64,000 bases of DNA from a virus (taxonomy: Duplodnaviria; Heunggongvirae; Uroviricota; Caudoviricetes). The number at the start of each line of letters is the position of its first letter. The stretch's first letter is position 1. Where the stretch lies: IMG/VR virus record IMGVR_UViG_2919367315_000003, positions 30,134 to 94,133 of that record; one strand, given 5' to 3'. The translations under genes and the position numbers were made by a program. Shown piece after piece: positions 1-64,000 of this stretch. The notes under the pieces were generated by a model. That model saw only the letters and a program-made list of their open reading frames with translations, made no database searches and was not told where the DNA came from.

Positions 1-1003
1 TTCCTAGTGGAGACTTAAAATCGCCAATATTACGTATGCTTTTTAATTTATTTTCTAATTCGGTTAAACTATTTTGAGCTTGAGCGTTTCCACTAAATTT
101 ACTTCTGGCATCATTAATCTTCTGTTGAGTATTTGCCACAGACTGAGCATATTGCTGATCTCTTTTAGTATTTTGCTGTAATGCTAAAGCATGTTGTTTT
201 TCCTGTGCAATCTGTCGTTCACTGTTACTCTTAAGAGCTTGATAGTGAGCACGATCCAGTGACTCAGCAGCCTTCAATGATTGCTCTTGGCTACGTCTGT
301 CGATTTCTCTATTTCTTTGTAACGCTTGATAATGCAGTTTATCCATAGCTTCTATACGTTGCTTATTGGATTTCAACGCATCGTAATGCGCTCTATCCAT
401 AGTTTCAGCCGATTTAAGCGCTGCTTGTTGCTGTTTCAAAATCTCGTTGATCTCGCTATAATTCTTAATATTACCTTGCTGATCTAACTTTACGGATATC
501 TGCTGTCCAGAATCATTTTTATATGTATTAGTTGTGCTATTTGTTTCACCAAGTTTATTCTTGTTAGCTCTTGTTTTCGCTAAGGTATAGCCTTCTAGTT
601 CTTTTTCTAATTGCTTAAGTGTACGAATCTGATCTTGTAGAGACTTGGATTCTGCATTTACTGCATTTTTATTAGCATCATGAACCGTTTTAGTCTTTTC
701 GATTACTTCGCCATTTTTTAATACTTGTTGAGTAACCTGTTTTACTGTGCCGTCTAAATTCTTATACACATCTTGTGTTTCTTTTACAACTCTATTTTGC
801 TGTTCCAGGGATACATTTAATTTTTTCGTAGCATCAATAAATCCCTGAATTGACTTCACGAAACTTTGATCAACATTGATTTTTAGATCAAGCTTCTGAA
901 GAGAAGGATGCTTAGATAAAATTTTGAGGCTTTCATTCACGCTTTTTATACTGGCTCCCATGTTGAGACCAGCAGTAATCAATATCTTTAAAGAATCATT
1001 CAT
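1..1003 (-). CDS. Tail tape measure protein, N-terminal part (SPbeta YomI-like); runs off the window start
   Basis: Translated by hand: ATG at 1003 after RBS AAGGAAGTG; MNDSLKILITAGLNMGAS...NLDGTVKQVTQQVLKNGEVIEKTK resembles the YomI N-terminus; helical, Q/K-rich; lies downstream of the tail genes; frame is open at the window edge. Confidence 0.8.
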   Translation of the reverse strand, partial: MNDSLKILITAGLNMGASIKSVNESLKILSKHPSLQKLDLKINVDQSFVKSIQGFIDATKKLNVSLEQQNRVVKETQDVYKNLDGTVKQVTQQVLKNGEVIEKTKTVHDANKNAVNAESKSLQDQIRTLKQLEKELEGYTLAKTRANKNKLGETNSTTNTYKNDSGQQISVKLDQQGNIKNYSEINEILKQQQAALKSAETMDRAHYDALKSNKQRIEAMDKLHYQALQRNREIDRRSQEQSLKAAESLDRAHYQALKSNSERQIAQEKQHALALQQNTKRDQQYAQSVANTQQKINDARSKFSGNAQAQNSLTELENKLKSIRNIGDFKSPLG

Positions 1004-1032
1004 TTAATCACTTCCTTTTAAAAAAAACAAAT

Positions 1033-1060
1033 AAAGAAGTGATCGTTTGATCGCTTCTTT
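1033..1060 (-). terminator. Intrinsic terminator between the HNH gene and the tape measure gene
   Basis: AAAGAAGCGATC-aaac-GATCACTTCTTT followed by ATTTGTTTTTTTT on the minus strand. Confidence 0.65.
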
Positions 1061-2291
1061 ATAGTAAGTTGAAATTTGGATTTTCCGAAAGTATATTTTT
1101 CATATATTCTTCCCATTGTTCTTTCGTATTAAATTCACGCCCATATAAACTGTGAAAATCACTATGACACAATTCGCACAAAGTAATTCCATTATTTATA
1201 TCCGTTCTTTTATCTTTGCACCAATGGTAGCCATCGAGATGGTGTGCATTCAACCTCTGACTTCCTCTTTTCCAACAACATTGACATGTATAATTATCTC
1301 TTTCATAAACTAATTTAGTCCATTCACGATACTCTAAATAATTCCGTCTTTTGATCCTATAATTTCGATCCAAAAAAGGATTCCAACTGTGATGCTTATC
1401 TCCAGAATAATTCCTTCTCTTTTCTATCCACTTTTTATACCTACATTCTTTACACCCGCTATTGTCTTTAAAATTATTCAATGTATTTTTATCGATTTTC
1501 CCACAACTACAAAGAAACGTTAAAATTTGTTTGTTTGAATTTCTATAATCTTTTGTAAGCAGAAAACAATTATTATCTAAAAAAATTTTCCTTACTTGTT
1601 TATATGACAATCTCCTTGAATATCCTACTTTTTCAGAAGCACATTTTTTACACCGATGACCATTTTGAAAAGAGTTAAACGATATTTTGGAAATGTTTTT
1701 ACATTCGCATTTAAACTCTAATTTATCTGTGTTTCCTCTATATTCAGTAGAAAGTAATTCACATCCATTTTCTTTGAAAAAATTATAGACATATTCGTAT
1801 GAATGAAGTCTAGTTTTTCTTCTATCATTCATACAACCCCTACATCTATTTCCGTTTTGAAAAGATGAGAAACTTATCTTTGATTTCCTACCACATAAAC
1901 AGATGTATTCTAGTGGACTAGATGCATTGCTATAGTTTTCACTTAATAAAGTGCAAGCATTATTTGAGAAAAAGTTTTTTACAAATTCAAATGAATGTGA
2001 GCGTAGATAAGCTCCTTTTTTTACCGAACAGTTTCGACATGTATCGTAATTACTATCAAAACCTTTGTTGTTTAAACGATTTTCATATAGATAGTTGAAT
2101 TTAATATTAAATAAATTACCACATATATCACATTTGTATCTGACCAACACTAAAGAACCTTTAGTCAGATGTTCTGGGGGAACTGAAAATTCATGACCTT
2201 TTCCAGTGAAGTCATACCCTTTACTTTCATACCATTTTCTATTTCTAGTACCCCATTTTGCAATATATTTATCGTGTTCAATAAATGACAT
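1059..2291 (-). CDS. HNH homing endonuclease with repeated Zn-ribbon units
   Basis: C-terminal RDNYTCQCC...LNAHHL...NGITLCELCHSDFH HNH motif; three S(Y/F)..V..FF..N.C.LL...Y.N....L.(Y/F).C.C repeats. Confidence 0.85.
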   Translation of the reverse strand: MSFIEHDKYIAKWGTRNRKWYESKGYDFTGKGHEFSVPPEHLTKGSLVLVRYKCDICGNLFNIKFNYLYENRLNNKGFDSNYDTCRNCSVKKGAYLRSHSFEFVKNFFSNNACTLLSENYSNASSPLEYICLCGRKSKISFSSFQNGNRCRGCMNDRRKTRLHSYEYVYNFFKENGCELLSTEYRGNTDKLEFKCECKNISKISFNSFQNGHRCKKCASEKVGYSRRLSYKQVRKIFLDNNCFLLTKDYRNSNKQILTFLCSCGKIDKNTLNNFKDNSGCKECRYKKWIEKRRNYSGDKHHSWNPFLDRNYRIKRRNYLEYREWTKLVYERDNYTCQCCWKRGSQRLNAHHLDGYHWCKDKRTDINNGITLCELCHSDFHSLYGREFNTKEQWEEYMKNILSENPNFNLL

Positions 2292-2328
2292 TTAATCTCT
2301 CCTTACAAATATCAATAAGAATCAAAAT

Positions 2329-2354
2329 AATCTGCACCTAGTAAGATGCAGACT
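2329..2354 (-). terminator. Hairpin / probable terminator upstream of the HNH gene
   Basis: AGTCTGCA-tcttactagg-TGCAGATT followed by ATTTTG. Confidence 0.5.
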
Positions 2355-2363
2355 TTTTAATTC

Positions 2364-2786
2364 TTATTCCTCATCTTTATATTCAATTTGTTCTACAACT
2401 TCACAAAAACGGTCATACCAATCAGCAGCAATACCTTCAAACTCGGTGGGGCCACGATTAATTACGGATTCTTTGATAGACAGAAGCATCGCTTTTCTTT
2501 CGTTTGTTTCATCAATAACAATTTGTTCTTTGTGCAAGTTTTGTATCTCCGACAGACGCTTATGATTATTTTCAAACGTATATTTTTCATCTTCTACAAC
2601 AGGGTTACCGTCAGAATCTTTAATGACATAATCCATGTTTATATCATTTGTATCTTTCAGAAATTCATCGTAGTGTTCTAGAAGGAGCTTCTTAAACTTT
2701 GCTTTATGTCTACTGTCAGTTCTATCTGTCTTTAAGGTATCGAGATATGCAATGAAGTTCTCAAGTTCAAATTTGTATAGTTTCAT
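2364..2786 (-). CDS. Phage protein, DUF1617-like
   Basis: SR.K.KF.KLL...KDSDGNPVVED pattern recalled from DUF1617 phage proteins; RBS AAGGGAG. Confidence 0.45.
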   Translation of the reverse strand: MKLYKFELENFIAYLDTLKTDRTDSRHKAKFKKLLLEHYDEFLKDTNDINMDYVIKDSDGNPVVEDEKYTFENNHKRLSEIQNLHKEQIVIDETNERKAMLLSIKESVINRGPTEFEGIAADWYDRFCEVVEQIEYKDEE

Positions 2787-2820
2787 TTTGACTCCCTTAA
2801 CATTAAGATATGTAATTGTG

Positions 2821-2838
2821 ATAAAAGGATAGTTTTAC
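2821..2838. repeat. RTAAAA-N6-TTTTAY spaced inverted repeat directly downstream of the tyrosine recombinase gene
   Basis: ATAAAA-ggatag-TTTTAC; same motif as at the junctions of the 41.8-58 kb array. Confidence 0.6.
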
Positions 2839-2851
2839 TAGGTATAGTTAA

Positions 2852-3853
2852 TTAAAAAATCTGATTCTTCTCATCTTCGAAATCGCGTAAATCATAAATA
2901 GATGTAGTGGAAATATCATTGTGATGTGCAACGAACTTCGAAACTATCTTAATATCCTTACCACTTTCTAAAAGATAGGTGATACATGAATTTTTGAAAA
3001 TATGTACATTAACTCTACGCTCCAAAATATCAGAGAGAGTATTTGAACAAAAATCATCTGCCCAAGCAGGAGACATAGCCTTTATCTCATTACCATATTT
3101 AGTGGTAAAGATATATTCACTTTCATAGCCACGAGAATCTACCCATTTTTTCAAATGAGGAACAACATCTAATGGGATCATATATTGAATCGGCTTCCCG
3201 TCTATCGATTTACCTTTTCCTCTTACGTTATGAGTCATAATATAATTCTTGTCTTGTTGAACTTCATAATCTAAAATTTCAGTTTTAAACTGAATAATTT
3301 CGGAGCGTCTTGCACCAACTCTAAAAGCTGTAGCCAGCCAAGCCATTCCAAGCCAGTTTTCATCTTCTTCTAAGACGTTCATCATCATGTCGTATTCATC
3401 TTTTGTAACTTTTACTTTTTCATAGACACGGTTTTTAGAGATAGCAGGGAGACCACGAGTAAAATTTCGGAAACTTTTGTAGTTTTCGTCCTCTTCTGCA
3501 ATGATGTTTTCAATGTGATTACAGAAACTTGAGATAACTGATTTTCTAAAACTTATTGCAGAGGAAGACATCTTTCTGTTATCACGGATATAGCTTAAAT
3601 ACCGCAAGAAATCTCTTTTTGTGATTTTATAGAAGAGTTTATTATTCATTGAAGTAACCATGTACCAACCGAACTGCCTAATTACACTTGTGTACTGCTT
3701 GCGCGATTGGGGGGAGAGGTCTTGTACTGAGACAAATTCCTCAGCATTAAACCTGTAGTCCTCATTGACTTGTTGCCACATTTCATCTGTTACTTCGGGC
3801 TGCTTTTTTGCAGGTTCACGTAATGTATTCTTTTTGATTTCTTTTCTTGCCAT
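2852..3853 (-). CDS. Tyrosine recombinase/integrase family protein (SPbeta YomM-like)
   Basis: SAM-like N-terminal domain; catalytic motifs GARRSE, GKG, HIFK (HxxK), HHNDISTTSIY. Confidence 0.85.
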   Translation of the reverse strand: MARKEIKKNTLREPAKKQPEVTDEMWQQVNEDYRFNAEEFVSVQDLSPQSRKQYTSVIRQFGWYMVTSMNNKLFYKITKRDFLRYLSYIRDNRKMSSSAISFRKSVISSFCNHIENIIAEEDENYKSFRNFTRGLPAISKNRVYEKVKVTKDEYDMMMNVLEEDENWLGMAWLATAFRVGARRSEIIQFKTEILDYEVQQDKNYIMTHNVRGKGKSIDGKPIQYMIPLDVVPHLKKWVDSRGYESEYIFTTKYGNEIKAMSPAWADDFCSNTLSDILERRVNVHIFKNSCITYLLESGKDIKIVSKFVAHHNDISTTSIYDLRDFEDEKNQIF

Positions 3854-3962
3854 TCACATCAAATCCTTATGTATTATTAATGAGTATTTAAGTGAACTCA
3901 TCACGGTATCTTGCAATCATATAAACACACTCCCTATGTTTGTATAAAATAGCTCTTTGACT

Positions 3963-4406
3963 TTATTTCTGTACGTCCAATCCTTTTTTACGTAACCCCC
4001 TATATAAAGCAGCTTCGACTAAGCCGCTATTCTCCAATTCCTCTCTAGTTGCTTCGGTGAATGGCCTTGCTACTCCAGCGTAGGGGAACGAATACTGGTA
4101 TCCTTCGCCTGTCTCCACAATTTCAGATACATTTCTGCCATCATCCATGCGTTTACTCTCAACAGAGACCGTATCCTTACCAACCATTTTTATTTCTATA
4201 TTTTCATCGTCAATCAATCCACCATGTTCTCTTTGACGCTGATAAGTAGAAGGGTGGGGGTAAACTGAATAAACTTCTTCTTCAATCTTTTCCTTCATTG
4301 TCTCTCGAACAGTTTTACTTACATCGACCTCTAGTGTCTCAGAAATCTGTTCGTTCAGATGTTTCATCAGATCTGTCAGATTGTTAAAATCCATTATTAT
4401 CACCAT
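3963..4406 (-). CDS. HK97 gp10-like tail/neck component
   Basis: 147 aa, ...ETGEGY...ARPF motif, position in tail module. Confidence 0.5.
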   Translation of the reverse strand: MVIIMDFNNLTDLMKHLNEQISETLEVDVSKTVRETMKEKIEEEVYSVYPHPSTYQRQREHGGLIDDENIEIKMVGKDTVSVESKRMDDGRNVSEIVETGEGYQYSFPYAGVARPFTEATREELENSGLVEAALYRGLRKKGLDVQK

Positions 4407-4878
4407 CCTGATTTAAAGCATTGGCTAACATAATTTCTCCTACGGTTGCTTTAGCACTTTTCGCGGCTTCCTTAATTTTATCTACAATTTTCTGGTATTC
4501 ACCTTCAGGAAACTTACTCAAAAGTGCCTCTGTGATACCTTTATCTGCAAGCAATTCAGATAGACCAATGATTTCTTTCAGTGTCGCTTTTTTTGGAACG
4601 GGAATATTGGTGAACTCTCTAAAAGCCAAAACAGGAACTAGTTTCAATGTGCCCTTAATCAATTCATTATCCAATTGATCACTCTTTGATGTTTCACGTA
4701 GTTCTTGAAGGTATCCAATATAAGACATAGCAACGTTCTCAATTAGAGAGTCGCGAAATTCAACGCTTACAGCAACTTCGTATTCTTCTCCATCATTAGT
4801 TTTGATGTACTCATTTTTCTTTTTATTTAGACTTGATTTCAGTTTACCAAGCTCTGAAGCAGTAAGTTTCTTAGCCAT
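4384..4878 (-). CDS. Probable tail assembly chaperone
   Basis: Helical 164-aa protein between tail-tube and tape-measure genes; assignment is positional. Confidence 0.4.
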   Translation of the reverse strand: MAKKLTASELGKLKSSLNKKKNEYIKTNDGEEYEVAVSVEFRDSLIENVAMSYIGYLQELRETSKSDQLDNELIKGTLKLVPVLAFREFTNIPVPKKATLKEIIGLSELLADKGITEALLSKFPEGEYQKIVDKIKEAAKSAKATVGEIMLANALNQDGDNNGF

Positions 4879-4891
4879 CTAATTCGCTCCC

Positions 4892-5875
4892 TTAACGACA
4901 ATAATAAGCATTAACTACTTGCGATGCTCTTATGTCGTAATTGTGATATTTATAAACAAATCTTTGTGCTTTTTTTGCTTTGATTTTTCGCTGTCTATCT
5001 GTCATATTAAGAACTTCGTTGACCATTTGAATCATTTCGTCAGTCGTTTTAGGAAGATAGACTAAATCATGAAATAGATATTCCTGAGCTTTAGTCCACG
5101 GGGACACAAATATCCCTCCACCTATGGCTACTGCCTCAAAGGGTCTCATTGAAGTTTGTGTAATAGAATGATCATCTAAATTTTGACCGATGACAATTTT
5201 AGATGAAGAGTAGAGTAGGGGGAGATCTTCATATGCTTTGTACCCCTTATATACATGCGGGTGACTAACTAAATTTATCTCACGGTTTCGATCCATCCAC
5301 CAGTCATTACCGTAGACAGACATATCAAATCCTTGTTCGATTAAAGGAACAATAAAATCTTTTGTTTGTTTAGATCTTCGTTCGTAGTTATTAGCTACTA
5401 GTGAAATATCATAACTTATCTCAGTAGATACTGTCTTGTGGAAAGAGGGATTACACCCAAATAGCATTAACTCTGCCTTTTTACCTTTGTTCCAGTAATT
5501 TGGTAAACATTCGGCGGTGGTGGTAAAGATATGGTCAGCATAGTTTGACCAGTAGTCGCCTATCCAGTGGTCATGAGGAGTATCTTCGATTGCCCAATAA
5601 GCATGGAAAATGCCTTTTTCTTTAGTGTGCTCAAATATATCTTCAGCAAAGTTCGCGAAGCATTCCGAAAAAACAATGTCGGGTTTATAATTTTCAACTG
5701 CCTCTTTGAATAACTCACTCTGGATTTCCTTAGACTTATCCCACAGTTGGTACCTACCATCCATAATATAAGTGTCACATCCAAGGTTTTTAAAGCCTGA
5801 AGCAATACCATACTTGATTAACGCTGCATTATTTGTAAAAAGCACTTTCAATTTTTTAGTCAAGTATAACACCAC
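4892..5875 (-). CDS. CgeB-family (GT-B) glycosyltransferase
   Basis: YWAIEDTP, DHIFTT, LMLFGCNPSFH, YDISLVAN, MRPFEAVAIGG motifs typical of CgeB-like enzymes; TTG at 5863 is an alternative start. Confidence 0.8.
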   Translation of the reverse strand: MVLYLTKKLKVLFTNNAALIKYGIASGFKNLGCDTYIMDGRYQLWDKSKEIQSELFKEAVENYKPDIVFSECFANFAEDIFEHTKEKGIFHAYWAIEDTPHDHWIGDYWSNYADHIFTTTAECLPNYWNKGKKAELMLFGCNPSFHKTVSTEISYDISLVANNYERRSKQTKDFIVPLIEQGFDMSVYGNDWWMDRNREINLVSHPHVYKGYKAYEDLPLLYSSSKIVIGQNLDDHSITQTSMRPFEAVAIGGGIFVSPWTKAQEYLFHDLVYLPKTTDEMIQMVNEVLNMTDRQRKIKAKKAQRFVYKYHNYDIRASQVVNAYYCR

Positions 5876-6860
5876 TCTTTAAACAGTAATCATTAATGGC
5901 TTTAAGTATCTGTTCAGAACGTTTCTCCCATGTATTTTCTTTAGCGTGTTTAAGGCATATATCCTTATAGGTGTCCATTTTTCCAAGTTCGATTGCTTTG
6001 TCGACTTGGGCTAAAAATTCATCGTCATTATCAGCAACTAGAACAGCTTCATCATAAATCTCTGTTTCCATCCATTTGGTAGCTACAGTGATTTTACCCG
6101 CAGCCATATGTTCGAACATTTTAATAGCACATGCTGCTTGTGTAATTTCCAATTTAGTATTGAAGGGAAGGAGACATACATCAGCATGAGCATAATAGTT
6201 GTAAAGGTCGTCATGATCCTTGGTTCCCAATTTAATGACATTTGATGGACATTCCTTGCCAAACTCTTGTCCCACAAGCACAGTAGTATATTTCTCTGCA
6301 ACTTTACGAATCAGACGAGTATCCACCCAAGAGCCAATAGCACCTGAAAAGAGGGCAATTGGGCCATTTAATGTTTTATATTCTTCAGGAATTTGTGAGG
6401 GTTTATTTATATATGATTCTGGACAAGCATTTCTGACTAAATATGTACTTTCACTGCTTTTGCCTCTAAGGTCATACAGAAACTGACTAGACGTTAACAC
6501 AATGTCGGCTTTCTTAATGGCATCATCTTCATATTCATACCAATCACTAAAACTATCAACCGAATCATAGATATTAATCTTTGCTTTTATATCTTCGACA
6601 TATTGAGCTGATTTTGCCCAAGTGTAATAAAATATATCTACTTTGATGCTTCTATGCTTAATTAATTTAAGTACTTCTTCGAAATTGTGATATACGAATA
6701 GATTGGTTTCAACTTCTTCAGGTGGCTTGTCTGATTGAGTGTTATTACAGAAAACCACTGTCCAACCTCTTCTGGCAAACTGTTTTACGATTTGCTGAGG
6801 TCGTTGAGTGAGGAAATCCCAGTTAAGGGTGGGTGGATAAAGTATTATTTTTTGTTTCAT
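5856..6860 (-). CDS. GT-B (GT4/TuaH-like) glycosyltransferase
   Basis: WDFLTQRPQQIVKQFARRG, YDSVD, LVRNAC, FSGAIGSWVD, ADVCLLPF, IKMFEHMAAGK. Confidence 0.85.
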   Translation of the reverse strand: MKQKIILYPPTLNWDFLTQRPQQIVKQFARRGWTVVFCNNTQSDKPPEEVETNLFVYHNFEEVLKLIKHRSIKVDIFYYTWAKSAQYVEDIKAKINIYDSVDSFSDWYEYEDDAIKKADIVLTSSQFLYDLRGKSSESTYLVRNACPESYINKPSQIPEEYKTLNGPIALFSGAIGSWVDTRLIRKVAEKYTTVLVGQEFGKECPSNVIKLGTKDHDDLYNYYAHADVCLLPFNTKLEITQAACAIKMFEHMAAGKITVATKWMETEIYDEAVLVADNDDEFLAQVDKAIELGKMDTYKDICLKHAKENTWEKRSEQILKAINDYCLKSGVILD

Positions 6861-7605
6861 TTAAGAACTCCCTTAAATATTCTGGACTCATAATATGATT
6901 CGAAAACACACTTAAATCACAAAAAAGCTCAAATCCTTTGTCCTGAGCCATTTTACAAAAGTATGCATCCTCGCCTTGTGGATGAAATCCGTATTTTACT
7001 GACTTGTAGACTTTACGACTTAGCAAAATTACTGCTCCCGTTAAATCAACTTCCATAAGAGTAGGGGAGGAGAGGAGGAGGGCATTTTTCACCTGATTGT
7101 TTACAATATGTTCAAAGTAGCCTTTACTATTGAGCTTCATGATGTTTGGATATAGATATGGCTTCTCAGGACGAACAACATATCCGTTCCATATCAACCC
7201 CGACACGATATCTTTATTATGTTTGAGTAGATTATTAATGATATCAGGCTGCACAAGGATATCTGTGTCTACAAACATCAGATAATCAGTTTTAACTTTT
7301 GACATGATATAATTCCGTAATTTACTCAAATGAGTATATATGAAGTTGTTTCTAATGTTTAAGTCTCTTTTATCTACAGGAGCGTTTCGATTGTATATTT
7401 CAATTCTAATATTTCTATATATATGCCCATATATCTTTTTAAAGTTGTACAGTATTTCTAAAGAAGCATCATTTGAATCATTGATTACAAATATAAATTC
7501 AATCAAGTTAGTAGGATAATTCAAATTCAATAAGCTTTTTAAATATTCATCTAATATCCACTCACGATTACGAACAGGCGTTGCAATGGTAACAGTTTGG
7601 TTCAT
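6823..7605 (-). CDS. GT-A (GT2) glycosyltransferase
   Basis: IATPVRNRE, INDSND, LRN, DxD motif MFVDTDIL, GEDAYFC. Confidence 0.85.
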   Translation of the reverse strand: MNQTVTIATPVRNREWILDEYLKSLLNLNYPTNLIEFIFVINDSNDASLEILYNFKKIYGHIYRNIRIEIYNRNAPVDKRDLNIRNNFIYTHLSKLRNYIMSKVKTDYLMFVDTDILVQPDIINNLLKHNKDIVSGLIWNGYVVRPEKPYLYPNIMKLNSKGYFEHIVNNQVKNALLLSSPTLMEVDLTGAVILLSRKVYKSVKYGFHPQGEDAYFCKMAQDKGFELFCDLSVFSNHIMSPEYLREFLNETKNNTLSTHP

Positions 7606-7627
7606 ATAATCTCCCTTGTAAAATTAA

Positions 7628-7653
7628 AGAGCCGAAGGATAACCCACGGCTCT
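7628..7653 (-). terminator. Terminator-like hairpin after the major tail gene
   Basis: AGAGCCG-N12-CGGCTCT followed by TTAATTTT. Confidence 0.55.
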
Positions 7654-7671
7654 TACTGTTTAGACATTTAT

Positions 7672-8448
7672 TTATTTTTCGTAGATAATTTCTTCTTTCA
7701 TTACTTCTACTCCATTAACTGTTACAGGGAACAAGTCAAACGTCAAACTAAGGGAGCTTGGGTCGCCAGAAGGAGAGTAGTTAACTGTGTAGTTCGCTTG
7801 AAGTTTAGCCTTACGGTAAATTTGCTGAGAACCGACCATCTTACCAGCTTTCTCATCGGCATACAAAGTGTCTCCTGCAAGAAATACATAGCCCGGGAAT
7901 CCTTTGGTCGTATACGAAAGTTTTGCTGCATTTGGGGTATTGAATTGATAGTAAACTTCAACATCGTTACCGACTTCAATAGTTGCTGTAGCATCTAGTG
8001 TTACTACATTATCAGTAATATCTTTGATGGGTTGTGCATCAGCCATGATACCGTTTATGTATGCAAATACCTTCACATTAGTCTTATCGCCAATTGGTGC
8101 TTTGTCTAGAGTAATTTGTTTTGCTCCAGAAGTATCCTTCATGACAGTCAAAATTTGAGACTTATAAAGATCTTGCGCGCCTTTTTCAATAGGTTCTCCA
8201 GCAAGCATAGCAAGATGTTGTAAGGTAAAAATTTGAGTCTCTACTTTAAGTGTTGAATCTTTATCTCCAGACCATGCAATCCGTTTGGGATTACCATCAC
8301 CGCCTCTAGCAAACACCGTCTCAGATGTCCATTCGTTACTGGTGGTTGTGGCATAGTCGAAAGTCATAAGTGGAGTACTTGTTACAAAATCAAAAATTTG
8401 AAGATTGAGATTATTTCGGGAGCCGTAGCGTCCTAGTTGTATTGCCAT
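7672..8448 (-). CDS. Major tail tube protein (YomU-like)
   Basis: ARGGDGNPKRIAW...TLKVETQIFTLQHLAMLAGE pattern like the SPbeta tail tube; T/S-rich; followed by a terminator, as expected for an abundant structural gene. Confidence 0.7.
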   Translation of the reverse strand: MAIQLGRYGSRNNLNLQIFDFVTSTPLMTFDYATTTSNEWTSETVFARGGDGNPKRIAWSGDKDSTLKVETQIFTLQHLAMLAGEPIEKGAQDLYKSQILTVMKDTSGAKQITLDKAPIGDKTNVKVFAYINGIMADAQPIKDITDNVVTLDATATIEVGNDVEVYYQFNTPNAAKLSYTTKGFPGYVFLAGDTLYADEKAGKMVGSQQIYRKAKLQANYTVNYSPSGDPSSLSLTFDLFPVTVNGVEVMKEEIIYEK

Positions 8449-8473
8449 AAAGGATAGTTCCTCCTAATTTATA

Positions 8474-9199
8474 CTATAATTTTGTTTTCTCCATCCACTC
8501 AGGGATAGAGTTGTCTTCAGGTAAGGTTTTTTCGTTAGACCATACTGGTAAGAGTCTGTTGTAATTTTCTTTCTTATTCACTCTTTCAAAATGCTCATAA
8601 ATTTGATACACAGTGAGTGACCCAACATTAAAAATATTGATTCCATTTCCTTCGAAATTGCAGAGTATGGATAAAATATCTTTGAATTCTAGCTGATTTT
8701 CCGAGTTATTGTTTTTTATTTGAGCTTCATACATTTGCATTTTTTTATAAAACTCTTCTGCCGTACTATTTGCTGCCTCTATTTTTTCTTGAGAATCGGA
8801 AGATACATTTAATTCTTTTATAATTAAATCAACTTCTCTATAATTGTTTTTATTTATAAATTCTTTCCCATCCAAAAGAAAACAAGATGTTTCAATATTG
8901 AAACTTACGTGACCTTTAACAAAAAAGGAGAGAGCTTTACATATTTCATTTCTAATAGACGGAACTTCGATTAGTACATCATAATCAGACTCATTCTTTA
9001 TTTTCGAAAAACTGTCATTATCTAACCCAAATAACCCCACTAAAATTTTCTCTTTATCAAACCCCACCAAAGCTAGATTAACTAAATAATTCAAATATCC
9101 AATTTCACCGATTTCATCAACTGTGGGAGAGTATATACGTATACTTTCTTTTATTTGATGGGGCAAGCCCAGAAATGCTTGTAGGCGATCAATAACCAA
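8474..9199 (-). CDS. Virion/tail-associated protein (YomV-like)
   Basis: Synteny; NIFNVGSLTVYQIYEHFER C-terminal motif. Confidence 0.45.
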   Translation of the reverse strand: MVIDRLQAFLGLPHQIKESIRIYSPTVDEIGEIGYLNYLVNLALVGFDKEKILVGLFGLDNDSFSKIKNESDYDVLIEVPSIRNEICKALSFFVKGHVSFNIETSCFLLDGKEFINKNNYREVDLIIKELNVSSDSQEKIEAANSTAEEFYKKMQMYEAQIKNNNSENQLEFKDILSILCNFEGNGINIFNVGSLTVYQIYEHFERVNKKENYNRLLPVWSNEKTLPEDNSIPEWMEKTKL

Positions 9200-9208
9200 A
9201 TAACCACC

Positions 9209-9682
9209 TCAATTAAAATCCCAAAGTTTGTACTGTATATAGAATCCAACGTACTTTTCATTCACAAACATTTCATCCATACGATAAAACTGCAACTTAC
9301 CAATACCAAGATTTCTGTTGTCATTAAACAATTCATCTATGTAAGCCAACATATGGTCATATCTTAAAACTTCATATTCAGTAAGAATTAAATCCTTGTG
9401 TACTAAAACTTGAAAATGCAATAATCCTGACTTAAACTGTGATCCAGCAGGTCGGTAATCTCTAAATGAGAATGTTACATAGGAAGAAGCTGTATCGGCT
9501 AATGTTGGAACATGATTGAAGGGAAAAATATTATTATTGACCAGTTCCGAGGGATCTTCAATATTTGGTCGATCAAGATAATCATTTTCTTTGTACCAAA
9601 CTGATTTACAAAGTTCCTGCGAACTCAATAAATGATTCAGTACAATCATACGATTTTTGCCCATTTCCTCAAAGCGAGACAT
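9209..9682 (-). CDS. Putative tail terminator/completion protein (YomW-like)
   Basis: 157 aa immediately upstream of tail genes; synteny. Confidence 0.45.
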   Translation of the reverse strand: MSRFEEMGKNRMIVLNHLLSSQELCKSVWYKENDYLDRPNIEDPSELVNNNIFPFNHVPTLADTASSYVTFSFRDYRPAGSQFKSGLLHFQVLVHKDLILTEYEVLRYDHMLAYIDELFNDNRNLGIGKLQFYRMDEMFVNEKYVGFYIQYKLWDFN

Positions 9683-9683
9683 A

Positions 9684-10193
9684 TCAGTTTACAATATAAT
9701 CGCGCTCAATCTCGTATCTTACGTAACCACTTGTAGACACGTCCCTAGTGTCATCAAGTGTAGAGATAACCTTGTCGACTTGATCTAACAACAATGGATT
9801 TGTTCGATGAACTTCTTCGCCTAGACTGTTTCTAACAACTACACGATAGTAATTCCCGTTTGGAACCAAATTGCCTAATTCGTATGTGATTGAAATACAT
9901 TTTAATGTATCAAGTGCGGAACCTTTGTCTAGATGTGTAGATTTATCAAACGCAATTTTTAACTTATTGTCTGTAGCTATACTATATGCGTAAACATATT
10001 GAGGATCAATTTTCACATCTAAGTCTGCATCAATAATTTCTACAGTAGGGGTGGCACTAATAATAATTGAATCATCTAATCCCGATGAATGTTGTTTAGA
10101 GTAGGGGAGAGGGGAGAAAATAAGCCAATTATTATTGACACCCTGCATAAACTGTTCTAGTTTAAGCTCGCCAAATCTTTTGATAGCTTGCAT
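9684..10193 (-). CDS. Hypothetical neck-module protein
   Basis: Coupled ORF in the structural operon. Confidence 0.5.
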   Translation of the reverse strand: MQAIKRFGELKLEQFMQGVNNNWLIFSPLPYSKQHSSGLDDSIIISATPTVEIIDADLDVKIDPQYVYAYSIATDNKLKIAFDKSTHLDKGSALDTLKCISITYELGNLVPNGNYYRVVVRNSLGEEVHRTNPLLLDQVDKVISTLDDTRDVSTSGYVRYEIERDYIVN

Positions 10194-10204
10194 GGATACA
10201 CTCC

Positions 10205-11416
10205 TTATAGTAATGATTTAATTTCAATTGCTTTTGTTGTATAAGCTAATCTAGTAGAGTTTTCGACATGCAAAATAACTCTGCCTTTTTTGTTGTTAGC
10301 TTTAATTTTACAAACCTGTCCATCTTGTTCGATCAAGATAGCCAAAGTAGTAGGTGTTACACTGTCTGTTTCACTTAGCCAAAATCGAGCTTTTTCTTGT
10401 CGATCAATTCCATTATCCTTAAACGAGCAAGTGAAGGATTTAGTCATATTATATTTAATGAAGTCGTCGCCTATAATTTGAGCTGTATAATTATTTGTAG
10501 TAGAGGACGTAACATTAATTTGAATGGTTTGTGATATATTTCTGAATGAAATGGTTATTTTACTTGTTCCTTTTTTTAAAGGAGTTACTAAACCCGTAGG
10601 GGAGACTGATATAATAGTTTCATCAGCGACAGAGTATGTAATTTTCTCATAAACTTCTATTACCTTTGAATTGTTCGTAAGTTCAACGTTTAATTGTAAA
10701 GTCTGATTTTCTTCAATGGCTACAACGTCCTTAACATTCAAAACCTTAAGTTGATAGTTAGCGACGTTGCCATTATAATCGGCAATCTCAAGTTCTAAAT
10801 TATCAGTTGCGTTGTTTATTAAGTCCTCTTTCAATGTCAAATAGTTGAGACCTGTATCAAGTTTGTTTATAGCGGTAATAGACCAAGCCCTACCATCAAA
10901 GATGAATCTCTTCTTTTTGGTAAGCTCATCCGTTTTCTCATTTGCGGAAATAACAACATTTCTTCTTTCATTTGGTAGTTCAATAATCTTTCCATCATCA
11001 ACACCAAAGTTTGTGATATTATCATTGGTTAACGCAAACGGGGATTCAACAATCTCACCAGTACTGTCCACCCACCTAAGAGATGACACACATTTTAACA
11101 ATACGCCTTTACTATAAATATCATCGCGTGGATCACAATCAATTATAATCCAATTTATATTTTTCCATTTTACAATATCGCCATTAGTAAGTGACTCGTC
11201 TGGCTTCGAGATGATTGTTTTTGTTTGATCTTTGGTTGACGATGTTATGACTACACTACGTTTATTATTATTAATCACTACATCAAAAACAGAAGGGTTC
11301 TTTTCAAATTGAATGTTTATGGATTTTTTTACGTTATATATGTCGATGTCTCTAGCATTTTTAGTATTGTAAGCATTATTGATTTTTTTATAATAATCTA
11401 TATTCATATTAATCAT
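10205..11416 (-). CDS. Head-closure/neck protein with Ig-like (Big_2) domain
   Basis: N-terminal head-tail-joining-like repeats (GDIVKW, WIIID, FIFDGRAWSIT); ITYSVADETIISVSPTGLVTPLKKGTSKITI is a Big_2 signature. Confidence 0.6.
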   Translation of the reverse strand: MINMNIDYYKKINNAYNTKNARDIDIYNVKKSINIQFEKNPSVFDVVINNNKRSVVITSSTKDQTKTIISKPDESLTNGDIVKWKNINWIIIDCDPRDDIYSKGVLLKCVSSLRWVDSTGEIVESPFALTNDNITNFGVDDGKIIELPNERRNVVISANEKTDELTKKKRFIFDGRAWSITAINKLDTGLNYLTLKEDLINNATDNLELEIADYNGNVANYQLKVLNVKDVVAIEENQTLQLNVELTNNSKVIEVYEKITYSVADETIISVSPTGLVTPLKKGTSKITISFRNISQTIQINVTSSTTNNYTAQIIGDDFIKYNMTKSFTCSFKDNGIDRQEKARFWLSETDSVTPTTLAILIEQDGQVCKIKANNKKGRVILHVENSTRLAYTTKAIEIKSLL

Positions 11417-11897
11417 TCACATACTTTGAGAAGTCAATTGATTTAAGTTTGCCTGTCATTCTGTCACGAGATGCATATTGTGATATCATTTTATTATTTT
11501 CTTCAATAATGCCATAGTACATATCCATGAACGTTTTTCTCTCATTAGCAGGACTAAATACTTGTAAATCTTTTGTTGAGAATCTGACTTGGAAAGCCTT
11601 CAATAAAGACATATCTTTTTCATAATATTTCTCTCGCATTATATTGGCAACGAGATCAATTTCTGTTGGGGTTAAATCGTCAACAAGCAGATTCTCATTA
11701 TCATCATAGTCAAAACTAATATCAGAACTGCATGAAATCTTAAGTTTTGCTAATGATTCCTTAAGGTACTCACGCGATCTGCTCAGTGCAATTTCCATAG
11801 CCTCTTCTTCGGTGACGTTATTGTATGTAAAAAAATCCAAATCCTTTTCAATTTTATTAAAAAAAGCTGTTTGTAGAGATGAGAAGGGAGTTGCCAT
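11409..11897 (-). CDS. Putative head-tail adaptor
   Basis: Position after capsid genes; FSTKDLQVFSPANERK motif. Confidence 0.45.
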   Translation of the reverse strand: MATPFSSLQTAFFNKIEKDLDFFTYNNVTEEEAMEIALSRSREYLKESLAKLKISCSSDISFDYDDNENLLVDDLTPTEIDLVANIMREKYYEKDMSLLKAFQVRFSTKDLQVFSPANERKTFMDMYYGIIEENNKMISQYASRDRMTGKLKSIDFSKYVND

Positions 11898-11908
11898 TTA
11901 ATCACCCA

Positions 11909-12616
11909 CTATACTTTTTTATTCATGGGTCTTTTTGTTACAATTGGCTCTTTGTTTGTCTCTGTCTCTGTGCTATGTTCGTCTGGTTGACTTTGTTCTT
12001 TCTGTTGACTTGCTTGATTCATGAGTAAGGCCCTTAATTCTGCAATTTCTTTTTCCAATTGCGAAACCTTATTGTCGTCAACTGAGGGATTATTGATTTG
12101 TTTGCCTGCTGGATTTTCACCATAAGAAGATACAATACTTATTTCAGAAATTCGTTTACCCGAATATAGTTCTTTGTATCTTTCTTCGACTACATTTTTT
12201 ACTCTCGTACTAATATCATAAAATTTTGTGTTCTCAAGCTGAATTACCAAGCCTCTAACACGCTCAAAAAGGGACGCCGATTGAATCTTAATAAGTTTAG
12301 TCAGTCCTTCTTTGGTAGGGCGCAAGATAATATTTTTAATATCTTGATTGGTAAGTATATCTTTATAATCTCTAATTGATAATTTTTCATAGATTTCATC
12401 GGAAAATTCACCGTCAAACCACAAAAAACCTTCTCTAAAAATATTTGATTGACTGTTTATGCCTCTAATTTCAGCGAAAGACAATTGTTGTGCAAACGGA
12501 TGCTCTTCGTTAGCTGGCTCAAATGTATAGCCATCGGGCTTTATATGAGAAGGAACCGTGATTACACTGTCAGAATAATTTAGTACTTCGATGATTGTAC
12601 TGTCGGTAATAGCTAT
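11909..12616 (-). CDS. YonA-like head-associated protein; true start probably ATA at 12616
   Basis: Frame is open upstream of the track TTG (12484) to 12661 with no ATG/GTG/TTG; RBS AAGGGAG lies 9 nt before ATA-GCT-ATT-ACC-GAC. Confidence 0.55.
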   Translation of the reverse strand: MAITDSTIIEVLNYSDSVITVPSHIKPDGYTFEPANEEHPFAQQLSFAEIRGINSQSNIFREGFLWFDGEFSDEIYEKLSIRDYKDILTNQDIKNIILRPTKEGLTKLIKIQSASLFERVRGLVIQLENTKFYDISTRVKNVVEERYKELYSGKRISEISIVSSYGENPAGKQINNPSVDDNKVSQLEKEIAELRALLMNQASQQKEQSQPDEHSTETETNKEPIVTKRPMNKKV

Positions 12617-12638
12617 AGTAATACACTCCCTTAAATAA

Positions 12639-12658
12639 GGGGATGAATGAACATCCCC
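12639..12658 (-). terminator. Hairpin after the major capsid gene
   Basis: GGGGATG-N6-CATCCCC. Confidence 0.55.
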
Positions 12659-12676
12659 AAATTATATTTTCAATTA

Positions 12677-13666
12677 TTAAGTAAGGACAATTTTGGCGAT
12701 TTTATCAATTTTATTGATAGCAGTACCAAATTCAAAGCCAGTGATCTTGAGATCGACTTTTTCGCGATTATTATCAAATGTTTCAAGAACACGCAACTGT
12801 CCACGCATATCCAGTGTACCGATTTTACCAGCGATACCAAATACCCGCTTGTCAGGAAGCAACTGCATGTTATCACCAGTACGTTTTGCTCCAGAGATAT
12901 GCCCGATACGAAGGCCGTTATAAAAATTTACAAGTCCATATCTATTGAAATCATTTTTCATTTGTTCAGACATAAATGTGACTTGACCAGCCATTTTAGC
13001 GATTTGTTGAGAGTATTTAGACAATGAAACTGTCATTGGATTCTCTCCTCTATCAATTAAGTACAAAGCGAGTGCATCGAGTGCGGCAGGGGTAAGGGTG
13101 GCGCCACCAGCATTAATTAGTTGCTCGCCGCCACCAATGGCTGCGTCAATCTGAGAAAAGATATCGAAAAACATTTTATTTTTCAGAGCCTCTTCGGAAA
13201 AAACCGTTAGGTTGGCAATAGTTTTTACACCGTTACGGCGCAAGTCAGCATATGTAATTTCAGTTTCAACTTGTTTGTGTTTCCAAACAGGAGCAACCTT
13301 AGTTACATCAATATATGATTTATTTACATTACCGCCCTTTGCAGAATCATAAGCAATCAAAGTATTTTTTGGGTCTTCATTGATTTGATAATCATCGAAT
13401 TCTCCAATAGAACCGCGATCAAACATAGAGTCAAGCAATTCATCTGGAACATCGTAAACTTCTGGCGCAACTACTTTGACCACAAAGTTAGAAATCTCCA
13501 TATTAGGATCAGAGCCTTTTTCACCAATTTGTTTAGCCCACGCATCCACAACCGTAGAAATTTCTTTTTCTTCTGTATCTAGCTGTTTCTTATATTCAAT
13601 TTTGGAAGCCCATTCGAACATTTTTCCTTTTTCATTCATCAAACTTGCGATTTCTGTATGTAACAT
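12677..13666 (-). CDS. Major capsid protein (YonB-like, HK97 fold)
   Basis: 329 aa downstream of portal/protease; pattern and synteny match SPbeta YonB. Confidence 0.8.
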   Translation of the reverse strand: MLHTEIASLMNEKGKMFEWASKIEYKKQLDTEEKEISTVVDAWAKQIGEKGSDPNMEISNFVVKVVAPEVYDVPDELLDSMFDRGSIGEFDDYQINEDPKNTLIAYDSAKGGNVNKSYIDVTKVAPVWKHKQVETEITYADLRRNGVKTIANLTVFSEEALKNKMFFDIFSQIDAAIGGGEQLINAGGATLTPAALDALALYLIDRGENPMTVSLSKYSQQIAKMAGQVTFMSEQMKNDFNRYGLVNFYNGLRIGHISGAKRTGDNMQLLPDKRVFGIAGKIGTLDMRGQLRVLETFDNNREKVDLKITGFEFGTAINKIDKIAKIVLT

Positions 13667-13694
13667 TTATTTGCTCCTTATATGTATATTATTA

Positions 13695-14144
13695 TTAAAG
13701 TACTTCTACGGAAGCTAGAGTGTGACCATTGTCAACTACTGTACCTGCAAATCTAAAACCAGTAGGATCAGTACTTTTCTTTAGTTTTCCTGCGTCTACA
13801 CCAGTTGTTTCAGCAGCTAAAAAATCCCCTACAACGAGGCCTGTGGCCAGGTATTCTGTAGTACCGTAAATTTCTCCACTCAAGGGTTTTTCAAGTACAA
13901 CACGCTCACCAGCCTTTACATTCTCAAGACGAGTATCGTAGTCTGAAATTTCACCTTCTAAACTCATCAACCCAGTAGGATAATTATCTTTATTGACAAA
14001 ATACAAACCTACTTGAGAAATAGGGGCAATAACTGTCTTTGTATTAAAATCCTTTTGAACTAGACGACCACGAACGGTTGGTGTTGCTGCTTGAAATGTA
14101 GCGTCAGCTACTTTATTAATGTGTGTTTGCAAATGTCTAAGCAT
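13695..14144 (-). CDS. Capsid decoration/cement protein (YonC-like)
   Basis: 149 aa beta-rich protein between protease and capsid genes. Confidence 0.5.
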   Translation of the reverse strand: MLRHLQTHINKVADATFQAATPTVRGRLVQKDFNTKTVIAPISQVGLYFVNKDNYPTGLMSLEGEISDYDTRLENVKAGERVVLEKPLSGEIYGTTEYLATGLVVGDFLAAETTGVDAGKLKKSTDPTGFRFAGTVVDNGHTLASVEVL

Positions 14145-14172
14145 TTAAATTTATTCCTCCAGTGAATATGAT

Positions 14173-15630
14173 TTATTTATTGTGTAAAAAATGAGACATG
14201 ACTTGAGCTGACTCATAAATATTTTCATCAGTGTTAATATTTTTCTTGGTTGCTGAAACTTCAATTTCCGTATCTTTTTTTTCTGAGTTTTCGTTACTTT
14301 GAGCCAGTTTTTGAATGAATCTTTCTGCGATAATTGCCTTGATTCCTTTTTCATCTAATTCATTAATAAGCCTTGAAATCTCTTCTGAGGTTTCGATTTC
14401 CTCTTTAGTAATAAAATCACCAGCAGTAGCCAAAACCTTTAAATCTTCTTTTTTTTGAGCCGTTTCAGCTTCTTTTTGTGCTTTTTCAGCTTCTTCAATT
14501 TGTTGTTTAAACGGCACTAGTTCACTGATTTCTGTTTCTAGTTTAGTAATCTTGTCACTAGCTTCAACTAAAGCACTGGTTTTAACATCTAATTCGGAGA
14601 TCAACTTTTCATTTTCTGCGGAAAGGTTTTTATTGGTCAACTCTTTTTCACTAAGTAATTTAGCAGTATCGTCAAGATTAACACTGATATTCACATTTGT
14701 TTTTTCAGAAATTAACTTGCTTAGTTTTGTCTCAGTCTTATCTCCAACAGAAACTACGTCTTCATTGACGGTATAGGTGACCACTAGATAATCATCCTCT
14801 GAATCTCTGTCGATATCATACGCTAAAATCTTATGTTCTTCAGGGTAAATCTCCCAAATAGAATAATATGGATTACTATTCCATCCTTTAGGATTTAGCG
14901 CCTCGTAAACTTTTTGATGTAGGTCTCTAGTAGTTAGAGAGGCTACTTGTTTTTTTTTCAAATCTTCTTCCTCCTTAGTTGAAAAAGCTATATCGGTAAT
15001 TAAAGCATTGACCAGTTCATTTTCAATATCGGTATTATCTTTTGAAGCGATATTGATCAGGCCGCTTGAAGGATAGGCAGGAGCAACTGTTTCACCTAAA
15101 AGTGCATGTCCTATAAATACTCCATTATCAATATATTTAATTTGTTTACCATCTAAATCTTCATAGTGACTCTCAACCACTTGTACTTCCCATGATGTTT
15201 TTATACCCTCTTCAGAGGACATTCTTCTAGAGATGACATCATATGCTTGAGAGAATCTTTTCCATATCTTTGCGTTTGCAACGATATGCTCTTTTCCGTC
15301 GATTTCTTCAATACTGGCACTGTAAAAACTTCCAAAAGCGGAGGTGTCAAACTCGATTTCTTGATACGTATTCCCATTTTCGTCTTTTTTCGCTACAATC
15401 TTTACATTATGACCCGAAAAATCATTTCCATTTTGTGTAGTAACAATTTTCCCAACTACAGGTTTGGTGATGAGGGTGGTAAGCCAAGACTCGATGGTAT
15501 CTCTAGTTAGTGCAACATCATTTCTATTTGGATCAAAATCGCAAATAATAAATTTTGCATCCAATGTATCACTATCTACCGTGTCGCTAATATGTATTTT
15601 AAAATTACTTGTAAATTTAATTGTTTCCAT
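14173..15630 (-). CDS. Prohead protease-scaffold (YonD-like)
   Basis: N-terminal NRN...KPVVGK...H...WEV...GHALLG...PAYP protease-like domain plus acidic coiled-coil C-terminus. Confidence 0.7.
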   Translation of the reverse strand: METIKFTSNFKIHISDTVDSDTLDAKFIICDFDPNRNDVALTRDTIESWLTTLITKPVVGKIVTTQNGNDFSGHNVKIVAKKDENGNTYQEIEFDTSAFGSFYSASIEEIDGKEHIVANAKIWKRFSQAYDVISRRMSSEEGIKTSWEVQVVESHYEDLDGKQIKYIDNGVFIGHALLGETVAPAYPSSGLINIASKDNTDIENELVNALITDIAFSTKEEEDLKKKQVASLTTRDLHQKVYEALNPKGWNSNPYYSIWEIYPEEHKILAYDIDRDSEDDYLVVTYTVNEDVVSVGDKTETKLSKLISEKTNVNISVNLDDTAKLLSEKELTNKNLSAENEKLISELDVKTSALVEASDKITKLETEISELVPFKQQIEEAEKAQKEAETAQKKEDLKVLATAGDFITKEEIETSEEISRLINELDEKGIKAIIAERFIQKLAQSNENSEKKDTEIEVSATKKNINTDENIYESAQVMSHFLHNK

Positions 15631-15647
15631 TATTTCTTATCACCTCC

Positions 15648-15785
15648 TTAACCAAATTCTATACTCAATTCTTTAAGTAATTGTTCAACAGAAGGAGAGA
15701 GACTATCACTCTTAGTGTGTCGTGTCTTATTCAAAACAACATTAATTTCTTCATTACAGCAAGGGCAAATAATATTTAATTTCAT
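15648..15785 (-). CDS. Small 45-aa ORF (MKLNIICPCCNEEINVV...)
   Basis: Translated by hand; ATG overlaps the portal stop codon (ATGA); ends at the RBS of the next gene. Confidence 0.5.
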   Translation of the reverse strand: MKLNIICPCCNEEINVVLNKTRHTKSDSLSPSVEQLLKELSIEFG

Positions 15786-17365
15786 TCTTTTTTCCTTCTA
15801 TCTTGATCTTGTAGTTGTTTATCAGGATTGTTATTATCCACAGGTCTACCACCAGCAGAGTCACCGGAATTTGTGTACGCAGTAAGCCTAGGAGTAAATA
15901 TTTCGTCATACTTCTGTTCATTTTCTTTTAATCGTTTTTGCTTTTCATCTTCAATGTCTATTCCAAGAAGTCCGTAAACTGTTGAATAACTGGCGTTTAA
16001 TTTGCTGTATAAAAGTTCAGACAATTTAAGTTTTAACTCTTTATCTAATTCCTCAGAACCAATGATTTTGATAGAAGGGCAGTATTCAAGAGAAATGCCG
16101 TGATTTTCGAGAACGACTTTATACCATTTCTCTAATATATCTTCTAATTGTTCAGATATTTTGTTTATCGTCTTCATTAGTTCGTTGACAGAAATATTGG
16201 ATGCCGTAAAAGATTGGCCCGACACTAAGTTGAGAAAGCTAATTCCCAAAGCAGTCATTTGTTTTTGTCTTTGATAATTTACATTCTCTATGTTCACATT
16301 TTCAGTTTTTGGTTCAACGTATTTTACATCTTCGACAAACGCCGCACCAGTGTATACAACGGTTTCGTTTTTCCAAGCATTCATTAAATTTGTATGGGCA
16401 TATGCCATTTCTTCGAATGCTTGTTTGTCAAACTTCTCACCCAATATTTCTTTATGCAATTTTTGAAATATGATTTTCTTAGCTTTAGCTTTAGCATTGA
16501 TTCGATCAGTTCTTTCGAATGTCTCCAGCATTAAGGAAGGTCTCAATGCGCGAAATATAGAGGTTAGACCATATTTTCTATTTAGATTGTTTAGTCTAAC
16601 AATACCACTATTTTTAATATTCAACTTTGCATAAGGTTTCTTTTTTGTATATGCCTCATATATTTCAGAAGGATAGTTATTTTTAATCTCTTCATCTATT
16701 GTATCGAAAAATAAATTTTTTCCTTTTTTGTTTGTTTTTTTTAATCTTGTTTTGAGTTCATTTACATTAATCAATAAGTAAGGCTCTCCATCGATCTCGT
16801 AGTCGCTCACTTCTATGACACCTAAAGGATAGTAGTCAACAATATAAGAGTCTCCTTTTTTTCTGAGATACATGGGATAATTACCTTCTGAAAAAGACAT
16901 AGGAATAACTTTGCGCATGAGTTGTTTGAGATTGATTTGTTTGTTAAAATTATTAATTAACTCTCTAGACTCATCTGAAATGTCTTGACTTTTATTTGTA
17001 TCTACTTCGGGGAAAGATAGCCTATATTCAGTATTAACATTACTTTCGATAGTTTCATATACTTTCCCAATCAAATCGTCCTTGTTAATGAAATATCTTA
17101 CAATGGAATTAATCTTATTTATTTTATCTATGTCGTTTTGAGCGTTATCCGCCAACAGGTCTAGCTCTTCAGTGGTAAAAACAGTTCTCGACATTGAAGA
17201 TTCATTAAGATAAGAGGAGTATTGATTAAAATTATTATCAAATTGATACATTGCTTGTTCTAGCCATAAGTGACCTTGTTTTTGTGAAGTTACAATAATG
17301 GTGTCTTCATCTTTCTTTGAAGCAAAAACAACCTTAAAATCTTCTTCCTCTTTTTCAAGATTCAT
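15782..17365 (-). CDS. Portal protein (YonE-like)
   Basis: 527 aa after terminase; DLIGKVYETIESN...EGNYPMY...YGLT. Confidence 0.8.
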   Translation of the reverse strand: MNLEKEEEDFKVVFASKKDEDTIIVTSQKQGHLWLEQAMYQFDNNFNQYSSYLNESSMSRTVFTTEELDLLADNAQNDIDKINKINSIVRYFINKDDLIGKVYETIESNVNTEYRLSFPEVDTNKSQDISDESRELINNFNKQINLKQLMRKVIPMSFSEGNYPMYLRKKGDSYIVDYYPLGVIEVSDYEIDGEPYLLINVNELKTRLKKTNKKGKNLFFDTIDEEIKNNYPSEIYEAYTKKKPYAKLNIKNSGIVRLNNLNRKYGLTSIFRALRPSLMLETFERTDRINAKAKAKKIIFQKLHKEILGEKFDKQAFEEMAYAHTNLMNAWKNETVVYTGAAFVEDVKYVEPKTENVNIENVNYQRQKQMTALGISFLNLVSGQSFTASNISVNELMKTINKISEQLEDILEKWYKVVLENHGISLEYCPSIKIIGSEELDKELKLKLSELLYSKLNASYSTVYGLLGIDIEDEKQKRLKENEQKYDEIFTPRLTAYTNSGDSAGGRPVDNNNPDKQLQDQDRRKKE

Positions 17366-17383
17366 TTATTCACCTCGTTCCGT

Positions 17384-19195
17384 TTAGAAGTCAATTGAGG
17401 AAATAAAAGAGGGGGCATTCGACCAGTTGACTTTTGGTTTTTCCTTGTTAACAATACTTTCTCTTCTTAGATTTCTTAAATACCAAGCAAGCATAGCAAT
17501 TGTATAGGCGCGGTCATCCCCGATTTTACTTTGCTTATCGGGGGGAAGATCATATCTTATGCTGCCGTTTGTACTTTTAAAAGAATATATGCTAACAAGT
17601 TCTTCCTTTGCAATGTCTATATTAACTAACGCCATCTCTTCGTCAGACGATAATTTATATTGAGTATTTTCTCCATCATCACCCAATAGAGTTATAAATC
17701 CTTTATTGTCATAAGTTTCTGTGAATGATATTAAATCCAAACTCATCATTTCAATCAATGCATCAAACATATCTTTTTTGTACTTCTGAGGGGAAACAAG
17801 TTTGAGCTTGTTACTGGCATTGGGGTATTGGTGAGCGTGAATACTATATTCATCGTGAGTAGGGTCGATAAGTCCTTTATGTTTAATGCCTCGCACATCC
17901 GACCACTCTTCGAGCAAGCCATCAGCCCAAGCAGATACACCAGCACCACCAGCACCAGAATCTATCAATACTTGAAGAATATTCTCATAGTCAGCAGATC
18001 TAGATCCATTATAATCAAGTAACATTTGTTTGAAGTGATTTATTTGATCTGGTGTTTTCATGGGTGTTTTTTTCTTTTTTGCTATATCTACAAAGCTTAC
18101 CGAATTTGATATATTCATTTTCCAACCTTGATTATCATCGTAATAAAATTCAGCAGGAGTACAAATAGAATTGTCATGTTGTCTAGCAGGATCTACTGCC
18201 AAGACGAATTTCCTATTTCCGTCATTTGCTAATACAGGAACCCTAACTTCGGAATTTCTTATAATTGTAGCTCTTTTAATAATCTGTTGGTCAGAACCCT
18301 CAGTTGTAAAAATGTTTTTGTACTCACGTAAAGCTTTTTCCTTGTTTTCTCGCATAGCTGTGTCAACTTTTTCTTGTGAGAGTAATGATACGGGATATAG
18401 TTTTCCGTTATAGGTTGCACTTATAACCACATCACTGCTAATATCAGCAACAAAATATCGTCTATCGCCTAATATCATTTTCTTTGAAAAATCACGATAC
18501 TTTCTATAAAAATATGTATCAGTAGATGAAGCAGATGAGGCATATATGAGCTGATTTGGGAATTGCTTGGGTAACAATGTGACGTCCGTTTCTCCACCCA
18601 ACCTAAAGTCACTATTCTGCGTTGTAAACGGTTCAGAAGTGGTAAATAACTCATCGGGCGCAAAACCACTTTCATCATAAAAATTTAAATTACTACGCTT
18701 ACTTCTGTTATTGTCAAATGATCCATTCAAAGAACGAACTACACTGCCATTATAAAGCTTATACGAAAAAGAAGCGGGATTATGAGTGAATCCATCCGAG
18801 TTGGCGGCACTTTTCACTGTTTCATTGTAAAAAATATCTGTCAGGCCCGTAAAAGAAGCGATCTCTCTTTTTGCTATTTTTTCTATTTTCATAAACATTT
18901 CTTGTGATTGCGATCCCACGCCAGCCAAAATGTAAGCTTCGAAATTTGGAATTAGTGCAGATTTAGCCATTATAAATGGAGAGCCAAGAGTAGTCTTACC
19001 GCTATTTCTCCCCATACACCATAGAACGAAAGGGGTTGACCAGCTTTCCATAAATACATACTTTTGATAGTCTAGTAACTCTAAACCTAGAAATCTTTCT
19101 ACAAATCTTACTGGATATTTGCGGCCCCATTGAATAACTTTTGCAAGTTTTATAAACCCTTCGATTTTTCTTTGAGACATATTATGGTCGTTCAT
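17384..19195 (-). CDS. Terminase large subunit (YonF-like)
   Basis: Walker A GRNSGKTT, Walker B YDESGF, ASSA coupling motif, RNase H acid residues AVDPAR...DD / IDS / DDRAY. Confidence 0.9.
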   Translation of the reverse strand: MNDHNMSQRKIEGFIKLAKVIQWGRKYPVRFVERFLGLELLDYQKYVFMESWSTPFVLWCMGRNSGKTTLGSPFIMAKSALIPNFEAYILAGVGSQSQEMFMKIEKIAKREIASFTGLTDIFYNETVKSAANSDGFTHNPASFSYKLYNGSVVRSLNGSFDNNRSKRSNLNFYDESGFAPDELFTTSEPFTTQNSDFRLGGETDVTLLPKQFPNQLIYASSASSTDTYFYRKYRDFSKKMILGDRRYFVADISSDVVISATYNGKLYPVSLLSQEKVDTAMRENKEKALREYKNIFTTEGSDQQIIKRATIIRNSEVRVPVLANDGNRKFVLAVDPARQHDNSICTPAEFYYDDNQGWKMNISNSVSFVDIAKKKKTPMKTPDQINHFKQMLLDYNGSRSADYENILQVLIDSGAGGAGVSAWADGLLEEWSDVRGIKHKGLIDPTHDEYSIHAHQYPNASNKLKLVSPQKYKKDMFDALIEMMSLDLISFTETYDNKGFITLLGDDGENTQYKLSSDEEMALVNIDIAKEELVSIYSFKSTNGSIRYDLPPDKQSKIGDDRAYTIAMLAWYLRNLRRESIVNKEKPKVNWSNAPSFISSIDF

Positions 19196-20262
19196 TGAGG
19201 AACACCTTGGTTGGAATAACTTAATAATTGCTTTCTCATTATTCTGTTATCTTCTTCTAATTTAAAAGTTTTACTTTCTAATTCACATATAAGTTCTCTT
19301 TGTTCCATTATCATTGCAGTGTAATCATTTTCATCAAATTGTAATTGTTTGAAAATACTTTCATTGCTAATATTAGCTACCTGTCTCATGCCTTCGCTAG
19401 TTTCAATATCGAAAATATTCACATCTGACTCTTCAAATCCTTTTTCTTGTAGCTGTTTTATGATTCCAGTCAATGTTCCAGCGCCCTTGCTTTTGTTATT
19501 ATTGTGATTAACAGAAATACCATTGTCTTTAGCAAGTGCCAAAACAGATTTATACATCTTATCTTTGGCATCTATTAATGATTTAATGATCCCAGCATTA
19601 TCGGTTAACATTTTTACATCAGATGTCATAGATGATATCGTGTTATTGATCTTATCTAATTGATTAAATGTTTTTACTATTTCAATAACAGTGGGGAGCT
19701 TAAAACCATCTTCAAGTGTACTTTCATCTAAGAAGTCAACAAGTTTATTGTATAAATGTCGTTTATCCTGTTCATTTTCAAACTCGAACGGATCATATCC
19801 AACCATTTTTATTACATCTTTTCTGTTGTTGTCTTGCATTTCTACTTCAAAAGTATTTAGTTCATTATCATTGCTTTCTTCGTTGTTCCTATTTTTTAGT
19901 TCTACATTTGAAACTGTTTGGTCACTATCTTTCCAAGTTAGCTCTCTATACTTGGGCAATCCGAGTGTTTTCATATATATGCCAAAAAGATCATGATTTT
20001 TTAACTTCGCTTCTTCCTCAGAAGAAATCCATAAGCTATGTATGAATGGTCTGTTGATTTGCATAAGTATATCTTTTGCGGTGTTTAAATCATCATAGTT
20101 AATCGAGTTCTTTAAACAATTTTTACAAACACTCAGCCGACCATCACTATCGAATTTATTGTAGGACTTATAAAAATACGAAAGAGCCAAGCTTTTCTCG
20201 CAAGAAATGCATATCTTCTTACTATCAGCCAATACTTCACCTTCTTTGCATAGAAGAAACAT
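19192..20262 (-). CDS. Probable terminase small subunit (YonG-like) with N-terminal Zn finger
   Basis: CISC...CKNC; overlaps the TerL start; synteny. Confidence 0.6.
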   Translation of the reverse strand: MFLLCKEGEVLADSKKICISCEKSLALSYFYKSYNKFDSDGRLSVCKNCLKNSINYDDLNTAKDILMQINRPFIHSLWISSEEEAKLKNHDLFGIYMKTLGLPKYRELTWKDSDQTVSNVELKNRNNEESNDNELNTFEVEMQDNNRKDVIKMVGYDPFEFENEQDKRHLYNKLVDFLDESTLEDGFKLPTVIEIVKTFNQLDKINNTISSMTSDVKMLTDNAGIIKSLIDAKDKMYKSVLALAKDNGISVNHNNNKSKGAGTLTGIIKQLQEKGFEESDVNIFDIETSEGMRQVANISNESIFKQLQFDENDYTAMIMEQRELICELESKTFKLEEDNRIMRKQLLSYSNQGVPQ

Positions 20263-20357
20263 AATAAAATTCCCATTTGATTGTGAAAAAGCATGGGGTG
20301 GGAGGGAGTAGCCTGTTTAAAGACGGGAGTCTCCCCATGAGAAACAAATAATAAAAA

Positions 20358-20375
20358 GCCTGATAAGACTCAGGC
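20358..20375 (-). terminator. Intrinsic terminator
   Basis: GCCTGA-N6-TCAGGC followed by TTTTTATT. Confidence 0.6.
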
Positions 20376-20405
20376 ATTTGATTTATGTATTCCTCAAACT
20401 CTTGG

Positions 20406-20675
20406 TTATTTCAATTTATTCACAATCTTCGTAATTTCCTCAGGAGTGACAATTTGTTTTGCTCTTTTGTCAGTTCGATTGCCATAAATAAATGCTGCTC
20501 CATCTTCGGCATAATAAACCACTGATTGTTTGTTAATCACTGGGTATCCGTGTTCTTCTTCAATATCTACTTCAACAATTTTCTTGTTTAGGGCGTACTC
20601 TTCAGCTACCTCAAAATCATTTACTACATGTAAAATTTGATATTTGTCTAAATATGCGTACATTTTTTCCTCCAA
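20406..20675 (-). CDS. Hypothetical protein (89 aa)
   Basis: ORF in operon orientation. Confidence 0.55.
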   Translation of the reverse strand: MEEKMYAYLDKYQILHVVNDFEVAEEYALNKKIVEVDIEEEHGYPVINKQSVVYYAEDGAAFIYGNRTDKRAKQIVTPEEITKIVNKLK

Positions 20676-20690
20676 AGGTATATATGAATT

Positions 20691-21878
20691 TTATTTTATT
20701 TCTTGTAAATTGATATCAATTTTGTACTCAATTCGTCCATCTTCATTAAAGATGTGCATTTTTTGCATTGCGTCCGCATACATACGCTTACTGATTGCGT
20801 AAGAATCTGCGCCGCAAAGACTGCCGTTAGAAATCACAGTTGTTCTACCAAAATCTTTTACTGTATCGTGATGAATGTGGCCCTGAAAGAGATATTGAGG
20901 GATCACTCCGAGGAATTGAGGTAATTGTCGAGCGGCACTTGAGACATGATCTAAATCGCCATGCACATATATGTGAGGCTTTTCAAATGATTCATCGATG
21001 AAATAACCATCTTCACCTTTTAATAGTTCAATATTGTCGAATTCTCTAAGGCGAGTTTCCATATACCAAGGAATAATATTTTCAAAATTCTCTTTTAATA
21101 TTGCTTCATTTTTACTTTGAAAAGTTCGACTGTGATTACCGATTAGATTTATAACTCTTACTTTCGGTACATACTTAGATATCTCTGCAACTGCTTCTGA
21201 TAATCTCTCTGATATGTATTGAGTTTGAGAAATTACGTCCTCACTTTGTTCAATTCTTGAAGTAAGATGGATAAATCCAGCAATCTGGTCTCCGATAGAA
21301 GCAATTGTTAACTCATCAACATTGTGCTTTTGACAATAATAAATCGTTTTGGATACAAGATGATTAAATCTTTTATCAAACACATGTGGATTATATTTGT
21401 TTAAAGAGTTATCTGATTCTTGACCGTAATGAAAATCAGAAAAAAGAACGTTTGCGCGAATATAGGAGGGACTCTCTATGACAGGAGAGTAGGGAAGAGG
21501 CTTAACTTGTTCAAGTCGCTTGACGCTAGATGAAATTTCATCTTTTAAGTGTTCAAACTTAGCAATCATTTTGATTTTATTATTGAATTCGCGTTTTTGA
21601 TCTTGAAATTGATACTTTTGTTTTTGTAATTCAATAGTTTTATCTTCAATTTCGCGTCTATATTCATCGGTTGACGACTTTTTCACGCCAATCGAAATAC
21701 CACGAGTAAGTAAGTGGTATTCTTTACGATATTTCGATTCCGTGAAATCTTCATTGAGAAATTCATTCATAAGCGTAGCAATTTTACTCCAAGATAAGCC
21801 TAACTCGTCTTTATTGGAGCCAATTCGTATAAGGTATTCCTCGTATGTCTCGTTATGCAGAGGTGTTAAAGGAGTCAT
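20691..21878 (-). CDS. Metallophosphoesterase with N-terminal HTH-like region (YonJ-like)
   Basis: SDFHYG, GDQIAG, GNH, HGD, GHIH calcineurin-like motifs. Confidence 0.8.
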   Translation of the reverse strand: MTPLTPLHNETYEEYLIRIGSNKDELGLSWSKIATLMNEFLNEDFTESKYRKEYHLLTRGISIGVKKSSTDEYRREIEDKTIELQKQKYQFQDQKREFNNKIKMIAKFEHLKDEISSSVKRLEQVKPLPYSPVIESPSYIRANVLFSDFHYGQESDNSLNKYNPHVFDKRFNHLVSKTIYYCQKHNVDELTIASIGDQIAGFIHLTSRIEQSEDVISQTQYISERLSEAVAEISKYVPKVRVINLIGNHSRTFQSKNEAILKENFENIIPWYMETRLREFDNIELLKGEDGYFIDESFEKPHIYVHGDLDHVSSAARQLPQFLGVIPQYLFQGHIHHDTVKDFGRTTVISNGSLCGADSYAISKRMYADAMQKMHIFNEDGRIEYKIDINLQEIK

Positions 21879-21882
21879 TCAT

Positions 21883-22053
21883 TTACTCCTCTTCAATTTC
21901 TAGACCAACTGGAATTTCATAATCTTCAATCGGAGCAACCTTGATTTTTTCACCATCAATTGTAATGGTAATCTTGGAGGCATTAGGGTATAGACCAAAG
22001 GCTGCTTCCCGAATTCCATTCAAACCAACCAATTTTTCTTTATTCGATTCCAT
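21883..22053 (-). CDS. Small hypothetical protein (56 aa, MNRNKKKLVGLNGIREAAFG...)
   Basis: Translated by hand; RBS AGGGAG. Confidence 0.6.
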   Translation of the reverse strand: MESNKEKLVGLNGIREAAFGLYPNASKITITIDGEKIKVAPIEDYEIPVGLEIEEE

Positions 22054-22084
22054 ATGTATTTAACTCCCTAATAATATGTATTTT

Positions 22085-22510
22085 ATTTACCAGTCTAACT
22101 GATCTGCTTCTGCAACTTACCTCGATTGGGTAGAATAGAAGAGGGGTGATCAACCCCTCGAACTTTTAATTTGCCCCGGACGGGGACTCAATACAATGCA
22201 TGGATGTTGCGGATTCCTTTGTTCAAGGCTTAGTTAAGAATTGAGTCAATGCGGGGCGGCGTATCCCGATCTCTGGTAACTTACCTTATTACATACAGTA
22301 AGCGTATAGATAACCTTTTCTACCTAATTGACTTATATTTGGCTTGTGCCAACTTTACCGCTCACTCTTATATGGTGGTGAAACACCAAATAAATCTAAG
22401 GCTCTATAATGTTAATGGGCAACTTTAAGAAATGGGTGAACACGGAGATTATAATCCCCCCGGAAGGGAACGCCACGTTGTCCTATGGCGCGAACCATAA
22501 ACGGTTCTAT
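22085..22510 (-). ncRNA. Candidate large structured non-coding RNA
   Basis: No long ORF; 158/360 = 44% GC by hand count over 22141-22500; at least ten hairpins plus a long-range GACTCAAT/ATTGAGTC stem; G-U pairs favour the minus strand. Confidence 0.55.
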
Positions 22511-22533
22511 ATATGTATGTAAACTCTATAAAA

Positions 22534-22857
22534 TTACTGTTTTACTGTATCTTTTAGCGCTTTAGCGGCTTTAAATGCAGGCTTTTTCGACGCAGCGATA
22601 GCAATAGTAGCTTGTGTTTTGGCTGTTTCGGTATCTACACCTTGCTCTTTGAGTTCTGCTAGTAGTTTCGGATTAATGCCGTTTCGAGCAGCGGTTTCAC
22701 GCACCTCAAATGTACCAAAGCCAGCAATCTTAACTTCTTCGCCTTTAGCCAATGCACTTGTAATAGTAGCAAGTGTAGATTCTACTACAGCTTCAACGTC
22801 TTTTTTTGTGTAACCTGTAGTTTCTGCAATCACTTTTACCAATTCTGTTTTGTTCAT
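22534..22857 (-). CDS. hup: HU-family DNA-binding protein (YonN/Hbs-like) with arm insertion
   Basis: MNKTELVKVIAE...GEEVKIAGFGTFEVRETAARNGINP...KPAFKAAKALKD; RBS AAGGGAG places the start at 22857. Confidence 0.9.
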   Translation of the reverse strand: MNKTELVKVIAETTGYTKKDVEAVVESTLATITSALAKGEEVKIAGFGTFEVRETAARNGINPKLLAELKEQGVDTETAKTQATIAIAASKKPAFKAAKALKDTVKQ

Positions 22858-23026
22858 AGTTATATAATCTCCCTTTATATTGTTTTTGTTAGTTTGGTGG
22901 GGGAATGTAAAGATCTCTTCGCTTTGTATATCAGTCAAAACTTGTCCCCCTTAAAGACTATTAAGAGAACTGAATAAAAGTTCAAAAAATCCTTTTAAAC
23001 ATTGGGTTTTATGTATATTGTTATTT

Positions 23027-25627
23027 TTATGTCTCACGGGGACAATTTTTGCTTCTTTGATTTCTCTTTTTATCTCGCTCTTTTTCCTTTCGCACTATTC
23101 TGAAACAGTCGTCACAATAAATTTGACGCTGTTTAGTTATAGCATAATCAATTCCACATCTTTTGCATGTTCCCATTTTATTTAGATTTCTCAATAAATT
23201 CTCTACAATAATATCACCGAATGACGACCATAAAGTTGTTTTAAAATTGCTTTTTTTGTTGTTATACAGGTATTCAATTAATATATCTACAATTTCTTTT
23301 TTATTCTTTTTACTACTTGAAAATATACTTTCTCTTATTAATGAATAATGAAATAAGTCGTCATTTGACTTCGTGGCTCCATCATTAGAAAACATAAATT
23401 TCTTATTTTTATCTAACTTCGTATAAGTGTCAATTACATTATCATCGATTAGTACTGGCCTTGTAGGGTCACTCAGCAAAAGATTATAGTTGAATTTACC
23501 AAGACCAGCATTTCTAAAACTAATTCTAGGATTGGGTACAAGGTTTGAAAGACGATTCATTACGCTCTTATTAGAAACTTCAACTTTATTCTCATCCTTG
23601 TCTTTTGCATACATAAAAAATTTAGGTGCTTTTGTTTTAGTGTGATTTAATATAATTTTCTTTATTTGTTCTGGACGTTCTGGTTTGTACAGTGTTTTTG
23701 CATAGTCGATTGTAAAGTTGTTTTCCATACACAGAATTTTAATAACATTAAGATCAATATTATCACTGTTCCAAATCTTAGTAATGTCGTTGCTAATAAT
23801 TCCAATGTTTCCCCCCGTATAAGCAGCATTTAATCCGTTAAATATGCTTTTACTATTAATAAGTTCCGCTCCTGCTTTAGCCATCTCATAATATAAGGGG
23901 TATATACCTTGCATATTTCTTTTTGCGGCATTAACAAGCGTTTTGTCACAACATACCAATGCTTTGTCACCATCATTATCAAACATTAGAATCTTACTTA
24001 TGGGATCATGAATACTGGTATACAAGCTCTTAGTTACAAACCACCGTTTCATCTCTTTATTCTTAGTATTTTTCCTTACAGCATGTTCTCTATAAAGATG
24101 TGGACTTCTCAGGCAATCTAAATCTATAGCATTTTCGAATAAATCGCAAAATACTTCTGTATTCTTTAATAACCCTTTGGGTTGGTCAATTCCCAAGAAA
24201 AGATACTCACAAAAAGCATATAGGTCGGGACTTATAAAAGTATACTTGCCATTTACATCAATCTTTCCAGCTTTAGCATGTTTAATTAAGCTTTTTTTCA
24301 CTTGTTTAATTGTTTCTTTGCTATAGGTATCGTTTAATAGCTCTGGATAAACTTCCAATGCTTTTTGAAAATTATTTTTATTCCTGTTGTAGCTTGTAAC
24401 TCCCAAGGTTTTCAGCATTGTATTTTTGTCAGTTCCAATATTATGAATATCTTGTATAGTTTCAGAGCTTATGATTTCTAGTTCTTGGTCTGTTATATCG
24501 GTTAACGTTTGCAACATTTGATAGTTCAATTTTGCATTCCCAATAGTAGCATCCTCTTCATTACACTTTCCGGCTTGACAGTTATGAATCAGATATTTAT
24601 CTATGTATTCTGACCAAGAATTATAGTATTTCCACATTTTAAATTGACTCTTTGTAAAAATAACCTCGATTTCCTCTTTTAATACGTCATGCTCTTTACC
24701 ATAGATATCCTTGATAATTCCATACTTACTGTAACCTTGTTGTTTGTTTTTTTCTCTTAAAAATTTATCAAAGGGAAAGGGGACTAGTAACCCTTTGACC
24801 CAAGGAAGACGAATCATCATTGCTTTTTTACTTTTGCGCGGTAAAATCATTCCGCAACCATCTGTATGCTCAATGGGTACATCCATAGTTTTGCGTTCAA
24901 TTTTATATGTTTTATCTGAAATGAAGTCAACGGTAGTTTTTAAAGTTGTAGTCATGTCATCAACAACAATGGATTTATTAATATCAAAATCAAGCCATTG
25001 CTCAGTTGCACTATTACAAAGAGCTAGGTAAGCCAAGTACTTGTTAATGTTCACGCCACCAAGTTCATTGATTCTATCAATCGTTAGTCCACACATTAAT
25101 GTACATTGATACCTATGAAAAACTGATTCTTTTATAAACACTGTTTTTTTTGTTCTAATTTGCCCAGCACTTGCTGTAAAGCAAACATATTTCTCATTAT
25201 TATAGAGGAATCCGTTAACAATAATATCCTCCAGTACATCAAAGAAATATGTTTGAACTATAATTATATCTCTAAACAAACTATTTTCTTTGATTTGAAG
25301 CACTCTAGTCAGAGTTGAGTCAAATACAGATACAATATTCTTCAGATTATTGCTATCTACTTCGCTTGGACGAAGAGACCTAATGGTTTTGTTGGATCTA
25401 AAAAGCGTATAAAGCAACTCTTTTGATTTCTTTATTCGTCTATTGGTGTATTTTATGTAGCAGTTAACTTTATTTAATAAAAGTTCATCATTTGATTTCT
25501 TATTTTTTATTTCTTTTAATGTAGATCTAAATTTATAATTTCTTTTTTGTCTTCTATGTATTTTCATTTCTTCTTCATTATAAAACGCGCTAGTATCAAC
25601 ACTAAATACATGTACTTGTTTGTTCAA
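23027..25627 (-). CDS. yonO: YonO-like single-subunit phage DNA-dependent RNA polymerase
   Basis: FTASAGQIRTKK, TDGCG, IRLPWVKGLL, LRSPHL, catalytic DNDGD (DxDGD); C-terminal CxxC...CxxC; synteny upstream of HU and packaging genes. Confidence 0.88.
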   Translation of the reverse strand: MNKQVHVFSVDTSAFYNEEEMKIHRRQKRNYKFRSTLKEIKNKKSNDELLLNKVNCYIKYTNRRIKKSKELLYTLFRSNKTIRSLRPSEVDSNNLKNIVSVFDSTLTRVLQIKENSLFRDIIIVQTYFFDVLEDIIVNGFLYNNEKYVCFTASAGQIRTKKTVFIKESVFHRYQCTLMCGLTIDRINELGGVNINKYLAYLALCNSATEQWLDFDINKSIVVDDMTTTLKTTVDFISDKTYKIERKTMDVPIEHTDGCGMILPRKSKKAMMIRLPWVKGLLVPFPFDKFLREKNKQQGYSKYGIIKDIYGKEHDVLKEEIEVIFTKSQFKMWKYYNSWSEYIDKYLIHNCQAGKCNEEDATIGNAKLNYQMLQTLTDITDQELEIISSETIQDIHNIGTDKNTMLKTLGVTSYNRNKNNFQKALEVYPELLNDTYSKETIKQVKKSLIKHAKAGKIDVNGKYTFISPDLYAFCEYLFLGIDQPKGLLKNTEVFCDLFENAIDLDCLRSPHLYREHAVRKNTKNKEMKRWFVTKSLYTSIHDPISKILMFDNDGDKALVCCDKTLVNAAKRNMQGIYPLYYEMAKAGAELINSKSIFNGLNAAYTGGNIGIISNDITKIWNSDNIDLNVIKILCMENNFTIDYAKTLYKPERPEQIKKIILNHTKTKAPKFFMYAKDKDENKVEVSNKSVMNRLSNLVPNPRISFRNAGLGKFNYNLLLSDPTRPVLIDDNVIDTYTKLDKNKKFMFSNDGATKSNDDLFHYSLIRESIFSSSKKNKKEIVDILIEYLYNNKKSNFKTTLWSSFGDIIVENLLRNLNKMGTCKRCGIDYAITKQRQIYCDDCFRIVRKEKERDKKRNQRSKNCPRET

Positions 25628-25866
25628 ATTAATAGTTTATTCTCCTTTCCATTGATAGTAGTTGGCTCATATGGCTCTCTATAATACTTCTTTTGCGCTT
25701 CATTCTTTAACCAAATTACTTCATCATCCATATATGTATAATCTACTTCTTCAATGTCTATATCTAGTGAGACATCTCTTTTATCATAGTAATCTAACTC
25801 ATATCCATCATAGTACAAATCCTCCCATGTAATAGTTGAGTGATTTCCTTTATTATTTTTGTGCAT
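25624..25866 (-). CDS. Acidic hypothetical protein
   Basis: RBS GAGG; overlaps the RNAP start. Confidence 0.55.
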   Translation of the reverse strand: MHKNNKGNHSTITWEDLYYDGYELDYYDKRDVSLDIDIEEVDYTYMDDEVIWLKNEAQKKYYREPYEPTTINGKENKLLI

Positions 25867-26015
25867 TATGTATTTTTATTCCTCTCGAGATATATTTTCA
25901 GAGACGATCAATCTCTGTATAAACAATATAACACGATGGATTTATAAACGTCAATAAAATAATTATTTTCATTATATTTACTTGTATAATCATAAGATGT
26001 ATAATAGATATAAAG

Positions 26016-27089
26016 ATGAAAGGGGGGCGCGATATGAACGTAGCATCGACTAATAATGTAGTAGGATTACATACTAATAGAGTATTTGAGAGTATTTCAG
26101 CCTATTTAATGAAGGTTGAGAGAAGAAGTGAACATACGCGTTATAACTATGAAGTTGCTATTCGCAGATTCTTTATGTGGCACGCAAAAAAAAGTATAGA
26201 GGACTTAGAAGTAAAAGACCTCGATATCTTAAATGAACGAATGATTAGATATCAAGCTCATCTACTGGACGATTATGATTATGGACATAACTATGTAAAT
26301 GCACTGGTGGCCCCAATCGTTAAACTGTATGAACATTTGTCTCGAAACAGATATAACGTAAAGGCTGAAGATGTCCGTTTAGACAAGCTCTCAGACGATG
26401 GAGAGAGCTATGGCAAACTAACCGTAAAAGAAGCGGAGACAATGGCAAAGTTAGCAATGAAACAAAAAAAAGGACAAGAGAAAGCCACTCTCATAAGGGT
26501 TGCATATACAACCAGTTTCAGAAAATCTAGTTTGTTGCATATAAAGTGGTCTGATATATATTTAGACGCGAATAGCCAAAATTATATTGTGAAAATAATT
26601 GGTAAAGGAAATAAAAAACATTCTCGCCCTTTGTCTCCTGATCTATATAATGAGATGTTAAAAATAAAAGAACAGACGTATTATAAAAAGTATAATGATA
26701 ACTATGTATTCCACCTGTCAGATAATACAATTCTAGCGATGATGAAAAATTTAAGAGCTGAAATGAACATTTCTGAAGATAGAAATATAGTTTTTCATAG
26801 TTTTAGGAATGTAGCAGCAAACTATATTAAGGAAACGGGGGGAGATATAGAGGAGATCAGAAGTCAACTTGGTCATTCGAACTATTCATCACTGAGACAC
26901 TATATGTCTGATGATGAAGATTATGCGAATATGGCAGGTATTCGAATGCTGGAATATATTGATGATAATATTCTAGAAAAGCTGAACAAAGAAGAATTAT
27001 TACAAATCATTAATCAACAAAGCGAATCCATTAAAATTATATTGCAAAGAGAAGCTAAAAAAATAATTAGCAAAAAGGAGAATAAATAG
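26016..27089 (+). CDS. Tyrosine recombinase/integrase family protein
   Basis: Full catalytic set: FRK, GKG, HSFR, LGH, RHY. Confidence 0.9.
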   Translation: MKGGRDMNVASTNNVVGLHTNRVFESISAYLMKVERRSEHTRYNYEVAIRRFFMWHAKKSIEDLEVKDLDILNERMIRYQAHLLDDYDYGHNYVNALVAPIVKLYEHLSRNRYNVKAEDVRLDKLSDDGESYGKLTVKEAETMAKLAMKQKKGQEKATLIRVAYTTSFRKSSLLHIKWSDIYLDANSQNYIVKIIGKGNKKHSRPLSPDLYNEMLKIKEQTYYKKYNDNYVFHLSDNTILAMMKNLRAEMNISEDRNIVFHSFRNVAANYIKETGGDIEEIRSQLGHSNYSSLRHYMSDDEDYANMAGIRMLEYIDDNILEKLNKEELLQIINQQSESIKIILQREAKKIISKKENK

Positions 27090-27090
27090 T

Positions 27091-29340
27091 TTGAATGATA
27101 TTATTGAGTTAAAATTAACCCCTGAAAAAATGATGTTCCCTAAAAGAGAAGCAGATAACAAGAATGATTTTAGAATATATTCATGCAACACTCGAAGTAC
27201 GGAGGTTAAACTGAATCCATATAACAATTTATCGATTAAAGGTATTATGCAGAGGTTGGATTTGGGAGTAGAGTATGATGCACAAATCCAATTAGATAAG
27301 ATTGATCCGCAATATGGAGCAAGCTACAATGTGTTATCGATCTATCAGGATATTCCTGAAACATTAGAGGGGCAAAGCGCATTTCTGGCAACATTGATGA
27401 CTGAGTTGCAATTAAAGGAAGTATATAAAACATATCCTGAAGATAATATTCTACAATTGATAATTGATGATAAATTTGACTATAAAAAAGTGATAAATTT
27501 TGGACCAGTCGTGTACGGTAAAATCAGAGAACGTGTCATGGAGAATCTGGTATATAAAGAAATCTTGAGTAAGTTGGGGAAATACGGAATAACGTACGAT
27601 GTGATTTTAAAGCTTGAATTAGTATTTGGGAGTAAAGAATTAGCTATACAAAAAATAGAAGACAATCCATACGAACTGACCAGACTCCAAGGATTTGGAT
27701 TTAAAAGAGCTGATAAGATAGCAAAGTTGATGGGATTTTCTCATGATAATCCACAAAGAATCAAGTATGGTATAAGGTTTGCGCTCGATGAAAATCAACA
27801 AGGTGGACACACATTTATGTATAGGGAAGACCTCTTACGAAGTGCTTCAGAAAAATTAGAAATTGAAATAGAAATGATTGACAACTTACTAGATCAAACA
27901 GATGAACTTAAATTTATTGGAGACAAGATATCTCTTTTAAAAACATATAACGCCGAATACTACATAGCTAAAAGATTCAAAGAAATGTTGAATAGAGATG
28001 ATGAGTTAGAATTTAATGCAGAAGAATACATAAAAGAAATAGAAGAAAATAATAAAGAGACATTGAAAAACGGATTAACGCATCAACAAAAAGACTTTTT
28101 TAGAAATATACAAAAACATTCCATTAACTTGTTGGTAGGATATGCAGGTACAGGAAAATCACAGTTGCAAAAATTCCTTGTTGATTTACTAAATAAGTTA
28201 AAGCTAACATATGTATTGTTATCACCTTCTGCAAAAGCAGCAAAAGTTACAAAGAAGTATACAAATGCAGACGCACAAACAATACATAGAAGGATTGGCT
28301 ATGGTATGGATAAGGCCGAAGAACAGATGTATGAAATTTACGAAGACTTTGTAGTTATTGATGAATCTGGAATGACAGACGTATTTATCCTATCTTCACT
28401 TTTAGCTAAAATAAGAAATCCTAAAACAAGATTGCTATTTGTTGGGGATGATTTTCAGTTGTTATCAATTCAGGCAGGAAATTTTCTGCACGATGTAATA
28501 GAGAGTGGAGTAATACCGATGACCAAATTGGATATCGTATTTCGCCAAGGAGAAGGGGGAATCCTAGATATAGCAACTAAGATTCGTCAAGGAGAGTCGT
28601 TTGTTGATAAAGATTTTGATGGAAAGAGACTTTTCGGAAATAACCTATTATTGCATTGTGTTGAGCAGATACATATGGAGTCAGGATACAGAAGTTATTA
28701 CAAAGTATTACTCAATAGTTTTAAACCTGAGGATATTATGGTGTTATCCCCAACAAAAAAAGGTAAGTTGGGTACGATTGAAATAAATAAATATATACAA
28801 TCATTAGTCAATCCCCCAGACGAAAATAAAATACAGTATGAATATGGATATGATAACGTTATTAGAGTTGGAGATTATATCCTTAACACAGTTAATATGT
28901 ATCGCATTGCCAGTATGCTTGAGGAAGCTGTTGATGTTGTTAACGGTGATTCGGGTAAGGTGATAGATATAAAGATAGAAGATGACAGAAAGCCAGAAAA
29001 AGATGATGATTTAACCGAGAAAGAAAAGAAAGGCATTATAATAAAGATTGATGATGAAATGATTAGATTAGATTTATCGTTAGCAACTCAACTTTTATCT
29101 GCATGGTCTCTTACTATACATAAATCACAAGGCAGCTCGGCAGAAGCCACTTTGATTGTTGTCGATAGATCAAATAAATTTCAAATCAGTGCGAATCTGA
29201 TATATACAGCTGTCACAAGAAGTGTGCACAAGTGTATCCTATTAACTCAAGCAGAAACTTTAAACTATGCTATAAGAAAGGTAGACAGCATGAGAAGAAA
29301 TACTCATCTGTGTGATTTACTCAAAATTAATTATGAATGA
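27091..29340 (+). CDS. RecD2-like SF1B helicase
   Basis: HhH NPYELTRLQGFGFKRAD, GYAGTGKS, IDESGM, VGDDFQL, FRQ, NGDSG, TIHKSQGS, YTAVTR. Confidence 0.9.
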   Translation: MNDIIELKLTPEKMMFPKREADNKNDFRIYSCNTRSTEVKLNPYNNLSIKGIMQRLDLGVEYDAQIQLDKIDPQYGASYNVLSIYQDIPETLEGQSAFLATLMTELQLKEVYKTYPEDNILQLIIDDKFDYKKVINFGPVVYGKIRERVMENLVYKEILSKLGKYGITYDVILKLELVFGSKELAIQKIEDNPYELTRLQGFGFKRADKIAKLMGFSHDNPQRIKYGIRFALDENQQGGHTFMYREDLLRSASEKLEIEIEMIDNLLDQTDELKFIGDKISLLKTYNAEYYIAKRFKEMLNRDDELEFNAEEYIKEIEENNKETLKNGLTHQQKDFFRNIQKHSINLLVGYAGTGKSQLQKFLVDLLNKLKLTYVLLSPSAKAAKVTKKYTNADAQTIHRRIGYGMDKAEEQMYEIYEDFVVIDESGMTDVFILSSLLAKIRNPKTRLLFVGDDFQLLSIQAGNFLHDVIESGVIPMTKLDIVFRQGEGGILDIATKIRQGESFVDKDFDGKRLFGNNLLLHCVEQIHMESGYRSYYKVLLNSFKPEDIMVLSPTKKGKLGTIEINKYIQSLVNPPDENKIQYEYGYDNVIRVGDYILNTVNMYRIASMLEEAVDVVNGDSGKVIDIKIEDDRKPEKDDDLTEKEKKGIIIKIDDEMIRLDLSLATQLLSAWSLTIHKSQGSSAEATLIVVDRSNKFQISANLIYTAVTRSVHKCILLTQAETLNYAIRKVDSMRRNTHLCDLLKINYE

Positions 29341-30007
29341 TAATGTAGCCAAAACTAGACAATCAATACGTATCCTATCAAACTGTGTAAGAGATCCAAA
29401 CCTAAACGCAAATGACTTTTGCCTGATTCTGTATCTCAAATATATGGTATGGAAAAGTGGAGACAAGTACGAGTTTATGGTGTCTGTCTCAGATATGAAA
29501 ATGTATTTGAGTGTATCTGATAACAGAACTATTAAGTCATCATTTCAAAATTTGTATGAATCAGAATATTTACTTAATGCGATTGAAGAAATTAAACCTA
29601 ATAAGCCGATTATGCTTACTCTCAATGAATACAAATTTAACACAGAAATAAGAAGTGAGAAAGAATTTTATACCTCTCTTCCTATTAATGTGCTGTATGG
29701 AATTAAAGATGGAAAACTTGATAGAAAAGAAGCACGGTTACTGTACTATATAAAAAGCTATATAAACTACAGCGATCCAAATAAGAGATATTGTTATACT
29801 GGAATTGAAAAAACGATGAAGACAGAATTAAATATGAGTAGTAATACAATACCAAAATACACAAAGAAGCTCGTTGATAAGAAATTGATTGAAATTGAGA
29901 AACATAATTTAAGCACAAGTTACCAGTATGATGAGGAAGGGAATCTAATATTTACTAAGTATAATAATCATTATTACATCAATATGAACGCCTTGGAAAC
30001 ACTGTAA
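29312..30007 (+). CDS. Putative replication initiator (winged-helix Rep-like)
   Basis: Two wHTH-like halves (SDMKMYLSVSDNRTIK; KTELNMSSNTIPKYTKKLVDKKLIEIEK); an iteron array follows directly. Confidence 0.6.
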   Translation: MIYSKLIMNDNVAKTRQSIRILSNCVRDPNLNANDFCLILYLKYMVWKSGDKYEFMVSVSDMKMYLSVSDNRTIKSSFQNLYESEYLLNAIEEIKPNKPIMLTLNEYKFNTEIRSEKEFYTSLPINVLYGIKDGKLDRKEARLLYYIKSYINYSDPNKRYCYTGIEKTMKTELNMSSNTIPKYTKKLVDKKLIEIEKHNLSTSYQYDEEGNLIFTKYNNHYYINMNALETL

Positions 30008-30016
30008 TTTTACCTA

Positions 30017-30111
30017 ACCTCAAATCATGCAACATCTTACCTCAAATCATGCAATGTTCACCCTCAATTTATGCAAGGGTCTACCTCAATTTATGCTGCA
30101 TGATTTGAGGT
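30017..30111. repeat. Iteron array / putative replication origin
   Basis: (A/C)CCTCAA(A/T)T(C/T)ATGC at 30017, 30039, 30061, 30083 (exact 22-bp period) plus an inverted copy TGCATGATTTGAGGT at 30097-30111; AT-rich tract follows. Confidence 0.85.
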
Positions 30112-30345
30112 CTAGTTAGTAGTTCTTAAATCTTTAGATTTTAGATGTGTATATACAGTATTTAGAGTATGTCTACGCTAACGCTTATCCTACTCTCTGT
30201 TGTTGTTTTTTTGTTGATAGAGGATAAGTTAGTTTTTATAATCAAACAAATGAATATAATGAACTATATTGACTTTAATATGATTGTGTAGTATTGTTGA
30301 ATAGAAGTGAAAATAAAATTAGCAAAGGTGGATTAGATAACTAAG

Positions 30346-31545
30346 ATGCAAATGATAGATATTCATAAATTACTTCCTCATCCAAGAAATCATGAATTCT
30401 TTGATGATATAGAAGGTAGTAAATGGGAAGACTTTAAACAGTCTGTTGTCCGTAGAGGCATTGTTGAATCTATTGTAGTAACTCAAGACCTTATGATTGT
30501 TTCAGGACATCAACGTACAAAGGCTTGTAAAGAGTTGGGTATACTGGCTATACCATGTAGAATTACACACTATCCAGATTTCGATCCTCAAACTAAAAAC
30601 TCAAAAGAAGATCAAATTTTAGAAGATCTGATTTGTACTAATATCATGCAGCGTGGAGTAGGCAATGTTAATCCAATGAAACTTGCTAAATGTATTGTTG
30701 AGTTAGAAAGAATTTATGGAGTGAGGGATGGGAGCGCCAATCTAGAAGGGAGCAACCAGTATACAAATGGAATTGGTGAGTCAAATAATTTTACTCACCA
30801 AAAAACGCAGACTGATATCGCTCAAGAACTTAATATCACGAAACAGCAGTTACATAACTACAAAAAACTCCTCACTCTTATTCCTGAATTGCAGGATATG
30901 GTTGAAGATCAAGATTTGAAGGCAACGACTGCCACGTTGATTGCAAAGAAACTAAACAAAGAAGAGCAGGAAAGATTATTGGGGGAGGTGGGAAATGATC
31001 GACTATCAGAAATGACACAAAAGGAAGTGTCTAAACAAATCGATAAATACATTAAGGAGATTGATGTAATCAAAGAAGAGAAAAAAGCTCTACTGGATAC
31101 TATACAATCATTAAAAGAACAAGATCCAATTGTTAAAACAGTAGAAAGAGAGTATATACCGGGATATCTAACAGATGAGATTACTTTATTGAAAGAGCAG
31201 ATAAAAGAAGTTACTGAAGAAAAGCTAAGTTTAGAAAAATACATAAAGTCAGACGAGTATGAAATTTTATCTAACGAGAGAAAAGAAGAACTTTTAAAGC
31301 AACAAGAGAGATTAACAAAAACAAAGGCTCACATAGATGCATTCGACCTTAAAATTAAAATTAATTCATTCATAAAAGAAGCTTCACCAGATATATATAT
31401 TCAAGGCTCTATGAGTATATTAGACCAAAATGTAAAGAAGGATATGCTTGAAGCTTTGGCTGCTCTTAAGATTTATTATGTAAATTTAGAAAATGTTTTG
31501 TATGGGAATGTTAGAGAAGTTAAGAGTGTAATTGATTTTAATTAA
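30346..31545 (+). CDS. ParB-like N-terminal domain protein with HTH and coiled coil
   Basis: LLPHPRN...IVVTQDLMIVSGHQRTKAC; HTH TQTDIAQELNITKQQLHNYKKL. Confidence 0.8.
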   Translation: MQMIDIHKLLPHPRNHEFFDDIEGSKWEDFKQSVVRRGIVESIVVTQDLMIVSGHQRTKACKELGILAIPCRITHYPDFDPQTKNSKEDQILEDLICTNIMQRGVGNVNPMKLAKCIVELERIYGVRDGSANLEGSNQYTNGIGESNNFTHQKTQTDIAQELNITKQQLHNYKKLLTLIPELQDMVEDQDLKATTATLIAKKLNKEEQERLLGEVGNDRLSEMTQKEVSKQIDKYIKEIDVIKEEKKALLDTIQSLKEQDPIVKTVEREYIPGYLTDEITLLKEQIKEVTEEKLSLEKYIKSDEYEILSNERKEELLKQQERLTKTKAHIDAFDLKIKINSFIKEASPDIYIQGSMSILDQNVKKDMLEALAALKIYYVNLENVLYGNVREVKSVIDFN

Positions 31546-31571
31546 AATAATAACAAAAGGGAGATAACACA

Positions 31572-32207
31572 ATGAAAAATATGAATAGCGTTGAAAATAT
31601 GATGATTCTTAAAAATCTTCTGGATAATAATAAAAAATTAACTCAAGCTGTAGATAATCAAAATGAAGTTACATCCAAAATACTCGCGGAAATGATTAAT
31701 CAGGCGAATAGAGCTGAAAAATCTGAAACAGTTGCAGTTATAGCAGCGGAGATTGCCTTAGATTCTCTAAATGAAATAAAAAATCATGAATGCTTAAGTA
31801 ATGCACAGTGTGCCTTGCTTTCACTGGCAATCAAAGATAAAACTACCGAAATTACAAATAAACTATACCCAAATTACGATGGTAAAGAATTCAGTAAAAA
31901 ATGGGGATATGTGAATAGAGGTTTATGGACAATATTTAAAAATAACGTAAATGGAGGAAGTAAAGCTCCATATAGTACAACATTAAAAATAAAATTCAAT
32001 GCCGCAAACATATATGTTGAGAGTCTGGAAGTTGAGGACTATTTGTTACATAGAGAAGGTGAGTTTTCTAAGATTCAAAAGTTTCACTTTGAATTGTCGT
32101 TAGAAGAAAAAGCCAAGACTATACAGGATATTATTAGTGAAAGAATAGATAGTAAAATCAACGATCTGAAACAATTTACAGAGAATGAGATAAAATTAAT
32201 CAATTAA
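31572..32207 (+). CDS. Phage protein with ORF6C-like (antirepressor-associated) domain
   Basis: LSNAQCALL...LWTIFKN...YST.LKIKF..A..YV pattern. Confidence 0.45.
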   Translation: MKNMNSVENMMILKNLLDNNKKLTQAVDNQNEVTSKILAEMINQANRAEKSETVAVIAAEIALDSLNEIKNHECLSNAQCALLSLAIKDKTTEITNKLYPNYDGKEFSKKWGYVNRGLWTIFKNNVNGGSKAPYSTTLKIKFNAANIYVESLEVEDYLLHREGEFSKIQKFHFELSLEEKAKTIQDIISERIDSKINDLKQFTENEIKLIN

Positions 32208-32223
32208 TATAATACATAATGTG

Positions 32224-32250
32224 ATGGCATCCTTTATTCTGGGGTGTCAT
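32224..32250 (+). terminator. Intrinsic terminator
   Basis: ATGGCATCC-N8-GGGGTGTCAT followed by TTTTGCATTT. Confidence 0.55.
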
Positions 32251-32259
32251 TTTTGCATT

Positions 32260-33050
32260 TCACTAAAGAATTGAGGATACTGTAACTCAATCGCGATGAA
32301 AAAATGTTGAATCGTAAATTGAGAACAAATAGATGAAAAACGTATATGTTATAAGGATTTGTGGGGTGTATTAACTTAATTTATGGGCCATTGAATCGTA
32401 AAAGCATAGACAGTGAAAGGATAATTTCATACAAGGAAGCTAAAAATGATCAAAAATGGCATAGTTACAGAGTTGTAATGAGAGATAAAACATAGGATAG
32501 ATAAGGAGTTAGACGATTCAAGTTACGATTGAGATGAGGTGAAAATATGATCTAATAGTTACAAAGTTGTAATTAGTGAAAACGATAGGTTGAAAAAATG
32601 ACTTGAGTGTGGGAGTGGAAGTGCTAAGGGTATATTTGTAAAAAATAGGTGTTCTCTGGATGTAAACTACCCCCCACTACCCTAATCTAAATGAGGTAAA
32701 ACCATAGTTGTAGCGCATTTAGGTTTATCCATACATCAAGCAATGACTAACGATATCCATACTCTACCAGTTAAAATAAATGGAAATTATTTTCAGAAAT
32801 ATATTGAATCTCATTTTTAAATTTGAACTTTCACGCCATTGCCTATAGAGGGGAAAGCGCCTATACAGTAACTCAATCGAGCCGTAACGATAATAGCGTA
32901 AGATAAGACTTATATCCACAAACTATCAATCAACTCTAATCTATCTATTATATCTATATATTCGCCTCTACCTATAACTTACCATACATCTATAACTCAT
33001 CCTATCATATTCCTCAATTATTCTACCCATCTATCAAATTTATATACACA
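32260..33050. other. ~800-bp non-coding region with repeats and a purine/pyrimidine skew switch
   Basis: G-rich to ~32655, C-rich afterwards; repeated T(C/G)AATCG motifs; ATAGTTACARAGTTGTAAT twice. Confidence 0.55.
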
Positions 33051-33096
33051 AATATAATGAAATGTGTTATAATAATATATGTAAGGAGGTGATAAC

Positions 33097-33297
33097 ATGA
33101 TTGAAACAATAAGTAAAATACTTGCAACGGTTGGGGCTGCTTTAACAACAACAATACTGGCAATGAACTTCTTCCCTGATAAGGCTAGAAAAATTGCTGA
33201 TACTGAAAAGGTTAAAGCTGAAACAGAAAAGATAAAGGAGGAGACGAGAAGACTTAAACTAGAGAATGACAAACTAGAACGTGACAATCAGGCATAA
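33097..33297 (+). CDS. Small membrane protein (one TM helix plus charged tail), possible type I toxin
   Basis: RBS AAGGAGGTG; hydrophobic N-terminus; followed by palindrome GAAGGGGTCAATTGACTCCTTC. Confidence 0.55.
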   Translation: MIETISKILATVGAALTTTILAMNFFPDKARKIADTEKVKAETEKIKEETRRLKLENDKLERDNQA

Positions 33298-33408
33298 TAC
33301 ATATATCCTGTCTAGGTTGAAGGGGTCAATTGACTCCTTCTTATCTCTAGGCTACAATAACATTAAGTTTGTTATGATACGGCATCAAGTGTGAAAGGAG
33401 ACTTATGT

Positions 33409-33570
33409 ATGACCAACTCTAAAGCAATGTTGACACGTACATTATCGGTCATTGTATTTATAATTGGATGTGTCTTATTAGGCATTAACAATACATCATT
33501 ACCTAGCTTTATTCCTTATGTATTCATCTTTATAAGTGTAATCACCTTTGTAGCTTCAATGAGAAAGTAA
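33409..33570 (+). CDS. Small two-TM protein (53 aa, MTNSKAMLTRTLSVIVFIIG...)
   Basis: Translated by hand; RBS AAAGGAG; followed by terminator 33592-33618. Confidence 0.6.
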   Translation: MTNSKAMLTRTLSVIVFIIGCVLLGINNTSLPSFIPYVFIFISVITFVASMRK

Positions 33571-33591
33571 TAGAAATTAATAGATTTATGC

Positions 33592-33618
33592 GAGCCTAGA
33601 TGATTTATGTCTAGGCTC
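33592..33618. terminator. Bidirectional terminator
   Basis: GAGCCTAGA-N9-TCTAGGCTC then TTTTTG, between convergent genes. Confidence 0.65.
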
Positions 33619-33659
33619 TTTTTGTGTTTACTGATATTAGGATCGTTTAAGCGATCTAC

Positions 33660-33878
33660 TTATTCGACATCCTCATTCGATTCCTCAACTGTAAACAATT
33701 CTTCTACACTCACACCCAACGCATTAGCCACTGCAAACAAATTATTTATATTATGCTGCTCTGACTTATCGAACCGCGATATATAAGGCTGTGGGACTCC
33801 TGCATCTACTGCTAACTGTGATTGCTTTATGTCTCTATCCTTTAGTGTCTCTCTTAGTTTACCTTTGTATTTGAGCAT
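33660..33878 (-). CDS. XRE-family HTH transcriptional regulator (YonR-like)
   Basis: LRETLKDRDIKQSQLAVDAGVPQPYISRFD...LFAVANALGVSVEELF. Confidence 0.85.
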   Translation of the reverse strand: MLKYKGKLRETLKDRDIKQSQLAVDAGVPQPYISRFDKSEQHNINNLFAVANALGVSVEELFTVEESNEDVE

Positions 33879-34008
33879 TATAATATCTCCTTTAACGTGA
33901 TTACTACAGTATACAATATTGAATAAATAATTGAAATTATATTGACTACTGAATATACAATACTGTATAATATAAATATAAGAGGTACACTAAAGGAGGG
34001 ACAGCAAA

Positions 34009-34158
34009 ATGAAGCATATACGAGTAGTTAAACAAAACGGCTCAACCATCATACATACACTAGGCACTGACATGGATATTCTTGAGCTATCTACAGCCTT
34101 TCAAATGGACAGAGTAGACTACCAAGGGAAATATGTATACATCCACCTGAAAGGATGA
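34009..34158 (+). CDS. Small hypothetical protein (49 aa)
   Basis: Translated by hand; RBS AAGGAGGG; divergent from the XRE gene. Confidence 0.55.
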   Translation: MKHIRVVKQNGSTIIHTLGTDMDILELSTAFQMDRVDYQGKYVYIHLKG

Positions 34159-34316
34159 ATAACATGAAGTCATGGAGACTTAAAGATAAGGTAACTATAG
34201 TAACAAGCTTATTACTTTGGCTTATAGTAATAATAAAGATTAAATATTAATCTTATACAAATGAATATAATGATTTGTTAAACGTGAAATAATAATAATG
34301 AAGGATGTGAATACGT

Positions 34317-34571
34317 ATGAATCAATCTATTAAGATTACAAAACTTATAGCCAAAGCATTAAATGCCGTGGGATGTGCTATAGGAGTTACTTATAATGAA
34401 TATACATCATCGGAACTCAGAAGAGTCATGCTTGAACTAGCAGAAGAAGGAGCATGTGACAGTCAATATGAAGGTTGTGGCTATTTCAATCTTGGCTTAG
34501 TAGATAGTATTCATATTGATGAAATGTCGGATGTTTTTATAGCTAAGAGTCTAATTAGAAACTATAAATAA
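34317..34571 (+). CDS. Hypothetical protein
   Basis: RBS-like AAGGATGTG; ORF track. Confidence 0.55.
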   Translation: MNQSIKITKLIAKALNAVGCAIGVTYNEYTSSELRRVMLELAEEGACDSQYEGCGYFNLGLVDSIHIDEMSDVFIAKSLIRNYK

Positions 34572-34699
34572 TATTCTATGATAACCGTCAAATAGGTGGT
34601 TTATTTTATATAAATCTAACAAATGAATATAATGAAATACTATACAATATATAAACTTTATGATATAATTATATATGTAAGGGAGGGAGGTGAAACCAC

Positions 34700-34849
34700 T
34701 TGGACAACTGGCAGATAACAGCAGTCATCATATCCATTCTAACTTTCTTACGACTTGTGTATAAGGATATCACCGAATACATAGCATCAAGAAAGAAGAA
34801 GCGGAAAAAGAAAAAAGCACCTACGTCCCGTAACAGACGTAAGCGCTAA
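34700..34849 (+). CDS. YonT-like type I toxin (TM helix plus polybasic tail)
   Basis: Translated by hand from TTG after GGAGGTG: MDNWQITAVIISILTFLRLVYKDITEYIASRKKKRKKKKAPTSRNRRKR; same architecture as SPbeta YonT. Confidence 0.65.
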   Translation: MDNWQITAVIISILTFLRLVYKDITEYIASRKKKRKKKKAPTSRNRRKR

Positions 34850-34917
34850 TCCAAGTCGCTAAACTTGATAACTAAGCAGGGACGGAAACTAACGCCGTCC
34901 CACTCTTTTCCCTTATA

Positions 34918-34946
34918 ATTGTATTATAGGTGCTACATATAGTCAA
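34918..34946 (-). promoter_or_regulatory. Antisense sigmaA promoter for a putative SR6-like antitoxin RNA
   Basis: Minus strand TTGACT-N17-TACAAT pointing into hairpin 34877-34899 and the toxin 3' end. Confidence 0.55.
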
Positions 34947-34978
34947 TGCGACAATTTTATTTAAGGAGGATTATAAAT

Positions 34979-35137
34979 ATGAAAGCTGAAGCTACTACAA
35001 GGTTATCTATTGCTGTTGTTATGTTTGTACTTGCGTCATTCATGCCTAATTGGTGGTCAATAAGCATTGTTTCATTTGTAGGGCTGTATTCACTTACTAC
35101 AGGGTTGATTAAGTTAAGAAAGGTTGACAAGCCATAA
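34979..35137 (+). CDS. Small membrane protein (YoyJ-like position)
   Basis: RBS AAGGAGG before ATG 34979; two hydrophobic segments. Confidence 0.6.
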   Translation: MKAEATTRLSIAVVMFVLASFMPNWWSISIVSFVGLYSLTTGLIKLRKVDKP

Positions 35138-36360
35138 CAAAGATTAAAGTAGTAGATTCAATTATGGGTTCAGGGAAAACGGCATCAGCAATTCAAATGA
35201 TGAATAAAAATGATGATGACAAGTATATCTATATCACTCCATATTTAGATGAAATAACAAGAATCAAAAATACTTGTACACAACGTAAGTTTTTTGAACC
35301 AAAGGTATTCACAATGGACGGAGAGATATTTTTTAAATTGGATTCCCTACACAAATTACTATCAGAAGGTAAAAATATAGCTACAACACACGCATTGTTC
35401 AAAATGGCTACAGAGGAAACTAGAGAATTGATTTACAATGAAGGTTATACATTAATCCTTGACGAAGCATTGGAAGTAATTAAAGAGTTAAAAGTTTCTC
35501 CAGATGATACAAAGATGCTACTAAAAGAATGGATGAAGCAAGAGGAAAATGGATTAATACAATGGGATACTAAAAAAGAATCATTACAAGGTGTATATAA
35601 TGGGAAATTCCAAACAGTAAGGAGATATGCGCTAAACAAGAATTTAGTTATGCATAATGAAGTCATATTATTGTGGAATTTCCCTCCAGATATATTTAAG
35701 CTGTTTAAAGAATCATATATATTAACTTATTTATTTAGCGCGCAATTACAGAAATACTATTTTGATATCCATGATATTAAGTATGATTATTATAATGTGA
35801 AAGTTGAAGATGATCTGTATATATTTTCTCAAGGGATCAATAATGATGATACAAAAACCAAAAAAGCAATCAAAAGGAATATAGTCATTTACGAAGGCAC
35901 TTTAAATAAAATAGGCGATGAGCAATATTCACTGTCTAAATCATGGTATAGCAAAAAGACGCACCTACATAAACAATTGAAAAATAATACATTAAACTAC
36001 TTCAACAATATTATGCAATCTAAGTCTAATGATAATATGTGGGCAACTTTTAAGGATTATAAATCAAAGATAAGTGGTAAAGGATATACAAAGGGTTATG
36101 TCTCAGTAACAGAGAGAAGTACAAATAAGTACTGTCATAAAAAGGTTTTGGCTTACGCAGTCAATAGATTTGCAAGTCCATTAATAGAAAGTTATTTCCA
36201 TACTAAGAATATTAAAATCAATCAAGAGCTATTTGCGTTATCTGAATTAGTACAGTGGATATGGAGAAGTGCGATCAGAAACAATGAAGTAATTAATTTA
36301 TATATTCCTTCTGGTAGAATGAGAAGAATTTTAAAACAATGGCTTAACGATGAGATATGA
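35134..36360 (+). CDS. YonV-like SF2-related P-loop NTPase (putative origin-binding protein/helicase); start probably ATA at 35134
   Basis: KIKVVDSIMGSGKT Walker A, YITPYLDEI, ILDE, LSELVQWIWRSAIR; in-frame stop at 35125, no ATG before 35164. Confidence 0.7.
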   Translation: MTKIKVVDSIMGSGKTASAIQMMNKNDDDKYIYITPYLDEITRIKNTCTQRKFFEPKVFTMDGEIFFKLDSLHKLLSEGKNIATTHALFKMATEETRELIYNEGYTLILDEALEVIKELKVSPDDTKMLLKEWMKQEENGLIQWDTKKESLQGVYNGKFQTVRRYALNKNLVMHNEVILLWNFPPDIFKLFKESYILTYLFSAQLQKYYFDIHDIKYDYYNVKVEDDLYIFSQGINNDDTKTKKAIKRNIVIYEGTLNKIGDEQYSLSKSWYSKKTHLHKQLKNNTLNYFNNIMQSKSNDNMWATFKDYKSKISGKGYTKGYVSVTERSTNKYCHKKVLAYAVNRFASPLIESYFHTKNIKINQELFALSELVQWIWRSAIRNNEVINLYIPSGRMRRILKQWLNDEI

Positions 36361-36478
36361 GTATTACTTCAAAAGTAATAAATGCAAAAAATAATACATA
36401 TAAACACTGACTTTTTTAAGGCTAACTGTAAGAAGCAAAGTTATATAATTATATAATATTAAGACAGATAAATAATAA

Positions 36479-36547
36479 GGGGAAACTCAGTGGCAATAAA
36501 ACTATTCCGCTACGCTGCATAGTAGTATTGCTTGTCACCGTTTCCCC
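36479..36547. other. Long imperfect hairpin with a CTACGCT loop after the YonV-like gene
   Basis: GGGGAAAC...GCAATA..ACTAT-tccgctacgctgc-ATAGT..TATTGC...GTTTCCCC. Confidence 0.55.
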
Positions 36548-36879
36548 TCTTGCCTACGGCAATTCACCCCTTTGCTCCTAATTTGTATTTCTCTTAACCA
36601 TCTATGCATATGATAGGTGGTTAATTTGTCGTTTACTCAAATTAAACAACTAAATATAATGAAATGTATTGTATATAATAATGAATCGTGCTATAATAAG
36701 TACATAAAGAACAAGAGATTAACGAGGTGAAAACACAATGAGTCAAACAAAATTAGCAGTATTAAAGAGCCAGTGGCAACGCAAGCAAGCTTTAAAGGCT
36801 CAAACAGTATACGGTCACTTAGTATTGAGATAAAACGAAAAATATAAATAAAAATAATGATAAAAAGGTGGTTATTATT

Positions 36880-38757
36880 ATGTGGTACGGAGACAAACAA
36901 GAGGCAAGAGTTAAAATTGCAATGGCATTAGTACAAAAAGGTTGGGAAATTTATGGATTTAAAAACGATGAATCAGACGCTATGATTGATTACTTTAGTC
37001 CTGCTGATTGGGATGGAATTGCTGAAAAAAATGGATTTGTTCTTTGTATCGATCAAAATAATTTGCGCTATAGCGGATATGAACAAAAAGAATACATAGG
37101 TGGCAATGCTGTATATAAAACTAACGACCGCATTAAAAAACTTGAGGCTATGATGAATGATGCTGCGTCATCAGAAAATGAGAAAGCTTCTTGTGCTGTA
37201 TTGATTGAAAAAGAAAAGGAAAAAGTTGGGGCAATTGAAAAGTATAAAGTTGTTGAAACGTATCCTAAATTCTCTTTTGCTAATCCACGTGGTACAAGCT
37301 GGCACATTGAAAAAGATGGTCAAATAATTGCGAAGGGCAAAGGTGTATTCGCAGTCAATGACTACGATTGGGAGAACAAAGAGAAGACCGAGAAGCAGCA
37401 AAAAGCTGAGAAAGTAGAAGCATTGATCAATAGATTTGAAAAAGTTATTAAGAATACTGATGCATTGCAAGCAGAAGTAATTCAGGTGCCTGTTACAGTC
37501 ACAAAAGAAATTGAAAAGACAGTTACAGAGGTAACAGAAAGTGATATTAAAGACGGGTTCACTTTTATTATGAAAGTTGGATATACACATGGTAAGTACA
37601 AAGGAAATAAATATACCTTTTCCTATAAAGGTGAACACTATAACGCATTTGCACAATTAACCAAAAATAATAAACCATCTACGAGTATGGGAAAATCATG
37701 GAGTCTTACAGTTGACAGATTAAATGAATTACTTAAAAAGGGACACATTGTAGTAATTGAATTTGTTGAAGTGACAGAATATAAAGAAAAAACAGTATAT
37801 AGAAAGACAGCTCGTAAACAAACTGTTTCTAATGTTCCTACAATTGCTACTGATATTATTATCAATGAAATTACTGAAGAGTTCGAGGTGACAACTCAAG
37901 GGGACAACACTAATGTGATTTATCATAGTTTTAAAACAAATGAAAAAGATACGGAGGACAAAGAAATGACTACCAATTCAATGGATAGTGTGTTTTCTAA
38001 ATTCGATAGTTTTGAAATTTCAAATGATCAGAGAATTTCTTCTGAGGATATGGAGTTCTGTCAAGAGCAGGAACGTACTTACAAAGCCGTTCTGAATGCT
38101 TATGTAAATTTTAAAAAGGAACTTGATGGGGTTTCGCGCAGTTCATTTTATGGAGTTATGAGTAATTACGACTATGAAAAAAGTTTGCTGGAGATTAGAA
38201 ATAGTTTTATCAACAATATATGTTTTTATTTTCAAAAAAATTATAATGTCACAATCAACGGCGATAAAGTTATGAAAGGATTGGATTTTGATGTTACCCA
38301 TAAGGATATCGTTGATATTATATTTATCCAGTTAGACGGATTTACTTTCAACGAAAAAGCCGAAAAAGAAATTAAAGACGCTACTAAAGAGATGTTTAAG
38401 CATGGAGACAAGATAACTTTAAAAAACGGAAAACTTGTTCTTGATGGTTATTTTGCTCATTTCGATTCGATATGGAGAGAATATAGACTAAGTGAAAAAG
38501 TAGAAAAAATATTTAAGTCGTTACAGCTTTTTGATAACGGATCACTTACCAGTAACGAAGAATTAAAATCGAAATATTGTGGATATGATAATTCAAAAAA
38601 AATAGATAACTATGAGCGCTATTCTCCTAGTACCTTAGATAAAGTAAAATCAATTAAATTTTTTAAAAATGGAAAAATGGAAATTGAGTTTGATACACAC
38701 CAACAAGCGCGCGCATTTGCTACAGAATACTGTGGTTATAAAAAAGTAGCTGTATAA
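36880..38757 (+). CDS. Large hypothetical protein; C-terminus resembles DUF4942/polyvalent-protein-associated regions
   Basis: Ends KVKSIKFFKNGKMEIEF...ARAFATEY; upstream partner of the methylase-helicase. Confidence 0.5.
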   Translation: MWYGDKQEARVKIAMALVQKGWEIYGFKNDESDAMIDYFSPADWDGIAEKNGFVLCIDQNNLRYSGYEQKEYIGGNAVYKTNDRIKKLEAMMNDAASSENEKASCAVLIEKEKEKVGAIEKYKVVETYPKFSFANPRGTSWHIEKDGQIIAKGKGVFAVNDYDWENKEKTEKQQKAEKVEALINRFEKVIKNTDALQAEVIQVPVTVTKEIEKTVTEVTESDIKDGFTFIMKVGYTHGKYKGNKYTFSYKGEHYNAFAQLTKNNKPSTSMGKSWSLTVDRLNELLKKGHIVVIEFVEVTEYKEKTVYRKTARKQTVSNVPTIATDIIINEITEEFEVTTQGDNTNVIYHSFKTNEKDTEDKEMTTNSMDSVFSKFDSFEISNDQRISSEDMEFCQEQERTYKAVLNAYVNFKKELDGVSRSSFYGVMSNYDYEKSLLEIRNSFINNICFYFQKNYNVTINGDKVMKGLDFDVTHKDIVDIIFIQLDGFTFNEKAEKEIKDATKEMFKHGDKITLKNGKLVLDGYFAHFDSIWREYRLSEKVEKIFKSLQLFDNGSLTSNEELKSKYCGYDNSKKIDNYERYSPSTLDKVKSIKFFKNGKMEIEFDTHQQARAFATEYCGYKKVAV

Positions 38758-38789
38758 TACGCAGATTAAAGAGGAGTGTAAATATAGAT

Positions 38790-41700
38790 ATGTCATATCA
38801 AATATCCAACATAATGATTCCGCAACATAAAAGAAAGGAAATTAACGATAAAATAATTCATCTTATAGATAACAACTTAACTGCTAAACATGGTATAACA
38901 TCTCAGATAATCTATAACACATATACAGGCGATGGTGGTTTACATAGACTTTCCTTTAATGATTATGGTAATTTTCATTTATTTTCAGAAGCGAAAAAGG
39001 AATTAGAAAACGGGCAATTTTTTACGCCTCATCATGTATGTAATTTTATTATTGATTGTATTAAACCATCTAAACATGATTTGATAGCCGATCTGACCGC
39101 AGGTATAGGTAACTTCTTTAACTTTTTACCCAATCTTAGTAATGTCTATGCTAATGAAATAGATATTAAAGCTTATAAGGTTATGAAGTATCTATATCCA
39201 GCAATACATATATCAAAAGATGATATTAGAAATTATCACCCAGATATTTCCTTTGATTTAATTCTGGGGAATCCGCCTTTTAATCTTAAATGGACTGTAG
39301 AAAAAGACGAATATTTAAGTCAATTGTACTATTGTATCAAGGCTCATGAACTTTTAAAACCTGCTGGACTTCTTGGATTAATTGTTCCATGTTCCTTCTT
39401 ATCTGACAACTTTACTGACGGTGGAATGATCAAAGAATTGAATAATAGATACAATTTTGTTTATCAAGTTGCCATGCCTTCAGATGCTTTTAAGTCCGTT
39501 GGAGTTGATAACTTTAAGACAAAAATAATGTTTTTTCAAAAAAAGAGCGAACACATTGTAGAGGAAAATTCCTACCATACTGATTTCTATATAGCAGAAT
39601 TAAATTCAACAAGTAGTGACTATATATATAACAAATTCATTCAGCCTATCATATCTACTAAAGAAAAAATTAAACACAAACTATTCTTTGAACAAATTCA
39701 TAGTAATAATGAAGATAAAAACTTTAGTTTCAAAGTAACAAAATATTTGTTTGATATTAAGCGAAATCCTAAGATTAATTTGAATTATGCAAAGTGTGTT
39801 GATTACGTCAATAGATATTATGCACAAATTAGACCCAATGAAATGAAATTCGATGAATGGGAACAAGTTAGAATTACAAAAAGGAAAGTGTTATCGTATT
39901 TAAAGCGTGTTTTAAAAAATCAACATATCATAGAAAAGGATTCCATAAAACTAGTAAAAACTAACTACGGTTTAAAGCTAAAAGGATATTCGCATAAAAA
40001 CAAAATTTATCTATCTAAGTTTACGGAGACAAAAGAAGTATCTTTCAGTGACATGATTGTTAAAGGAGAATATCCTTTTGAAGACCAGTCATATAAAAAG
40101 TTTTTCGATAAAAAAGTAAGAGCATTTAATATGCAATCGAAGCAATTTAAGAATATAGAACTTGATGCAAAAATAACAACATTCTTAGATAATTTAGTTA
40201 TTGTTGACTATGAAAACGATGAAGAAATTAGGCTAAATCCAATTCAAAAAGAAGATACAAATAAGATATTACAGAAGCAATATGGATTTTTACAATGGGG
40301 GCAAGGTGCTGGGAAATCAGTCTCGGGAATTGCAAATTTGCTTTACAGACTAAAATACAAAAATGTTCGAAATGTATTTATTGTTAGTACTGCGATTGCC
40401 ATTAATAATACATGGCAAAGCATTTTAGAAGATTACAAAATCAGTTACATTCGAATTAACGAACTATCAGATATAAATAAAATCCAACAAGGCCAAATTG
40501 TTATAATAACTTTAAATATCTTATCAAAATATCAGAAGTTCATTAAGAAATATATTAAGATTCAATCTCAAAAAGTTGCTTTAATTTTAGATGAAGCTGA
40601 CAATATCTCAAATCCTAATTCTAAACGCACCAAAGCCGTTCTAAGCGTTTTTCGCAGAGTGAAGTATAAAACGCTTATGACTGGCACAATGACGCGTAAT
40701 ACAATTACTGAAGCTGCAACACAATTTGAATTACTTTACAATAATAGTATCAATATGTTGAGTGAGTCAGAATACATCTATAAGCCAGATAAAGACGATA
40801 AAACTAAACTTAATGAAACAAAAAACAAGTTATATTTAAAGCCTATACCTGCATATCATAAAGGCTACAAATTGTTTAATGAATCGCATATACCTGAGAA
40901 GATTACCGTTTTTGGGGTGGGTCAGCATACTCAAGATATTTTTAACAGTGAAGTGCTAAAAAGAATGATTGATAAAACGATCATTACACGTACTTTTGAA
41001 GAAGTAAGAGGACAGAAGATATATGAAATTTTCCAAAATACAAGCAGATTTTCGGCTAAAGAGAAAGATTTGTATAGAAAAGCAATTGAAGAATTTTATT
41101 CAATGAAACATCTCTTTAAAAGTACTGGCAATCTACGTAAAGACCGAATGATGGAAATACTAAACCAATTGATGTTGATGCTTAAAATTTGTGCAGTACC
41201 ACAAGCATATAAAGAATATTTGGGGGACACGCCAAACAAATTCAAAGTTATATTATCTATGCTTAATAAATGGAATAATGAATATGTTGCCATTGGCGTA
41301 CGACACATTAAAACAGTTAATGCTTACGTTGAAGCTATACGCGATAAATTCCCCAATAGGCCGCTTTTTGTGATTACAGGTGACAAAGTAAACCTAAACA
41401 AACGAAAAGAGATTGTGAACGAATTGCGGAAGTCCGGAAATGGAATTTTATTGAGTACACAACAAAGTTTAAGCAGTAGTATGAATATAGGATTTGTTAA
41501 CAAAGTGATTATACCAGAGTTGTCATGGAATGAGGCTACAATGTCTCAGTACTACTTTAGATTCGTTCGTTATAATAGTAAGAATTTGAAGGAAATTCAT
41601 TTTGTAACGTATGAGAACAGTATAGAAAGCAATTTACTAGGGTTGATCCTAACCAAAGAAAAGTTAAATCTCTTCATGAAAAATCAAGAGATTGATGATG

Positions 41701-41816
41701 ATGAGCTATATGAGAAATACGGTGTTCATTTTGATTTGCTGGATATGTTAATGACCAAAGAAAAAGATAAAGAAGGAAAAACCTATATTCGATGGGGAAG
41801 ACAAGATATTGTGTAA
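38790..41816 (+). CDS. N6-adenine DNA methyltransferase fused to an SNF2/SF2 helicase (DarB-like)
   Basis: GQFFTP (motif X), DLTAGIGNF (I), ILGNPPF (IV); WGQGAGKS, ILDEAD, LMTGT, helicase C-terminal motifs. Confidence 0.85.
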   Translation: MSYQISNIMIPQHKRKEINDKIIHLIDNNLTAKHGITSQIIYNTYTGDGGLHRLSFNDYGNFHLFSEAKKELENGQFFTPHHVCNFIIDCIKPSKHDLIADLTAGIGNFFNFLPNLSNVYANEIDIKAYKVMKYLYPAIHISKDDIRNYHPDISFDLILGNPPFNLKWTVEKDEYLSQLYYCIKAHELLKPAGLLGLIVPCSFLSDNFTDGGMIKELNNRYNFVYQVAMPSDAFKSVGVDNFKTKIMFFQKKSEHIVEENSYHTDFYIAELNSTSSDYIYNKFIQPIISTKEKIKHKLFFEQIHSNNEDKNFSFKVTKYLFDIKRNPKINLNYAKCVDYVNRYYAQIRPNEMKFDEWEQVRITKRKVLSYLKRVLKNQHIIEKDSIKLVKTNYGLKLKGYSHKNKIYLSKFTETKEVSFSDMIVKGEYPFEDQSYKKFFDKKVRAFNMQSKQFKNIELDAKITTFLDNLVIVDYENDEEIRLNPIQKEDTNKILQKQYGFLQWGQGAGKSVSGIANLLYRLKYKNVRNVFIVSTAIAINNTWQSILEDYKISYIRINELSDINKIQQGQIVIITLNILSKYQKFIKKYIKIQSQKVALILDEADNISNPNSKRTKAVLSVFRRVKYKTLMTGTMTRNTITEAATQFELLYNNSINMLSESEYIYKPDKDDKTKLNETKNKLYLKPIPAYHKGYKLFNESHIPEKITVFGVGQHTQDIFNSEVLKRMIDKTIITRTFEEVRGQKIYEIFQNTSRFSAKEKDLYRKAIEEFYSMKHLFKSTGNLRKDRMMEILNQLMLMLKICAVPQAYKEYLGDTPNKFKVILSMLNKWNNEYVAIGVRHIKTVNAYVEAIRDKFPNRPLFVITGDKVNLNKRKEIVNELRKSGNGILLSTQQSLSSSMNIGFVNKVIIPELSWNEATMSQYYFRFVRYNSKNLKEIHFVTYENSIESNLLGLILTKEKLNLFMKNQEIDDDELYEKYGVHFDLLDMLMTKEKDKEGKTYIRWGRQDIV

Positions 41817-41948
41817 AACTGATATTTTACCGGGACTTATAGAGGAATTATATGATAATCTGATATACAAAAATAATTAAACTATTGAATATAATGAAAT
41901 GCCGTGATATAATAAATACATAAGATAAATACATGGGAGGCGGTTATT

Positions 41949-42305
41949 ATGAAAACCATGATAGGACCATCGAATGTTCAGTATTTTCATTATTCAGGAA
42001 AAGTGTGGTTATCTGAAGGGTATAAAGAAAGACAAAGATTTAACGTTGCGGTATTACAAAACAATGAGCTTAAGGTTCTTGGGTATGTACCACAAGGTAA
42101 CCCCGAAGATGCAGTAATAAAAATATTAAAGTCTTATGGATGGTTCGATCACTATATTTCATATCTGTTAGCAGAAGAAGATGAAATAATAATGTGTACT
42201 GTTTGCAACCAGAACTATTATGAAGGCGATGTTAACATAGTTGATTACGAAGATGATATGTGTATTTTGTGCGAAGCAAAATATAAAGAAACAATAAATA
42301 AGTGA
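41949..42305 (+). CDS. Hypothetical protein with C-terminal CxxC...CxxC
   Basis: RBS GGGAGG; CTVC, CILC. Confidence 0.65.
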   Translation: MKTMIGPSNVQYFHYSGKVWLSEGYKERQRFNVAVLQNNELKVLGYVPQGNPEDAVIKILKSYGWFDHYISYLLAEEDEIIMCTVCNQNYYEGDVNIVDYEDDMCILCEAKYKETINK

Positions 42306-42367
42306 GGGGTTTCAGCCCCTCTACTTAAAATACTCATTTTATAAAGAATAGAAGGAGATGAGCTTAA

Positions 42368-42637
42368 ATGTTTACTATTTTGCTAGAAGTAAAGAGGAAT
42401 GATGACCAAAGAAAAACAAACGAATTTTATACTCCAGCAACACCAGAATTTAAACGGTTCCCAAGGACTAAAAAGGGTATCAATAGAGCTATGGAGGAAT
42501 TATTAAAGCTTGTCAATAATAAAAGCTGGGTTGCCGATTATCGTTTTGTGTTTTATCGGGGGAAATACCACCATTCGAAGTCTAATATGAAACCGTTGTT
42601 TGTAATCGGTGCTAACGGTGAGCACTTCTCTATATAA
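42368..42637 (+). CDS. Hypothetical protein
   Basis: RBS AAGGAG; flanked by junction motifs. Confidence 0.65.
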   Translation: MFTILLEVKRNDDQRKTNEFYTPATPEFKRFPRTKKGINRAMEELLKLVNNKSWVADYRFVFYRGKYHHSKSNMKPLFVIGANGEHFSI

Positions 42638-42672
42638 AAGAGTGATTTCATTCGGGCAAAGGAGGAAATGAA

Positions 42673-42867
42673 ATGCTATATGTAAACAAACGTTCAAAAA
42701 TGATTTGTGCAACGATCAAGGAAGTGAAATGTCCTGAAGACATCTTTGGGGTGGGAAAATCCCCTGTTACAGAAGGGATGATTAAATTTGAAATTGACAA
42801 CTTCTTAAAAGAGGATTTCAGAAGAGTAACCACCAAAGAATTCAAAGATAGCTTGAAATCCTTATAA
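42673..42867 (+). CDS. Hypothetical protein
   Basis: RBS AAGGAGG; flanked by junction motifs. Confidence 0.65.
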   Translation: MLYVNKRSKMICATIKEVKCPEDIFGVGKSPVTEGMIKFEIDNFLKEDFRRVTTKEFKDSLKSL

Positions 42868-42905
42868 AATTCTTGTTTTATAAACAAAGATATCAAAAGG
42901 AGAGA

Positions 42906-43140
42906 TTGAAATGAGTATCAAAATCTTGAAGTTAAATACATAAATGTTCCTGCATTCATACAGGAACAGATTAACGAAGAGTTCTGTATGGGATGGAAGA
43001 AATCGGAGAACTCTGACGCTATCCCAGTTAAATTCATTGGCAAAACCCATTACCATGGTATGGTAGATGGGTTTAAGTTGAAGGTCGATAACGGGTATGT
43101 ACACTTTGATTATTTATCAAGTTGCTACAGTTTGAAATAA
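42906..43140 (+). pseudogene. Frameshifted small gene (pseudogene or sequence error)
   Basis: RBS AAAGGAG then TTG-AAA-TGA, while the +1 frame 42910-43140 is open for 76 codons (NEYQNLEVKY...). Confidence 0.4.
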
Positions 43141-43247
43141 GGATTGATGAAATTGTATAATTATTCAACTTTAAAAGTATAGCACTCGCATTTAATGATA
43201 TTTTTATCCATAATACCGCATATTTATAAATAACTTATGATAGGAGA

Positions 43248-43481
43248 ATGAAAATAATGAAGATTGATAAATTGGTGAAACAAATTATTAAGAAACTTGA
43301 TTCTGAAGGATTGCATTATGAAGTGTCAGGCGATCAATATACATTCGTTATCTCTCCTACATGTACAATACATACTAATCATTGCACTATTGATGTATAT
43401 AAAAATCAAATAACCATCAATGAAAAATTAGTAGATGGCCTAGATGAAATGATTGATGAAATATTGGCGGTAGAGCAATAA
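43248..43481 (+). CDS. Hypothetical protein
   Basis: RBS AGGAG; ORF track. Confidence 0.6.
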   Translation: MKIMKIDKLVKQIIKKLDSEGLHYEVSGDQYTFVISPTCTIHTNHCTIDVYKNQITINEKLVDGLDEMIDEILAVEQ

Positions 43482-43566
43482 GGAGGAGATAAGAAGCATA
43501 TGTACAAGGATGGGTATTGCATTATTGAAAACTTAGAGAGTTGCCAAAATAACGGAGGTATAACAA

Positions 43567-43773
43567 ATGACATATATAGATTGTGAATATAAAGGTTCGA
43601 TTGCTAATCAGGCTGTAATGTCCATAACAAGAAAGGAGAATATGTTATATAGAAAATCAATGTGCGATGGAGCTATTAAATACCATAAAGAAAATAATAA
43701 TAATGGACAAGTAAAATTTTTTGAAGACGAAATGAAACTGATCAATAGAAGGCTGAAGTACTTGGAAAATTGA
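43567..43773 (+). CDS. Hypothetical protein
   Basis: RBS GGAGG. Confidence 0.6.
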   Translation: MTYIDCEYKGSIANQAVMSITRKENMLYRKSMCDGAIKYHKENNNNGQVKFFEDEMKLINRRLKYLEN

Positions 43774-43849
43774 TTATAAAATGCTTATTTGATTATGAGT
43801 TAATGCATGATAAAATTAAATCAAAGTAGTTCACAGGAGGTGCTTACAA

Positions 43850-44053
43850 ATGAAAAGTAAGATAATGGCACAATTTTTGGTTGCTGGAGACGTGATAATT
43901 AAGGATAGAAAAAGATACATAATCTCCAATGCAAAGACAATAGGAGATCGCACAAGTATACTTTACAGCGGACTAAAAGATCAAAAGCTACATAGTATTA
44001 AACAGGCTCCAAAAAGTGAATTTTTTACAGTTGTTAACGATGGAAGATTTTAA
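43850..44053 (+). CDS. Hypothetical protein (SH3-like beta pattern)
   Basis: RBS AGGAGG; LVAGDVII motif. Confidence 0.6.
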   Translation: MKSKIMAQFLVAGDVIIKDRKRYIISNAKTIGDRTSILYSGLKDQKLHSIKQAPKSEFFTVVNDGRF

Positions 44054-44147
44054 AAAAGCTATACATTATAGTCTCATTCTAAGCTATAATATATAGCTTT
44101 AGCATTCTTTCAAAGGCAGTCTTTCATAGGGAAATGAGGTGTGTTTC

Positions 44148-44285
44148 ATGGGTCCATTTTATGTTGAATGTTCTGGTTGTGGTATGAAAATTGATTTGCA
44201 TACAGGCAAAGAAAATGAAGATTACACAATTGAAGAACATGATGGAGAAGAATGTTTCTTCTGTAAAGATTGCAATACAAAATAA
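44148..44285 (+). CDS. Small Zn-ribbon protein (45 aa)
   Basis: Translated by hand: CSGC...CKDC; RBS GAGGTG. Confidence 0.55.
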   Translation: MGPFYVECSGCGMKIDLHTGKENEDYTIEEHDGEECFFCKDCNTK

Positions 44286-44435
44286 AATTTCAAAAAATGA
44301 AGGAAAAATATAATAAACCTATCTTCAATTCAAGACTTCTTTTTGTGAAGTCTTTTTTTGTTTTGATAAAACCAGTCTTTTACATAGATTTTACATCATA
44401 TTGAACCATATGTTATAATTAGGAAAAAGGCATAG

Positions 44436-44633
44436 GTGAATTATATGAGATTGAAAACAAGAGATTGGTTTGCTTTGTTGGCGAGTAGTTTATTTCTTGG
44501 ATATGCTATTTATTCTTTTCAAAATCCTAATACTAGTTCGGAGAACGTTGCTAATATAGCAACTACTGTTATGCAAAAATTTACTGGAATTGTTGCGACT
44601 GCGGCAAATGCAATACATATAATAATCAATTAA
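44436..44633 (+). CDS. Small membrane protein
   Basis: N-terminal TM helix; terminator-like sequence follows. Confidence 0.55.
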   Translation: MNYMRLKTRDWFALLASSLFLGYAIYSFQNPNTSSENVANIATTVMQKFTGIVATAANAIHIIIN

Positions 44634-44716
44634 GCAGCCTTTAAAGGCTGTTTTTATTTTGCTTTTTATGATCAGATGATATTATATATTCAAATACGTA
44701 TAAGGGGGATCAGTGC

Positions 44717-45157
44717 TTGCCTACACCTACTCAAAAGAAGTTCAATAAAAGTATGGCTAAGATCGAAAAGAACTCGCGTAAAAATGGTTCTGAAAAGGTA
44801 TACAGTTACATCCAAGATAGGTACATAAGTGATTACTACGATAGAGAACCGAAAGCGAAGACTAGAGTGAAAAAGCTTCAAACATTTAAGTACATGACCA
44901 TTGCCACAATAGCGGTTTTCTTTTTCATTTGTTTTGTGTTTGCCCCATTCAATAGATTTGCTGCGATACCTTTTACAACAATGGTTAGTGCTGTGCCCTT
45001 GTTATTATTAGGGATAATTCATCCCAGTTTAGCATTTATGGACGGTAGGTCAAGAATTACTGTCATTTGGGTCTACGTTTTAATTTTTATAGTATCTTTT
45101 ATTGTTGCTGGTCTTATGCTTGGAGTTGAGGTACCAGCACATAGTGTACAAAATTAA
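44717..45157 (+). CDS. Membrane protein (three TM segments)
   Basis: Basic N-terminus, hydrophobic C-terminus; RBS AAGGGG. Confidence 0.6.
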   Translation: MPTPTQKKFNKSMAKIEKNSRKNGSEKVYSYIQDRYISDYYDREPKAKTRVKKLQTFKYMTIATIAVFFFICFVFAPFNRFAAIPFTTMVSAVPLLLLGIIHPSLAFMDGRSRITVIWVYVLIFIVSFIVAGLMLGVEVPAHSVQN

Positions 45158-45367
45158 CAACATCCTTCTAAGGCTATTCAATTATAATAAAATGTTACTT
45201 TTACTAATAAGAAGCGCTGAGACAATATCTCAAGCGCTTTTTTAATTAGCGACTTATATTTTTTGTGTTTAACAAATAAAAATAATGAAATGTATTGACT
45301 TCATTGAAATGGAATGTTATAGTAAGTCCAAGAAAACATTAAAATAAATTTTAACTGAGGTGAATAC

Positions 45368-45544
45368 ATGACGTTAAGAGAAAGAACGCTTAAGTTAATA
45401 ATAGAAAGAGGAATAAATAAATCATTTATTACTAGTAAATTATCAATAAGTAATTCTTTATTCTCACTATTTATTAACGATAAGCAGCCATTACAAAAGC
45501 CTGAAATAATGAAACTTGAAAAATTGATTGAATCTTATATATAA
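45368..45544 (+). CDS. Small XRE-like HTH protein (58 aa)
   Basis: Translated by hand: MTLRERTLKLIIERGINKSFITSKLSISNSLFSLFIN; RBS GAGGTG; TTGACT promoter upstream. Confidence 0.55.
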   Translation: MTLRERTLKLIIERGINKSFITSKLSISNSLFSLFINDKQPLQKPEIMKLEKLIESYI

Positions 45545-45567
45545 ATGAAAATTGGAGGAGAATAAAT

Positions 45568-46626
45568 ATGGGAGCTTTGCTGAAGATAGATAACTTTGTT
45601 GAGGATAAGAATGTAAGAGATCAATACATAGATAGAACTGAAGTGCTTGAAAAAGTGAAATCCCTTTCTATGTTGCCTGACAAGAAACATATGACTGTTA
45701 GAGCAGTTGCAGATTTTTATGAGGTAGAATACGCCGTAATAGGTAATATGCTTACCAGATACAAAAAAGAGTTTCAAACAGACGGTGTTCATACTTTAAC
45801 AAGTAAGGATGAGGCTTTTAACAAGTTGACAAAAGCCTTGCCCAGCAAGCAATTTGTAGTGAAGTTACTTCCTAAAAGAGCGGTATTGCGAATAGGAATG
45901 CTATTAAGAGACAGCGAGGTAGCAGTCAAGGTAAGAGACTATCTCTTGAAAGTTGAAGAAACATCTACTATAGATCAAAAGAGAGGCGTTTGGACAGATG
46001 CCGATTTGATAACACTTAACGAGATAATGAAAGACGAAACTAATAAGGGGAATAGTAAATGGGGTGCTATTAGAAAGGCAGCCAAAGTCATTAAAAAGAA
46101 TCCTCATGCAATTTATCAGAAGTATAAAAACGTCAATAAGAAACATGGAACATTAGAAAAATATATTGAGGGAAATAATCTGATCTATTTGAATAAGCAA
46201 TCCAAGGAAGCTCAAGAAGAAATATCGTTAGTGACTAAATCAACAGCGCATGAAGAGCAGCAACACAATATAGTAGTAGGAACTTTTCAAACAAAGATGA
46301 ATAAAATGCTTAATGATATGAAAAATATAAGTGATTTGGAATCAACTATCCATGATTTAAAACTAGAAGTCAGAGATCTAAAACATCAATTAGAAATAAA
46401 AGAAATGGAATTATCAGCTAATACTGAAAGCATTACTAAGAAAGATAAGATGATTAGTAAGTACAAGAAAGAAAAGTTAACCTTAGAAGCAAGTATAAAA
46501 GCAATTCGAAAAATAGTTTTAAATGGTGTAAAAGTAAACAGTAGTGAGGTACAAGATACATTAGAATCAGAAGCTTCAGGTCGTAAGTTTACACAGGATA
46601 AGAGTGGACTAATACAACTAAAATAG
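45568..46626 (+). CDS. Phage DNA-binding protein: antirepressor-like N-terminus, Myb/RsfA-like middle, coiled coil
   Basis: TVRAVADFYEV...RIGMLLRDSEVA; WTDADLITL...AAKVIKKNPHAIYQKY; heptad-rich C-terminus. Confidence 0.5.
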   Translation: MGALLKIDNFVEDKNVRDQYIDRTEVLEKVKSLSMLPDKKHMTVRAVADFYEVEYAVIGNMLTRYKKEFQTDGVHTLTSKDEAFNKLTKALPSKQFVVKLLPKRAVLRIGMLLRDSEVAVKVRDYLLKVEETSTIDQKRGVWTDADLITLNEIMKDETNKGNSKWGAIRKAAKVIKKNPHAIYQKYKNVNKKHGTLEKYIEGNNLIYLNKQSKEAQEEISLVTKSTAHEEQQHNIVVGTFQTKMNKMLNDMKNISDLESTIHDLKLEVRDLKHQLEIKEMELSANTESITKKDKMISKYKKEKLTLEASIKAIRKIVLNGVKVNSSEVQDTLESEASGRKFTQDKSGLIQLK

Positions 46627-46811
46627 CTATTGAGAACTGAGTCTGTTAAAAGGCTCAGTTTTTTGATTAGTTTAATAATTAAATATAATGAATATTGATT
46701 ATAAAATAAAAGTGTGGTATAATTACATTATCGAAAGAGCAACAATGTATTGGATCAGGCAACACTGTATTGTAAAACAACGATTTCATTCAGAATAGGA
46801 GAAGGTTATTC

Positions 46812-47072
46812 ATGAACAATTTTGAGCGTATTGAATTTCACAACACACCATTTAATTCGGTGAGAGTTTATCTGTATTTCGATGAAGATAAAGATATTAG
46901 TAGCAAAACCGTTCGGTCAAGTAAAGAATTTAATCTCTTCCAAGCACTTTCTATTTGGGGAGGATACGATAAAGTTGAGTTTGGATTTTATTCGTGGGAA
47001 TTGTCCAAAAGCCTTGTTCCGTATTTTAAAGAGATGTTTGGTCATCGCAATGATAGTGTTTTAAAGATTTGA
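46812..47072 (+). CDS. Hypothetical protein
   Basis: RBS AGGAG; flanked by junction motifs. Confidence 0.65.
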   Translation: MNNFERIEFHNTPFNSVRVYLYFDEDKDISSKTVRSSKEFNLFQALSIWGGYDKVEFGFYSWELSKSLVPYFKEMFGHRNDSVLKI

Positions 47073-47107
47073 TAAAAACAGTATTTCATAAAGAGGTGAG
47101 TTAGCAA

Positions 47108-47401
47108 ATGATTACAAGAAAAGATATTGAGAAATTGCAATCCGTTGTAAATCAAGAAGCTTATACAGTTGGACAAACAAACAATGACCGAACTAGAGCT
47201 GTATTTGATGAAGCTATTGAGAAGCTAATTGCTACAGAGAAAGCATACAACAAACAAAGAAAAACCAAAGAAGTAGAATATACGATAGGTGTCAGACCAA
47301 TTGGTACATACAATGGGAAGGTGACTGTTTGGGAAGACGCAACTGATAAAGAAATTGAAGCGGCTATACTAGATGATTGTGAATACTATATGACTTATTA
47401 G
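47108..47401 (+). CDS. Hypothetical protein
   Basis: RBS GAGGTG. Confidence 0.65.
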   Translation: MITRKDIEKLQSVVNQEAYTVGQTNNDRTRAVFDEAIEKLIATEKAYNKQRKTKEVEYTIGVRPIGTYNGKVTVWEDATDKEIEAAILDDCEYYMTY

Positions 47402-47466
47402 TTTGCTTTATATAAATTGATATGTTGTTAAAAGCAGGATTTTATCAGAAAGAGGAGGGGGAGACC

Positions 47467-47697
47467 ATGAAGGAGCATACAGGCAAGGTTGTAAGATTTT
47501 CTAGTAACAATGGAAATGAGTTTCGAATGGGTGATCTTGCTATATGCATGAATGGAGAGTCTGGACTTTTTCTAGGTCTTAGTGGAGACAATTTTATGCG
47601 TATGTGGTATGAGTCAGGCAAATACAAAGTGATGCCAACACTTAAGCCAGAAATTGAACAACTTTTGTCAGAAGCTCGTTGTAAGTACTTTGAGTAA
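47467..47697 (+). CDS. Hypothetical protein (start moved to ATG 47467)
   Basis: RBS GAGGAGGG; junction motif at 47429 lies upstream. Confidence 0.6.
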   Translation: MKEHTGKVVRFSSNNGNEFRMGDLAICMNGESGLFLGLSGDNFMRMWYESGKYKVMPTLKPEIEQLLSEARCKYFE

Positions 47698-47741
47698 AGC
47701 ACGAATTTATTAAAGCATTTTTATGAGAGAGGAGCTATGTA

Positions 47742-48110
47742 TTGATGATTGAGGTTTTAACTCATAGTGAAAAACAAATTGTTCTTTATTCTAAAGGACA
47801 TTTCCAAAAAACAGATATGTTTGAGGATATCAGACAAATCACAGCAAAAGCGTTTTCTATTCCAGTTGAATCAACTCACTTTTATCATCTGTATAATTAT
47901 ATTACATCAATCTTTTTGAAATTACATGAAGCGGAATACATAACGGAAAGCATGGAGAACTTTTTGTGCAGCCTCTTTAAGTGGAAATCTGTTTTAAAGC
48001 CTGAAGACATGGTAACTAAAATGATTGGACAGATATCTATAGTCAAGGCTTCAGGATTAAATCTTGGCGAGGCAGATGATGAGTATTTACCGACAAAAAG
48101 AAGAAGTTAA
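47742..48110 (+). CDS. Hypothetical protein
   Basis: RBS GAGGAG. Confidence 0.6.
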   Translation: MMIEVLTHSEKQIVLYSKGHFQKTDMFEDIRQITAKAFSIPVESTHFYHLYNYITSIFLKLHEAEYITESMENFLCSLFKWKSVLKPEDMVTKMIGQISIVKASGLNLGEADDEYLPTKRRS

Positions 48111-48155
48111 GTTTGAAATAAAACAGTTATTTTTCCTGAAAGGAGTGTATGTGGT

Positions 48156-48344
48156 GTGACGTATATCGAGGAGTTAGATGAAATCTGGGACAAAGCATTA
48201 AAGGAGAATCCATGTCCATGCCAGAATGATGATAAGTGGGAGCAGGAAACTTCAGGACGTATAAAATGTTCTAGATGCGAACAAACAGTAACTGAGAGTA
48301 AAACACGAACACTTCAAAGAGAGATCAAAAGAATCAGAGGTTAA
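48156..48344 (+). CDS. Small Cys-containing (Zn-ribbon-like) protein
   Basis: CPC...CSRC; RBS AAAGGAG. Confidence 0.55.
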   Translation: MTYIEELDEIWDKALKENPCPCQNDDKWEQETSGRIKCSRCEQTVTESKTRTLQREIKRIRG

Positions 48345-48365
48345 CTAAGAATAAATATTGAAAGG

Positions 48366-48656
48366 TTGATAATGATGAATTTGAATAAAACATTGATACA
48401 TATGGGATACGGTATTGATTCTTTAGACTATAAAAACATTGAGAGTGAAAAACAAGAATTAATGATGGATATTGCAATTGAGCTAGCCACAACACTTTGG
48501 AAGTCAAATAAATTAGATAAATTTGATCTGATCTCTTTTATTGATAATACTGTTGATGAGTTTATAGATGCCTTATATCGCGAATTCGAAGTTAATCCCG
48601 ATGTATCAAGAACAGAATTTATTTATGTTTGGTATCAAGATAAAATTCATAAATGA
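48366..48656 (+). CDS. Hypothetical protein
   Basis: ORF track; operon orientation. Confidence 0.6.
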   Translation: MIMMNLNKTLIHMGYGIDSLDYKNIESEKQELMMDIAIELATTLWKSNKLDKFDLISFIDNTVDEFIDALYREFEVNPDVSRTEFIYVWYQDKIHK

Positions 48657-48719
48657 AAATAGGTAGTCCCTACGGGAATAAAAACGGACTTTTATCAATA
48701 CATAAAAAGGGGCAGTAAA

Positions 48720-48905
48720 TTGAGTCAATCTAAAGTGAAAACAATCCGTCCTACAGTAGTGCATCTGGATACCGAAGGGTATTACAGGTTCGTCGAATAT
48801 GCTTCCAGTACAGAGAAAACTAAAAGTGTGGGAATGGATCGTATGCGCGAAATGATGCAGCAGCACAAATCTTTAAAATTCAATGGGAGTAGAGTAAATA
48901 AATGA
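48720..48905 (+). CDS. Hypothetical protein
   Basis: RBS AAGGGG. Confidence 0.6.
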   Translation: MSQSKVKTIRPTVVHLDTEGYYRFVEYASSTEKTKSVGMDRMREMMQQHKSLKFNGSRVNK

Positions 48906-49105
48906 GCAATATAATTATACTGACAATGCAAATGAGTGGAGTAAGGGCGTTCTATGAATTTAATTGCTTCGATGATTTTGAGAGCGAGTATGAATATCTT
49001 AGTAATAACACTTACCTTCAAGGGGCTGTTTTAAAGGGTAAGCTGTGGGACGAAAGTAAAAGATGGGAGAAGTTAAAAGAAAAAATAAAAAGAATGCGTT
49101 GGTAA
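48902..49105 (+). CDS. Hypothetical protein
   Basis: ATGA overlap with the previous gene. Confidence 0.6.
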   Translation: MSNIIILTMQMSGVRAFYEFNCFDDFESEYEYLSNNTYLQGAVLKGKLWDESKRWEKLKEKIKRMRW

Positions 49106-49161
49106 ATGATAGTAAAAGTTGAATTTTACAATGTAAAAAACACATAAGGAGTGGCATATTT

Positions 49162-49401
49162 ATGAACCCACAAGCAATGCAAGAAGCTATGACATTGATG
49201 GAAAAGGCAAGGAAGTATGACGAATTAATCGCTTTTCCAGAAAGAGACTATGAGTTGCGCTGTTCATTTTGTGGTAAGGGTCAATCTGAATTAGATAAAA
49301 TGGTGACAGCGAAGAACGTGTGTATTTGCAATGAATGTATTGGAGTATGCGTAGAAATTATTGCTGAAGATGAGAATGAAGGAGTCAGTACTAATGAATA
49401 G
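49162..49401 (+). CDS. Stand-alone ClpX C4-type zinc-finger protein
   Basis: CSFCGKGQSELDKMVTAKNVCICNECIGVCVEII matches the ClpX N-terminal zinc-binding domain. Confidence 0.85.
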   Translation: MNPQAMQEAMTLMEKARKYDELIAFPERDYELRCSFCGKGQSELDKMVTAKNVCICNECIGVCVEIIAEDENEGVSTNE

Positions 49402-49486
49402 GCAGTGGTTTGTAAAAAGGATCATTCCTATAAGCGTAGTAATCTATGCGATTCTGTCAATTGGAATAGCGTTAATGTCGAAGTAA
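49394..49486 (+). CDS. 30-aa single-TM peptide
   Basis: Translated by hand: MNRQWFVKRIIPISVVIYAILSIGIALMSK; RBS AAGGAG. Confidence 0.45.
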   Translation: MNRQWFVKRIIPISVVIYAILSIGIALMSK

Positions 49487-49644
49487 TTCAGAATACATAG
49501 AACACCTAGTAAAAGCTTGAACAAAAAACGTTGATTCGTTTCATGAATATTAGCTCTTTACAGTTAGGAAAACTTATGAGCTAATAAGAGAAGTGATTCG
49601 TCGCAAGATTTGGTATACACACTACACTGATAAACAGCTTAGAG

Positions 49645-49938
49645 GTGAACAGCATGACTTTACATAAGTGCAAGAATGAATTTTGTTCAGGAAACATTGT
49701 ATCTGATTATAAAGAAGCTGAATATTGTCTTAAATGCTATATGGATATGTTGAAAATTCTTCCCTTGTTTCACATACCAGTTGGAATTATGCCATATAAA
49801 TCGGCAGAACAGATGAGAAATAACCCAAGTCAATGTAAGATGAAATTTTGTAAGAATAAGGCGCGGTTGAGAGGTAGATGTTTTAAGTGTTATATCGAGT
49901 TTACCAAAAAGCAAGAATCTGAGATGAAAAAGCTATAA
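49645..49938 (+). CDS. Cys-rich Zn-binding protein
   Basis: Two C-x4-C...CxxC units; RBS AGAGG. Confidence 0.55.
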   Translation: MNSMTLHKCKNEFCSGNIVSDYKEAEYCLKCYMDMLKILPLFHIPVGIMPYKSAEQMRNNPSQCKMKFCKNKARLRGRCFKCYIEFTKKQESEMKKL

Positions 49939-50092
49939 AAGATTAATTTGACCAAGATCGCTTAGGCGGTCTTTTTTTGTTTTTACTAAGACAAATAAAT
50001 ATAATGAAATAATTAAAAACATATATACAAATATAATCACATAATATATAATGAAGATATAGAAAAGAACTATAAATAAAGAGGTGACATTC

Positions 50093-50245
50093 ATGCACAA
50101 GGTAACTGTTTTTGAAAAGGTGCTGGACAAATTGGTGGCGAATACATATGACTTTAATGATAAAATTGAAATGGCTAAGTTTGTGGCTGCTTGCGAGGAA
50201 GACGGTGTGATGGTGGTCATGCACGGCCTAAACCAAACAGCATAG
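50093..50245 (+). CDS. Small hypothetical protein (50 aa)
   Basis: Translated by hand; RBS GAGGTG. Confidence 0.55.
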   Translation: MHKVTVFEKVLDKLVANTYDFNDKIEMAKFVAACEEDGVMVVMHGLNQTA

Positions 50246-50279
50246 TAAAACTATATTTGCTCTGAAAGGATGTTTAAAA

Positions 50280-50510
50280 ATGAAAATCAATATTCATGAA
50301 CTATTCCCACGGTTAGAAGAACAATACACCAGCGAAGGTGTTGAAAATATCAAAGAAGTCGCTAAAATAATTGAATTTATGACTAAAAATTTATCAGCCG
50401 ATGAAATAAATAATTTTCTTACTATAATGGACGGTGGTAATTATAGTATGGTTTATGATATGTTTCATTATCTTGAAAGACAGAAATCTAAAACAGTAGA
50501 TGAACTATAG
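50280..50510 (+). CDS. Hypothetical protein
   Basis: Flanked by direct repeat ATAGTAAAACTATATTT. Confidence 0.65.
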   Translation: MKINIHELFPRLEEQYTSEGVENIKEVAKIIEFMTKNLSADEINNFLTIMDGGNYSMVYDMFHYLERQKSKTVDEL

Positions 50511-50541
50511 TAAAACTATATTTTTATTGGGAGTTGAAAAA

Positions 50542-50718
50542 ATGAAATATTCTGAAGTAATAGTTCAACAAGGTATCATGTATGGTTGTCCCTGCGTTCT
50601 GTTCAAACATGACGAAGGCTTTGCTTGGTCTTATGGGCAGGATACAAAGGACCTCGGCAATATTTCAAGGGAAGCTGCCATTCAACGTTTTAACAGCAAC
50701 TTTGCTTTGGATATATAG
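50542..50718 (+). CDS. Hypothetical protein (start moved to ATG 50542)
   Basis: RBS GGGAG; junction motifs on both sides. Confidence 0.6.
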   Translation: MKYSEVIVQQGIMYGCPCVLFKHDEGFAWSYGQDTKDLGNISREAAIQRFNSNFALDI

Positions 50719-50760
50719 ATAAAATGATCCTTTTACTTAAATATAGATGGAGGTAATCGA

Positions 50761-51003
50761 ATGGAACTTTTCGGGATTCAAGTATTAGAATCCGATTGGA
50801 TAGACATCACTGAAGAGAGCATTCAATATAATGAGGTGAGTTTTCTTTTTAAATCTCTAATCAAGTACGATGGCATGACGGTTGAAATATTGAATGACTG
50901 GAGATTGAAGGTTTGGGACGATGAAGGAAAAGTTATTGATGAGTTTTATTTGATTGAAAATGATGAATTTAGAAAAGTGCTATATCAGAAGTATCCATTA
51001 TGA
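50761..51003 (+). CDS. Hypothetical protein
   Basis: RBS GGAGG. Confidence 0.65.
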   Translation: MELFGIQVLESDWIDITEESIQYNEVSFLFKSLIKYDGMTVEILNDWRLKVWDDEGKVIDEFYLIENDEFRKVLYQKYPL

Positions 51004-51191
51004 TTATGAAGGAGAGAAGTTTAATGCCTGTTTACAAAGTGAAATACTATAAGGAATGTGAACACATAATGGAAGTTGAGGCAAGTAGCGAAGAAGAGGC
51101 AATGCAGAAATATAGGAACTTCGATTGTATCAACGTTTACGAGGTTCAAGGCATATCTGAAGAAGTTATTTCAATTGAAAAATTTGAATGA
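51000..51191 (+). CDS. Small acidic phage protein
   Basis: YKVKYY...EVEASSEEEA motif. Confidence 0.6.
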   Translation: MIMKERSLMPVYKVKYYKECEHIMEVEASSEEEAMQKYRNFDCINVYEVQGISEEVISIEKFE

Positions 51192-51218
51192 ATTGAATAT
51201 TTTACGTAGAAATGAGGA

Positions 51219-51437
51219 TTGACGAATATGGATATCACTCGGGAATTAAAAGATCAGATTCGAAGCAGCTATATTGATATTAATGATATTGCACCCCATG
51301 AAGCGCAAATAGCAGCCATTATTAACTTGATTCCAGATAGGATAAAGACTCTGGCAGAAGAGTGGGGATGGAATGACACAGAAGTAAGGGATTTTATTTA
51401 TGTTTTAATTAGAGATAATAAAGAAAAGTTTCAGTAA
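51219..51437 (+). CDS. Hypothetical protein, paralog A
   Basis: Shares NLIP.RIK.LA.EWGWN.TEVRD.IYVLIRDNKE with the next gene. Confidence 0.7.
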   Translation: MTNMDITRELKDQIRSSYIDINDIAPHEAQIAAIINLIPDRIKTLAEEWGWNDTEVRDFIYVLIRDNKEKFQ

Positions 51438-51467
51438 ATAGATTATTTCATGAGGAGATAATAGCTT

Positions 51468-51677
51468 ATGGACGATATTCAAGAAATGCGAGACCAGATT
51501 TTAAGCAGTTTTAACGACATTTACGATAAAGAACCAACAGAAGAACAAGTAGCATTTATTTTTAACTTAATTCCTCAGCGCATTAAGTTGTTAGCCGATG
51601 AATGGGGATGGAATGAGACAGAAGTTAGGGATTATATCTATGTCTTAATTAGAGACAATAAAGAAATGCCCCAATAA
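51468..51677 (+). CDS. Hypothetical protein, paralog B
   Basis: Tandem duplicate of 51219-51437. Confidence 0.7.
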   Translation: MDDIQEMRDQILSSFNDIYDKEPTEEQVAFIFNLIPQRIKLLADEWGWNETEVRDYIYVLIRDNKEMPQ

Positions 51678-51707
51678 GAATATTTTTTATAAGGAGATGT
51701 TTGAACA

Positions 51708-51896
51708 ATGACGAAGCTTAATCTTAGCTCTACAAAAGCAACATTAAACAATGGAACTACTGAAGAAGTATGGAAACAAATTAACGATGAAGGCTGGAAA
51801 CTAATCTCTTCTCCTGATAGCAGATCAATTGGAAGTAAAATGAACAATAACAGTTTTGAAAAATACGTGGAGCGATTCAAGCAGAATTTAAGATAA
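51708..51896 (+). CDS. Hypothetical protein
   Basis: RBS AAGGAG; the stop codon is part of a junction motif. Confidence 0.65.
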   Translation: MTKLNLSSTKATLNNGTTEEVWKQINDEGWKLISSPDSRSIGSKMNNNSFEKYVERFKQNLR

Positions 51897-51935
51897 AAGG
51901 ATTCTTTTATGAGAATCAAAGGGGAGATGAGATAA

Positions 51936-52133
51936 ATGTCTATGTATTCACAAGTCAAGTTTAGTCTTAGAATGACAGAGAATAAGGTACTAAAAATTAA
52001 TAATGAATTTTCCAAACTGCCTAGATGTGGACATGATGATTTTATTACATTAAACGGCGATATTATTAATGCAAAAATAACATTGAACTATGGTCTTAAA
52101 ACATTGATTGAGTTTCTGAAGGAACTTGAGTAG
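51936..52133 (+). CDS. Hypothetical protein
   Basis: RBS GGGGAG. Confidence 0.6.
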   Translation: MSMYSQVKFSLRMTENKVLKINNEFSKLPRCGHDDFITLNGDIINAKITLNYGLKTLIEFLKELE

Positions 52134-52136
52134 CAA

Positions 52137-52397
52137 ATGATGTGCGATGAACTCACTTTCGTTGGATACTTTTCCTCAGAAGAAAGAAACATTGAACGAA
52201 CTAATCTATACCTTTTCAAGAATCGCTTATATTTGATCAAAAGCGAAAGCATTGATGGTTATGGGTACAGTGATACACAATATAAGATTATGGATTTACA
52301 TAATTCAACGATAGTTTATTCCCAAAGTGAGTTTGAAGAAGAAAAAGACAATATGTTTTTCGTTGAAAAATATATAGAAGATTCTAAAATACGATGA
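52137..52397 (+). CDS. Hypothetical protein
   Basis: Coupled ORF. Confidence 0.6.
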   Translation: MMCDELTFVGYFSSEERNIERTNLYLFKNRLYLIKSESIDGYGYSDTQYKIMDLHNSTIVYSQSEFEEEKDNMFFVEKYIEDSKIR

Positions 52398-52398
52398 A

Positions 52399-52761
52399 AT
52401 GAATAGGAGTAATCAGATGAGTAAATTTGATTTATGGGAACACGGAATTGATTCATGGACAGGGTATTTTATCATTGAGGCATTGAGTACAGTAGGTACA
52501 AACAGTCCATTATATCAAAGAGGGTACGATCCTTCATCTATGGAAGCAAAATTAATTATTAACGGTGTTGAGCTGCCTTTGGCTAAAACATTTGAGCATA
52601 TTGGTCAACAGTTCGAAGACATGGCAAAGAAGAGGGCAGAAGAAATATTGGAAGAAAAAATAGATATTGAGCTAATGGATTCGCTTCGTTCTGTATCTAG
52701 GTTAACTAATGACTTTGAAGAAGAACTGAAATTAAAAATAAATAAAATGGTCAATATATAA
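52399..52761 (+). CDS. Hypothetical protein
   Basis: RBS AGGAG for an internal ATG (MSKFDLWE). Confidence 0.6.
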   Translation: MNRSNQMSKFDLWEHGIDSWTGYFIIEALSTVGTNSPLYQRGYDPSSMEAKLIINGVELPLAKTFEHIGQQFEDMAKKRAEEILEEKIDIELMDSLRSVSRLTNDFEEELKLKINKMVNI

Positions 52762-52805
52762 TTCGGTTTAACTCATTATTCTAGGTTAAAAGGTGGAAGA
52801 TAAAG

Positions 52806-53030
52806 ATGATTGTGAATACAGGAAGAGTGTTAAAAGATGGTACATTAGTTGAATTAGGAGATAAATTACAAGGTAGCCAAACTCGTGAGGTTGTAGTTTT
52901 GTGGGACGAGGATAATGCTAATTATGGTGTTGAAGTTATTGGGAGATCGGATTTTTGGTGGGAATTAGATTATTACCTTAGTGCATGGAGCGATTTAAAG
53001 AAGACTGGCAATATTAATAAGAGACTGTAA
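52806..53030 (+). CDS. YopX-like C-terminal-domain protein (tentative)
   Basis: DGT.VELGDKL...VVLWDE pattern. Confidence 0.35.
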   Translation: MIVNTGRVLKDGTLVELGDKLQGSQTREVVVLWDEDNANYGVEVIGRSDFWWELDYYLSAWSDLKKTGNINKRL

Positions 53031-53074
53031 AAGAAGTATTTGATAACAAAAAAGAAGCGACCAAAAGTCGCAAC

Positions 53075-53329
53075 TTAATCAAAGTATTTATTAGCAAAAA
53101 TAATAGCTATACCAATCGCTAAGAAAATAAAAGCAAATGGAATAGACACAGTGTAGTCATTTAATGCTTGAACTAAATCTTTATTAAGCGAATTGCTAAT
53201 CTGAGAACCCATAAATTCTCGTGTATCTGGAGCAACCCTTAGCAGATGTTTGATGAAGTAAGCATAAATAGCATAAACGAAGGATAATGCGCTTAATCCA
53301 TAACCCAAATTTTTGATTTTTACTACCAT
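53075..53329 (-). CDS. Two-TM membrane protein in opposite orientation
   Basis: RBS AAAGG; hydrophobic termini; hairpin GCGAC-caaaa-GTCGC at its 3' end. Confidence 0.6.
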   Translation of the reverse strand: MVVKIKNLGYGLSALSFVYAIYAYFIKHLLRVAPDTREFMGSQISNSLNKDLVQALNDYTVSIPFAFIFLAIGIAIIFANKYFD

Positions 53330-53430
53330 TCTTATTTTCCTTTCTCAATTTAAGATTAATTTAATTATACTAATCTATTTGTATGATATGCAAATACTGG
53401 AATGTAATCAAGTAAGAAGGAGCGAAGAAT

Positions 53431-53826
53431 ATGAAGACTAGGGTTTTTACATGTTCTAACGGGACAGAGTTAATTGTTAAACATCGAAAATCAGCAGTGA
53501 TACTTGAAATGAATCAAAATCAAATAAATAATAAATATAATGTTACATATAATTTTGAACTTAGGGATTTCGTAGAGTTGTATAACTACATTAAAATGAT
53601 TGCGAATGAAGCTTGGACTAATTTATCTCCCAAGGAAGCTAACAGTTTAGGATCGGACTATTACGAATATTATGACAAAGAACTTGACACTAATGGCTAT
53701 CTTCGTATCGGTAAAAACACAATTTTTATAGATAGACCAGCATTAAATGGACTCAAACTTTATCTCTTCAATAAGAAGAAAATGGAGTCATTTATTTTTG
53801 ACTTTGAAAAGTTCGTTGTTTCCTAA
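53431..53826 (+). CDS. Hypothetical protein
   Basis: RBS AAGGAG. Confidence 0.65.
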   Translation: MKTRVFTCSNGTELIVKHRKSAVILEMNQNQINNKYNVTYNFELRDFVELYNYIKMIANEAWTNLSPKEANSLGSDYYEYYDKELDTNGYLRIGKNTIFIDRPALNGLKLYLFNKKKMESFIFDFEKFVVS

Positions 53827-53895
53827 CATTAAGAGTGGTTCTTATAAAATAAGTCTTTTAATAAATATAATTCATATAACAACGGAGGAATAACT

Positions 53896-54066
53896 ATGTT
53901 TACTGTGATCAATACAGAAACCAAACAATACCTTAGAGCAGATTGGGAAGAACATCGCGGTCAACTATATACTCATGACATTGATCTAGCTGCAAAGTTC
54001 GAAAGTTGGCACGATGCTGAAGATATTATAGAAGTAACAGAACAAGTAGTACCTTTGTTCGATTAA
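53896..54066 (+). CDS. Small hypothetical protein (56 aa)
   Basis: Translated by hand; RBS GGAGG. Confidence 0.6.
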   Translation: MFTVINTETKQYLRADWEEHRGQLYTHDIDLAAKFESWHDAEDIIEVTEQVVPLFD

Positions 54067-54076
54067 AAATAAAGGA

Positions 54077-54262
54077 GTGTTTAAAATGGATACATATATG
54101 ATCGTCGTAGACGGAAAAGTAAAAGAAGAAATCGAGACCGCTGGACGCTCCAAAGAAGCAATGAGTTATGTGTTAATTGATCGATTCTATCATTGGAAAG
54201 GTTTATCTGGTAATGTCAACATCTATAGCTCTTTGACAGGGAGTGAATATCGCTATGTTTAA
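54077..54262 (+). CDS. Hypothetical protein
   Basis: RBS AAGGAG. Confidence 0.6.
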   Translation: MFKMDTYMIVVDGKVKEEIETAGRSKEAMSYVLIDRFYHWKGLSGNVNIYSSLTGSEYRYV

Positions 54263-54521
54263 AGCTGGGGCATTAAAAGATAATAAGCTGTATGTTAGGA
54301 ATAATCAGGGCAAGTGGATTGAATTACATGAAGCAGCGAAACAATATGAACAGCACAGAAATTTGAAGCATGCATAATAAAGATAGTCATAATGTGGTCT
54401 TTTTAATAAACAAAAATAATGAATATATTGAATGACTAAAAGAGATGTGTTATGATTTATTTAACGATAGGTAAACATTGTAAAGGAACTAGTAACATAG
54501 TATTGTAGAGTTTGAAGAATA

Positions 54522-54704
54522 TTGCGCAGAGGTGATAACAGAATGAGTCAGGATAAAAAGAAGATATTCGTATACGACGAAGCAACTAAAAAGGAAATGG
54601 AAGTAGATGTTTCACGTATTGTCGCCTTTCAAGCTAGGACTATTAAAAGGAAGTCATTGTTGGTGGCTTTCATGGATGATGGCAATCAATACATTATGTT
54701 GTAG
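54522..54704 (+). CDS. Hypothetical protein (likely start MSQDKK)
   Basis: RBS GAGGTG; junction motif follows the stop. Confidence 0.6.
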   Translation: MRRGDNRMSQDKKKIFVYDEATKKEMEVDVSRIVAFQARTIKRKSLLVAFMDDGNQYIML

Positions 54705-54729
54705 TAAAAGGTTTATTTTATAAAGAAAA

Positions 54730-55035
54730 GTGGTGAACGATGTGTCGGAGATGACTTTTAGTTTAGAAAGATATGTAATAAATGATATTTACGATAAAGA
54801 AACTATAATAAAGTATGTCATGACGATGACTGAACTTGAAGAAATAGATTTGTTACTACAACAGAATGAAAGGTACGTATTAATCAGCAAGTCACATGAG
54901 ATCGTAACTTTATCAGATCTGCCGACTGAATATTTGGACACATTACTTGAAAAGACATCTAAAGACCCCAAGAACGCTATGGTTTTAACTGAGATCCATC
55001 GTATTATCAACGCAAGACAAGATTCTATCAAATAA
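54730..55035 (+). CDS. Hypothetical protein
   Basis: ORF between junction motifs. Confidence 0.6.
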   Translation: MVNDVSEMTFSLERYVINDIYDKETIIKYVMTMTELEEIDLLLQQNERYVLISKSHEIVTLSDLPTEYLDTLLEKTSKDPKNAMVLTEIHRIINARQDSIK

Positions 55036-55059
55036 CTATTTTAGGGGGAAATAAGCCTA

Positions 55060-55248
55060 ATGAATCTGATTAATGAACAAATTGAATTGCTAATTAAATT
55101 AAACCAATCAGAAACAAAGAAGAACCAATCTCTTCAAAATATCTACGGTGACGAAATAATTGAAGGCTTGAAGGCTCTTGAATTAATTGAATTTGAACAA
55201 GTATTGCGCCTAACTGAGAAAGGAAAGTCTATTGTCAATGAAGCTTAA
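55060..55248 (+). CDS. Small winged-helix-like protein
   Basis: LKALELIE...LTEKGK motif. Confidence 0.5.
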   Translation: MNLINEQIELLIKLNQSETKKNQSLQNIYGDEIIEGLKALELIEFEQVLRLTEKGKSIVNEA

Positions 55249-55262
55249 AAGGGAGGATAAAT

Positions 55263-55550
55263 ATGTATACGGTCATAGTGGGATTCGATAATATTACAGA
55301 AGTGTATCAAGTTGAAAAATATAATGATGAGATTAAAAATGCAATCGAATATCTGAATACATATGGGGTCGATTCAATCGAGTTTGTATGTGAGGGTGAA
55401 ATTGTCGAGAATGTTTATCAATTATATTCAATTGAATATATGATTAATAGGTTTGAGAAAAGTGATTTCTTTGAAAATTATTGTGACTTAAGTGAAAAAC
55501 CATTGATGGAAAATTACAAAGAGTTACTAAGGAAAATGGCTGCAAGATAA
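55263..55550 (+). CDS. Hypothetical protein
   Basis: RBS GGGAGG. Confidence 0.65.
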   Translation: MYTVIVGFDNITEVYQVEKYNDEIKNAIEYLNTYGVDSIEFVCEGEIVENVYQLYSIEYMINRFEKSDFFENYCDLSEKPLMENYKELLRKMAAR

Positions 55551-55727
55551 TTTGTCTTACATAAAAAAAAGAAGAGGGAATATGGGTGTTGTGATCTTTA
55601 TGATGAATCTCAATCGCTTCTAGAGTGGCAAGATCCATTTCAATTAGGAACTACAAACTTTTTTCATTGAGCGTTAGCCTCCAAGGGTATATTAAAGTAT
55701 TTGTGTCGATAGAGAAGAGGAAAAGAA

Positions 55728-55955
55728 ATGGGAGATGTTTTTATGACAAGAGAAGATATAATAAATGATCGCATTAAGAATATCACACAGGAGGTAGAAT
55801 CAATTGATAAGAAAATAAAAGCAGAGGCTAAGAAGTTAATTGAATCCGTAACTCCAAAGAGCCTTGAAAAAATTGTTGAACTGAAATCAGAGAGAGAAAA
55901 ACTTGTTAAAGCACAATATGAACTATATGTAATTATCGGGACGAGCATAAATTGA
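55728..55955 (+). CDS. Coiled-coil hypothetical protein
   Basis: Heptad pattern; RBS. Confidence 0.6.
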   Translation: MGDVFMTREDIINDRIKNITQEVESIDKKIKAEAKKLIESVTPKSLEKIVELKSEREKLVKAQYELYVIIGTSIN

Positions 55956-55959
55956 TCAA

Positions 55960-56337
55960 ATGACTGTTTTATCACAATTTATAGAAGGAAGGTGTTTAGA
56001 TATGACAAAACATTTATGGGAAGTTGAGCATCCTTATTATTGCAATTTGAGCAATTATCGTACAAAAGGAGACGAAGGAGGTTACGAATATAGTTCGTTT
56101 GAAGAGTTTTTGAAAGAATGGGATGATGCCGATATGGATTACCATTTGCTCTTTAGATGGGATTGGAAAGTGTATGACGAAGGTAGCGATGAATTACATA
56201 TGTTTTGGATGCTTCAGCGGAGAGGCGATTATCAATACTGTACAGTTAAAGTAAACAAAGAGGATGAGGATAAAGTAAAAGAGTTCTTGCAGCCAAGATG
56301 GGAGTATATGAAGACATTATGGGAACCTTTTATTTAA
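55960..56337 (+). CDS. Hypothetical phage protein (likely start MTKHLWE)
   Basis: HLWEVEHPYYC...LLFRWDW conserved-looking phage motif. Confidence 0.6.
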   Translation: MTVLSQFIEGRCLDMTKHLWEVEHPYYCNLSNYRTKGDEGGYEYSSFEEFLKEWDDADMDYHLLFRWDWKVYDEGSDELHMFWMLQRRGDYQYCTVKVNKEDEDKVKEFLQPRWEYMKTLWEPFI

Positions 56338-56378
56338 ATCTCATGATGAAGAAGTGATTCATGTGAAGGAGCATTGCC

Positions 56379-56741
56379 ATGACAAATAAGATTAACCTCT
56401 ACGTAGACGACCTCAGAGACTGTCCAGATGGCTTTGTGGTCGCTCGTACATATTATGAAGCAATACATATATTTGAGACCAGAAGTGTCGGCATTCTTAC
56501 ATTAGACCATGATTTAGGCGAAGATGTTGATGGCAAAGAGTTGCCTAACGGATATGACTTGGTGAAGTACTTCTGTGAACATGGATTGAGGGCTAATAAT
56601 ATCTATTTACATACTGACAACCCAGTGGGACGCAAGAATATGTATGAGACTTTGTTAGCTGCTCAGCGAAGAGGATTTATCGATGAGGATATTGAAATTT
56701 ACCATTATCCTATAACCGTGAACAAGTATTCAGGAAATTGA
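56379..56741 (+). CDS. Cyclic-phosphate-processing receiver-domain protein
   Basis: LYVDDLRDCP...ILTLDHDLG...GYD...HTDNPVGR. Confidence 0.7.
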   Translation: MTNKINLYVDDLRDCPDGFVVARTYYEAIHIFETRSVGILTLDHDLGEDVDGKELPNGYDLVKYFCEHGLRANNIYLHTDNPVGRKNMYETLLAAQRRGFIDEDIEIYHYPITVNKYSGN

Positions 56742-56781
56742 TGAAAAACATTCTTTATCAAGACTGATGGGAGTGAATTAA

Positions 56782-57414
56782 ATGCTAAACATGGGATTAG
56801 CTGAAAACGGAGTAGATTCGTTTAAAGCTGCTTTTTTAACAATGAAAAAAATACAAGTGCTAGAAGACGGCATAGTACATAATTTAAAAGATGCTGTAAT
56901 GTCTCTAAATCATGGAATCGAAATACTATTTAAGCTGCTTTTGAAAAGTTATGATGAATATCTTATATTTGCAGACATTGATAAATATATGACGGCAAGA
57001 AAGACAATGATAGCAAAAGGTTTATCTAATGTCTTTGAGGCAAACCCACTTCTTAAAACTGTTACATTAAATGAGGGAATTAGACGAGCCAAGTATTTAT
57101 GTGACTATGAGATATCGGAAGATTTCGAAACAGTAGTTCAGTACTTAAACAAAATAAGAAATCAATTTATGCATTATGAAATAAGTCTCTCTGGCGAAGA
57201 GGTTGAGGAGCTTCTCTTACAATTACGAATAGGTTATGAGTTGACTTATGAATTTTTTGTTGAATACAATGAAGATCTTAAGGATTTGTTTGAGGATGCA
57301 AGATATGAAATTACCATAGATGATTACACTGACGAAATTGCTGAGATGCATCGGAGTTTAATGGAGGAAGAATTAGCTGAGCAGAGATACTTAGTAGAAA
57401 AATACGGGATTTAG
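56782..57414 (+). CDS. Putative HEPN-domain protein
   Basis: All-helical; AVMSLNHGIEILFK N-terminal motif and RNQFMH (RxxxxH). Confidence 0.55.
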   Translation: MLNMGLAENGVDSFKAAFLTMKKIQVLEDGIVHNLKDAVMSLNHGIEILFKLLLKSYDEYLIFADIDKYMTARKTMIAKGLSNVFEANPLLKTVTLNEGIRRAKYLCDYEISEDFETVVQYLNKIRNQFMHYEISLSGEEVEELLLQLRIGYELTYEFFVEYNEDLKDLFEDARYEITIDDYTDEIAEMHRSLMEEELAEQRYLVEKYGI

Positions 57415-57416
57415 AT

Positions 57417-57719
57417 ATGGTAAAAGGCATGTTTTATCCAATAACAAAGGGAGTTGGGCATGTGAATATTAAAACGATCTCTAAAGAAATTCGCCAGAAT
57501 CTTTATAATGTTGAATTGAGCGAAGAGGAAGTCGATGCTCTTTATCGTTACATCAATCTTGGTGATTATGGTATTGAATTAACTGAAGGAACAAATATCT
57601 TAGAGAAGGATACATTATGGTTAATAGTGGCTGAGCTTAACAACAAAAAGGATTTCCCCAATATACTTTATATCAATATCTTAGCCCATCTTAAGAAGCT
57701 TTTATATCCAATCGAATAG
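57417..57719 (+). CDS. Hypothetical protein
   Basis: ORF track; RBS AAGGGAG for an internal GTG. Confidence 0.55.
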   Translation: MVKGMFYPITKGVGHVNIKTISKEIRQNLYNVELSEEEVDALYRYINLGDYGIELTEGTNILEKDTLWLIVAELNNKKDFPNILYINILAHLKKLLYPIE

Positions 57720-57850
57720 TAGCTATTTCTAATGATCAAATGCAAGTTTGATCAGTCCAATATAATGTAAAGAACAACTTAGACATAATGATGCGCGATT
57801 GGTAACCCTCTCTTGATTATTATACGCAAATTGGAAGGGAGAAAAATAGA

Positions 57851-58129
57851 ATGGCATCAAGTAGAATGACAGATAACCTAAAAACTAAACAAAATAAATG
57901 GGGATATAACCAACGTATATGGTTAAGAGGTGCTAGTATTGGGTGGATAAAGGGATATTGTGACATCAAAGATAAATATGCGGTAGAAAGAATGGTGGAT
58001 GGAAAATTAGTAGAAAGATTGTATTTGTCTGAAAATATTGTTGAGTATGAGCCTTGGGATGATGAAAAGAAGAAACAAAATAAAGAACGCATAGTAAATA
58101 AAAAAAGACAAAAGAGTATAGAAATATGA
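57851..58129 (+). CDS. Hypothetical basic protein
   Basis: RBS AAGGGAG. Confidence 0.55.
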   Translation: MASSRMTDNLKTKQNKWGYNQRIWLRGASIGWIKGYCDIKDKYAVERMVDGKLVERLYLSENIVEYEPWDDEKKKQNKERIVNKKRQKSIEI

Positions 58130-58578
58130 TTTTAATTTTGATGGCTGGTAGTGTTAAACGTAGAATCAACTAAGAGATAGGTGAATTATGAGATGTATTG
58201 CGATAAGTGTGGTAAGAAGCTGGAGGATGTGCTAGAACATGTTAAGCATATCCTCCATGAGTGCGATGGAGAGAATACATAAATAGTAAGGAGAAGCAGT
58301 AATAATGGACGAGAATGCAAGGGAGACGCTCAGAAAGGCTGTGTATTTAATAGGCATAGGGGAAGGTCTGAAGGCGAGTGAGTTATTGATTGAGTTGCTA
58401 AATCGTACAAATACTTCTGTTGATTAATTTATGTTGTAAAACATACACACGTAGTAATCATAGCAGTCCTAATTAAGTATGAAATTTTACGAAAAATAGC
58501 CGCTATCTTTGATCGGATGGTCGGTTATTTTTTATTTTTCTTGCGTAAAATATAATTTTTATTAAGAAACCTGCCAAC

Positions 58579-59100
58579 TTACATGGCAGGTTCTTTGTGT
58601 TGAGGCATGTTTTTTTGTATTTGACCCGCTCTATGCAATATTTTTAATAAAGTGTCTAAATCATCACTGGCAATAGGCCGTCGATCTTCTTTATTGCTTT
58701 CTTGAATTTCTATAGTTAATTCAGTTATTTTATTATTCTGTGTACGTATTATCTCTTGCATGTTAAGATACTCAACTCGTAAATTGTTTAGAGCTTGAAT
58801 TGCATTGTCTATTTCGTTCATAAAATTTATATCAGTCTTTTGAATTAGTGATGGAGTGCTAGCACTGTGTATTGAGCTTCTCTTATTGTTCATTCTTTCT
58901 TCTTTTGCTGCTTTTATTTCATTGTAGTACTTATGTCTTAGCGCGCTATTCCATCTAAATCCACAAGCTGCTGCTGTACGATTAAGTTCTTTCCCAACCT
59001 CCTGAAATGCAGTTAGTTGCGTTTTGTTAATACGTATATGGGTTAGCACTGTTTTAGTTAGTAGATCATCATCAAATTGAGTCCAAGCGTCTTGTCGCAT
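58579..59100 (-). CDS. rsfA: RsfA-family prespore transcriptional regulator
   Basis: RQDAWTQFDDDLL..TVL.HIR..KTQL.AF.EVGKELNRTAAACGFRWNS signature. Confidence 0.9.
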   Translation of the reverse strand: MRQDAWTQFDDDLLTKTVLTHIRINKTQLTAFQEVGKELNRTAAACGFRWNSALRHKYYNEIKAAKEERMNNKRSSIHSASTPSLIQKTDINFMNEIDNAIQALNNLRVEYLNMQEIIRTQNNKITELTIEIQESNKEDRRPIASDDLDTLLKILHRAGQIQKNMPQHKEPAM

Positions 59101-59127
59101 CTATATTCCTCCAATATACTTTTTAGT

Positions 59128-59157
59128 AAGTATATCCAGTTGTCAAGTTTTCTATGC
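59128..59157 (-). promoter_or_regulatory. sigmaF/sigmaG-type forespore promoter of rsfA
   Basis: GCATA-N15-GGATATACTT matches GYWTA-N15-GGnnAnAnTW. Confidence 0.55.
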
Positions 59158-59194
59158 AGTAAAATTGCGAATATACACATGGTGTTTAATTTAC

Positions 59195-59212
59195 TTGACA
59201 GAACAAACGTTC
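59195..59212 (+). promoter_or_regulatory. LexA (DinR) SOS box abutting a TTGACA -35 element
   Basis: TTGACA-GAACAAACGTTC fits the Bacillus GAAC-RNRY-GTTC consensus. Confidence 0.6.
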
Positions 59213-59373
59213 CGTATTGTATTTTATTATTTTTATTTGTATAATTACCAGTATAGAGAGCAAGAAAAGAGAAGTATTGTTAGAGTTAGAGTCAAAGTAG
59301 ATGTTGTAGATATATATAATGAGAATAAATATGAAAATAAGAACAAGAAAAATAAGATTCAGTAATAAGGAGC

Positions 59374-59763
59374 GTGTACATAATGGCAGTAGCAATTGAA
59401 AACGTAACTAGAGAATTTAAGAGATTGGATGTATGGATTGCCAATCTAGGAGAAATAAACGGAGGACGAACGAACGTACAAAAAGGACAAAGACCTGTGT
59501 TGGTTATAAGTAATAATGTAGGAAATAAGTATTCTTCGGTAGTGATGGTTGTACCTTTATCTGCTCAAACTCAAAAAGCAAATATGCCAACACATGTCTT
59601 ATTAGACAAAGATAAATGTGGATTTGACAGACATTCTGTTGCGTTGTTTGAGCAAATGCGAGTGTTAGATAAAAGTGATTTAGTATGTAAAGTAGCAAGT
59701 GTGCCGTTGGAGTATGAAAAAAGTCTAAATAGTACATATAAAGTAGTAGCAGGAATTAGTTAA
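59374..59763 (+). CDS. PemK/MazF-family endoribonuclease toxin without an adjacent antitoxin
   Basis: DVWIANLG...QKGQRPVLVISNN.GN..S.VVMVVPLS...HV...EQMRVLDKSDL. Confidence 0.85.
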   Translation: MYIMAVAIENVTREFKRLDVWIANLGEINGGRTNVQKGQRPVLVISNNVGNKYSSVVMVVPLSAQTQKANMPTHVLLDKDKCGFDRHSVALFEQMRVLDKSDLVCKVASVPLEYEKSLNSTYKVVAGIS

Positions 59764-59802
59764 ACTTAACAAAAGTGAAATAAAAGAAGGAATCACCTTC
59801 TT

Positions 59803-60027
59803 TTATTTTTTATTTAAAGTAAGTAATTCTGAAATATCAATTCCTAATTCATCGCATAGAATAGAAATATTCTTTAAAGAAATTTGTTTCACATCGTTGT
59901 TACACATATTGTTGATAGTGGCTTGTCTAATACCTGTTCTTCTAGCAATTTCTCTTTCACTAATTTCAAATTTTATAAGTATTGATTTGAGATTGATGTC
60001 AACCCAAGACATACACATTTCCTCCAT
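59803..60027 (-). CDS. XRE-family repressor (YopS/YozG-like)
   Basis: ISEREIARRTGIRQATINNMCNNDVKQISLKNISILCDELG. Confidence 0.85.
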   Translation of the reverse strand: MEEMCMSWVDINLKSILIKFEISEREIARRTGIRQATINNMCNNDVKQISLKNISILCDELGIDISELLTLNKK

Positions 60028-60043
60028 TAATTACAAATAGGGG

Positions 60044-60100
60044 TTGACACGAAAACGGATAAATCCTATAATATAACACAGGTGATACGTTTTTCGTGTC
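60044..60100 (+). promoter_or_regulatory. Consensus sigmaA promoter with inverted-repeat operator
   Basis: TTGACA (60044)-N17-TATAAT (60067); GACACGAAAA (60046) / TTTTCGTGTC (60091) inverted repeat. Confidence 0.75.
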
Positions 60101-60113
60101 ACTAACATAATAA

Positions 60114-60156
60114 GACAAATACACTCCCTATGATTTGGGCGTAGGGTGTATTTGTC
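60114..60156 (+). terminator. Leader hairpin / attenuator upstream of the lysogeny operon
   Basis: GACAAATACAC...GTGTATTTGTC 11-bp stem plus inner stem, followed by ATTTTATTC. Confidence 0.55.
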
Positions 60157-60222
60157 ATTTTATTCTAGCAGAGTTTTCGGTGAAATAACAGTAAAAAAAT
60201 ACATCCTTAGAGGGCAGCTACC

Positions 60223-60432
60223 ATGAAAAGATATCGTTTAATGAAATTAACAGCTTACGATAAAGAGCACAAATTGAAAACATGGAGATTTGTTAATATT
60301 GAAGCAGAAAAAGCGCATGAGTTAAATAATTTTATGGCTAATGGTTTTCGTATATGGGACTCAGACAGAAATAAAGTAGTAAAAACAAATCTTGATCTAG
60401 ATAACTGGATAAAGGATCATCATGAGGAGTGA
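60223..60432 (+). CDS. Hypothetical protein
   Basis: RBS AGAGGG. Confidence 0.6.
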   Translation: MKRYRLMKLTAYDKEHKLKTWRFVNIEAEKAHELNNFMANGFRIWDSDRNKVVKTNLDLDNWIKDHHEE

Positions 60433-60836
60433 ATGGAGAAATGCCCCAAATTCTAACAAGACATATGATTGAAACCGCTTATAAATACTCTAGAAAGGTG
60501 TATCATAATGAGTTGGAGCTTAGTTCTGCGCTCAGTCATATTTCACTGCTATCAGGTATGCATAGAGGGACAGCTTTGGCATACATCTCTGATTTTTGTT
60601 CAATGATGGAAGGCCAAGCATTTAAGAGAAAGATGACCGCAGATGCAACAAAATATTACTTGTTAAATATCTATAAAGATTATGGTATAGAAGCTTTAAA
60701 TGGAGCTGTAGCAGCAGTCAAGTTACATATAAAATATTTTAAAGAAGAGAAAAGTTTGAATCTGGTTAGACTTACAATGGTCGTTAAAGAGTTTGACAAA
60801 GGGTTGGTTAATAATGAAATAGTAATTGAAGAATAA
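60429..60836 (+). CDS. Helical protein resembling a domain usually found N-terminal to HNH nucleases
   Basis: Y...F..MM.G..FKR....AT.YYL..I..DYG...L..A..A...HI.Y pattern (recalled, not searched). Confidence 0.4.
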   Translation: MNGEMPQILTRHMIETAYKYSRKVYHNELELSSALSHISLLSGMHRGTALAYISDFCSMMEGQAFKRKMTADATKYYLLNIYKDYGIEALNGAVAAVKLHIKYFKEEKSLNLVRLTMVVKEFDKGLVNNEIVIEE

Positions 60837-60868
60837 TTAAAAGAAATACTAGAAAGCGGGCATAAATT

Positions 60869-61399
60869 ATGCTACGCTTATTTTTTTACTCTTTGATAAT
60901 AATTATCGCTTATAGTATATTTAAATGGGGGTGTATTATGGGAACTAATATTATGACCTACACGCTAAATAGCGGTATTAAAGGAACTATTAGCCTATCC
61001 ACGAAGCAAATACAGGACTGGATAGAATCTTATCGTGTAGGAAGTAAATATGTAACAACAGTAGGCAAAGAACATTTTGGATTGAATCCTGAGCTTGTAG
61101 CAGATTTTAAGGTACATAATGAATTTTCTGAGCAGCGGGAACATGTAGCAGCTATTCAACCTACAGTCGCAAGTAAGGCTAGCGAACAGTTATCGGAAGC
61201 ATACAGCCAGTATAAAGCATTAATTCAGGTGGAATGTAAATGTGGAGCTTCTTATATAGAGGAGTCAGCGTATAAGAGGAACAAATGGGGCTGTAAAGAG
61301 TGTGGGGATATTGTATTCTTGGATAGCAAGAAGGGTATGGTTGATACAGAGAAGGGTAAAGCCTGGTATTTGACCAACAGGTATTTTGTTGAGAGGTGA
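60869..61399 (+). CDS. Hypothetical protein with C-terminal Zn ribbon
   Basis: CKCG...CKECG; real start probably MGTNIM. Confidence 0.55.
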   Translation: MLRLFFYSLIIIIAYSIFKWGCIMGTNIMTYTLNSGIKGTISLSTKQIQDWIESYRVGSKYVTTVGKEHFGLNPELVADFKVHNEFSEQREHVAAIQPTVASKASEQLSEAYSQYKALIQVECKCGASYIEESAYKRNKWGCKECGDIVFLDSKKGMVDTEKGKAWYLTNRYFVER

Positions 61400-62178
61400 A
61401 TTATAATATGAGTATGGAACTTGAAAATAAGTATATAGCTGAAGCAAAGCTGGCGGCAAAGCAAGCAGGAGGATACCTTACAGTTGAACTCTTTGACTTA
61501 TATAGAGACAAAGAAAAAACTACTACATGGGATACCTACAATAGAAAAGCTAAAACAAATTTTAAAGATTTTTTGAAAAAAGCTGATATCCCAACAAAAG
61601 AAGAATATTTATTAGAAAAAAATAGGATTAAAGCAATTAGTAATTTCAAATTATTAAATGTATTAAATGGGTATGTAGATAAAATAGATTATGAAGAAGG
61701 TAATTTAGAGCCTGCTTGGGATTACATATCTGATCACTTTGGGATAGAGAAGATATGCAAAGCTGCTGAAGTGAATTTGAAAAACAAATATACAAACGTT
61801 GAATCGATGATCGTTGATTTGAAAAATTCGATAAAAAAAATAGGTTATATCCCAACCAAAGTCGAATATGATAGTTTAAAACTCAAACCATCGACTAGTG
61901 CAATGAACAATAAAGGGCTGAGTTGGACTGAAGCGATGAAAAAAGCAGAATTTTCTCCAAAGAAAGTTGGGGAAAAAGTATGTGAATACGAAAGATGTTA
62001 TTCGCAGTTTCCTTATATTGAAGGGAAGAGATTCTGCATTACTTGTGAGAATAAAATAAAGAATGAAATTCTAAATAAAATCGAATTAATGAATACTAAA
62101 GACTTAAAAGATGTGACTAAAGTTCTGGTTTTGGAAGGTAACAATCACAATTTGTTAGATAAACTTAGGAAAAAATGA
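61396..62178 (+). CDS. Homing-endonuclease-associated-repeat protein with Zn finger
   Basis: KIGYIPTKVEY...GLSWTEAMKKA repeat type; CEYERC...CITC. Confidence 0.5.
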   Translation: MNYNMSMELENKYIAEAKLAAKQAGGYLTVELFDLYRDKEKTTTWDTYNRKAKTNFKDFLKKADIPTKEEYLLEKNRIKAISNFKLLNVLNGYVDKIDYEEGNLEPAWDYISDHFGIEKICKAAEVNLKNKYTNVESMIVDLKNSIKKIGYIPTKVEYDSLKLKPSTSAMNNKGLSWTEAMKKAEFSPKKVGEKVCEYERCYSQFPYIEGKRFCITCENKIKNEILNKIELMNTKDLKDVTKVLVLEGNNHNLLDKLRKK

Positions 62179-62236
62179 TCGTGTATATTTATTATATTTA
62201 TGTGTTATAATTCTTTAATAAAGGAGTGTATCACAT

Positions 62237-63571
62237 TTGAAAACTGATCGTAAGGAAGTAGAAAAGATAATTACTGAAATACTTGACGAACATAAGACAA
62301 ATAGAAAGAAGATACTTAGTGTAAATGACAGATTAAACTCACTAGGAGTTCCTTATGGAACATTAAACGAGATTGTTTTAAAAAAGAAAAGTATTGAAGA
62401 GGTCAGTCTACCTTTATTATGTGTCTTTACTGACAGCATTAATAGTGTTTTTGGTGGTCTAGATCCACTTGAATATTTTACCGCGACTGAAATTAGAGAA
62501 GCCAAAGAAAGTATAGCCTCAGAATTCGTTAGTGAAACAATAAGCCTACCTCTGACTTTTAATGCAATACAAATTGATGAAAAAGCATTTTCATCAAAAA
62601 TATCAGCTAAGCTTTTAAACAAGATGTTTGAATCACAAATGATAATATATGATCCAAGATCTCAAAGAGGACTAAAATATAAAGGTAATCGTAATGAAGG
62701 GATTATTGAAACCCCAATTGTAAATCAGTCATCGGTTAGAACTATTGCCAATAAACTTGTTGCGAAAGACTATCTAACCGATACCATAAGGTTTAATGTT
62801 TATAACTTTGAATTAGAGCCAGTAACTTGGATTCCAAAAGAAGACGACTTTGGACAATTAGTAATAAACAGAGACGCTACAATAAGTATATTAGATGGTT
62901 TTCACCGTTTACAGGCTACTGTCAAAGCAATGAATGAGAAAAATGATTTAGATTTTAATTTTGAATTATCGATTAGAACTTATGATCAACAGACCGCTTC
63001 TAAATTTTTTGGTCAGATAAACACGATCAACATTCTAAATAAAGACAGAAAGAAAGAATTGTCATCGGAAGGGCGTTCAGCTTCTGTCGTAAAAGAATTG
63101 CAAACAAACCAAGACAGCGAACTCAAGGGTATTCGAATTGCTTCTGCAACCAAGCCTAATACTGCTGTTGGACAGTTAACAACTTTCAGTATCTTAAATT
63201 TAGCGATTGAAAGAACCTTTAATCCTCAGACGTATCTTGATTATCAAAATGTATCTCACTATCTTGTGAAATATTTTGGTATTTTGATAAGTCTATATGT
63301 GGATGCTTTTTTGGAAAATAGAGAAAAGCATGATAAAAGCTATATAAATCACCCTTTAATGTTTTTTGGATACACGGTGATTGCTTATAGAATGTATCAA
63401 AAAGATAATCAAAACATCAGTCCTAAGGAGTTAAATAAAATAATTGATAATCTTGATTTAAGTAACGATAAAATACTGATAGATTTATTTGAGGCTAAAA
63501 GAGCTTATTCGTCTACTCGCATTCAAGTGGACATACTAAAACATTTCGAAAATTTAATTAAAGAGGTGTAA
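62237..63571 (+). CDS. YopQ-like DGQHR/DndB (ParB-fold) domain protein
   Basis: ISILDGFHRL, FGQIN; upstream of the YopR-like gene as in SPbeta. Confidence 0.7.
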   Translation: MKTDRKEVEKIITEILDEHKTNRKKILSVNDRLNSLGVPYGTLNEIVLKKKSIEEVSLPLLCVFTDSINSVFGGLDPLEYFTATEIREAKESIASEFVSETISLPLTFNAIQIDEKAFSSKISAKLLNKMFESQMIIYDPRSQRGLKYKGNRNEGIIETPIVNQSSVRTIANKLVAKDYLTDTIRFNVYNFELEPVTWIPKEDDFGQLVINRDATISILDGFHRLQATVKAMNEKNDLDFNFELSIRTYDQQTASKFFGQINTINILNKDRKKELSSEGRSASVVKELQTNQDSELKGIRIASATKPNTAVGQLTTFSILNLAIERTFNPQTYLDYQNVSHYLVKYFGILISLYVDAFLENREKHDKSYINHPLMFFGYTVIAYRMYQKDNQNISPKELNKIIDNLDLSNDKILIDLFEAKRAYSSTRIQVDILKHFENLIKEV

Positions 63572-63575
63572 CAAA

Positions 63576-64000
63576 TTGAATAATATATATGGGGATAGCC
63601 TATATAATCCAGAAATCAAAAAAAGATTTTTAAGCGAATTCAGAGAAAACACTCGTAAAAACTATGAAGGAAAGCTAAAACGAGCAAGTAGAGTAGAAAT
63701 GAGATTAGGTAAAGACCTCTACGATTTTACATTAAGCGAATTTGAAGAGGTTATTTACCTCTTGGCTCCCACAAAGTTAAGTAGTGCCATGAACTATGGG
63801 TCAATTCTCAGAAAATATGTTGAGTGGGCAAGTGGGCATGGTCTTAGAAAAGATAAAATGAATCCACTTGCTTCAATGAAAGGGAAAAGCGATTTTGAAA
63901 AATTTGTACCACAGCAAACATTAATTCGAAAAGATCACCTAGACGATGCTTTATCAGAGTTGGATAGCTATAGAGATATAGCGATAATACTATCAATATT
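63576..64000 (+). CDS. YopR/MrpR-like master repressor (tyrosine-recombinase fold), 5' partial
   Basis: Translated by hand: YNPEIKKRFL...KDLYDFT...ILRKYVEWA; matches the YopR N-terminus; truncated by the window end. Confidence 0.7.
   Translation, partial: MNNIYGDSLYNPEIKKRFLSEFRENTRKNYEGKLKRASRVEMRLGKDLYDFTLSEFEEVIYLLAPTKLSSAMNYGSILRKYVEWASGHGLRKDKMNPLASMKGKSDFEKFVPQQTLIRKDHLDDALSELDSYRDIAIILSI

Follow-up and report, generated by a model that had tools for sequence, protein, structure and literature searches.

To our knowledge, mycobacteriophages are the only phages whose own enzymes have been shown to glycosylate the virion, and this glycosylation alters antibody recognition of the particle. 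Cassettes for it are described for Che8, Corndog and Myrna (Freeman et al., 2023, as cited in PMC12363180 and PMC11600133), of which the Corndog system is reported as proven (PMC11600133). According to the cited accounts, the glycans sit on C-terminal Ser/Thr-rich tails of the capsid and tube proteins (PMC12363180; PMC11600133). These cassettes consist of tandem, overlapping genes for soluble glycosyltransferases (GTs) within the structural block and lack lipid-carrier machinery. Corndog gp36-38, for example, are three GTs whose genes overlap by 4 nt and lie between head genes.

Two cellular systems offer further points of comparison. Enzymes of the Bacillus subtilis YkvP/CgeB type are soluble and are thought to glycosylate a protein shell from its cytoplasmic side, together with GT-A enzymes (CgeD and SpsA). 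In streptococci and lactobacilli, GtfA/B followed by Gtf3/GtfC carry out a stepwise, lipid-free glycosylation of protein in the cytoplasm with several soluble GTs, and a similar course of events is proposed here for a phage locus.

That locus belongs to an SPbeta-like Paenibacillus provirus of 158 kb and comprises three overlapping GT genes in the layout of the mycobacteriophage cassettes. It differs from them in lying in the tail rather than the head module (as in Corndog), in lacking a methyltransferase and in its host, since Paenibacillus belongs to the Bacillota and the mycobacteriophage hosts to the Actinomycetota. Moreover, the mycobacteriophage glycans have been demonstrated on the virion, whereas the Paenibacillus cassette is known from its genes. 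Homology to Corndog gp36-38 is negligible: a single pair aligns (the first cassette enzyme and gp37, 23% identity over 145 aa, 32 bits), and family profiles searched against Corndog gp35-39 give E-values of 0.004 or worse. In line with the initial annotation, the literature searched contains no account of such a system in SPbeta-like phages.

Gene order and transcription of the cassette

The window analyzed is a 64,000-nt stretch of the provirus, and the cassette and the tail-operon features with coordinates given below lie on its minus strand. The cassette enzymes, here called GT_A (6823-7605, 260 aa), GT_B (5856-6860, 334 aa) and GT_C (4892-5875, 327 aa), are encoded by intact ORFs that overlap by 38 and 20 nt, as the initial annotation had reported. 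GT_C probably starts at the TTG at 5863; it would then have 323 aa, as do its NCBI homologues, and overlap GT_B by 8 nt. All three proteins score above the Pfam gathering thresholds of GT families, and their identity as GTs holds. None contains a membrane segment (mean Kyte-Doolittle hydropathy over 19 residues, at most 1.44). The cassette is not flanked by genes for a flippase, a priming phosphotransferase, a polymerase or sugar synthesis, and no further PF00535 (GT2) or PF00534 (GT1) match occurs elsewhere in the provirus. The GenBank phage collection holds no near-identical DNA, and tblastn against it returned two hits for GT_A, one for GT_B and none for GT_C.

Upstream, the cassette adjoins a tail-tube gene of the YomU family (7672-8448, 258 aa). 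Its product matches phrog_2729 at 1e-64, its family profile matches the tail-tube chains 8k98 and 9jgh of the PDB at about 1e-18, and its homologues carry Pfam YomU_Tube, all of which bear out the earlier assignment of this gene. On the other side follow a YomO-like tail gene (4384-4878, 164 aa, phrog_7383) and a YomN-like one (3963-4406, 147 aa, phrog_19892), whose homologues carry Pfam YomO and YomN, respectively. The trio had been placed between the tube gene and the chaperone and tape-measure genes. Its location in the tail operon is correct, but it does not adjoin the tape-measure gene. Five genes intervene, namely the YomO-like and YomN-like genes, a YomM-like tyrosine recombinase within the tail operon (2852-3853, Pfam Phage_integrase and Phage_int_SAM_4), a DUF1617 gene and an HNH gene. 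The recombinase is found as the same gene at the same position in SPbeta, E3 and PJN02. The tape-measure protein is 2450 aa in full (provirus 23784-31136) and runs past the window start, so that only its N-terminal part lies within the window (2-1003); its homologues carry PhageMin_Tail, SLT and NLPC_P60 domains.

Between the tube gene and GT_A lies a terminator-like hairpin with an 8-bp GC-rich stem and a broken U-run (7620-7654; folding energy -19.3 kcal/mol, z -3.4), and related phages have hairpins of differing sequence at the same spot. This element probably attenuates transcription, and it qualifies the earlier claim that the tube gene and the GTs share a transcription unit. The other part of that claim, the lack of a separate promoter, stands. 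The hairpin and then a ribosome-binding site (AAGGGAG, 3' of the hairpin) directly precede the GT_A start, leaving no room for a promoter. A sigma-70 scan found 59 sites, compared with 50.2 ± 7.0 in shuffled sequence, and thus no excess, and no motif of the sigma-K/sigma-E type is present in the 495 nt upstream of the cassette. Because the YomO-like gene starts 13 nt past the GT_C stop codon, the cassette also has no terminator of its own. Lacking both signals, it must be transcribed onward into YomO, YomN and the tape-measure gene. The cassette genes are under purifying selection, with dN/dS values (GT_A, 0.15-0.21; GT_B, 0.02-0.11; GT_C, 0.07-0.09) similar to that of the tube gene.

Enzyme families and their relatives

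GT_A matches Pfam PF03452 (Anp1, 58.7 bits) and PF00535 (47.6 bits). Across 28 sequences, the DTD motif (D113/D115), G211-E212-D213 and H237 are invariant. Its AF2 model (pLDDT 93.7) matches GT-A structures, and the DxD motif, the distal histidine and the GT-A fold of the metal-dependent GT2/GT62-like class are all present. The best fold matches are ColGalT1, through its N-terminal GT-A domain, Mnn9/Anp1 and mimivirus R699 (TM 0.73-0.78, E 1e-17 to 1e-14). These enzymes, grouped with Van1 (GT62, like Anp1 and Mnn9), act on glycoproteins. However, identity to them is only 15-21%, and GT_A is a bare domain of 260 residues without a membrane anchor.

More distant relatives of GT_A are found on 391 IMG/VR contigs, typically in the interval from portal to capsid. 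Distant relatives also sit among the morphogenesis genes of PhiF1 and MW202711, two unrelated viruses, and, on a contig from a Cloacimonadota metagenome-assembled genome, between portal and capsid genes. A cluster of 40 IMG/VR loci shows the order portal, small ORF, GT, a 585-aa protein, a 251-aa protein and major head protein. In 17 further clusters of such relatives, the neighbors are mostly terminase, portal, head morphogenesis and capsid families, along with additional GTs.

GT_B has a GT-B fold and matches PF13524 (36.2 bits) and PF13692 (34.7 bits). It had been called TuaH-like. A distant resemblance exists, but the score against the TuaH NCBIfam equivalog (42.2 bits) falls far below the cut-off of 550, and the sequence marks GT_B as a generic GT-B/GT4-like enzyme. 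By sequence, GT_B matches no solved structure, and GT_C gives only weak hits to trehalose-phosphate synthase.

GT_C is a GT-B enzyme of the YkvP/CgeB family with 59.9 bits to PF13524 (Glyco_trans_1_2; cut-off 25). Searched with its AF2 model (pLDDT 94.9), the Swiss-Prot models return B. subtilis YkvP first (TM 0.80, E 4e-21) and CgeB second (TM 0.71, E 4e-12), so that the CgeB link proposed for the third gene is retained and sharpened. The alignment covers YkvP residues 1-318 at 26% identity; YkvP itself has 399 aa with a C-terminal extension that is missing in GT_C. The YkvP_N domain (PF12996) is not reported for GT_C at E ≤0.01, whereas it is recorded in homologues that are 60-89% identical. 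Unlike the genes of YkvP and CgeB, that of GT_C lies in the late operon of a phage with no visible sporulation promoter, and GT_A, its partner, belongs to another kind than CgeD and SpsA. The best matches among solved structures are Gtf3 and GtfC, enzymes of serine-rich adhesin glycosylation (12-14% identity), which are likewise compact GT-B proteins of about 330 residues and elongate a sugar already on the protein. The phage differs from these adhesin systems in having neither a serine-rich acceptor nor an accessory Sec system.

The kinship with spore-type loci extends to several cassette enzymes. GT_C is 44-47% identical to CgeB-like genes in sugar loci linked to gerE and sipL, and GT_B aligns over its full length, at 27-28% identity, with the GT that adjoins the CgeB-like gene there. 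Homologues of GT_C, GT_B and the alternative GT4 of other cassette versions stand side by side in these loci. No counterpart of GT_A was found in them.

The slot in related phages and the search for an acceptor

In a synteny survey for GTs in the tail operon, about 25 related proviruses were examined, and in all of them the cassette occupies the same slot. SPbeta shares the skeleton of this region (YomX, YomW, YomV, YomU, the slot, YomO, YomN and YomM, on to the tape measure YomI) but fills the slot between yomU and yomO with the PBSX-like fiber genes youA, yomT, yomS, yomR, yomQ and yomP. Like SPbeta, E3, PJN02 and eight IMG/VR relatives have no GT cassette; in them the slot is empty or holds small ORFs. 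Among the phages compared, GTs in the slot are thus limited to the Paenibacillus lineage. Homing endonucleases and small ORFs, too, insert at the junction 3' of the tube gene, which makes it a general hot-spot, and the position is therefore weaker as evidence than it appears.

Across the cassette versions GT_A is constant, whereas the downstream GTs vary. It is followed by at least four sets: GT_B with GT_C, GT_B' with a GT4, a single GT-B enzyme, or a GT8 with a GT32-like enzyme. This pattern backs the earlier suggestion of one priming and further elongating enzymes. Alleles of the cassette type, the tube, YomV, YomO, the tape measure and p403, a protein with an Ig-like domain, assort independently.

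The initial annotation had named a T/S-rich tail tube or the capsid as the target, and neither protein stands out. Serine and threonine make up 15.9% of the tube protein, inside the range of 14-20% seen in cassette-less relatives. It is not extended at the C-terminus, and GT-less phages share its Ser/Thr-rich N-terminal stretch. The capsid protein contains 10.6% serine and threonine and lacks a tail. No column, extension or shift in composition discriminates the tubes of GT-carrying phages from those of GT-lacking ones. Two tube alleles that are about 22% identical each occur with the same cassette types, and there is thus no sign that enzymes and tube co-vary. Windows of 30 and 10 residues run over all structural ORFs revealed no Ser/Thr-rich tail, the sole such tract being in a secreted ankyrin-repeat protein, and collagen-like G-x-y repeats are absent from the provirus.

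Candidate targets of the cassette

From the gene context we infer that the cassette glycosylates virion proteins late in infection and in the cytoplasm, with GT_A as the priming enzyme, a reading to which we give an even chance. In its favor are the fixed position within the tail operon, purifying selection, the self-contained set of soluble enzymes, the constant GT_A with exchanged followers, the morphogenesis-module setting of distant GT_A relatives and the layout shared with Corndog. Against it count the acceptor search, which yielded no candidate, the likeness of tubes with and without GTs, the missing co-variation with the tube and the negligible homology to the mycobacteriophage enzymes. 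The cassette would be expressed with the late tail genes and would act on at least one virion protein while this is still in the host cytoplasm. Since GT_A alone is common to all cassette versions, it probably recognizes the acceptor and attaches the first sugar, which would be taken from a nucleotide-sugar of the host. The glycan might then be lengthened by GT_B and the YkvP/CgeB-type GT_C, yielding a product carried on the virion. In sister phages, other GTs replace the second and third enzymes, and the particles would then have differing glycans. Two of the cassette enzymes descend from the group of soluble enzymes thought to decorate the spore surface from the mother-cell cytoplasm, and such a cytoplasmic chemistry would fit a protein particle that is assembled in the cytoplasm. 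The modeled fold matches lean toward protein-directed enzymes (ColGalT1, Mnn9/Anp1 and R699 for GT_A; YkvP, CgeB and Gtf3/GtfC for GT_C), with the caveat that the acceptor can hardly be read from likeness of fold within the GT-A or GT-B class. The fiber genes in the SPbeta slot are another sort of virion surface cargo, which counts for a virion target. A more specific scenario can be offered tentatively: the lineage may have captured spore GTs of the YkvP/CgeB type and combined them with an Anp1-like primer that is specific to viruses and common beside portal and capsid genes in uncultured ones, giving particle glycans that resemble those of the spore crust and need no Ser/Thr-tail acceptors, with swapped elongators producing virion 'glycotypes'.

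Alternatively, although we consider it unlikely, the enzymes could modify a host envelope glycopolymer (wall teichoic acid, secondary cell-wall polymer or an exopolysaccharide intermediate) at the cytoplasmic face. The altered phage receptor would cause superinfection exclusion in the lysogen or, late in infection, spare progeny from adsorbing to debris. Prophage-encoded soluble GT-A enzymes such as Staphylococcus aureus TarP do modify an envelope glycopolymer, and the lower fold matches of GT_A include the teichoic-acid GTs RmlT and TarS. Yet the distant relatives of GT_A lie between portal and capsid genes. GT_B is weakly similar to TuaH, and the alternative GT4 to EpsE and TuaC, but neither a membrane protein nor a flippase accompanies the cassette. 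The swapping of GT sets is typical of serotype-converting loci, whereas in the roughly 25 relatives the cassette never occurs outside the tail operon and, for want of its own promoter and terminator, shares its transcription with YomO, YomN and the tape measure. Late expression would further leave scant time for wall remodeling. The search for an acceptor on the virion, which found none, counts for an envelope target. Serotype conversion of the GtrABC type was considered separately and rejected; it needs a membrane GT, a flippase, a promoter of its own and a site outside the late operon, none of which was found here.

Remodeling of the spore surface is less probable still, and we regard it as a poor candidate. 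Here, the YkvP/CgeB-type enzyme and its partner GTs would alter the coat or crust glycan in a sporulating lysogen. SPbeta has a tie to the synthesis of spore polysaccharide through its integration site in spsM, and the cassette points to the spore through the nearest structural neighbors of GT_C (YkvP and CgeB) and through the adjacency of GT_C, GT_B and GT4 homologues in loci with gerE-like and sipL genes. However, the constant enzyme GT_A has no counterpart in those loci and finds its relatives in virus head modules, and some cassette versions contain no YkvP/CgeB-type enzyme at all. The cassette is also placed inside a late lytic operon, behind a terminator-like hairpin, and the upstream 495 nt lack a sporulation-type (sigma-K/sigma-E) motif.

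T4 and other phages carry glycosylated hydroxymethyl bases. That the cassette likewise places sugars on modified bases of the phage DNA to escape restriction is highly improbable: although some phages have sets of GTs that assemble di- and trisaccharides on DNA (Pyle et al., 2024, as cited in PMC12619734), a hydroxymethylase of the thymidylate-synthase (ThyA) family is absent (PF00303, no hits in the 158-kb provirus; 10 of 14 control genomes hit), the cassette lies in the tail operon, distant from replication and nucleotide-metabolism genes, and the relatives of its enzymes are spore-locus and head-module GTs.

Should glycosylation of the virion be the function of the cassette, the phenomenon would reach the Bacillota and the well-studied SPbeta architecture. 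It would involve enzyme families whose sequences show no detectable homology to the Corndog GTs tested, as well as a rule of acceptor choice other than the Ser/Thr tail, and it would tie the chemistry of phage particles to that of spore surfaces. The constant GT_A family, found on 391 IMG/VR contigs, would offer a marker by which to recognize such systems in metagenomes. The exchangeable GT sets would constitute a natural series on the role of particle glycans in adsorption, soil stability and evasion of defense.

These proviruses reside in Paenibacillus strains that can be cultured, and they appear to be complete prophages.

Organization of the cassette within the tail operon

The provirus spans 158,133 bp in IMG/VR, where it is rated complete (CheckV), and the window corresponds to its bases 30134-94133. 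Every named homologue of the encoded proteins is from Paenibacillus, chiefly from the P. polymyxa group. Gene order was read with flanking provirus sequence added to the window. Because all genes treated here lie on the minus strand, transcription proceeds from high to low coordinates. After the capsid gene (12677-13666) come several head and neck genes and, further along, a YomV-like gene (8474-9199), the tail-tube gene (7672-8448) and three glycosyltransferase (GT) genes, GT_A (6823-7605), GT_B (5856-6860) and GT_C (4892-5875). Downstream of this cassette lie YomO-like (4384-4878) and YomN-like (3963-4406) genes, a YomM-like tyrosine recombinase gene (2852-3853), a DUF1617 gene (2364-2786), an HNH endonuclease gene (1059-2291) and the gene for a 2450-aa tape-measure protein, which extends beyond the window start. 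This skeleton is that of the SPbeta tail operon, as seen in the SPbeta record and in Pfam matches of homologues to YomX, YomW, YomV, YomU, YomO and YomN. The YomM-like recombinase gene is kept inside the tail operon across SPbeta, E3, PJN02 and Paenibacillus proviruses.

Most features of the initial annotation were borne out. The three GT reading frames and their overlaps (38 and 20 nt) were confirmed by ORF check; each product exceeds the Pfam gathering score as a glycosyltransferase; the DxD motif of GT_A is present; and the gene upstream of the cassette encodes a genuine tail-tube protein. The resemblance of GT_B to TuaH, also put forward, proved remote. Residues D113, D115, G211-E212-D213 and H237 of GT_A are invariant in family alignments (n=11 and n=28). 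Membrane segments are absent from all three enzymes, which are under purifying selection (dN/dS 0.02-0.21) like the tube gene. As had been proposed, the cassette has no promoter of its own; it also lacks its own terminator and is translationally coupled, and must therefore be co-transcribed with the essential tail genes.

Expression of the cassette may be kept low. Between the tube gene and GT_A lies a stable hairpin with a broken U-run behind it, and relatives carry hairpins of different sequence at the identical spot. We read this element as a putative attenuator that reduces expression of all genes beyond that of the abundant tube protein. GT_A starts with ATG in the window, and homologues in six related loci (L002, L005, L007, L008, L009 and L010; about 7990-8001) have ATA, ATT or TTG as the apparent start behind a normal ribosome-binding site. 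These non-ATG starts fit low-level enzyme expression and may be a means of keeping levels low. The most likely start of GT_C is TTG 5863, which lies behind a good ribosome-binding site and would yield a protein of 323 aa, the length of database homologues.

Variation of the cassette among related proviruses

The survey covered about 25 related proviruses, drawn from IMG/VR, NCBI genomes and Logan assemblies. Wherever the cassette occurs among them, it sits in one and the same slot, with the tube gene on one side and YomO on the other. The same operon lacks the cassette in eight IMG/VR contigs, which carry either of two very different tube alleles, and in Geobacillus virus E3 and Bacillus phage PJN02; in SPbeta, the slot is occupied by PBSX-like fibre genes. 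The slot also receives homing endonucleases. Homing-endonuclease genes (HNH, HNH_repeat, DUF7487) occupy tail-operon junctions that differ from one relative to another (window 1059-2291; L002:6830-7966; L026:10603-11745; L027:10969-12297; L035, about 4300-5000), that of L026 being inserted between GT_A and GT_B. The tail operon is an insertion hot-spot for selfish elements.

GT_A is present in all cassettes (52-92% identity) and is followed by at least four versions of companion enzymes: GT_B with the YkvP/CgeB-type GT_C, as in the window; GT_B' (40% identical to GT_B) with a 383-aa GT4; one GT-B enzyme alone; or a GT8 with a GT32-like enzyme, replacing the GT-B enzymes (L056:7777-9223). The GT32-like enzyme has a DXD motif and weakly resembles the catalytic domain of TcdA/TcdB. 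Cassette type is independent of the two tube alleles, of the downstream YomO alleles and of the tape-measure alleles. An invariable first enzyme combined with interchangeable companions has the look of glycan loci in which one enzyme fixes the acceptor and the rest define the glycan. From this pattern we infer priming plus elongation, as initially suggested, in which GT_A would fix the acceptor and its followers would define the glycan.

Relatives of the cassette enzymes

The AF2 model of GT_C (pLDDT 94.9) is closest, among all Swiss-Prot models, to the B. subtilis spore proteins YkvP (TM 0.80) and CgeB (TM 0.71) and, among solved structures, to Gtf3 and GtfC, cytoplasmic enzymes that lengthen the glycans of serine-rich adhesins. 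Its nearest homologues beyond the phage clade (44-47% identity) are encoded in bacterial loci that combine sipL (spore coat morphogenesis) and a gerE-like regulator with additional GTs and sugar epimerases. GT_B finds its best matches among the neighbouring GTs of these loci (27-28% identity, full length), as does the alternative GT4 (40%), and both versions of the elongating pair thus draw on apparent spore-surface glycan loci. On two metagenome contigs (L016 and L019, about 6700-20000), sipL is accompanied by a gerE-like gene, a CAP-domain gene, five to six GTs, epimerases and an aminotransferase; both loci have the appearance of uncharacterised glycan loci for the spore surface, from clostridia-like bacteria.

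GT_A has no counterpart in the gerE/sipL loci compared for GT_B and the GT4. Its model (pLDDT 93.7) best matches the N-terminal GT-A domain of collagen galactosyltransferase, Anp1/Mnn9/Van1 and mimivirus R699. Its relatives are viral, with at least 391 IMG/VR contigs confirmed to encode one. A relative occurs in archaeal virus PhiF1, between the capsid and tail tubular protein A genes of one phage, and between the portal and capsid genes of a Cloacimonadota MAG contig. In 17 further clusters, the neighbours are mainly terminase, portal, head-morphogenesis and capsid families together with additional GTs, a pattern to be taken as a hint and not as a formal enrichment, since structural genes account for a large share of any phage genome. 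One IMG/VR cluster of 40 loci from uncultured viruses (L087 and 39 similar loci) has the Anp1-like GT gene at a constant place, flanked by the portal and major head protein genes; these viruses are candidates for capsid glycosylation.

Proposed virion glycosylation, alternative roles and possible acceptors

The best-supported reading, held with middling confidence, is that the cassette mediates late, cytoplasmic glycosylation of virion proteins. It is favoured by the co-transcription with essential tail genes that the layout implies and by a cassette of soluble GTs only, without the lipid carriers, flippases or polymerases that wall-polysaccharide pathways use, in a provirus with no other GT2 or GT1 Pfam match (PF00535, PF00534). 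Further arguments are that the constant enzyme comes from a family tied to virus morphogenesis modules and that the variable enzymes have their origin in a system presumed to decorate a protein shell with sugars from the cytoplasmic side. The layout is also that of Corndog gp36-38, the one experimentally proven system, which likewise has three overlapping GTs inside structural genes (PMC11600133; PMC12363180), although the Corndog enzymes have no meaningful homology to those of the cassette. The cassette is a plausible extension of virion glycosylation to Bacillota phages, with different enzymes, spore-surface ancestry and no recognisable acceptor tag. No literature on this cassette, or on GTs in SPbeta-like tail operons, was found in a search outside which most subscription-journal papers lie, so absence is not proven.

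Modification of a host envelope polymer, masking the receptor, is a less likely alternative: soluble prophage-encoded GTs with this role exist, and teichoic-acid GTs are among the weaker fold matches, but the operon context and the GT_A relatives in virus modules argue against it. The ancestry of GT_C would suit remodelling of the spore surface in the lysogen; this role is doubtful, as no sporulation promoter was found for the cassette, and GT_A and the variants without a YkvP/CgeB-type enzyme would be left unexplained. DNA glycosylation is very improbable, given a provirus without a hydroxymethylase gene and a cassette in the wrong module.

For virion glycosylation, the search for an acceptor weakens the case. 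According to PMC12619734 (citing Freeman et al. 2023), mycobacteriophage glycans are carried by C-terminal tails of capsid and tube, and tails of this kind are absent from the capsid and tube here. The Ser+Thr content of the tube (15.9%) falls inside the range of GT-less relatives, and its N-terminal Ser/Thr-rich stretch is a conserved structural segment also found in E3 and PJN02. Other structural ORFs contain no Ser/Thr tracts, and the provirus encodes no collagen-like repeats. With no acceptor found, it is adjacency alone that points to tube or capsid, the targets originally named. A YomX-like structural protein of 403 aa (10205-11416), with an Ig-like domain and 16% Ser+Thr, looks exposed and could conceivably be an acceptor; nothing ties it to the cassette. 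The sole mucin-like tract of the provirus occurs outside the window, in a 245-aa protein (G000:C1:18525-19262; L044) with a signal peptide, a copper-amine-oxidase-like N-terminal domain, a Ser/Thr/Pro-rich linker and ankyrin repeats, which is probably a secreted accessory (moron) product.

Follow-up and report, generated by a model that had tools for sequence, protein, structure and literature searches.

Addressed TAAAA-N6-TTTTA palindromes as possible joints for cassette exchange in an SPbeta-like prophage

We found that the accessory (early) region of an SPbeta-like prophage is punctuated by copies of a short palindrome, TAAAA-N6-TTTTA, and we think it somewhat probable that these copies serve as fixed recombination joints and partition the region into exchangeable slots. 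The sequence comparisons are best read as position-specific exchange of cassettes at core sites of the recombinase type. Each joint would consist of two invariant inverted arms (RTAAAA) around a 6-bp asymmetric centre, and the centre would act as an address, unique to one joint within a genome but shared with the equivalent joint in related phages. Should two related genomes meet in one cell, as phage and prophage or as co-infecting phages, two joints with matching centres may exchange and the intervening DNA would be replaced, leaving unrelated RBS-ORF-stop units in the same slot. Because the centres do not match within a genome and are not palindromic, the joints should be unable to recombine with each other, which, if true, would keep the gene order and avoid deletions and inversions. 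We infer that a recombinase acts on the palindromes and that identity of the N6 is required for exchange.

Occurrence of the palindrome

The window, that is, the whole 64,000-nt stretch of DNA analysed, is part of a 158,133-bp prophage record. It encodes YonO-, YomM-, YopP-, YopQ- and MrpR-like proteins, and the phage is therefore SPbeta-like. We counted 18 perfect copies of TAAAA-N6-TTTTA in the window, compared to 1.09 ± 1.05 in dinucleotide shuffles, none of which reached 18. The 13 perfect copies listed in an earlier note on this DNA are all where it placed them, and the shuffles bear out the enrichment that it described for 41813-57753, a range in which a 14th perfect copy (57421) had gone unlisted. 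The note had also counted 8 one-mismatch copies; such copies exist, but there are 11 intergenic ones in the region, mainly with TCAAA or TTTGA/TTTCA half-sites.

Over the whole record there are 57 perfect copies against 2.9 expected from 5-mer frequencies, and a de novo inverted-repeat scan ranks the palindrome first among 5-N-5 repeats. The same arms at spacers of 0-5 and 7-12 nt gave 0-4 copies each in the whole record, in agreement with the proposal of a spacer fixed at 6 nt. The 57 perfect copies are roughly matched in number by one-mismatch ones (64; background 37-56), suggesting that the motif is all-or-none. The dyad consensus is R-TAAAA-B-N4-V-TTTTA-Y, its symmetry extending to the first and last N6 positions, and we saw no strand asymmetry in the composition of the palindrome, which is symmetric under reverse complement. 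By a crude gene call on the whole record, 51/57 copies (~90%) are intergenic; the TAA of the motif is the stop codon of the upstream gene in 11 copies, and the distance from the motif to the following start codon is usually 13-35 nt. Some copies separate convergent genes or adjoin terminators. There are 34 copies in SPbeta itself, and we found no publication describing the palindrome.

The sites of the window are listed below without strand, with the ends of HSPs from the four relatives (G001-G004) where these fall at a site.

2822-2837: perfect site, N6 GGATAG, late operon, 15 nt past the stop of the YomM-like gene; same N6 in 4/4 relatives
3272-3287: perfect match inside the YomM-like gene
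22529-22544: perfect site, N6 TTACTG, 3' end of the HU-like gene; N6 shared by 3 relatives
41814-41829: perfect site, N6 CTGATA, its TAA ends the methylase-helicase gene; same N6 in 4/4 relatives, homology on the right flank only
42326-42341: perfect site, N6 TACTCA; same N6 in 4/4 relatives, flanks unrelated in 3
42635-42650: one-mismatch site, right arm TTTCA, intergenic
42865-42880: perfect site, N6 TTCTTG; same N6 in 4/4 relatives, both flanks unrelated in 4/4
43777-43792: one-mismatch site, TTTGA, intergenic
44367-44382: perfect site, N6 CCAGTC, flanked by a terminator-like hairpin (44332-44354) and a promoter-like site (44390-44419); HSP starts 44369 (G002), 44366 (G004)
44641-44656: one-mismatch site, TTAAA, overlaps a terminator-like hairpin
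45188-45203: perfect site, N6 TGTTAC; HSP start 45187 (G003)
46773-46788: one-mismatch site, TTTCA, intergenic
47073-47088: one-mismatch site, TTTCA, intergenic
47429-47444: perfect site, N6 GCAGGA; HSP start 47424 (G001)
48119-48134: one-mismatch site, last base T, intergenic; HSP end 48123 (G001), HSP start 48118 (G002)
48679-48694: perfect site, N6 ACGGAC; HSP start 48678 (G003)
49113-49128: perfect site, N6 GTTGAA; HSP starts of G001, G003 and G004 all 49112-49113, left flanks unrelated
49936-49951: one-mismatch site, TTTGA, then a terminator-like hairpin; HSP starts 49936 (G002), 49934 (G003)
50242-50258: partial copy of site 50511 (4 upstream bases, left arm, N6 CTATAT, TT)
50511-50526: perfect site, N6 CTATAT; same N6 in 4/4 relatives, HSP end 50527 (G002)
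50720-50735: perfect site, N6 TGATCC
51894-51909: perfect site, N6 GGATTC, TAA is the stop codon of 51708-51896; HSP start 51892 (G003)
53028-53043: one-mismatch site, TTTGA, left of the minus-strand gene 53075-53329; HSP starts of G002, G003 and G004 53028-53030
53845-53860: perfect site, N6 TAAGTC; HSP start 53844 (G001), HSP end 53855 (G004)
54437-54452: one-mismatch site, TGTTA, intergenic, a weaker candidate
54705-54720: perfect site, N6 GGTTTA; HSP ends of G001, G003 and G004 54724-54730, right flanks unrelated
55028-55043: one-mismatch site, TCAAA, at a gene end
55956-55971: one-mismatch site, TCAAA, intergenic; HSP start 55954 (G001)
57421-57436: perfect site, N6 GGCATG; same N6 in G002 and G004, both flanks unrelated
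57733-57754: variant site, TGATCAAA-N6-TTTGATCA; long HSPs start 57735 (G001), 57738 (G004)
58546-58561: perfect site, N6 TATAAT, adjoins a bidirectional terminator-like hairpin, just outside the range of the earlier note; same N6 in 4/4 relatives, HSP starts 58545 (G002), 58542 (G003)

The variant at 57733, which the earlier note had singled out, is real, and both of its arms carry the same half-site variant, TCAAA. The match at 3272 lies within a gene and none of the 4 relatives has its N6, so it is probably not a functional copy.

Conservation of the N6 centres

We compared this phage with its four close relatives, and any two of these five genomes have 33-39 N6 centres in common (chance expectation <1), with no order inversions among them, although the four relatives are not independent samples. 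There are 357 same-N6 pairs, and their 80-nt flanks show homology on both sides in 108, on one in 139 and on neither in 110; thus unrelated DNA adjoins the same N6 on one or both sides in 249 of the 357. Where both flanks are homologous, the flanks are ~82% identical and the N6 99% identical, and in pairs with one homologous flank the identity has fallen to background no more than 1-3 bases from the edge of the motif. Unrelated content between the same two consecutive addresses was seen in 47 intervals; the interval from CTATAT to TGATCC, for example, measures 193 bp here against 304 bp (G002) and 243 bp (G003). Among 170 distinct centres not one is palindromic (4.2 expected), and no centre occurs twice within any of 9 genomes (~3 repeats expected when one genome per lineage is counted). 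The spacer had been described as unconserved, and it does differ from site to site within the genome, but across relatives it is conserved at each position.

The palindrome resembles a tyrosine-recombinase core in having short inverted binding arms around a 6-bp overlap; overlap identity is checked during strand exchange in such cores. Its conserved arms measure only 5-6 bp, whereas those of Cre, Flp, Xer and lambda-type core sites measure 9-13 bp.

Homology breakpoints at motif junctions

Alignment of related genomes, a check that had been suggested beforehand, revealed that homology breakpoints track the motif, and homology with the four relatives breaks exactly at motif edges. Of distinct BLAST block ends, 22% lie within 5 bp of a perfect site, and the corresponding figures are 1.6% for random positions and 6.7% for random intergenic ones. 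Counted from the motif, the left ends lie at -1/0 and the right ends between +16 and +20. We scored each junction in each relative as broken or continuous and obtained 81/19 for perfect-motif, 38/12 for one-mismatch and 79/154 for motif-less junctions. Perfect-motif junctions thus differ from motif-less ones with an odds ratio of 8.3 (p = 1e-15), a comparison partially confounded by the location of motif junctions mainly in accessory regions. The odds ratio was 5.8 (p = 3e-9) after length matching, and SPbeta compared with phi3Ts and BUCT082 gave the same direction (OR 3.0, p = 0.005). Within continuous alignments, divergence shifts at motif sites did not significantly exceed those at the remaining gene junctions (p = 0.14).

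Alternative explanations

The earlier note had proposed an integron-like system in which one-site cassettes are excised as circles, inserted at other sites or duplicated by an overlap-tolerant integrase. We consider this quite improbable, although its idea of recombination sites bounding cassettes is supported in so far as breakpoints fall at motif edges and the 16-mer is kept where its flanks are replaced. The 17-bp direct repeat cited in its support (50242 and 50507) is real and brackets gene 50280-50510 with a left arm plus N6; G001, G003 and G004 have one complete site at this locus and lack the gene, so that the partial copy looks like the left end of an inserted one-gene cassette, the sole insertion footprint. 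Genome G000 likewise has an extra cassette, bounded by the centres GTTCAA and TCTTCA, at a place where a single site is present in G001 and G002. Against the model, further arm-plus-N6 duplications within 4 kb were only chance-level 11-mers, no attI-like primary site or cassette promoter was seen, and homologous cassettes keep the same addresses across genomes, a single genuine exception apart in which the cassette follows another centre. Tolerance of non-matching overlaps does not fit an N6 that is conserved per position and unique within each genome, and since the two sites around a cassette differ, slot-specific replacement between genomes is favoured over circle excision. Two other observations had been offered for the model: the tandem paralogs 51219/51468 are 67% identical with no site between them, and the inverted gene, a minus-strand ORF at 53075-53329, is flanked by a one-mismatch site on just one side. 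An RNA-level signal between cistrons, for instance a hairpin acting in processing, stability or the control of translation, is barely plausible. The sites are transcribed within operons just 5' of ribosome-binding sites, but the hairpins reach only -0.1 to -3.8 kcal/mol (too weak for terminators, as previously argued), the variation is sequence-specific with no RNA-type covariation or compensatory change in the arms, the composition is symmetric under reverse complement, copies also lie between convergent genes and beside terminators, and position-wise conservation of the N6, the loop, is left unexplained. A promoter or terminator role was rejected.

Numerous intergenic copies across the early region of a phage that encodes an MrpR-like master repressor could instead be operators of the stoperator type, silencing the lysogen with no role in recombination and linked to breakpoints through their position at gene ends. 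The stoperators of Cluster A mycobacteriophages are a precedent for multi-copy intergenic repressor sites. We judge this improbable, given that the copies are all-or-none whereas operators usually show graded degeneracy, that motif junctions break far more often than motif-less ones of similar length, and that an N6 kept with both flanks replaced (110 pairs) is unexplained. The ten ChAP-seq peaks of SPbeta MrpR are all at SPBRE, to which its binding is confined (PMC10516654). Since SPBRE (core ATACA-N7-TGTAT, 5-bp inverted arms) is a different sequence, though SPbeta holds 34 palindromes, the palindrome as an MrpR operator was rejected. We give more weight, while still regarding it as unlikely, to a regulatory or architectural binding site of another dimeric phage protein, for example the HU-like YonN homologue or an Xre/HTH regulator, that would serve as a joint only passively, as microhomology. 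The 5-N6-5 dyad fits the geometry of a helix-turn-helix dimer such as CRP, the copies lie shortly before start codons, and an HU-like gene adjoining yonO is conserved in SPbeta, Perkons, D-1873 and this phage. A bound dimer leaves unexplained the 99% conservation of a non-contacted N6 beside 82% in the flanks, as well as the avoidance of repeats and palindromes by the centres, and the copies lack ties to promoter-like or terminator-like signals. As passive joints, the sole identical stretches (16-18 bp) amid divergent genomes could be used by general or phage single-strand-annealing recombination, and SPbeta encodes a Sak4-like annealing protein; 16-18 bases, on the other hand, do not exceed the minimum that annealing recombinases usually require. 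The crossovers of laboratory phi3Ts x SPbeta hybrids lie within 1.4-18-kb identical tracts, indicating that ordinary homologous recombination suffices given long homology. The PeSL promoter-terminator cassettes of T4-type phages are a documented precedent for passive joints (PMC2839356).

Candidate recombinases

For position-specific cassette exchange, the core anatomy of the palindrome makes one of two conserved phage tyrosine recombinases, YopP-like or YomM-like, the most likely catalyst. The three genes for tyrosine-recombinase-fold proteins recognized earlier in the window are all real:

26016-27089, plus strand: YopP-like tyrosine recombinase, candidate enzyme (Pfam Phage_integrase, 72.8 bits)
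2852-3853, minus strand: YomM-like tyrosine recombinase, candidate enzyme, late operon (Pfam)
63576-64000, plus strand: MrpR/YopR-like repressor with a recombinase fold (Pfam MrpR_N_CB), runs off the window

Alignment of the YopP-like protein to XerD showed that R, K, HxxR, H and Y are all present; it is 29% identical to SPbeta YopP. The YomM-like protein is 58-62% identical to those of SPbeta, BUCT082 and Perkons, and its family conserves R, K, H, H and Y, the second catalytic Arg being Lys in 5/5 aligned members. The MrpR/YopR-like protein (325 aa in the genome) matches PDB YopR/MrpR chains (E 1e-22) and, by analogy with SPbeta, would not be the binder of the palindrome. MrpR is, within the same phage family, a precedent for a recombinase-fold repressor on a site with 5-bp inverted arms (PMC10516654).

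YopP-like proteins are only ~29% identical between phages with identical motif arms. Clostridium phage c-st is enriched in the motif (31 vs 7) and has no YomM match at E <= 1e-10, and Lactococcus phage 949 has both recombinases yet little motif enrichment (7 vs 3). The motif-less YonO phage PMBT24 is without YopP-like and YomM-like recombinases, and both are present in every motif-rich genome checked for them.

Enrichment and form of the palindrome

We counted 18 perfect copies of TAAAA-N6-TTTTA in the window, compared to 1.09 ± 1.05 in dinucleotide-preserving shuffles, bearing out the enrichment that the earlier note had roughly estimated. The 13 perfect copies that it listed were all present; it had missed two, at 57421 (the fourteenth within 41813-57753) and 58546. 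The whole 158,133-bp provirus record carries 57 perfect copies, whereas the same arms at any other spacer from 0 to 12 yielded 0-4 copies each. When all 5-N-5 inverted repeats were surveyed de novo, the palindrome came out on top, with 57 copies observed and 2.9 expected from 5-mer counts.

The consensus of the aligned copies is symmetric, R-TAAAA-B-N4-V-TTTTA-Y; in base composition, too, the six bases of the centre are symmetric under reverse complement. The information in each arm is confined to 5-6 bp, giving an element of 16-18 bp overall; upstream of the consensus there was no further information, and the only downstream feature was a weak purine richness leading up to the ribosome-binding site. 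By a crude gene call, 51 of the 57 copies in this genome are intergenic. In 11 copies the TAA of the motif doubles as the stop codon of the preceding gene, and the next start codon mostly lies 13-35 nt downstream of the motif. One-mismatch copies (64) were about as numerous as perfect ones (57) and near the background of chance one-mismatch matches at other spacers (37-56), suggesting that the motif is nearly all-or-none. The surplus one-mismatch copies have an altered second base in the half-site (TCAAA, TTTGA, TTTCA).

Phage identity and occurrence of the motif in other phages

The window encodes a YonO-type RNA polymerase (51% identical to SPbeta YonO) adjoined by an HU-like gene. The late operon includes the gene for a YomM-like tyrosine recombinase (58% identical to the SPbeta protein); a YopP-like recombinase reaches 29% with its SPbeta counterpart, and YopQ-like and MrpR/YopR-like proteins keep the SPbeta order. 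This set of proteins identifies an SPbeta-like temperate phage of another genus. The YopQ-like protein had no match among species-representative genomes, where the nearest YomM homologues were in Paenibacillus (78%) and Robertmurraya (72%), and a megablast search of phage and plasmid collections with the region found nothing.

The following features of the window are referred to below.

2852-3853 (-), YomM-like tyrosine recombinase gene
26016-27089 (+), YopP-like recombinase gene
26016-38757, plasmid-like block to the right of the divergent yonO region
38790-41816 (+), methylase-helicase fusion gene (1008 aa, N6-methylase and DEAD-helicase), ending at the 41814 site
50280-50510, gene bracketed by a 17-bp direct repeat
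51219-51677, tandem paralogs starting at 51219 and 51468
53075 (-), inverted gene
63576, gene for the MrpR/YopR-like protein

SPbeta itself carries 34 perfect copies, about 90% of them intergenic, and 0-4 copies at other spacers. Counts in other phages were compared with those of the motif read backwards as a control.

Perfect copies of TAAAA-N6-TTTTA in other phages
Phage; copies; control (backwards-read motif)
BUCT082; 37; 0
phi3Ts; 30; 2
Perkons; 17; 2
Geobacillus E3; 30; 7
Mammaliicoccus phi36; 28; 1
Bacillus PBC2; 23; 1
Clostridium c-st; 31; 7
Staphylococcus SPbeta-like; 17; 8
Lactococcus 949; 7; 3
Enterocloster PMBT24; 0; 6

Perkons has an additional 10 copies of TGAAA-N6-TTTCA (1.6 expected), a lineage-specific half-site form altered at the same position as the changes tolerated in the window's phage. 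The plasmid-like block contains the YopP-like recombinase gene, genes for a RecD2-type helicase and for DnaD/HTH-like and ParB-like proteins, and large ORFs without known function; no perfect palindrome lies between 22544 and 41814. The methylase-helicase fusion has homologues (44-74%) in other viral contigs, some of which lack the palindrome (0 in 23 kb of locus L014) and have unrelated neighbours; the gene appears to be mobile between elements in its own right. We dropped the methylase-helicase loci (L013-L028) as a comparison set because the gene also occurs in motif-less elements and its neighbours are not conserved.

Comparison with close relatives

Four close relatives (G001-G004) were found through the YopQ-like protein, at 98, 95, 93 and 64% identity, and whole genomes were compared. 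Each relative carries 50-61 copies of the palindrome. Among the five genomes, each pair shares 33-39 identical N6 centres, compared to less than one by chance, and the order of the shared centres showed no inversions in any of the ten pairs. The DNA beside the shared centres was far less constant. The 80-nt flanks of 357 same-centre pairs were aligned locally with gaps, and homology was called at a threshold equal to the 99th percentile of site pairs that do not match; both flanks were homologous in 108 pairs, one in 139 and neither in 110. Around the centre TACTCA (42326), the five genomes differ in both neighbours, with four unrelated ones on the left and five different ones on the right. 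When site pairs were instead set by flank homology alone, the N6 was 97-100% identical compared to about 82% in the flanks, and where only one flank was homologous, identity dropped to the background of about 30% within 1-3 bases of the motif edge.

Ends of BLAST blocks coincided with sites along the array, as follows.

BLAST block ends at sites (window positions)
44366-44369
45187
47424
48678
49112-49113, in three relatives
50527
51892
53844-53855
54724-54730, in three relatives
57735-57738, at the variant site
58542-58545

In the early region, 22% of the distinct block ends lay within 5 bp of a perfect site; the same criterion gave 1.6% for random positions, 6.2% for gene boundaries and 6.7% for random intergenic bases. 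Scored per junction and relative, homology was broken rather than continuous at 81 versus 19 junctions with a perfect site and 38 versus 12 with a one-mismatch site, compared to 79 versus 154 without a site. The junction odds ratio was 8.3 (p = 1e-15), or 5.8 (p = 3e-9) against motif-less junctions of at least 30 bp. Aligning the relatives, a check that the earlier note had proposed, placed breaks at motif edges, and junctions with the motif were breakpoints far more often than those without. Intervals between the same two consecutive centres were unrelated in 47 comparisons and partly related in 144.

A similar pattern was seen around SPbeta, which has 21-22 centres in common, in order, with phi3Ts and BUCT082; the junction odds ratio in this comparison was 3.0 (p = 0.005). 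No centres were common across genera. Divergence shifts inside continuous alignments did not differ significantly between sites and other gene junctions (p = 0.14). One relative (G001, 87049-87082; locus L037) has two perfect copies 2 bp apart, the second with a ribosome-binding site in its centre; this pair represents an empty slot or else arose by chance.

We further analyzed the centres in nine genomes. None of the 170 distinct centres was palindromic, compared to 4.2 expected from position-specific composition (Poisson p ~0.016), and no centre was duplicated within a genome in either orientation. Simulation predicted 10.5 duplicates when the nine genomes were treated as independent and about 3 with one genome per lineage. 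Unique and non-palindromic centres are what would be required if identical centres recombine and orientation matters.

Traces of insertion and duplication

The earlier note had proposed an integron-like system that inserts, excises or duplicates single-gene cassettes. The underlying idea of recombination sites is supported in outline by the comparison above; the integron-like mode of action is not. The gene at 50280-50510 lies between two copies of a 17-bp repeat that starts four bases upstream of the left arm and runs through the arm and the centre CTATAT into two T. Three relatives (G001, G003 and G004) lack the gene and have a single complete site, and G002 has the same insertion. The direct repeat noted earlier is real and fits an insertion. 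Elsewhere in the genome, an extra cassette lies between two centres at a place where G001 and G002 have one site. A systematic search of the genome for other arm-plus-N6 duplications recovered none above chance except the 50242/50507 pair.

The tandem paralogs at 51219 and 51468 (69-72 aa, 67% identical) are separated by a 30-bp gap without a palindrome, and the sites played no part in their duplication. On the minus strand, the inverted gene at 53075 listed by the earlier note has a one-mismatch site on one side only. Movement of single cassettes between positions is at odds with the colinear order of the centres in all ten genome pairs, against which stand one extra cassette and one footprint. 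The few footprints, the paralogs without a site and the one-sided 53075 gene suggest that insertion or duplication through the sites is at most rare, and that the common pattern is replacement within a slot.

Known identities that the motif does not have

Our first lead was the operator of the SPbeta master repressor MrpR, as the window has an MrpR-like gene. The ten peaks reported from ChAP-seq of MrpR were all attributed to the SPBRE operator (PMC10516654). We derived SPBRE de novo from the sequences preceding the ten target genes as AAAWAATATGTATAT, a sequence different from the palindrome, and rejected this identity. The SPBRE core ATACA-N7-TGTAT was found at six of the ten targets.

SPBRE core in SPbeta (SPbeta coordinates)
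64141
68709
68773
76199
83411
129208

These cores lie upstream of yonP, yonX (twice), aimR, yopV and yosX, and their spacer is A/T-rich and conserved. SPBRE has a geometry like that of a recombinase core and is bound by a catalytically dead repressor of recombinase fold. ATACA-N7-TGTAT is absent from the genome of the window's phage, so its MrpR-like protein must use another operator.

Other identities were also rejected. YonO initiates at a single late promoter (PMC5467207), starting one late operon upstream of yonK; the palindromes are mostly in the early region. There was no -35/-10 information around the motif, and promoter-like sites in the region were not enriched (80 compared to 91 expected). 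Good promoter- or terminator-like signals lie beside few copies only, such as the site at 44367, which stands between a terminator-like hairpin (44332-44354) and a promoter-like sequence (44390-44419). The earlier note had judged the arms too weak for terminators, and we agree: the stem is A-T only, hairpin energies as RNA are -0.1 to -3.8 kcal/mol, no compensatory arm pairs occur among the one-mismatch copies, and a terminator scan called none of the copies. An element serving the downstream gene was rejected since copies are also found at convergent gene ends, and a ComK-type A4-N5-T4 box since the N5 spacer yielded no copies.

Putative mechanism and candidate enzymes

The sites are probably exchange joints of some kind. 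The invariant arms, the centres conserved joint by joint and a 16-mer kept amid replaced neighbours suggest that a binding site alone is insufficient as an explanation; the same three findings would be the expected signature of a recombination that needs the arms plus identity of the centre. In such a process the arms would be read by a protein and the identity of the centre would be checked at strand exchange, as in tyrosine recombinases, and exchange at like-centre joints would swap accessory genes slot by slot while keeping gene order. We consider this position-addressed cassette exchange the best reading. As a natural form of recombinase-mediated cassette exchange, with about 50 mutually incompatible sites per genome and single-slot swaps without long homology, it is put forward tentatively.

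The palindrome has the inverted arms around exactly 6 bp of a generic tyrosine-recombinase core, and corresponding joints in the five genomes, with their identical N6, could provide the shared overlap of recombination partners. The arms of tyrosine-recombinase sites are usually 9-13 bp and the overlap region 6-8 bp; the arms here, at 5-6 bp, are shorter, an objection softened by the 5-bp inverted arms of the MrpR operator core. Some other protein may instead occupy the arms, with short-homology recombination making the exchange, as with the PeSL cassettes discussed below.

If a dedicated tyrosine recombinase performs the exchange, which we regard as possible rather than probable, the YopP-like and YomM-like proteins would be the candidates. 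Aligned to XerD, the YopP-like protein shows the full catalytic set of R, K, HxxR, H and Y. The YomM-like protein is among the best conserved of the group (58-62% across genera) and keeps R, K, H, H and Y of the catalytic set; the second Arg is Lys in all five aligned members (this phage, G002, SPbeta, BUCT082 and Perkons), where the HxxR box reads H-(I/L)-F-K. Its gene is in the late operon and would be expressed when many genome copies exist. Directly downstream of the YomM-like gene in the Staphylococcus SPbeta-like phage and Lactococcus 949 is the tape-measure gene. Both recombinase genes are found throughout the SPbeta, E3, Perkons, PBC2/Tsamsa and 949 groups, and the motif-less PMBT24 has neither. 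Two phages do not fit this profile, 949 with both genes and weak enrichment and c-st with enrichment and no YomM match, and the co-occurrence of recombinases and motif is suggestive without being decisive.

Likeness to known systems

PeSL (promoter-early stem-loop) cassettes of T4-type phages (Arbiol et al. 2010, PMC2839356; PMC4122927) resemble the present system in having short repeated intergenic motifs around small non-essential genes in hyperplastic phage regions, and in that the ends of insertions, deletions and replacements between close relatives coincide with the motif. However, PeSLs are about 50-70 bp, all alike and functional as promoter plus terminator, and involve homologous recombination and mini-circles, whereas the element here is 16-18 bp, is not promoter- or terminator-like, and has a position-unique centre conserved between phages. 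The pdif/dif modules of Acinetobacter plasmids (XerC/XerD; PMC6449649) also place many core sites with a 6-bp centre on one replicon, and their site-bounded accessory modules differ between related replicons, as is the case here. Unlike the present arms, which are identical and 5-6 bp long, the 28-bp pdif sites have 11-bp non-identical XerC and XerD arms; they also alternate in orientation, use host Xer proteins and bound modules that are mobile across plasmids and positions, in contrast to an ordered set of address centres in a phage.

Integrons (attC/IntI) likewise have a site 3' of promoterless cassettes, conserved inverted terminal boxes, arrays of small genes of unknown function and a tyrosine recombinase, which here is a candidate only. 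Their attC sites, however, are imperfect palindromes of 57-141 bp (R''/L''-L'/R' boxes) recombined as folded single strands, and their cassettes excise as circles and enter attI, whereas the cassettes here stay in slots. We found no attI, IntI or Pc promoter; the recombinase genes lie 15 kb and 39 kb away from where the array begins, with no adjacent primary site. The element lacks defining features of PeSLs, pdif modules and integrons and shares with them the principle of site-bounded gene modules.

Heterospecific lox/FRT cassette exchange is an engineered system of identical 13-bp arms and incompatible 8-bp spacers. As proposed here, only sites with like spacers recombine, and two sites allow clean replacement with orientation kept; the laboratory design uses two or three site types, compared to the roughly 55 natural types per genome proposed for this phage. 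SPBRE is likewise a repeated intergenic inverted repeat of the same phage family bound by a protein of tyrosine-recombinase fold, but it differs in sequence, is present in about ten copies at promoters in SPbeta and has a spacer that is constant between copies. Cluster A mycobacteriophages have stoperators, asymmetric 13-14-mers that follow the direction of transcription and are bound by the immunity repressor; they are similar in that dozens of copies of a short site lie in short intergenic gaps, often at stop codons. We know of no description of a variable centre or of an association with breakpoints for stoperators.

Novelty and implications

No description of the motif was found in the literature, the 1999 SPbeta genome paper being outside the scope of the search, and a full-text search for the motif string returned one unrelated archaeal paper only. 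In the GenBank record of SPbeta, stem-loops and two further palindromes are annotated, but not these sites. Precise exchange of unrelated phage genes at gene boundaries is a long-standing question, and the mosaicism of phages is usually credited to rare illegitimate recombination plus selection, or to short conserved boundary sequences. The boundary sequence described here is short, strict and explicit, is built like a recombinase core site, and has a variable centre that acts like a positional address, retained when the genes on both sides are replaced. Such an exchange, if true, would explain the turnover of early accessory genes across a large phage group, give a function to one conserved orphan recombinase of the family and provide a ready-made multi-site set of orthogonal recombination targets. 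Anti-defence genes would be an obvious class of candidate cargo; the cassette genes here match PHROG families of unknown function or nothing.

SPbeta and phi3T, genetically tractable B. subtilis phages with the recombinase-like genes yomM and yopP, carry the same element, making the hypothesis directly testable. In the laboratory hybrids of phi3Ts and SPbeta (Hyb1-3), the informative crossovers are all within tracts of 1.4-18 kb that are identical in both parents, and they speak neither for nor against use of the sites. The identical tracts used by the hybrids themselves begin or end at palindromes, such as a 1404-bp tract around the mtbP methyltransferase gene with sites at both borders.
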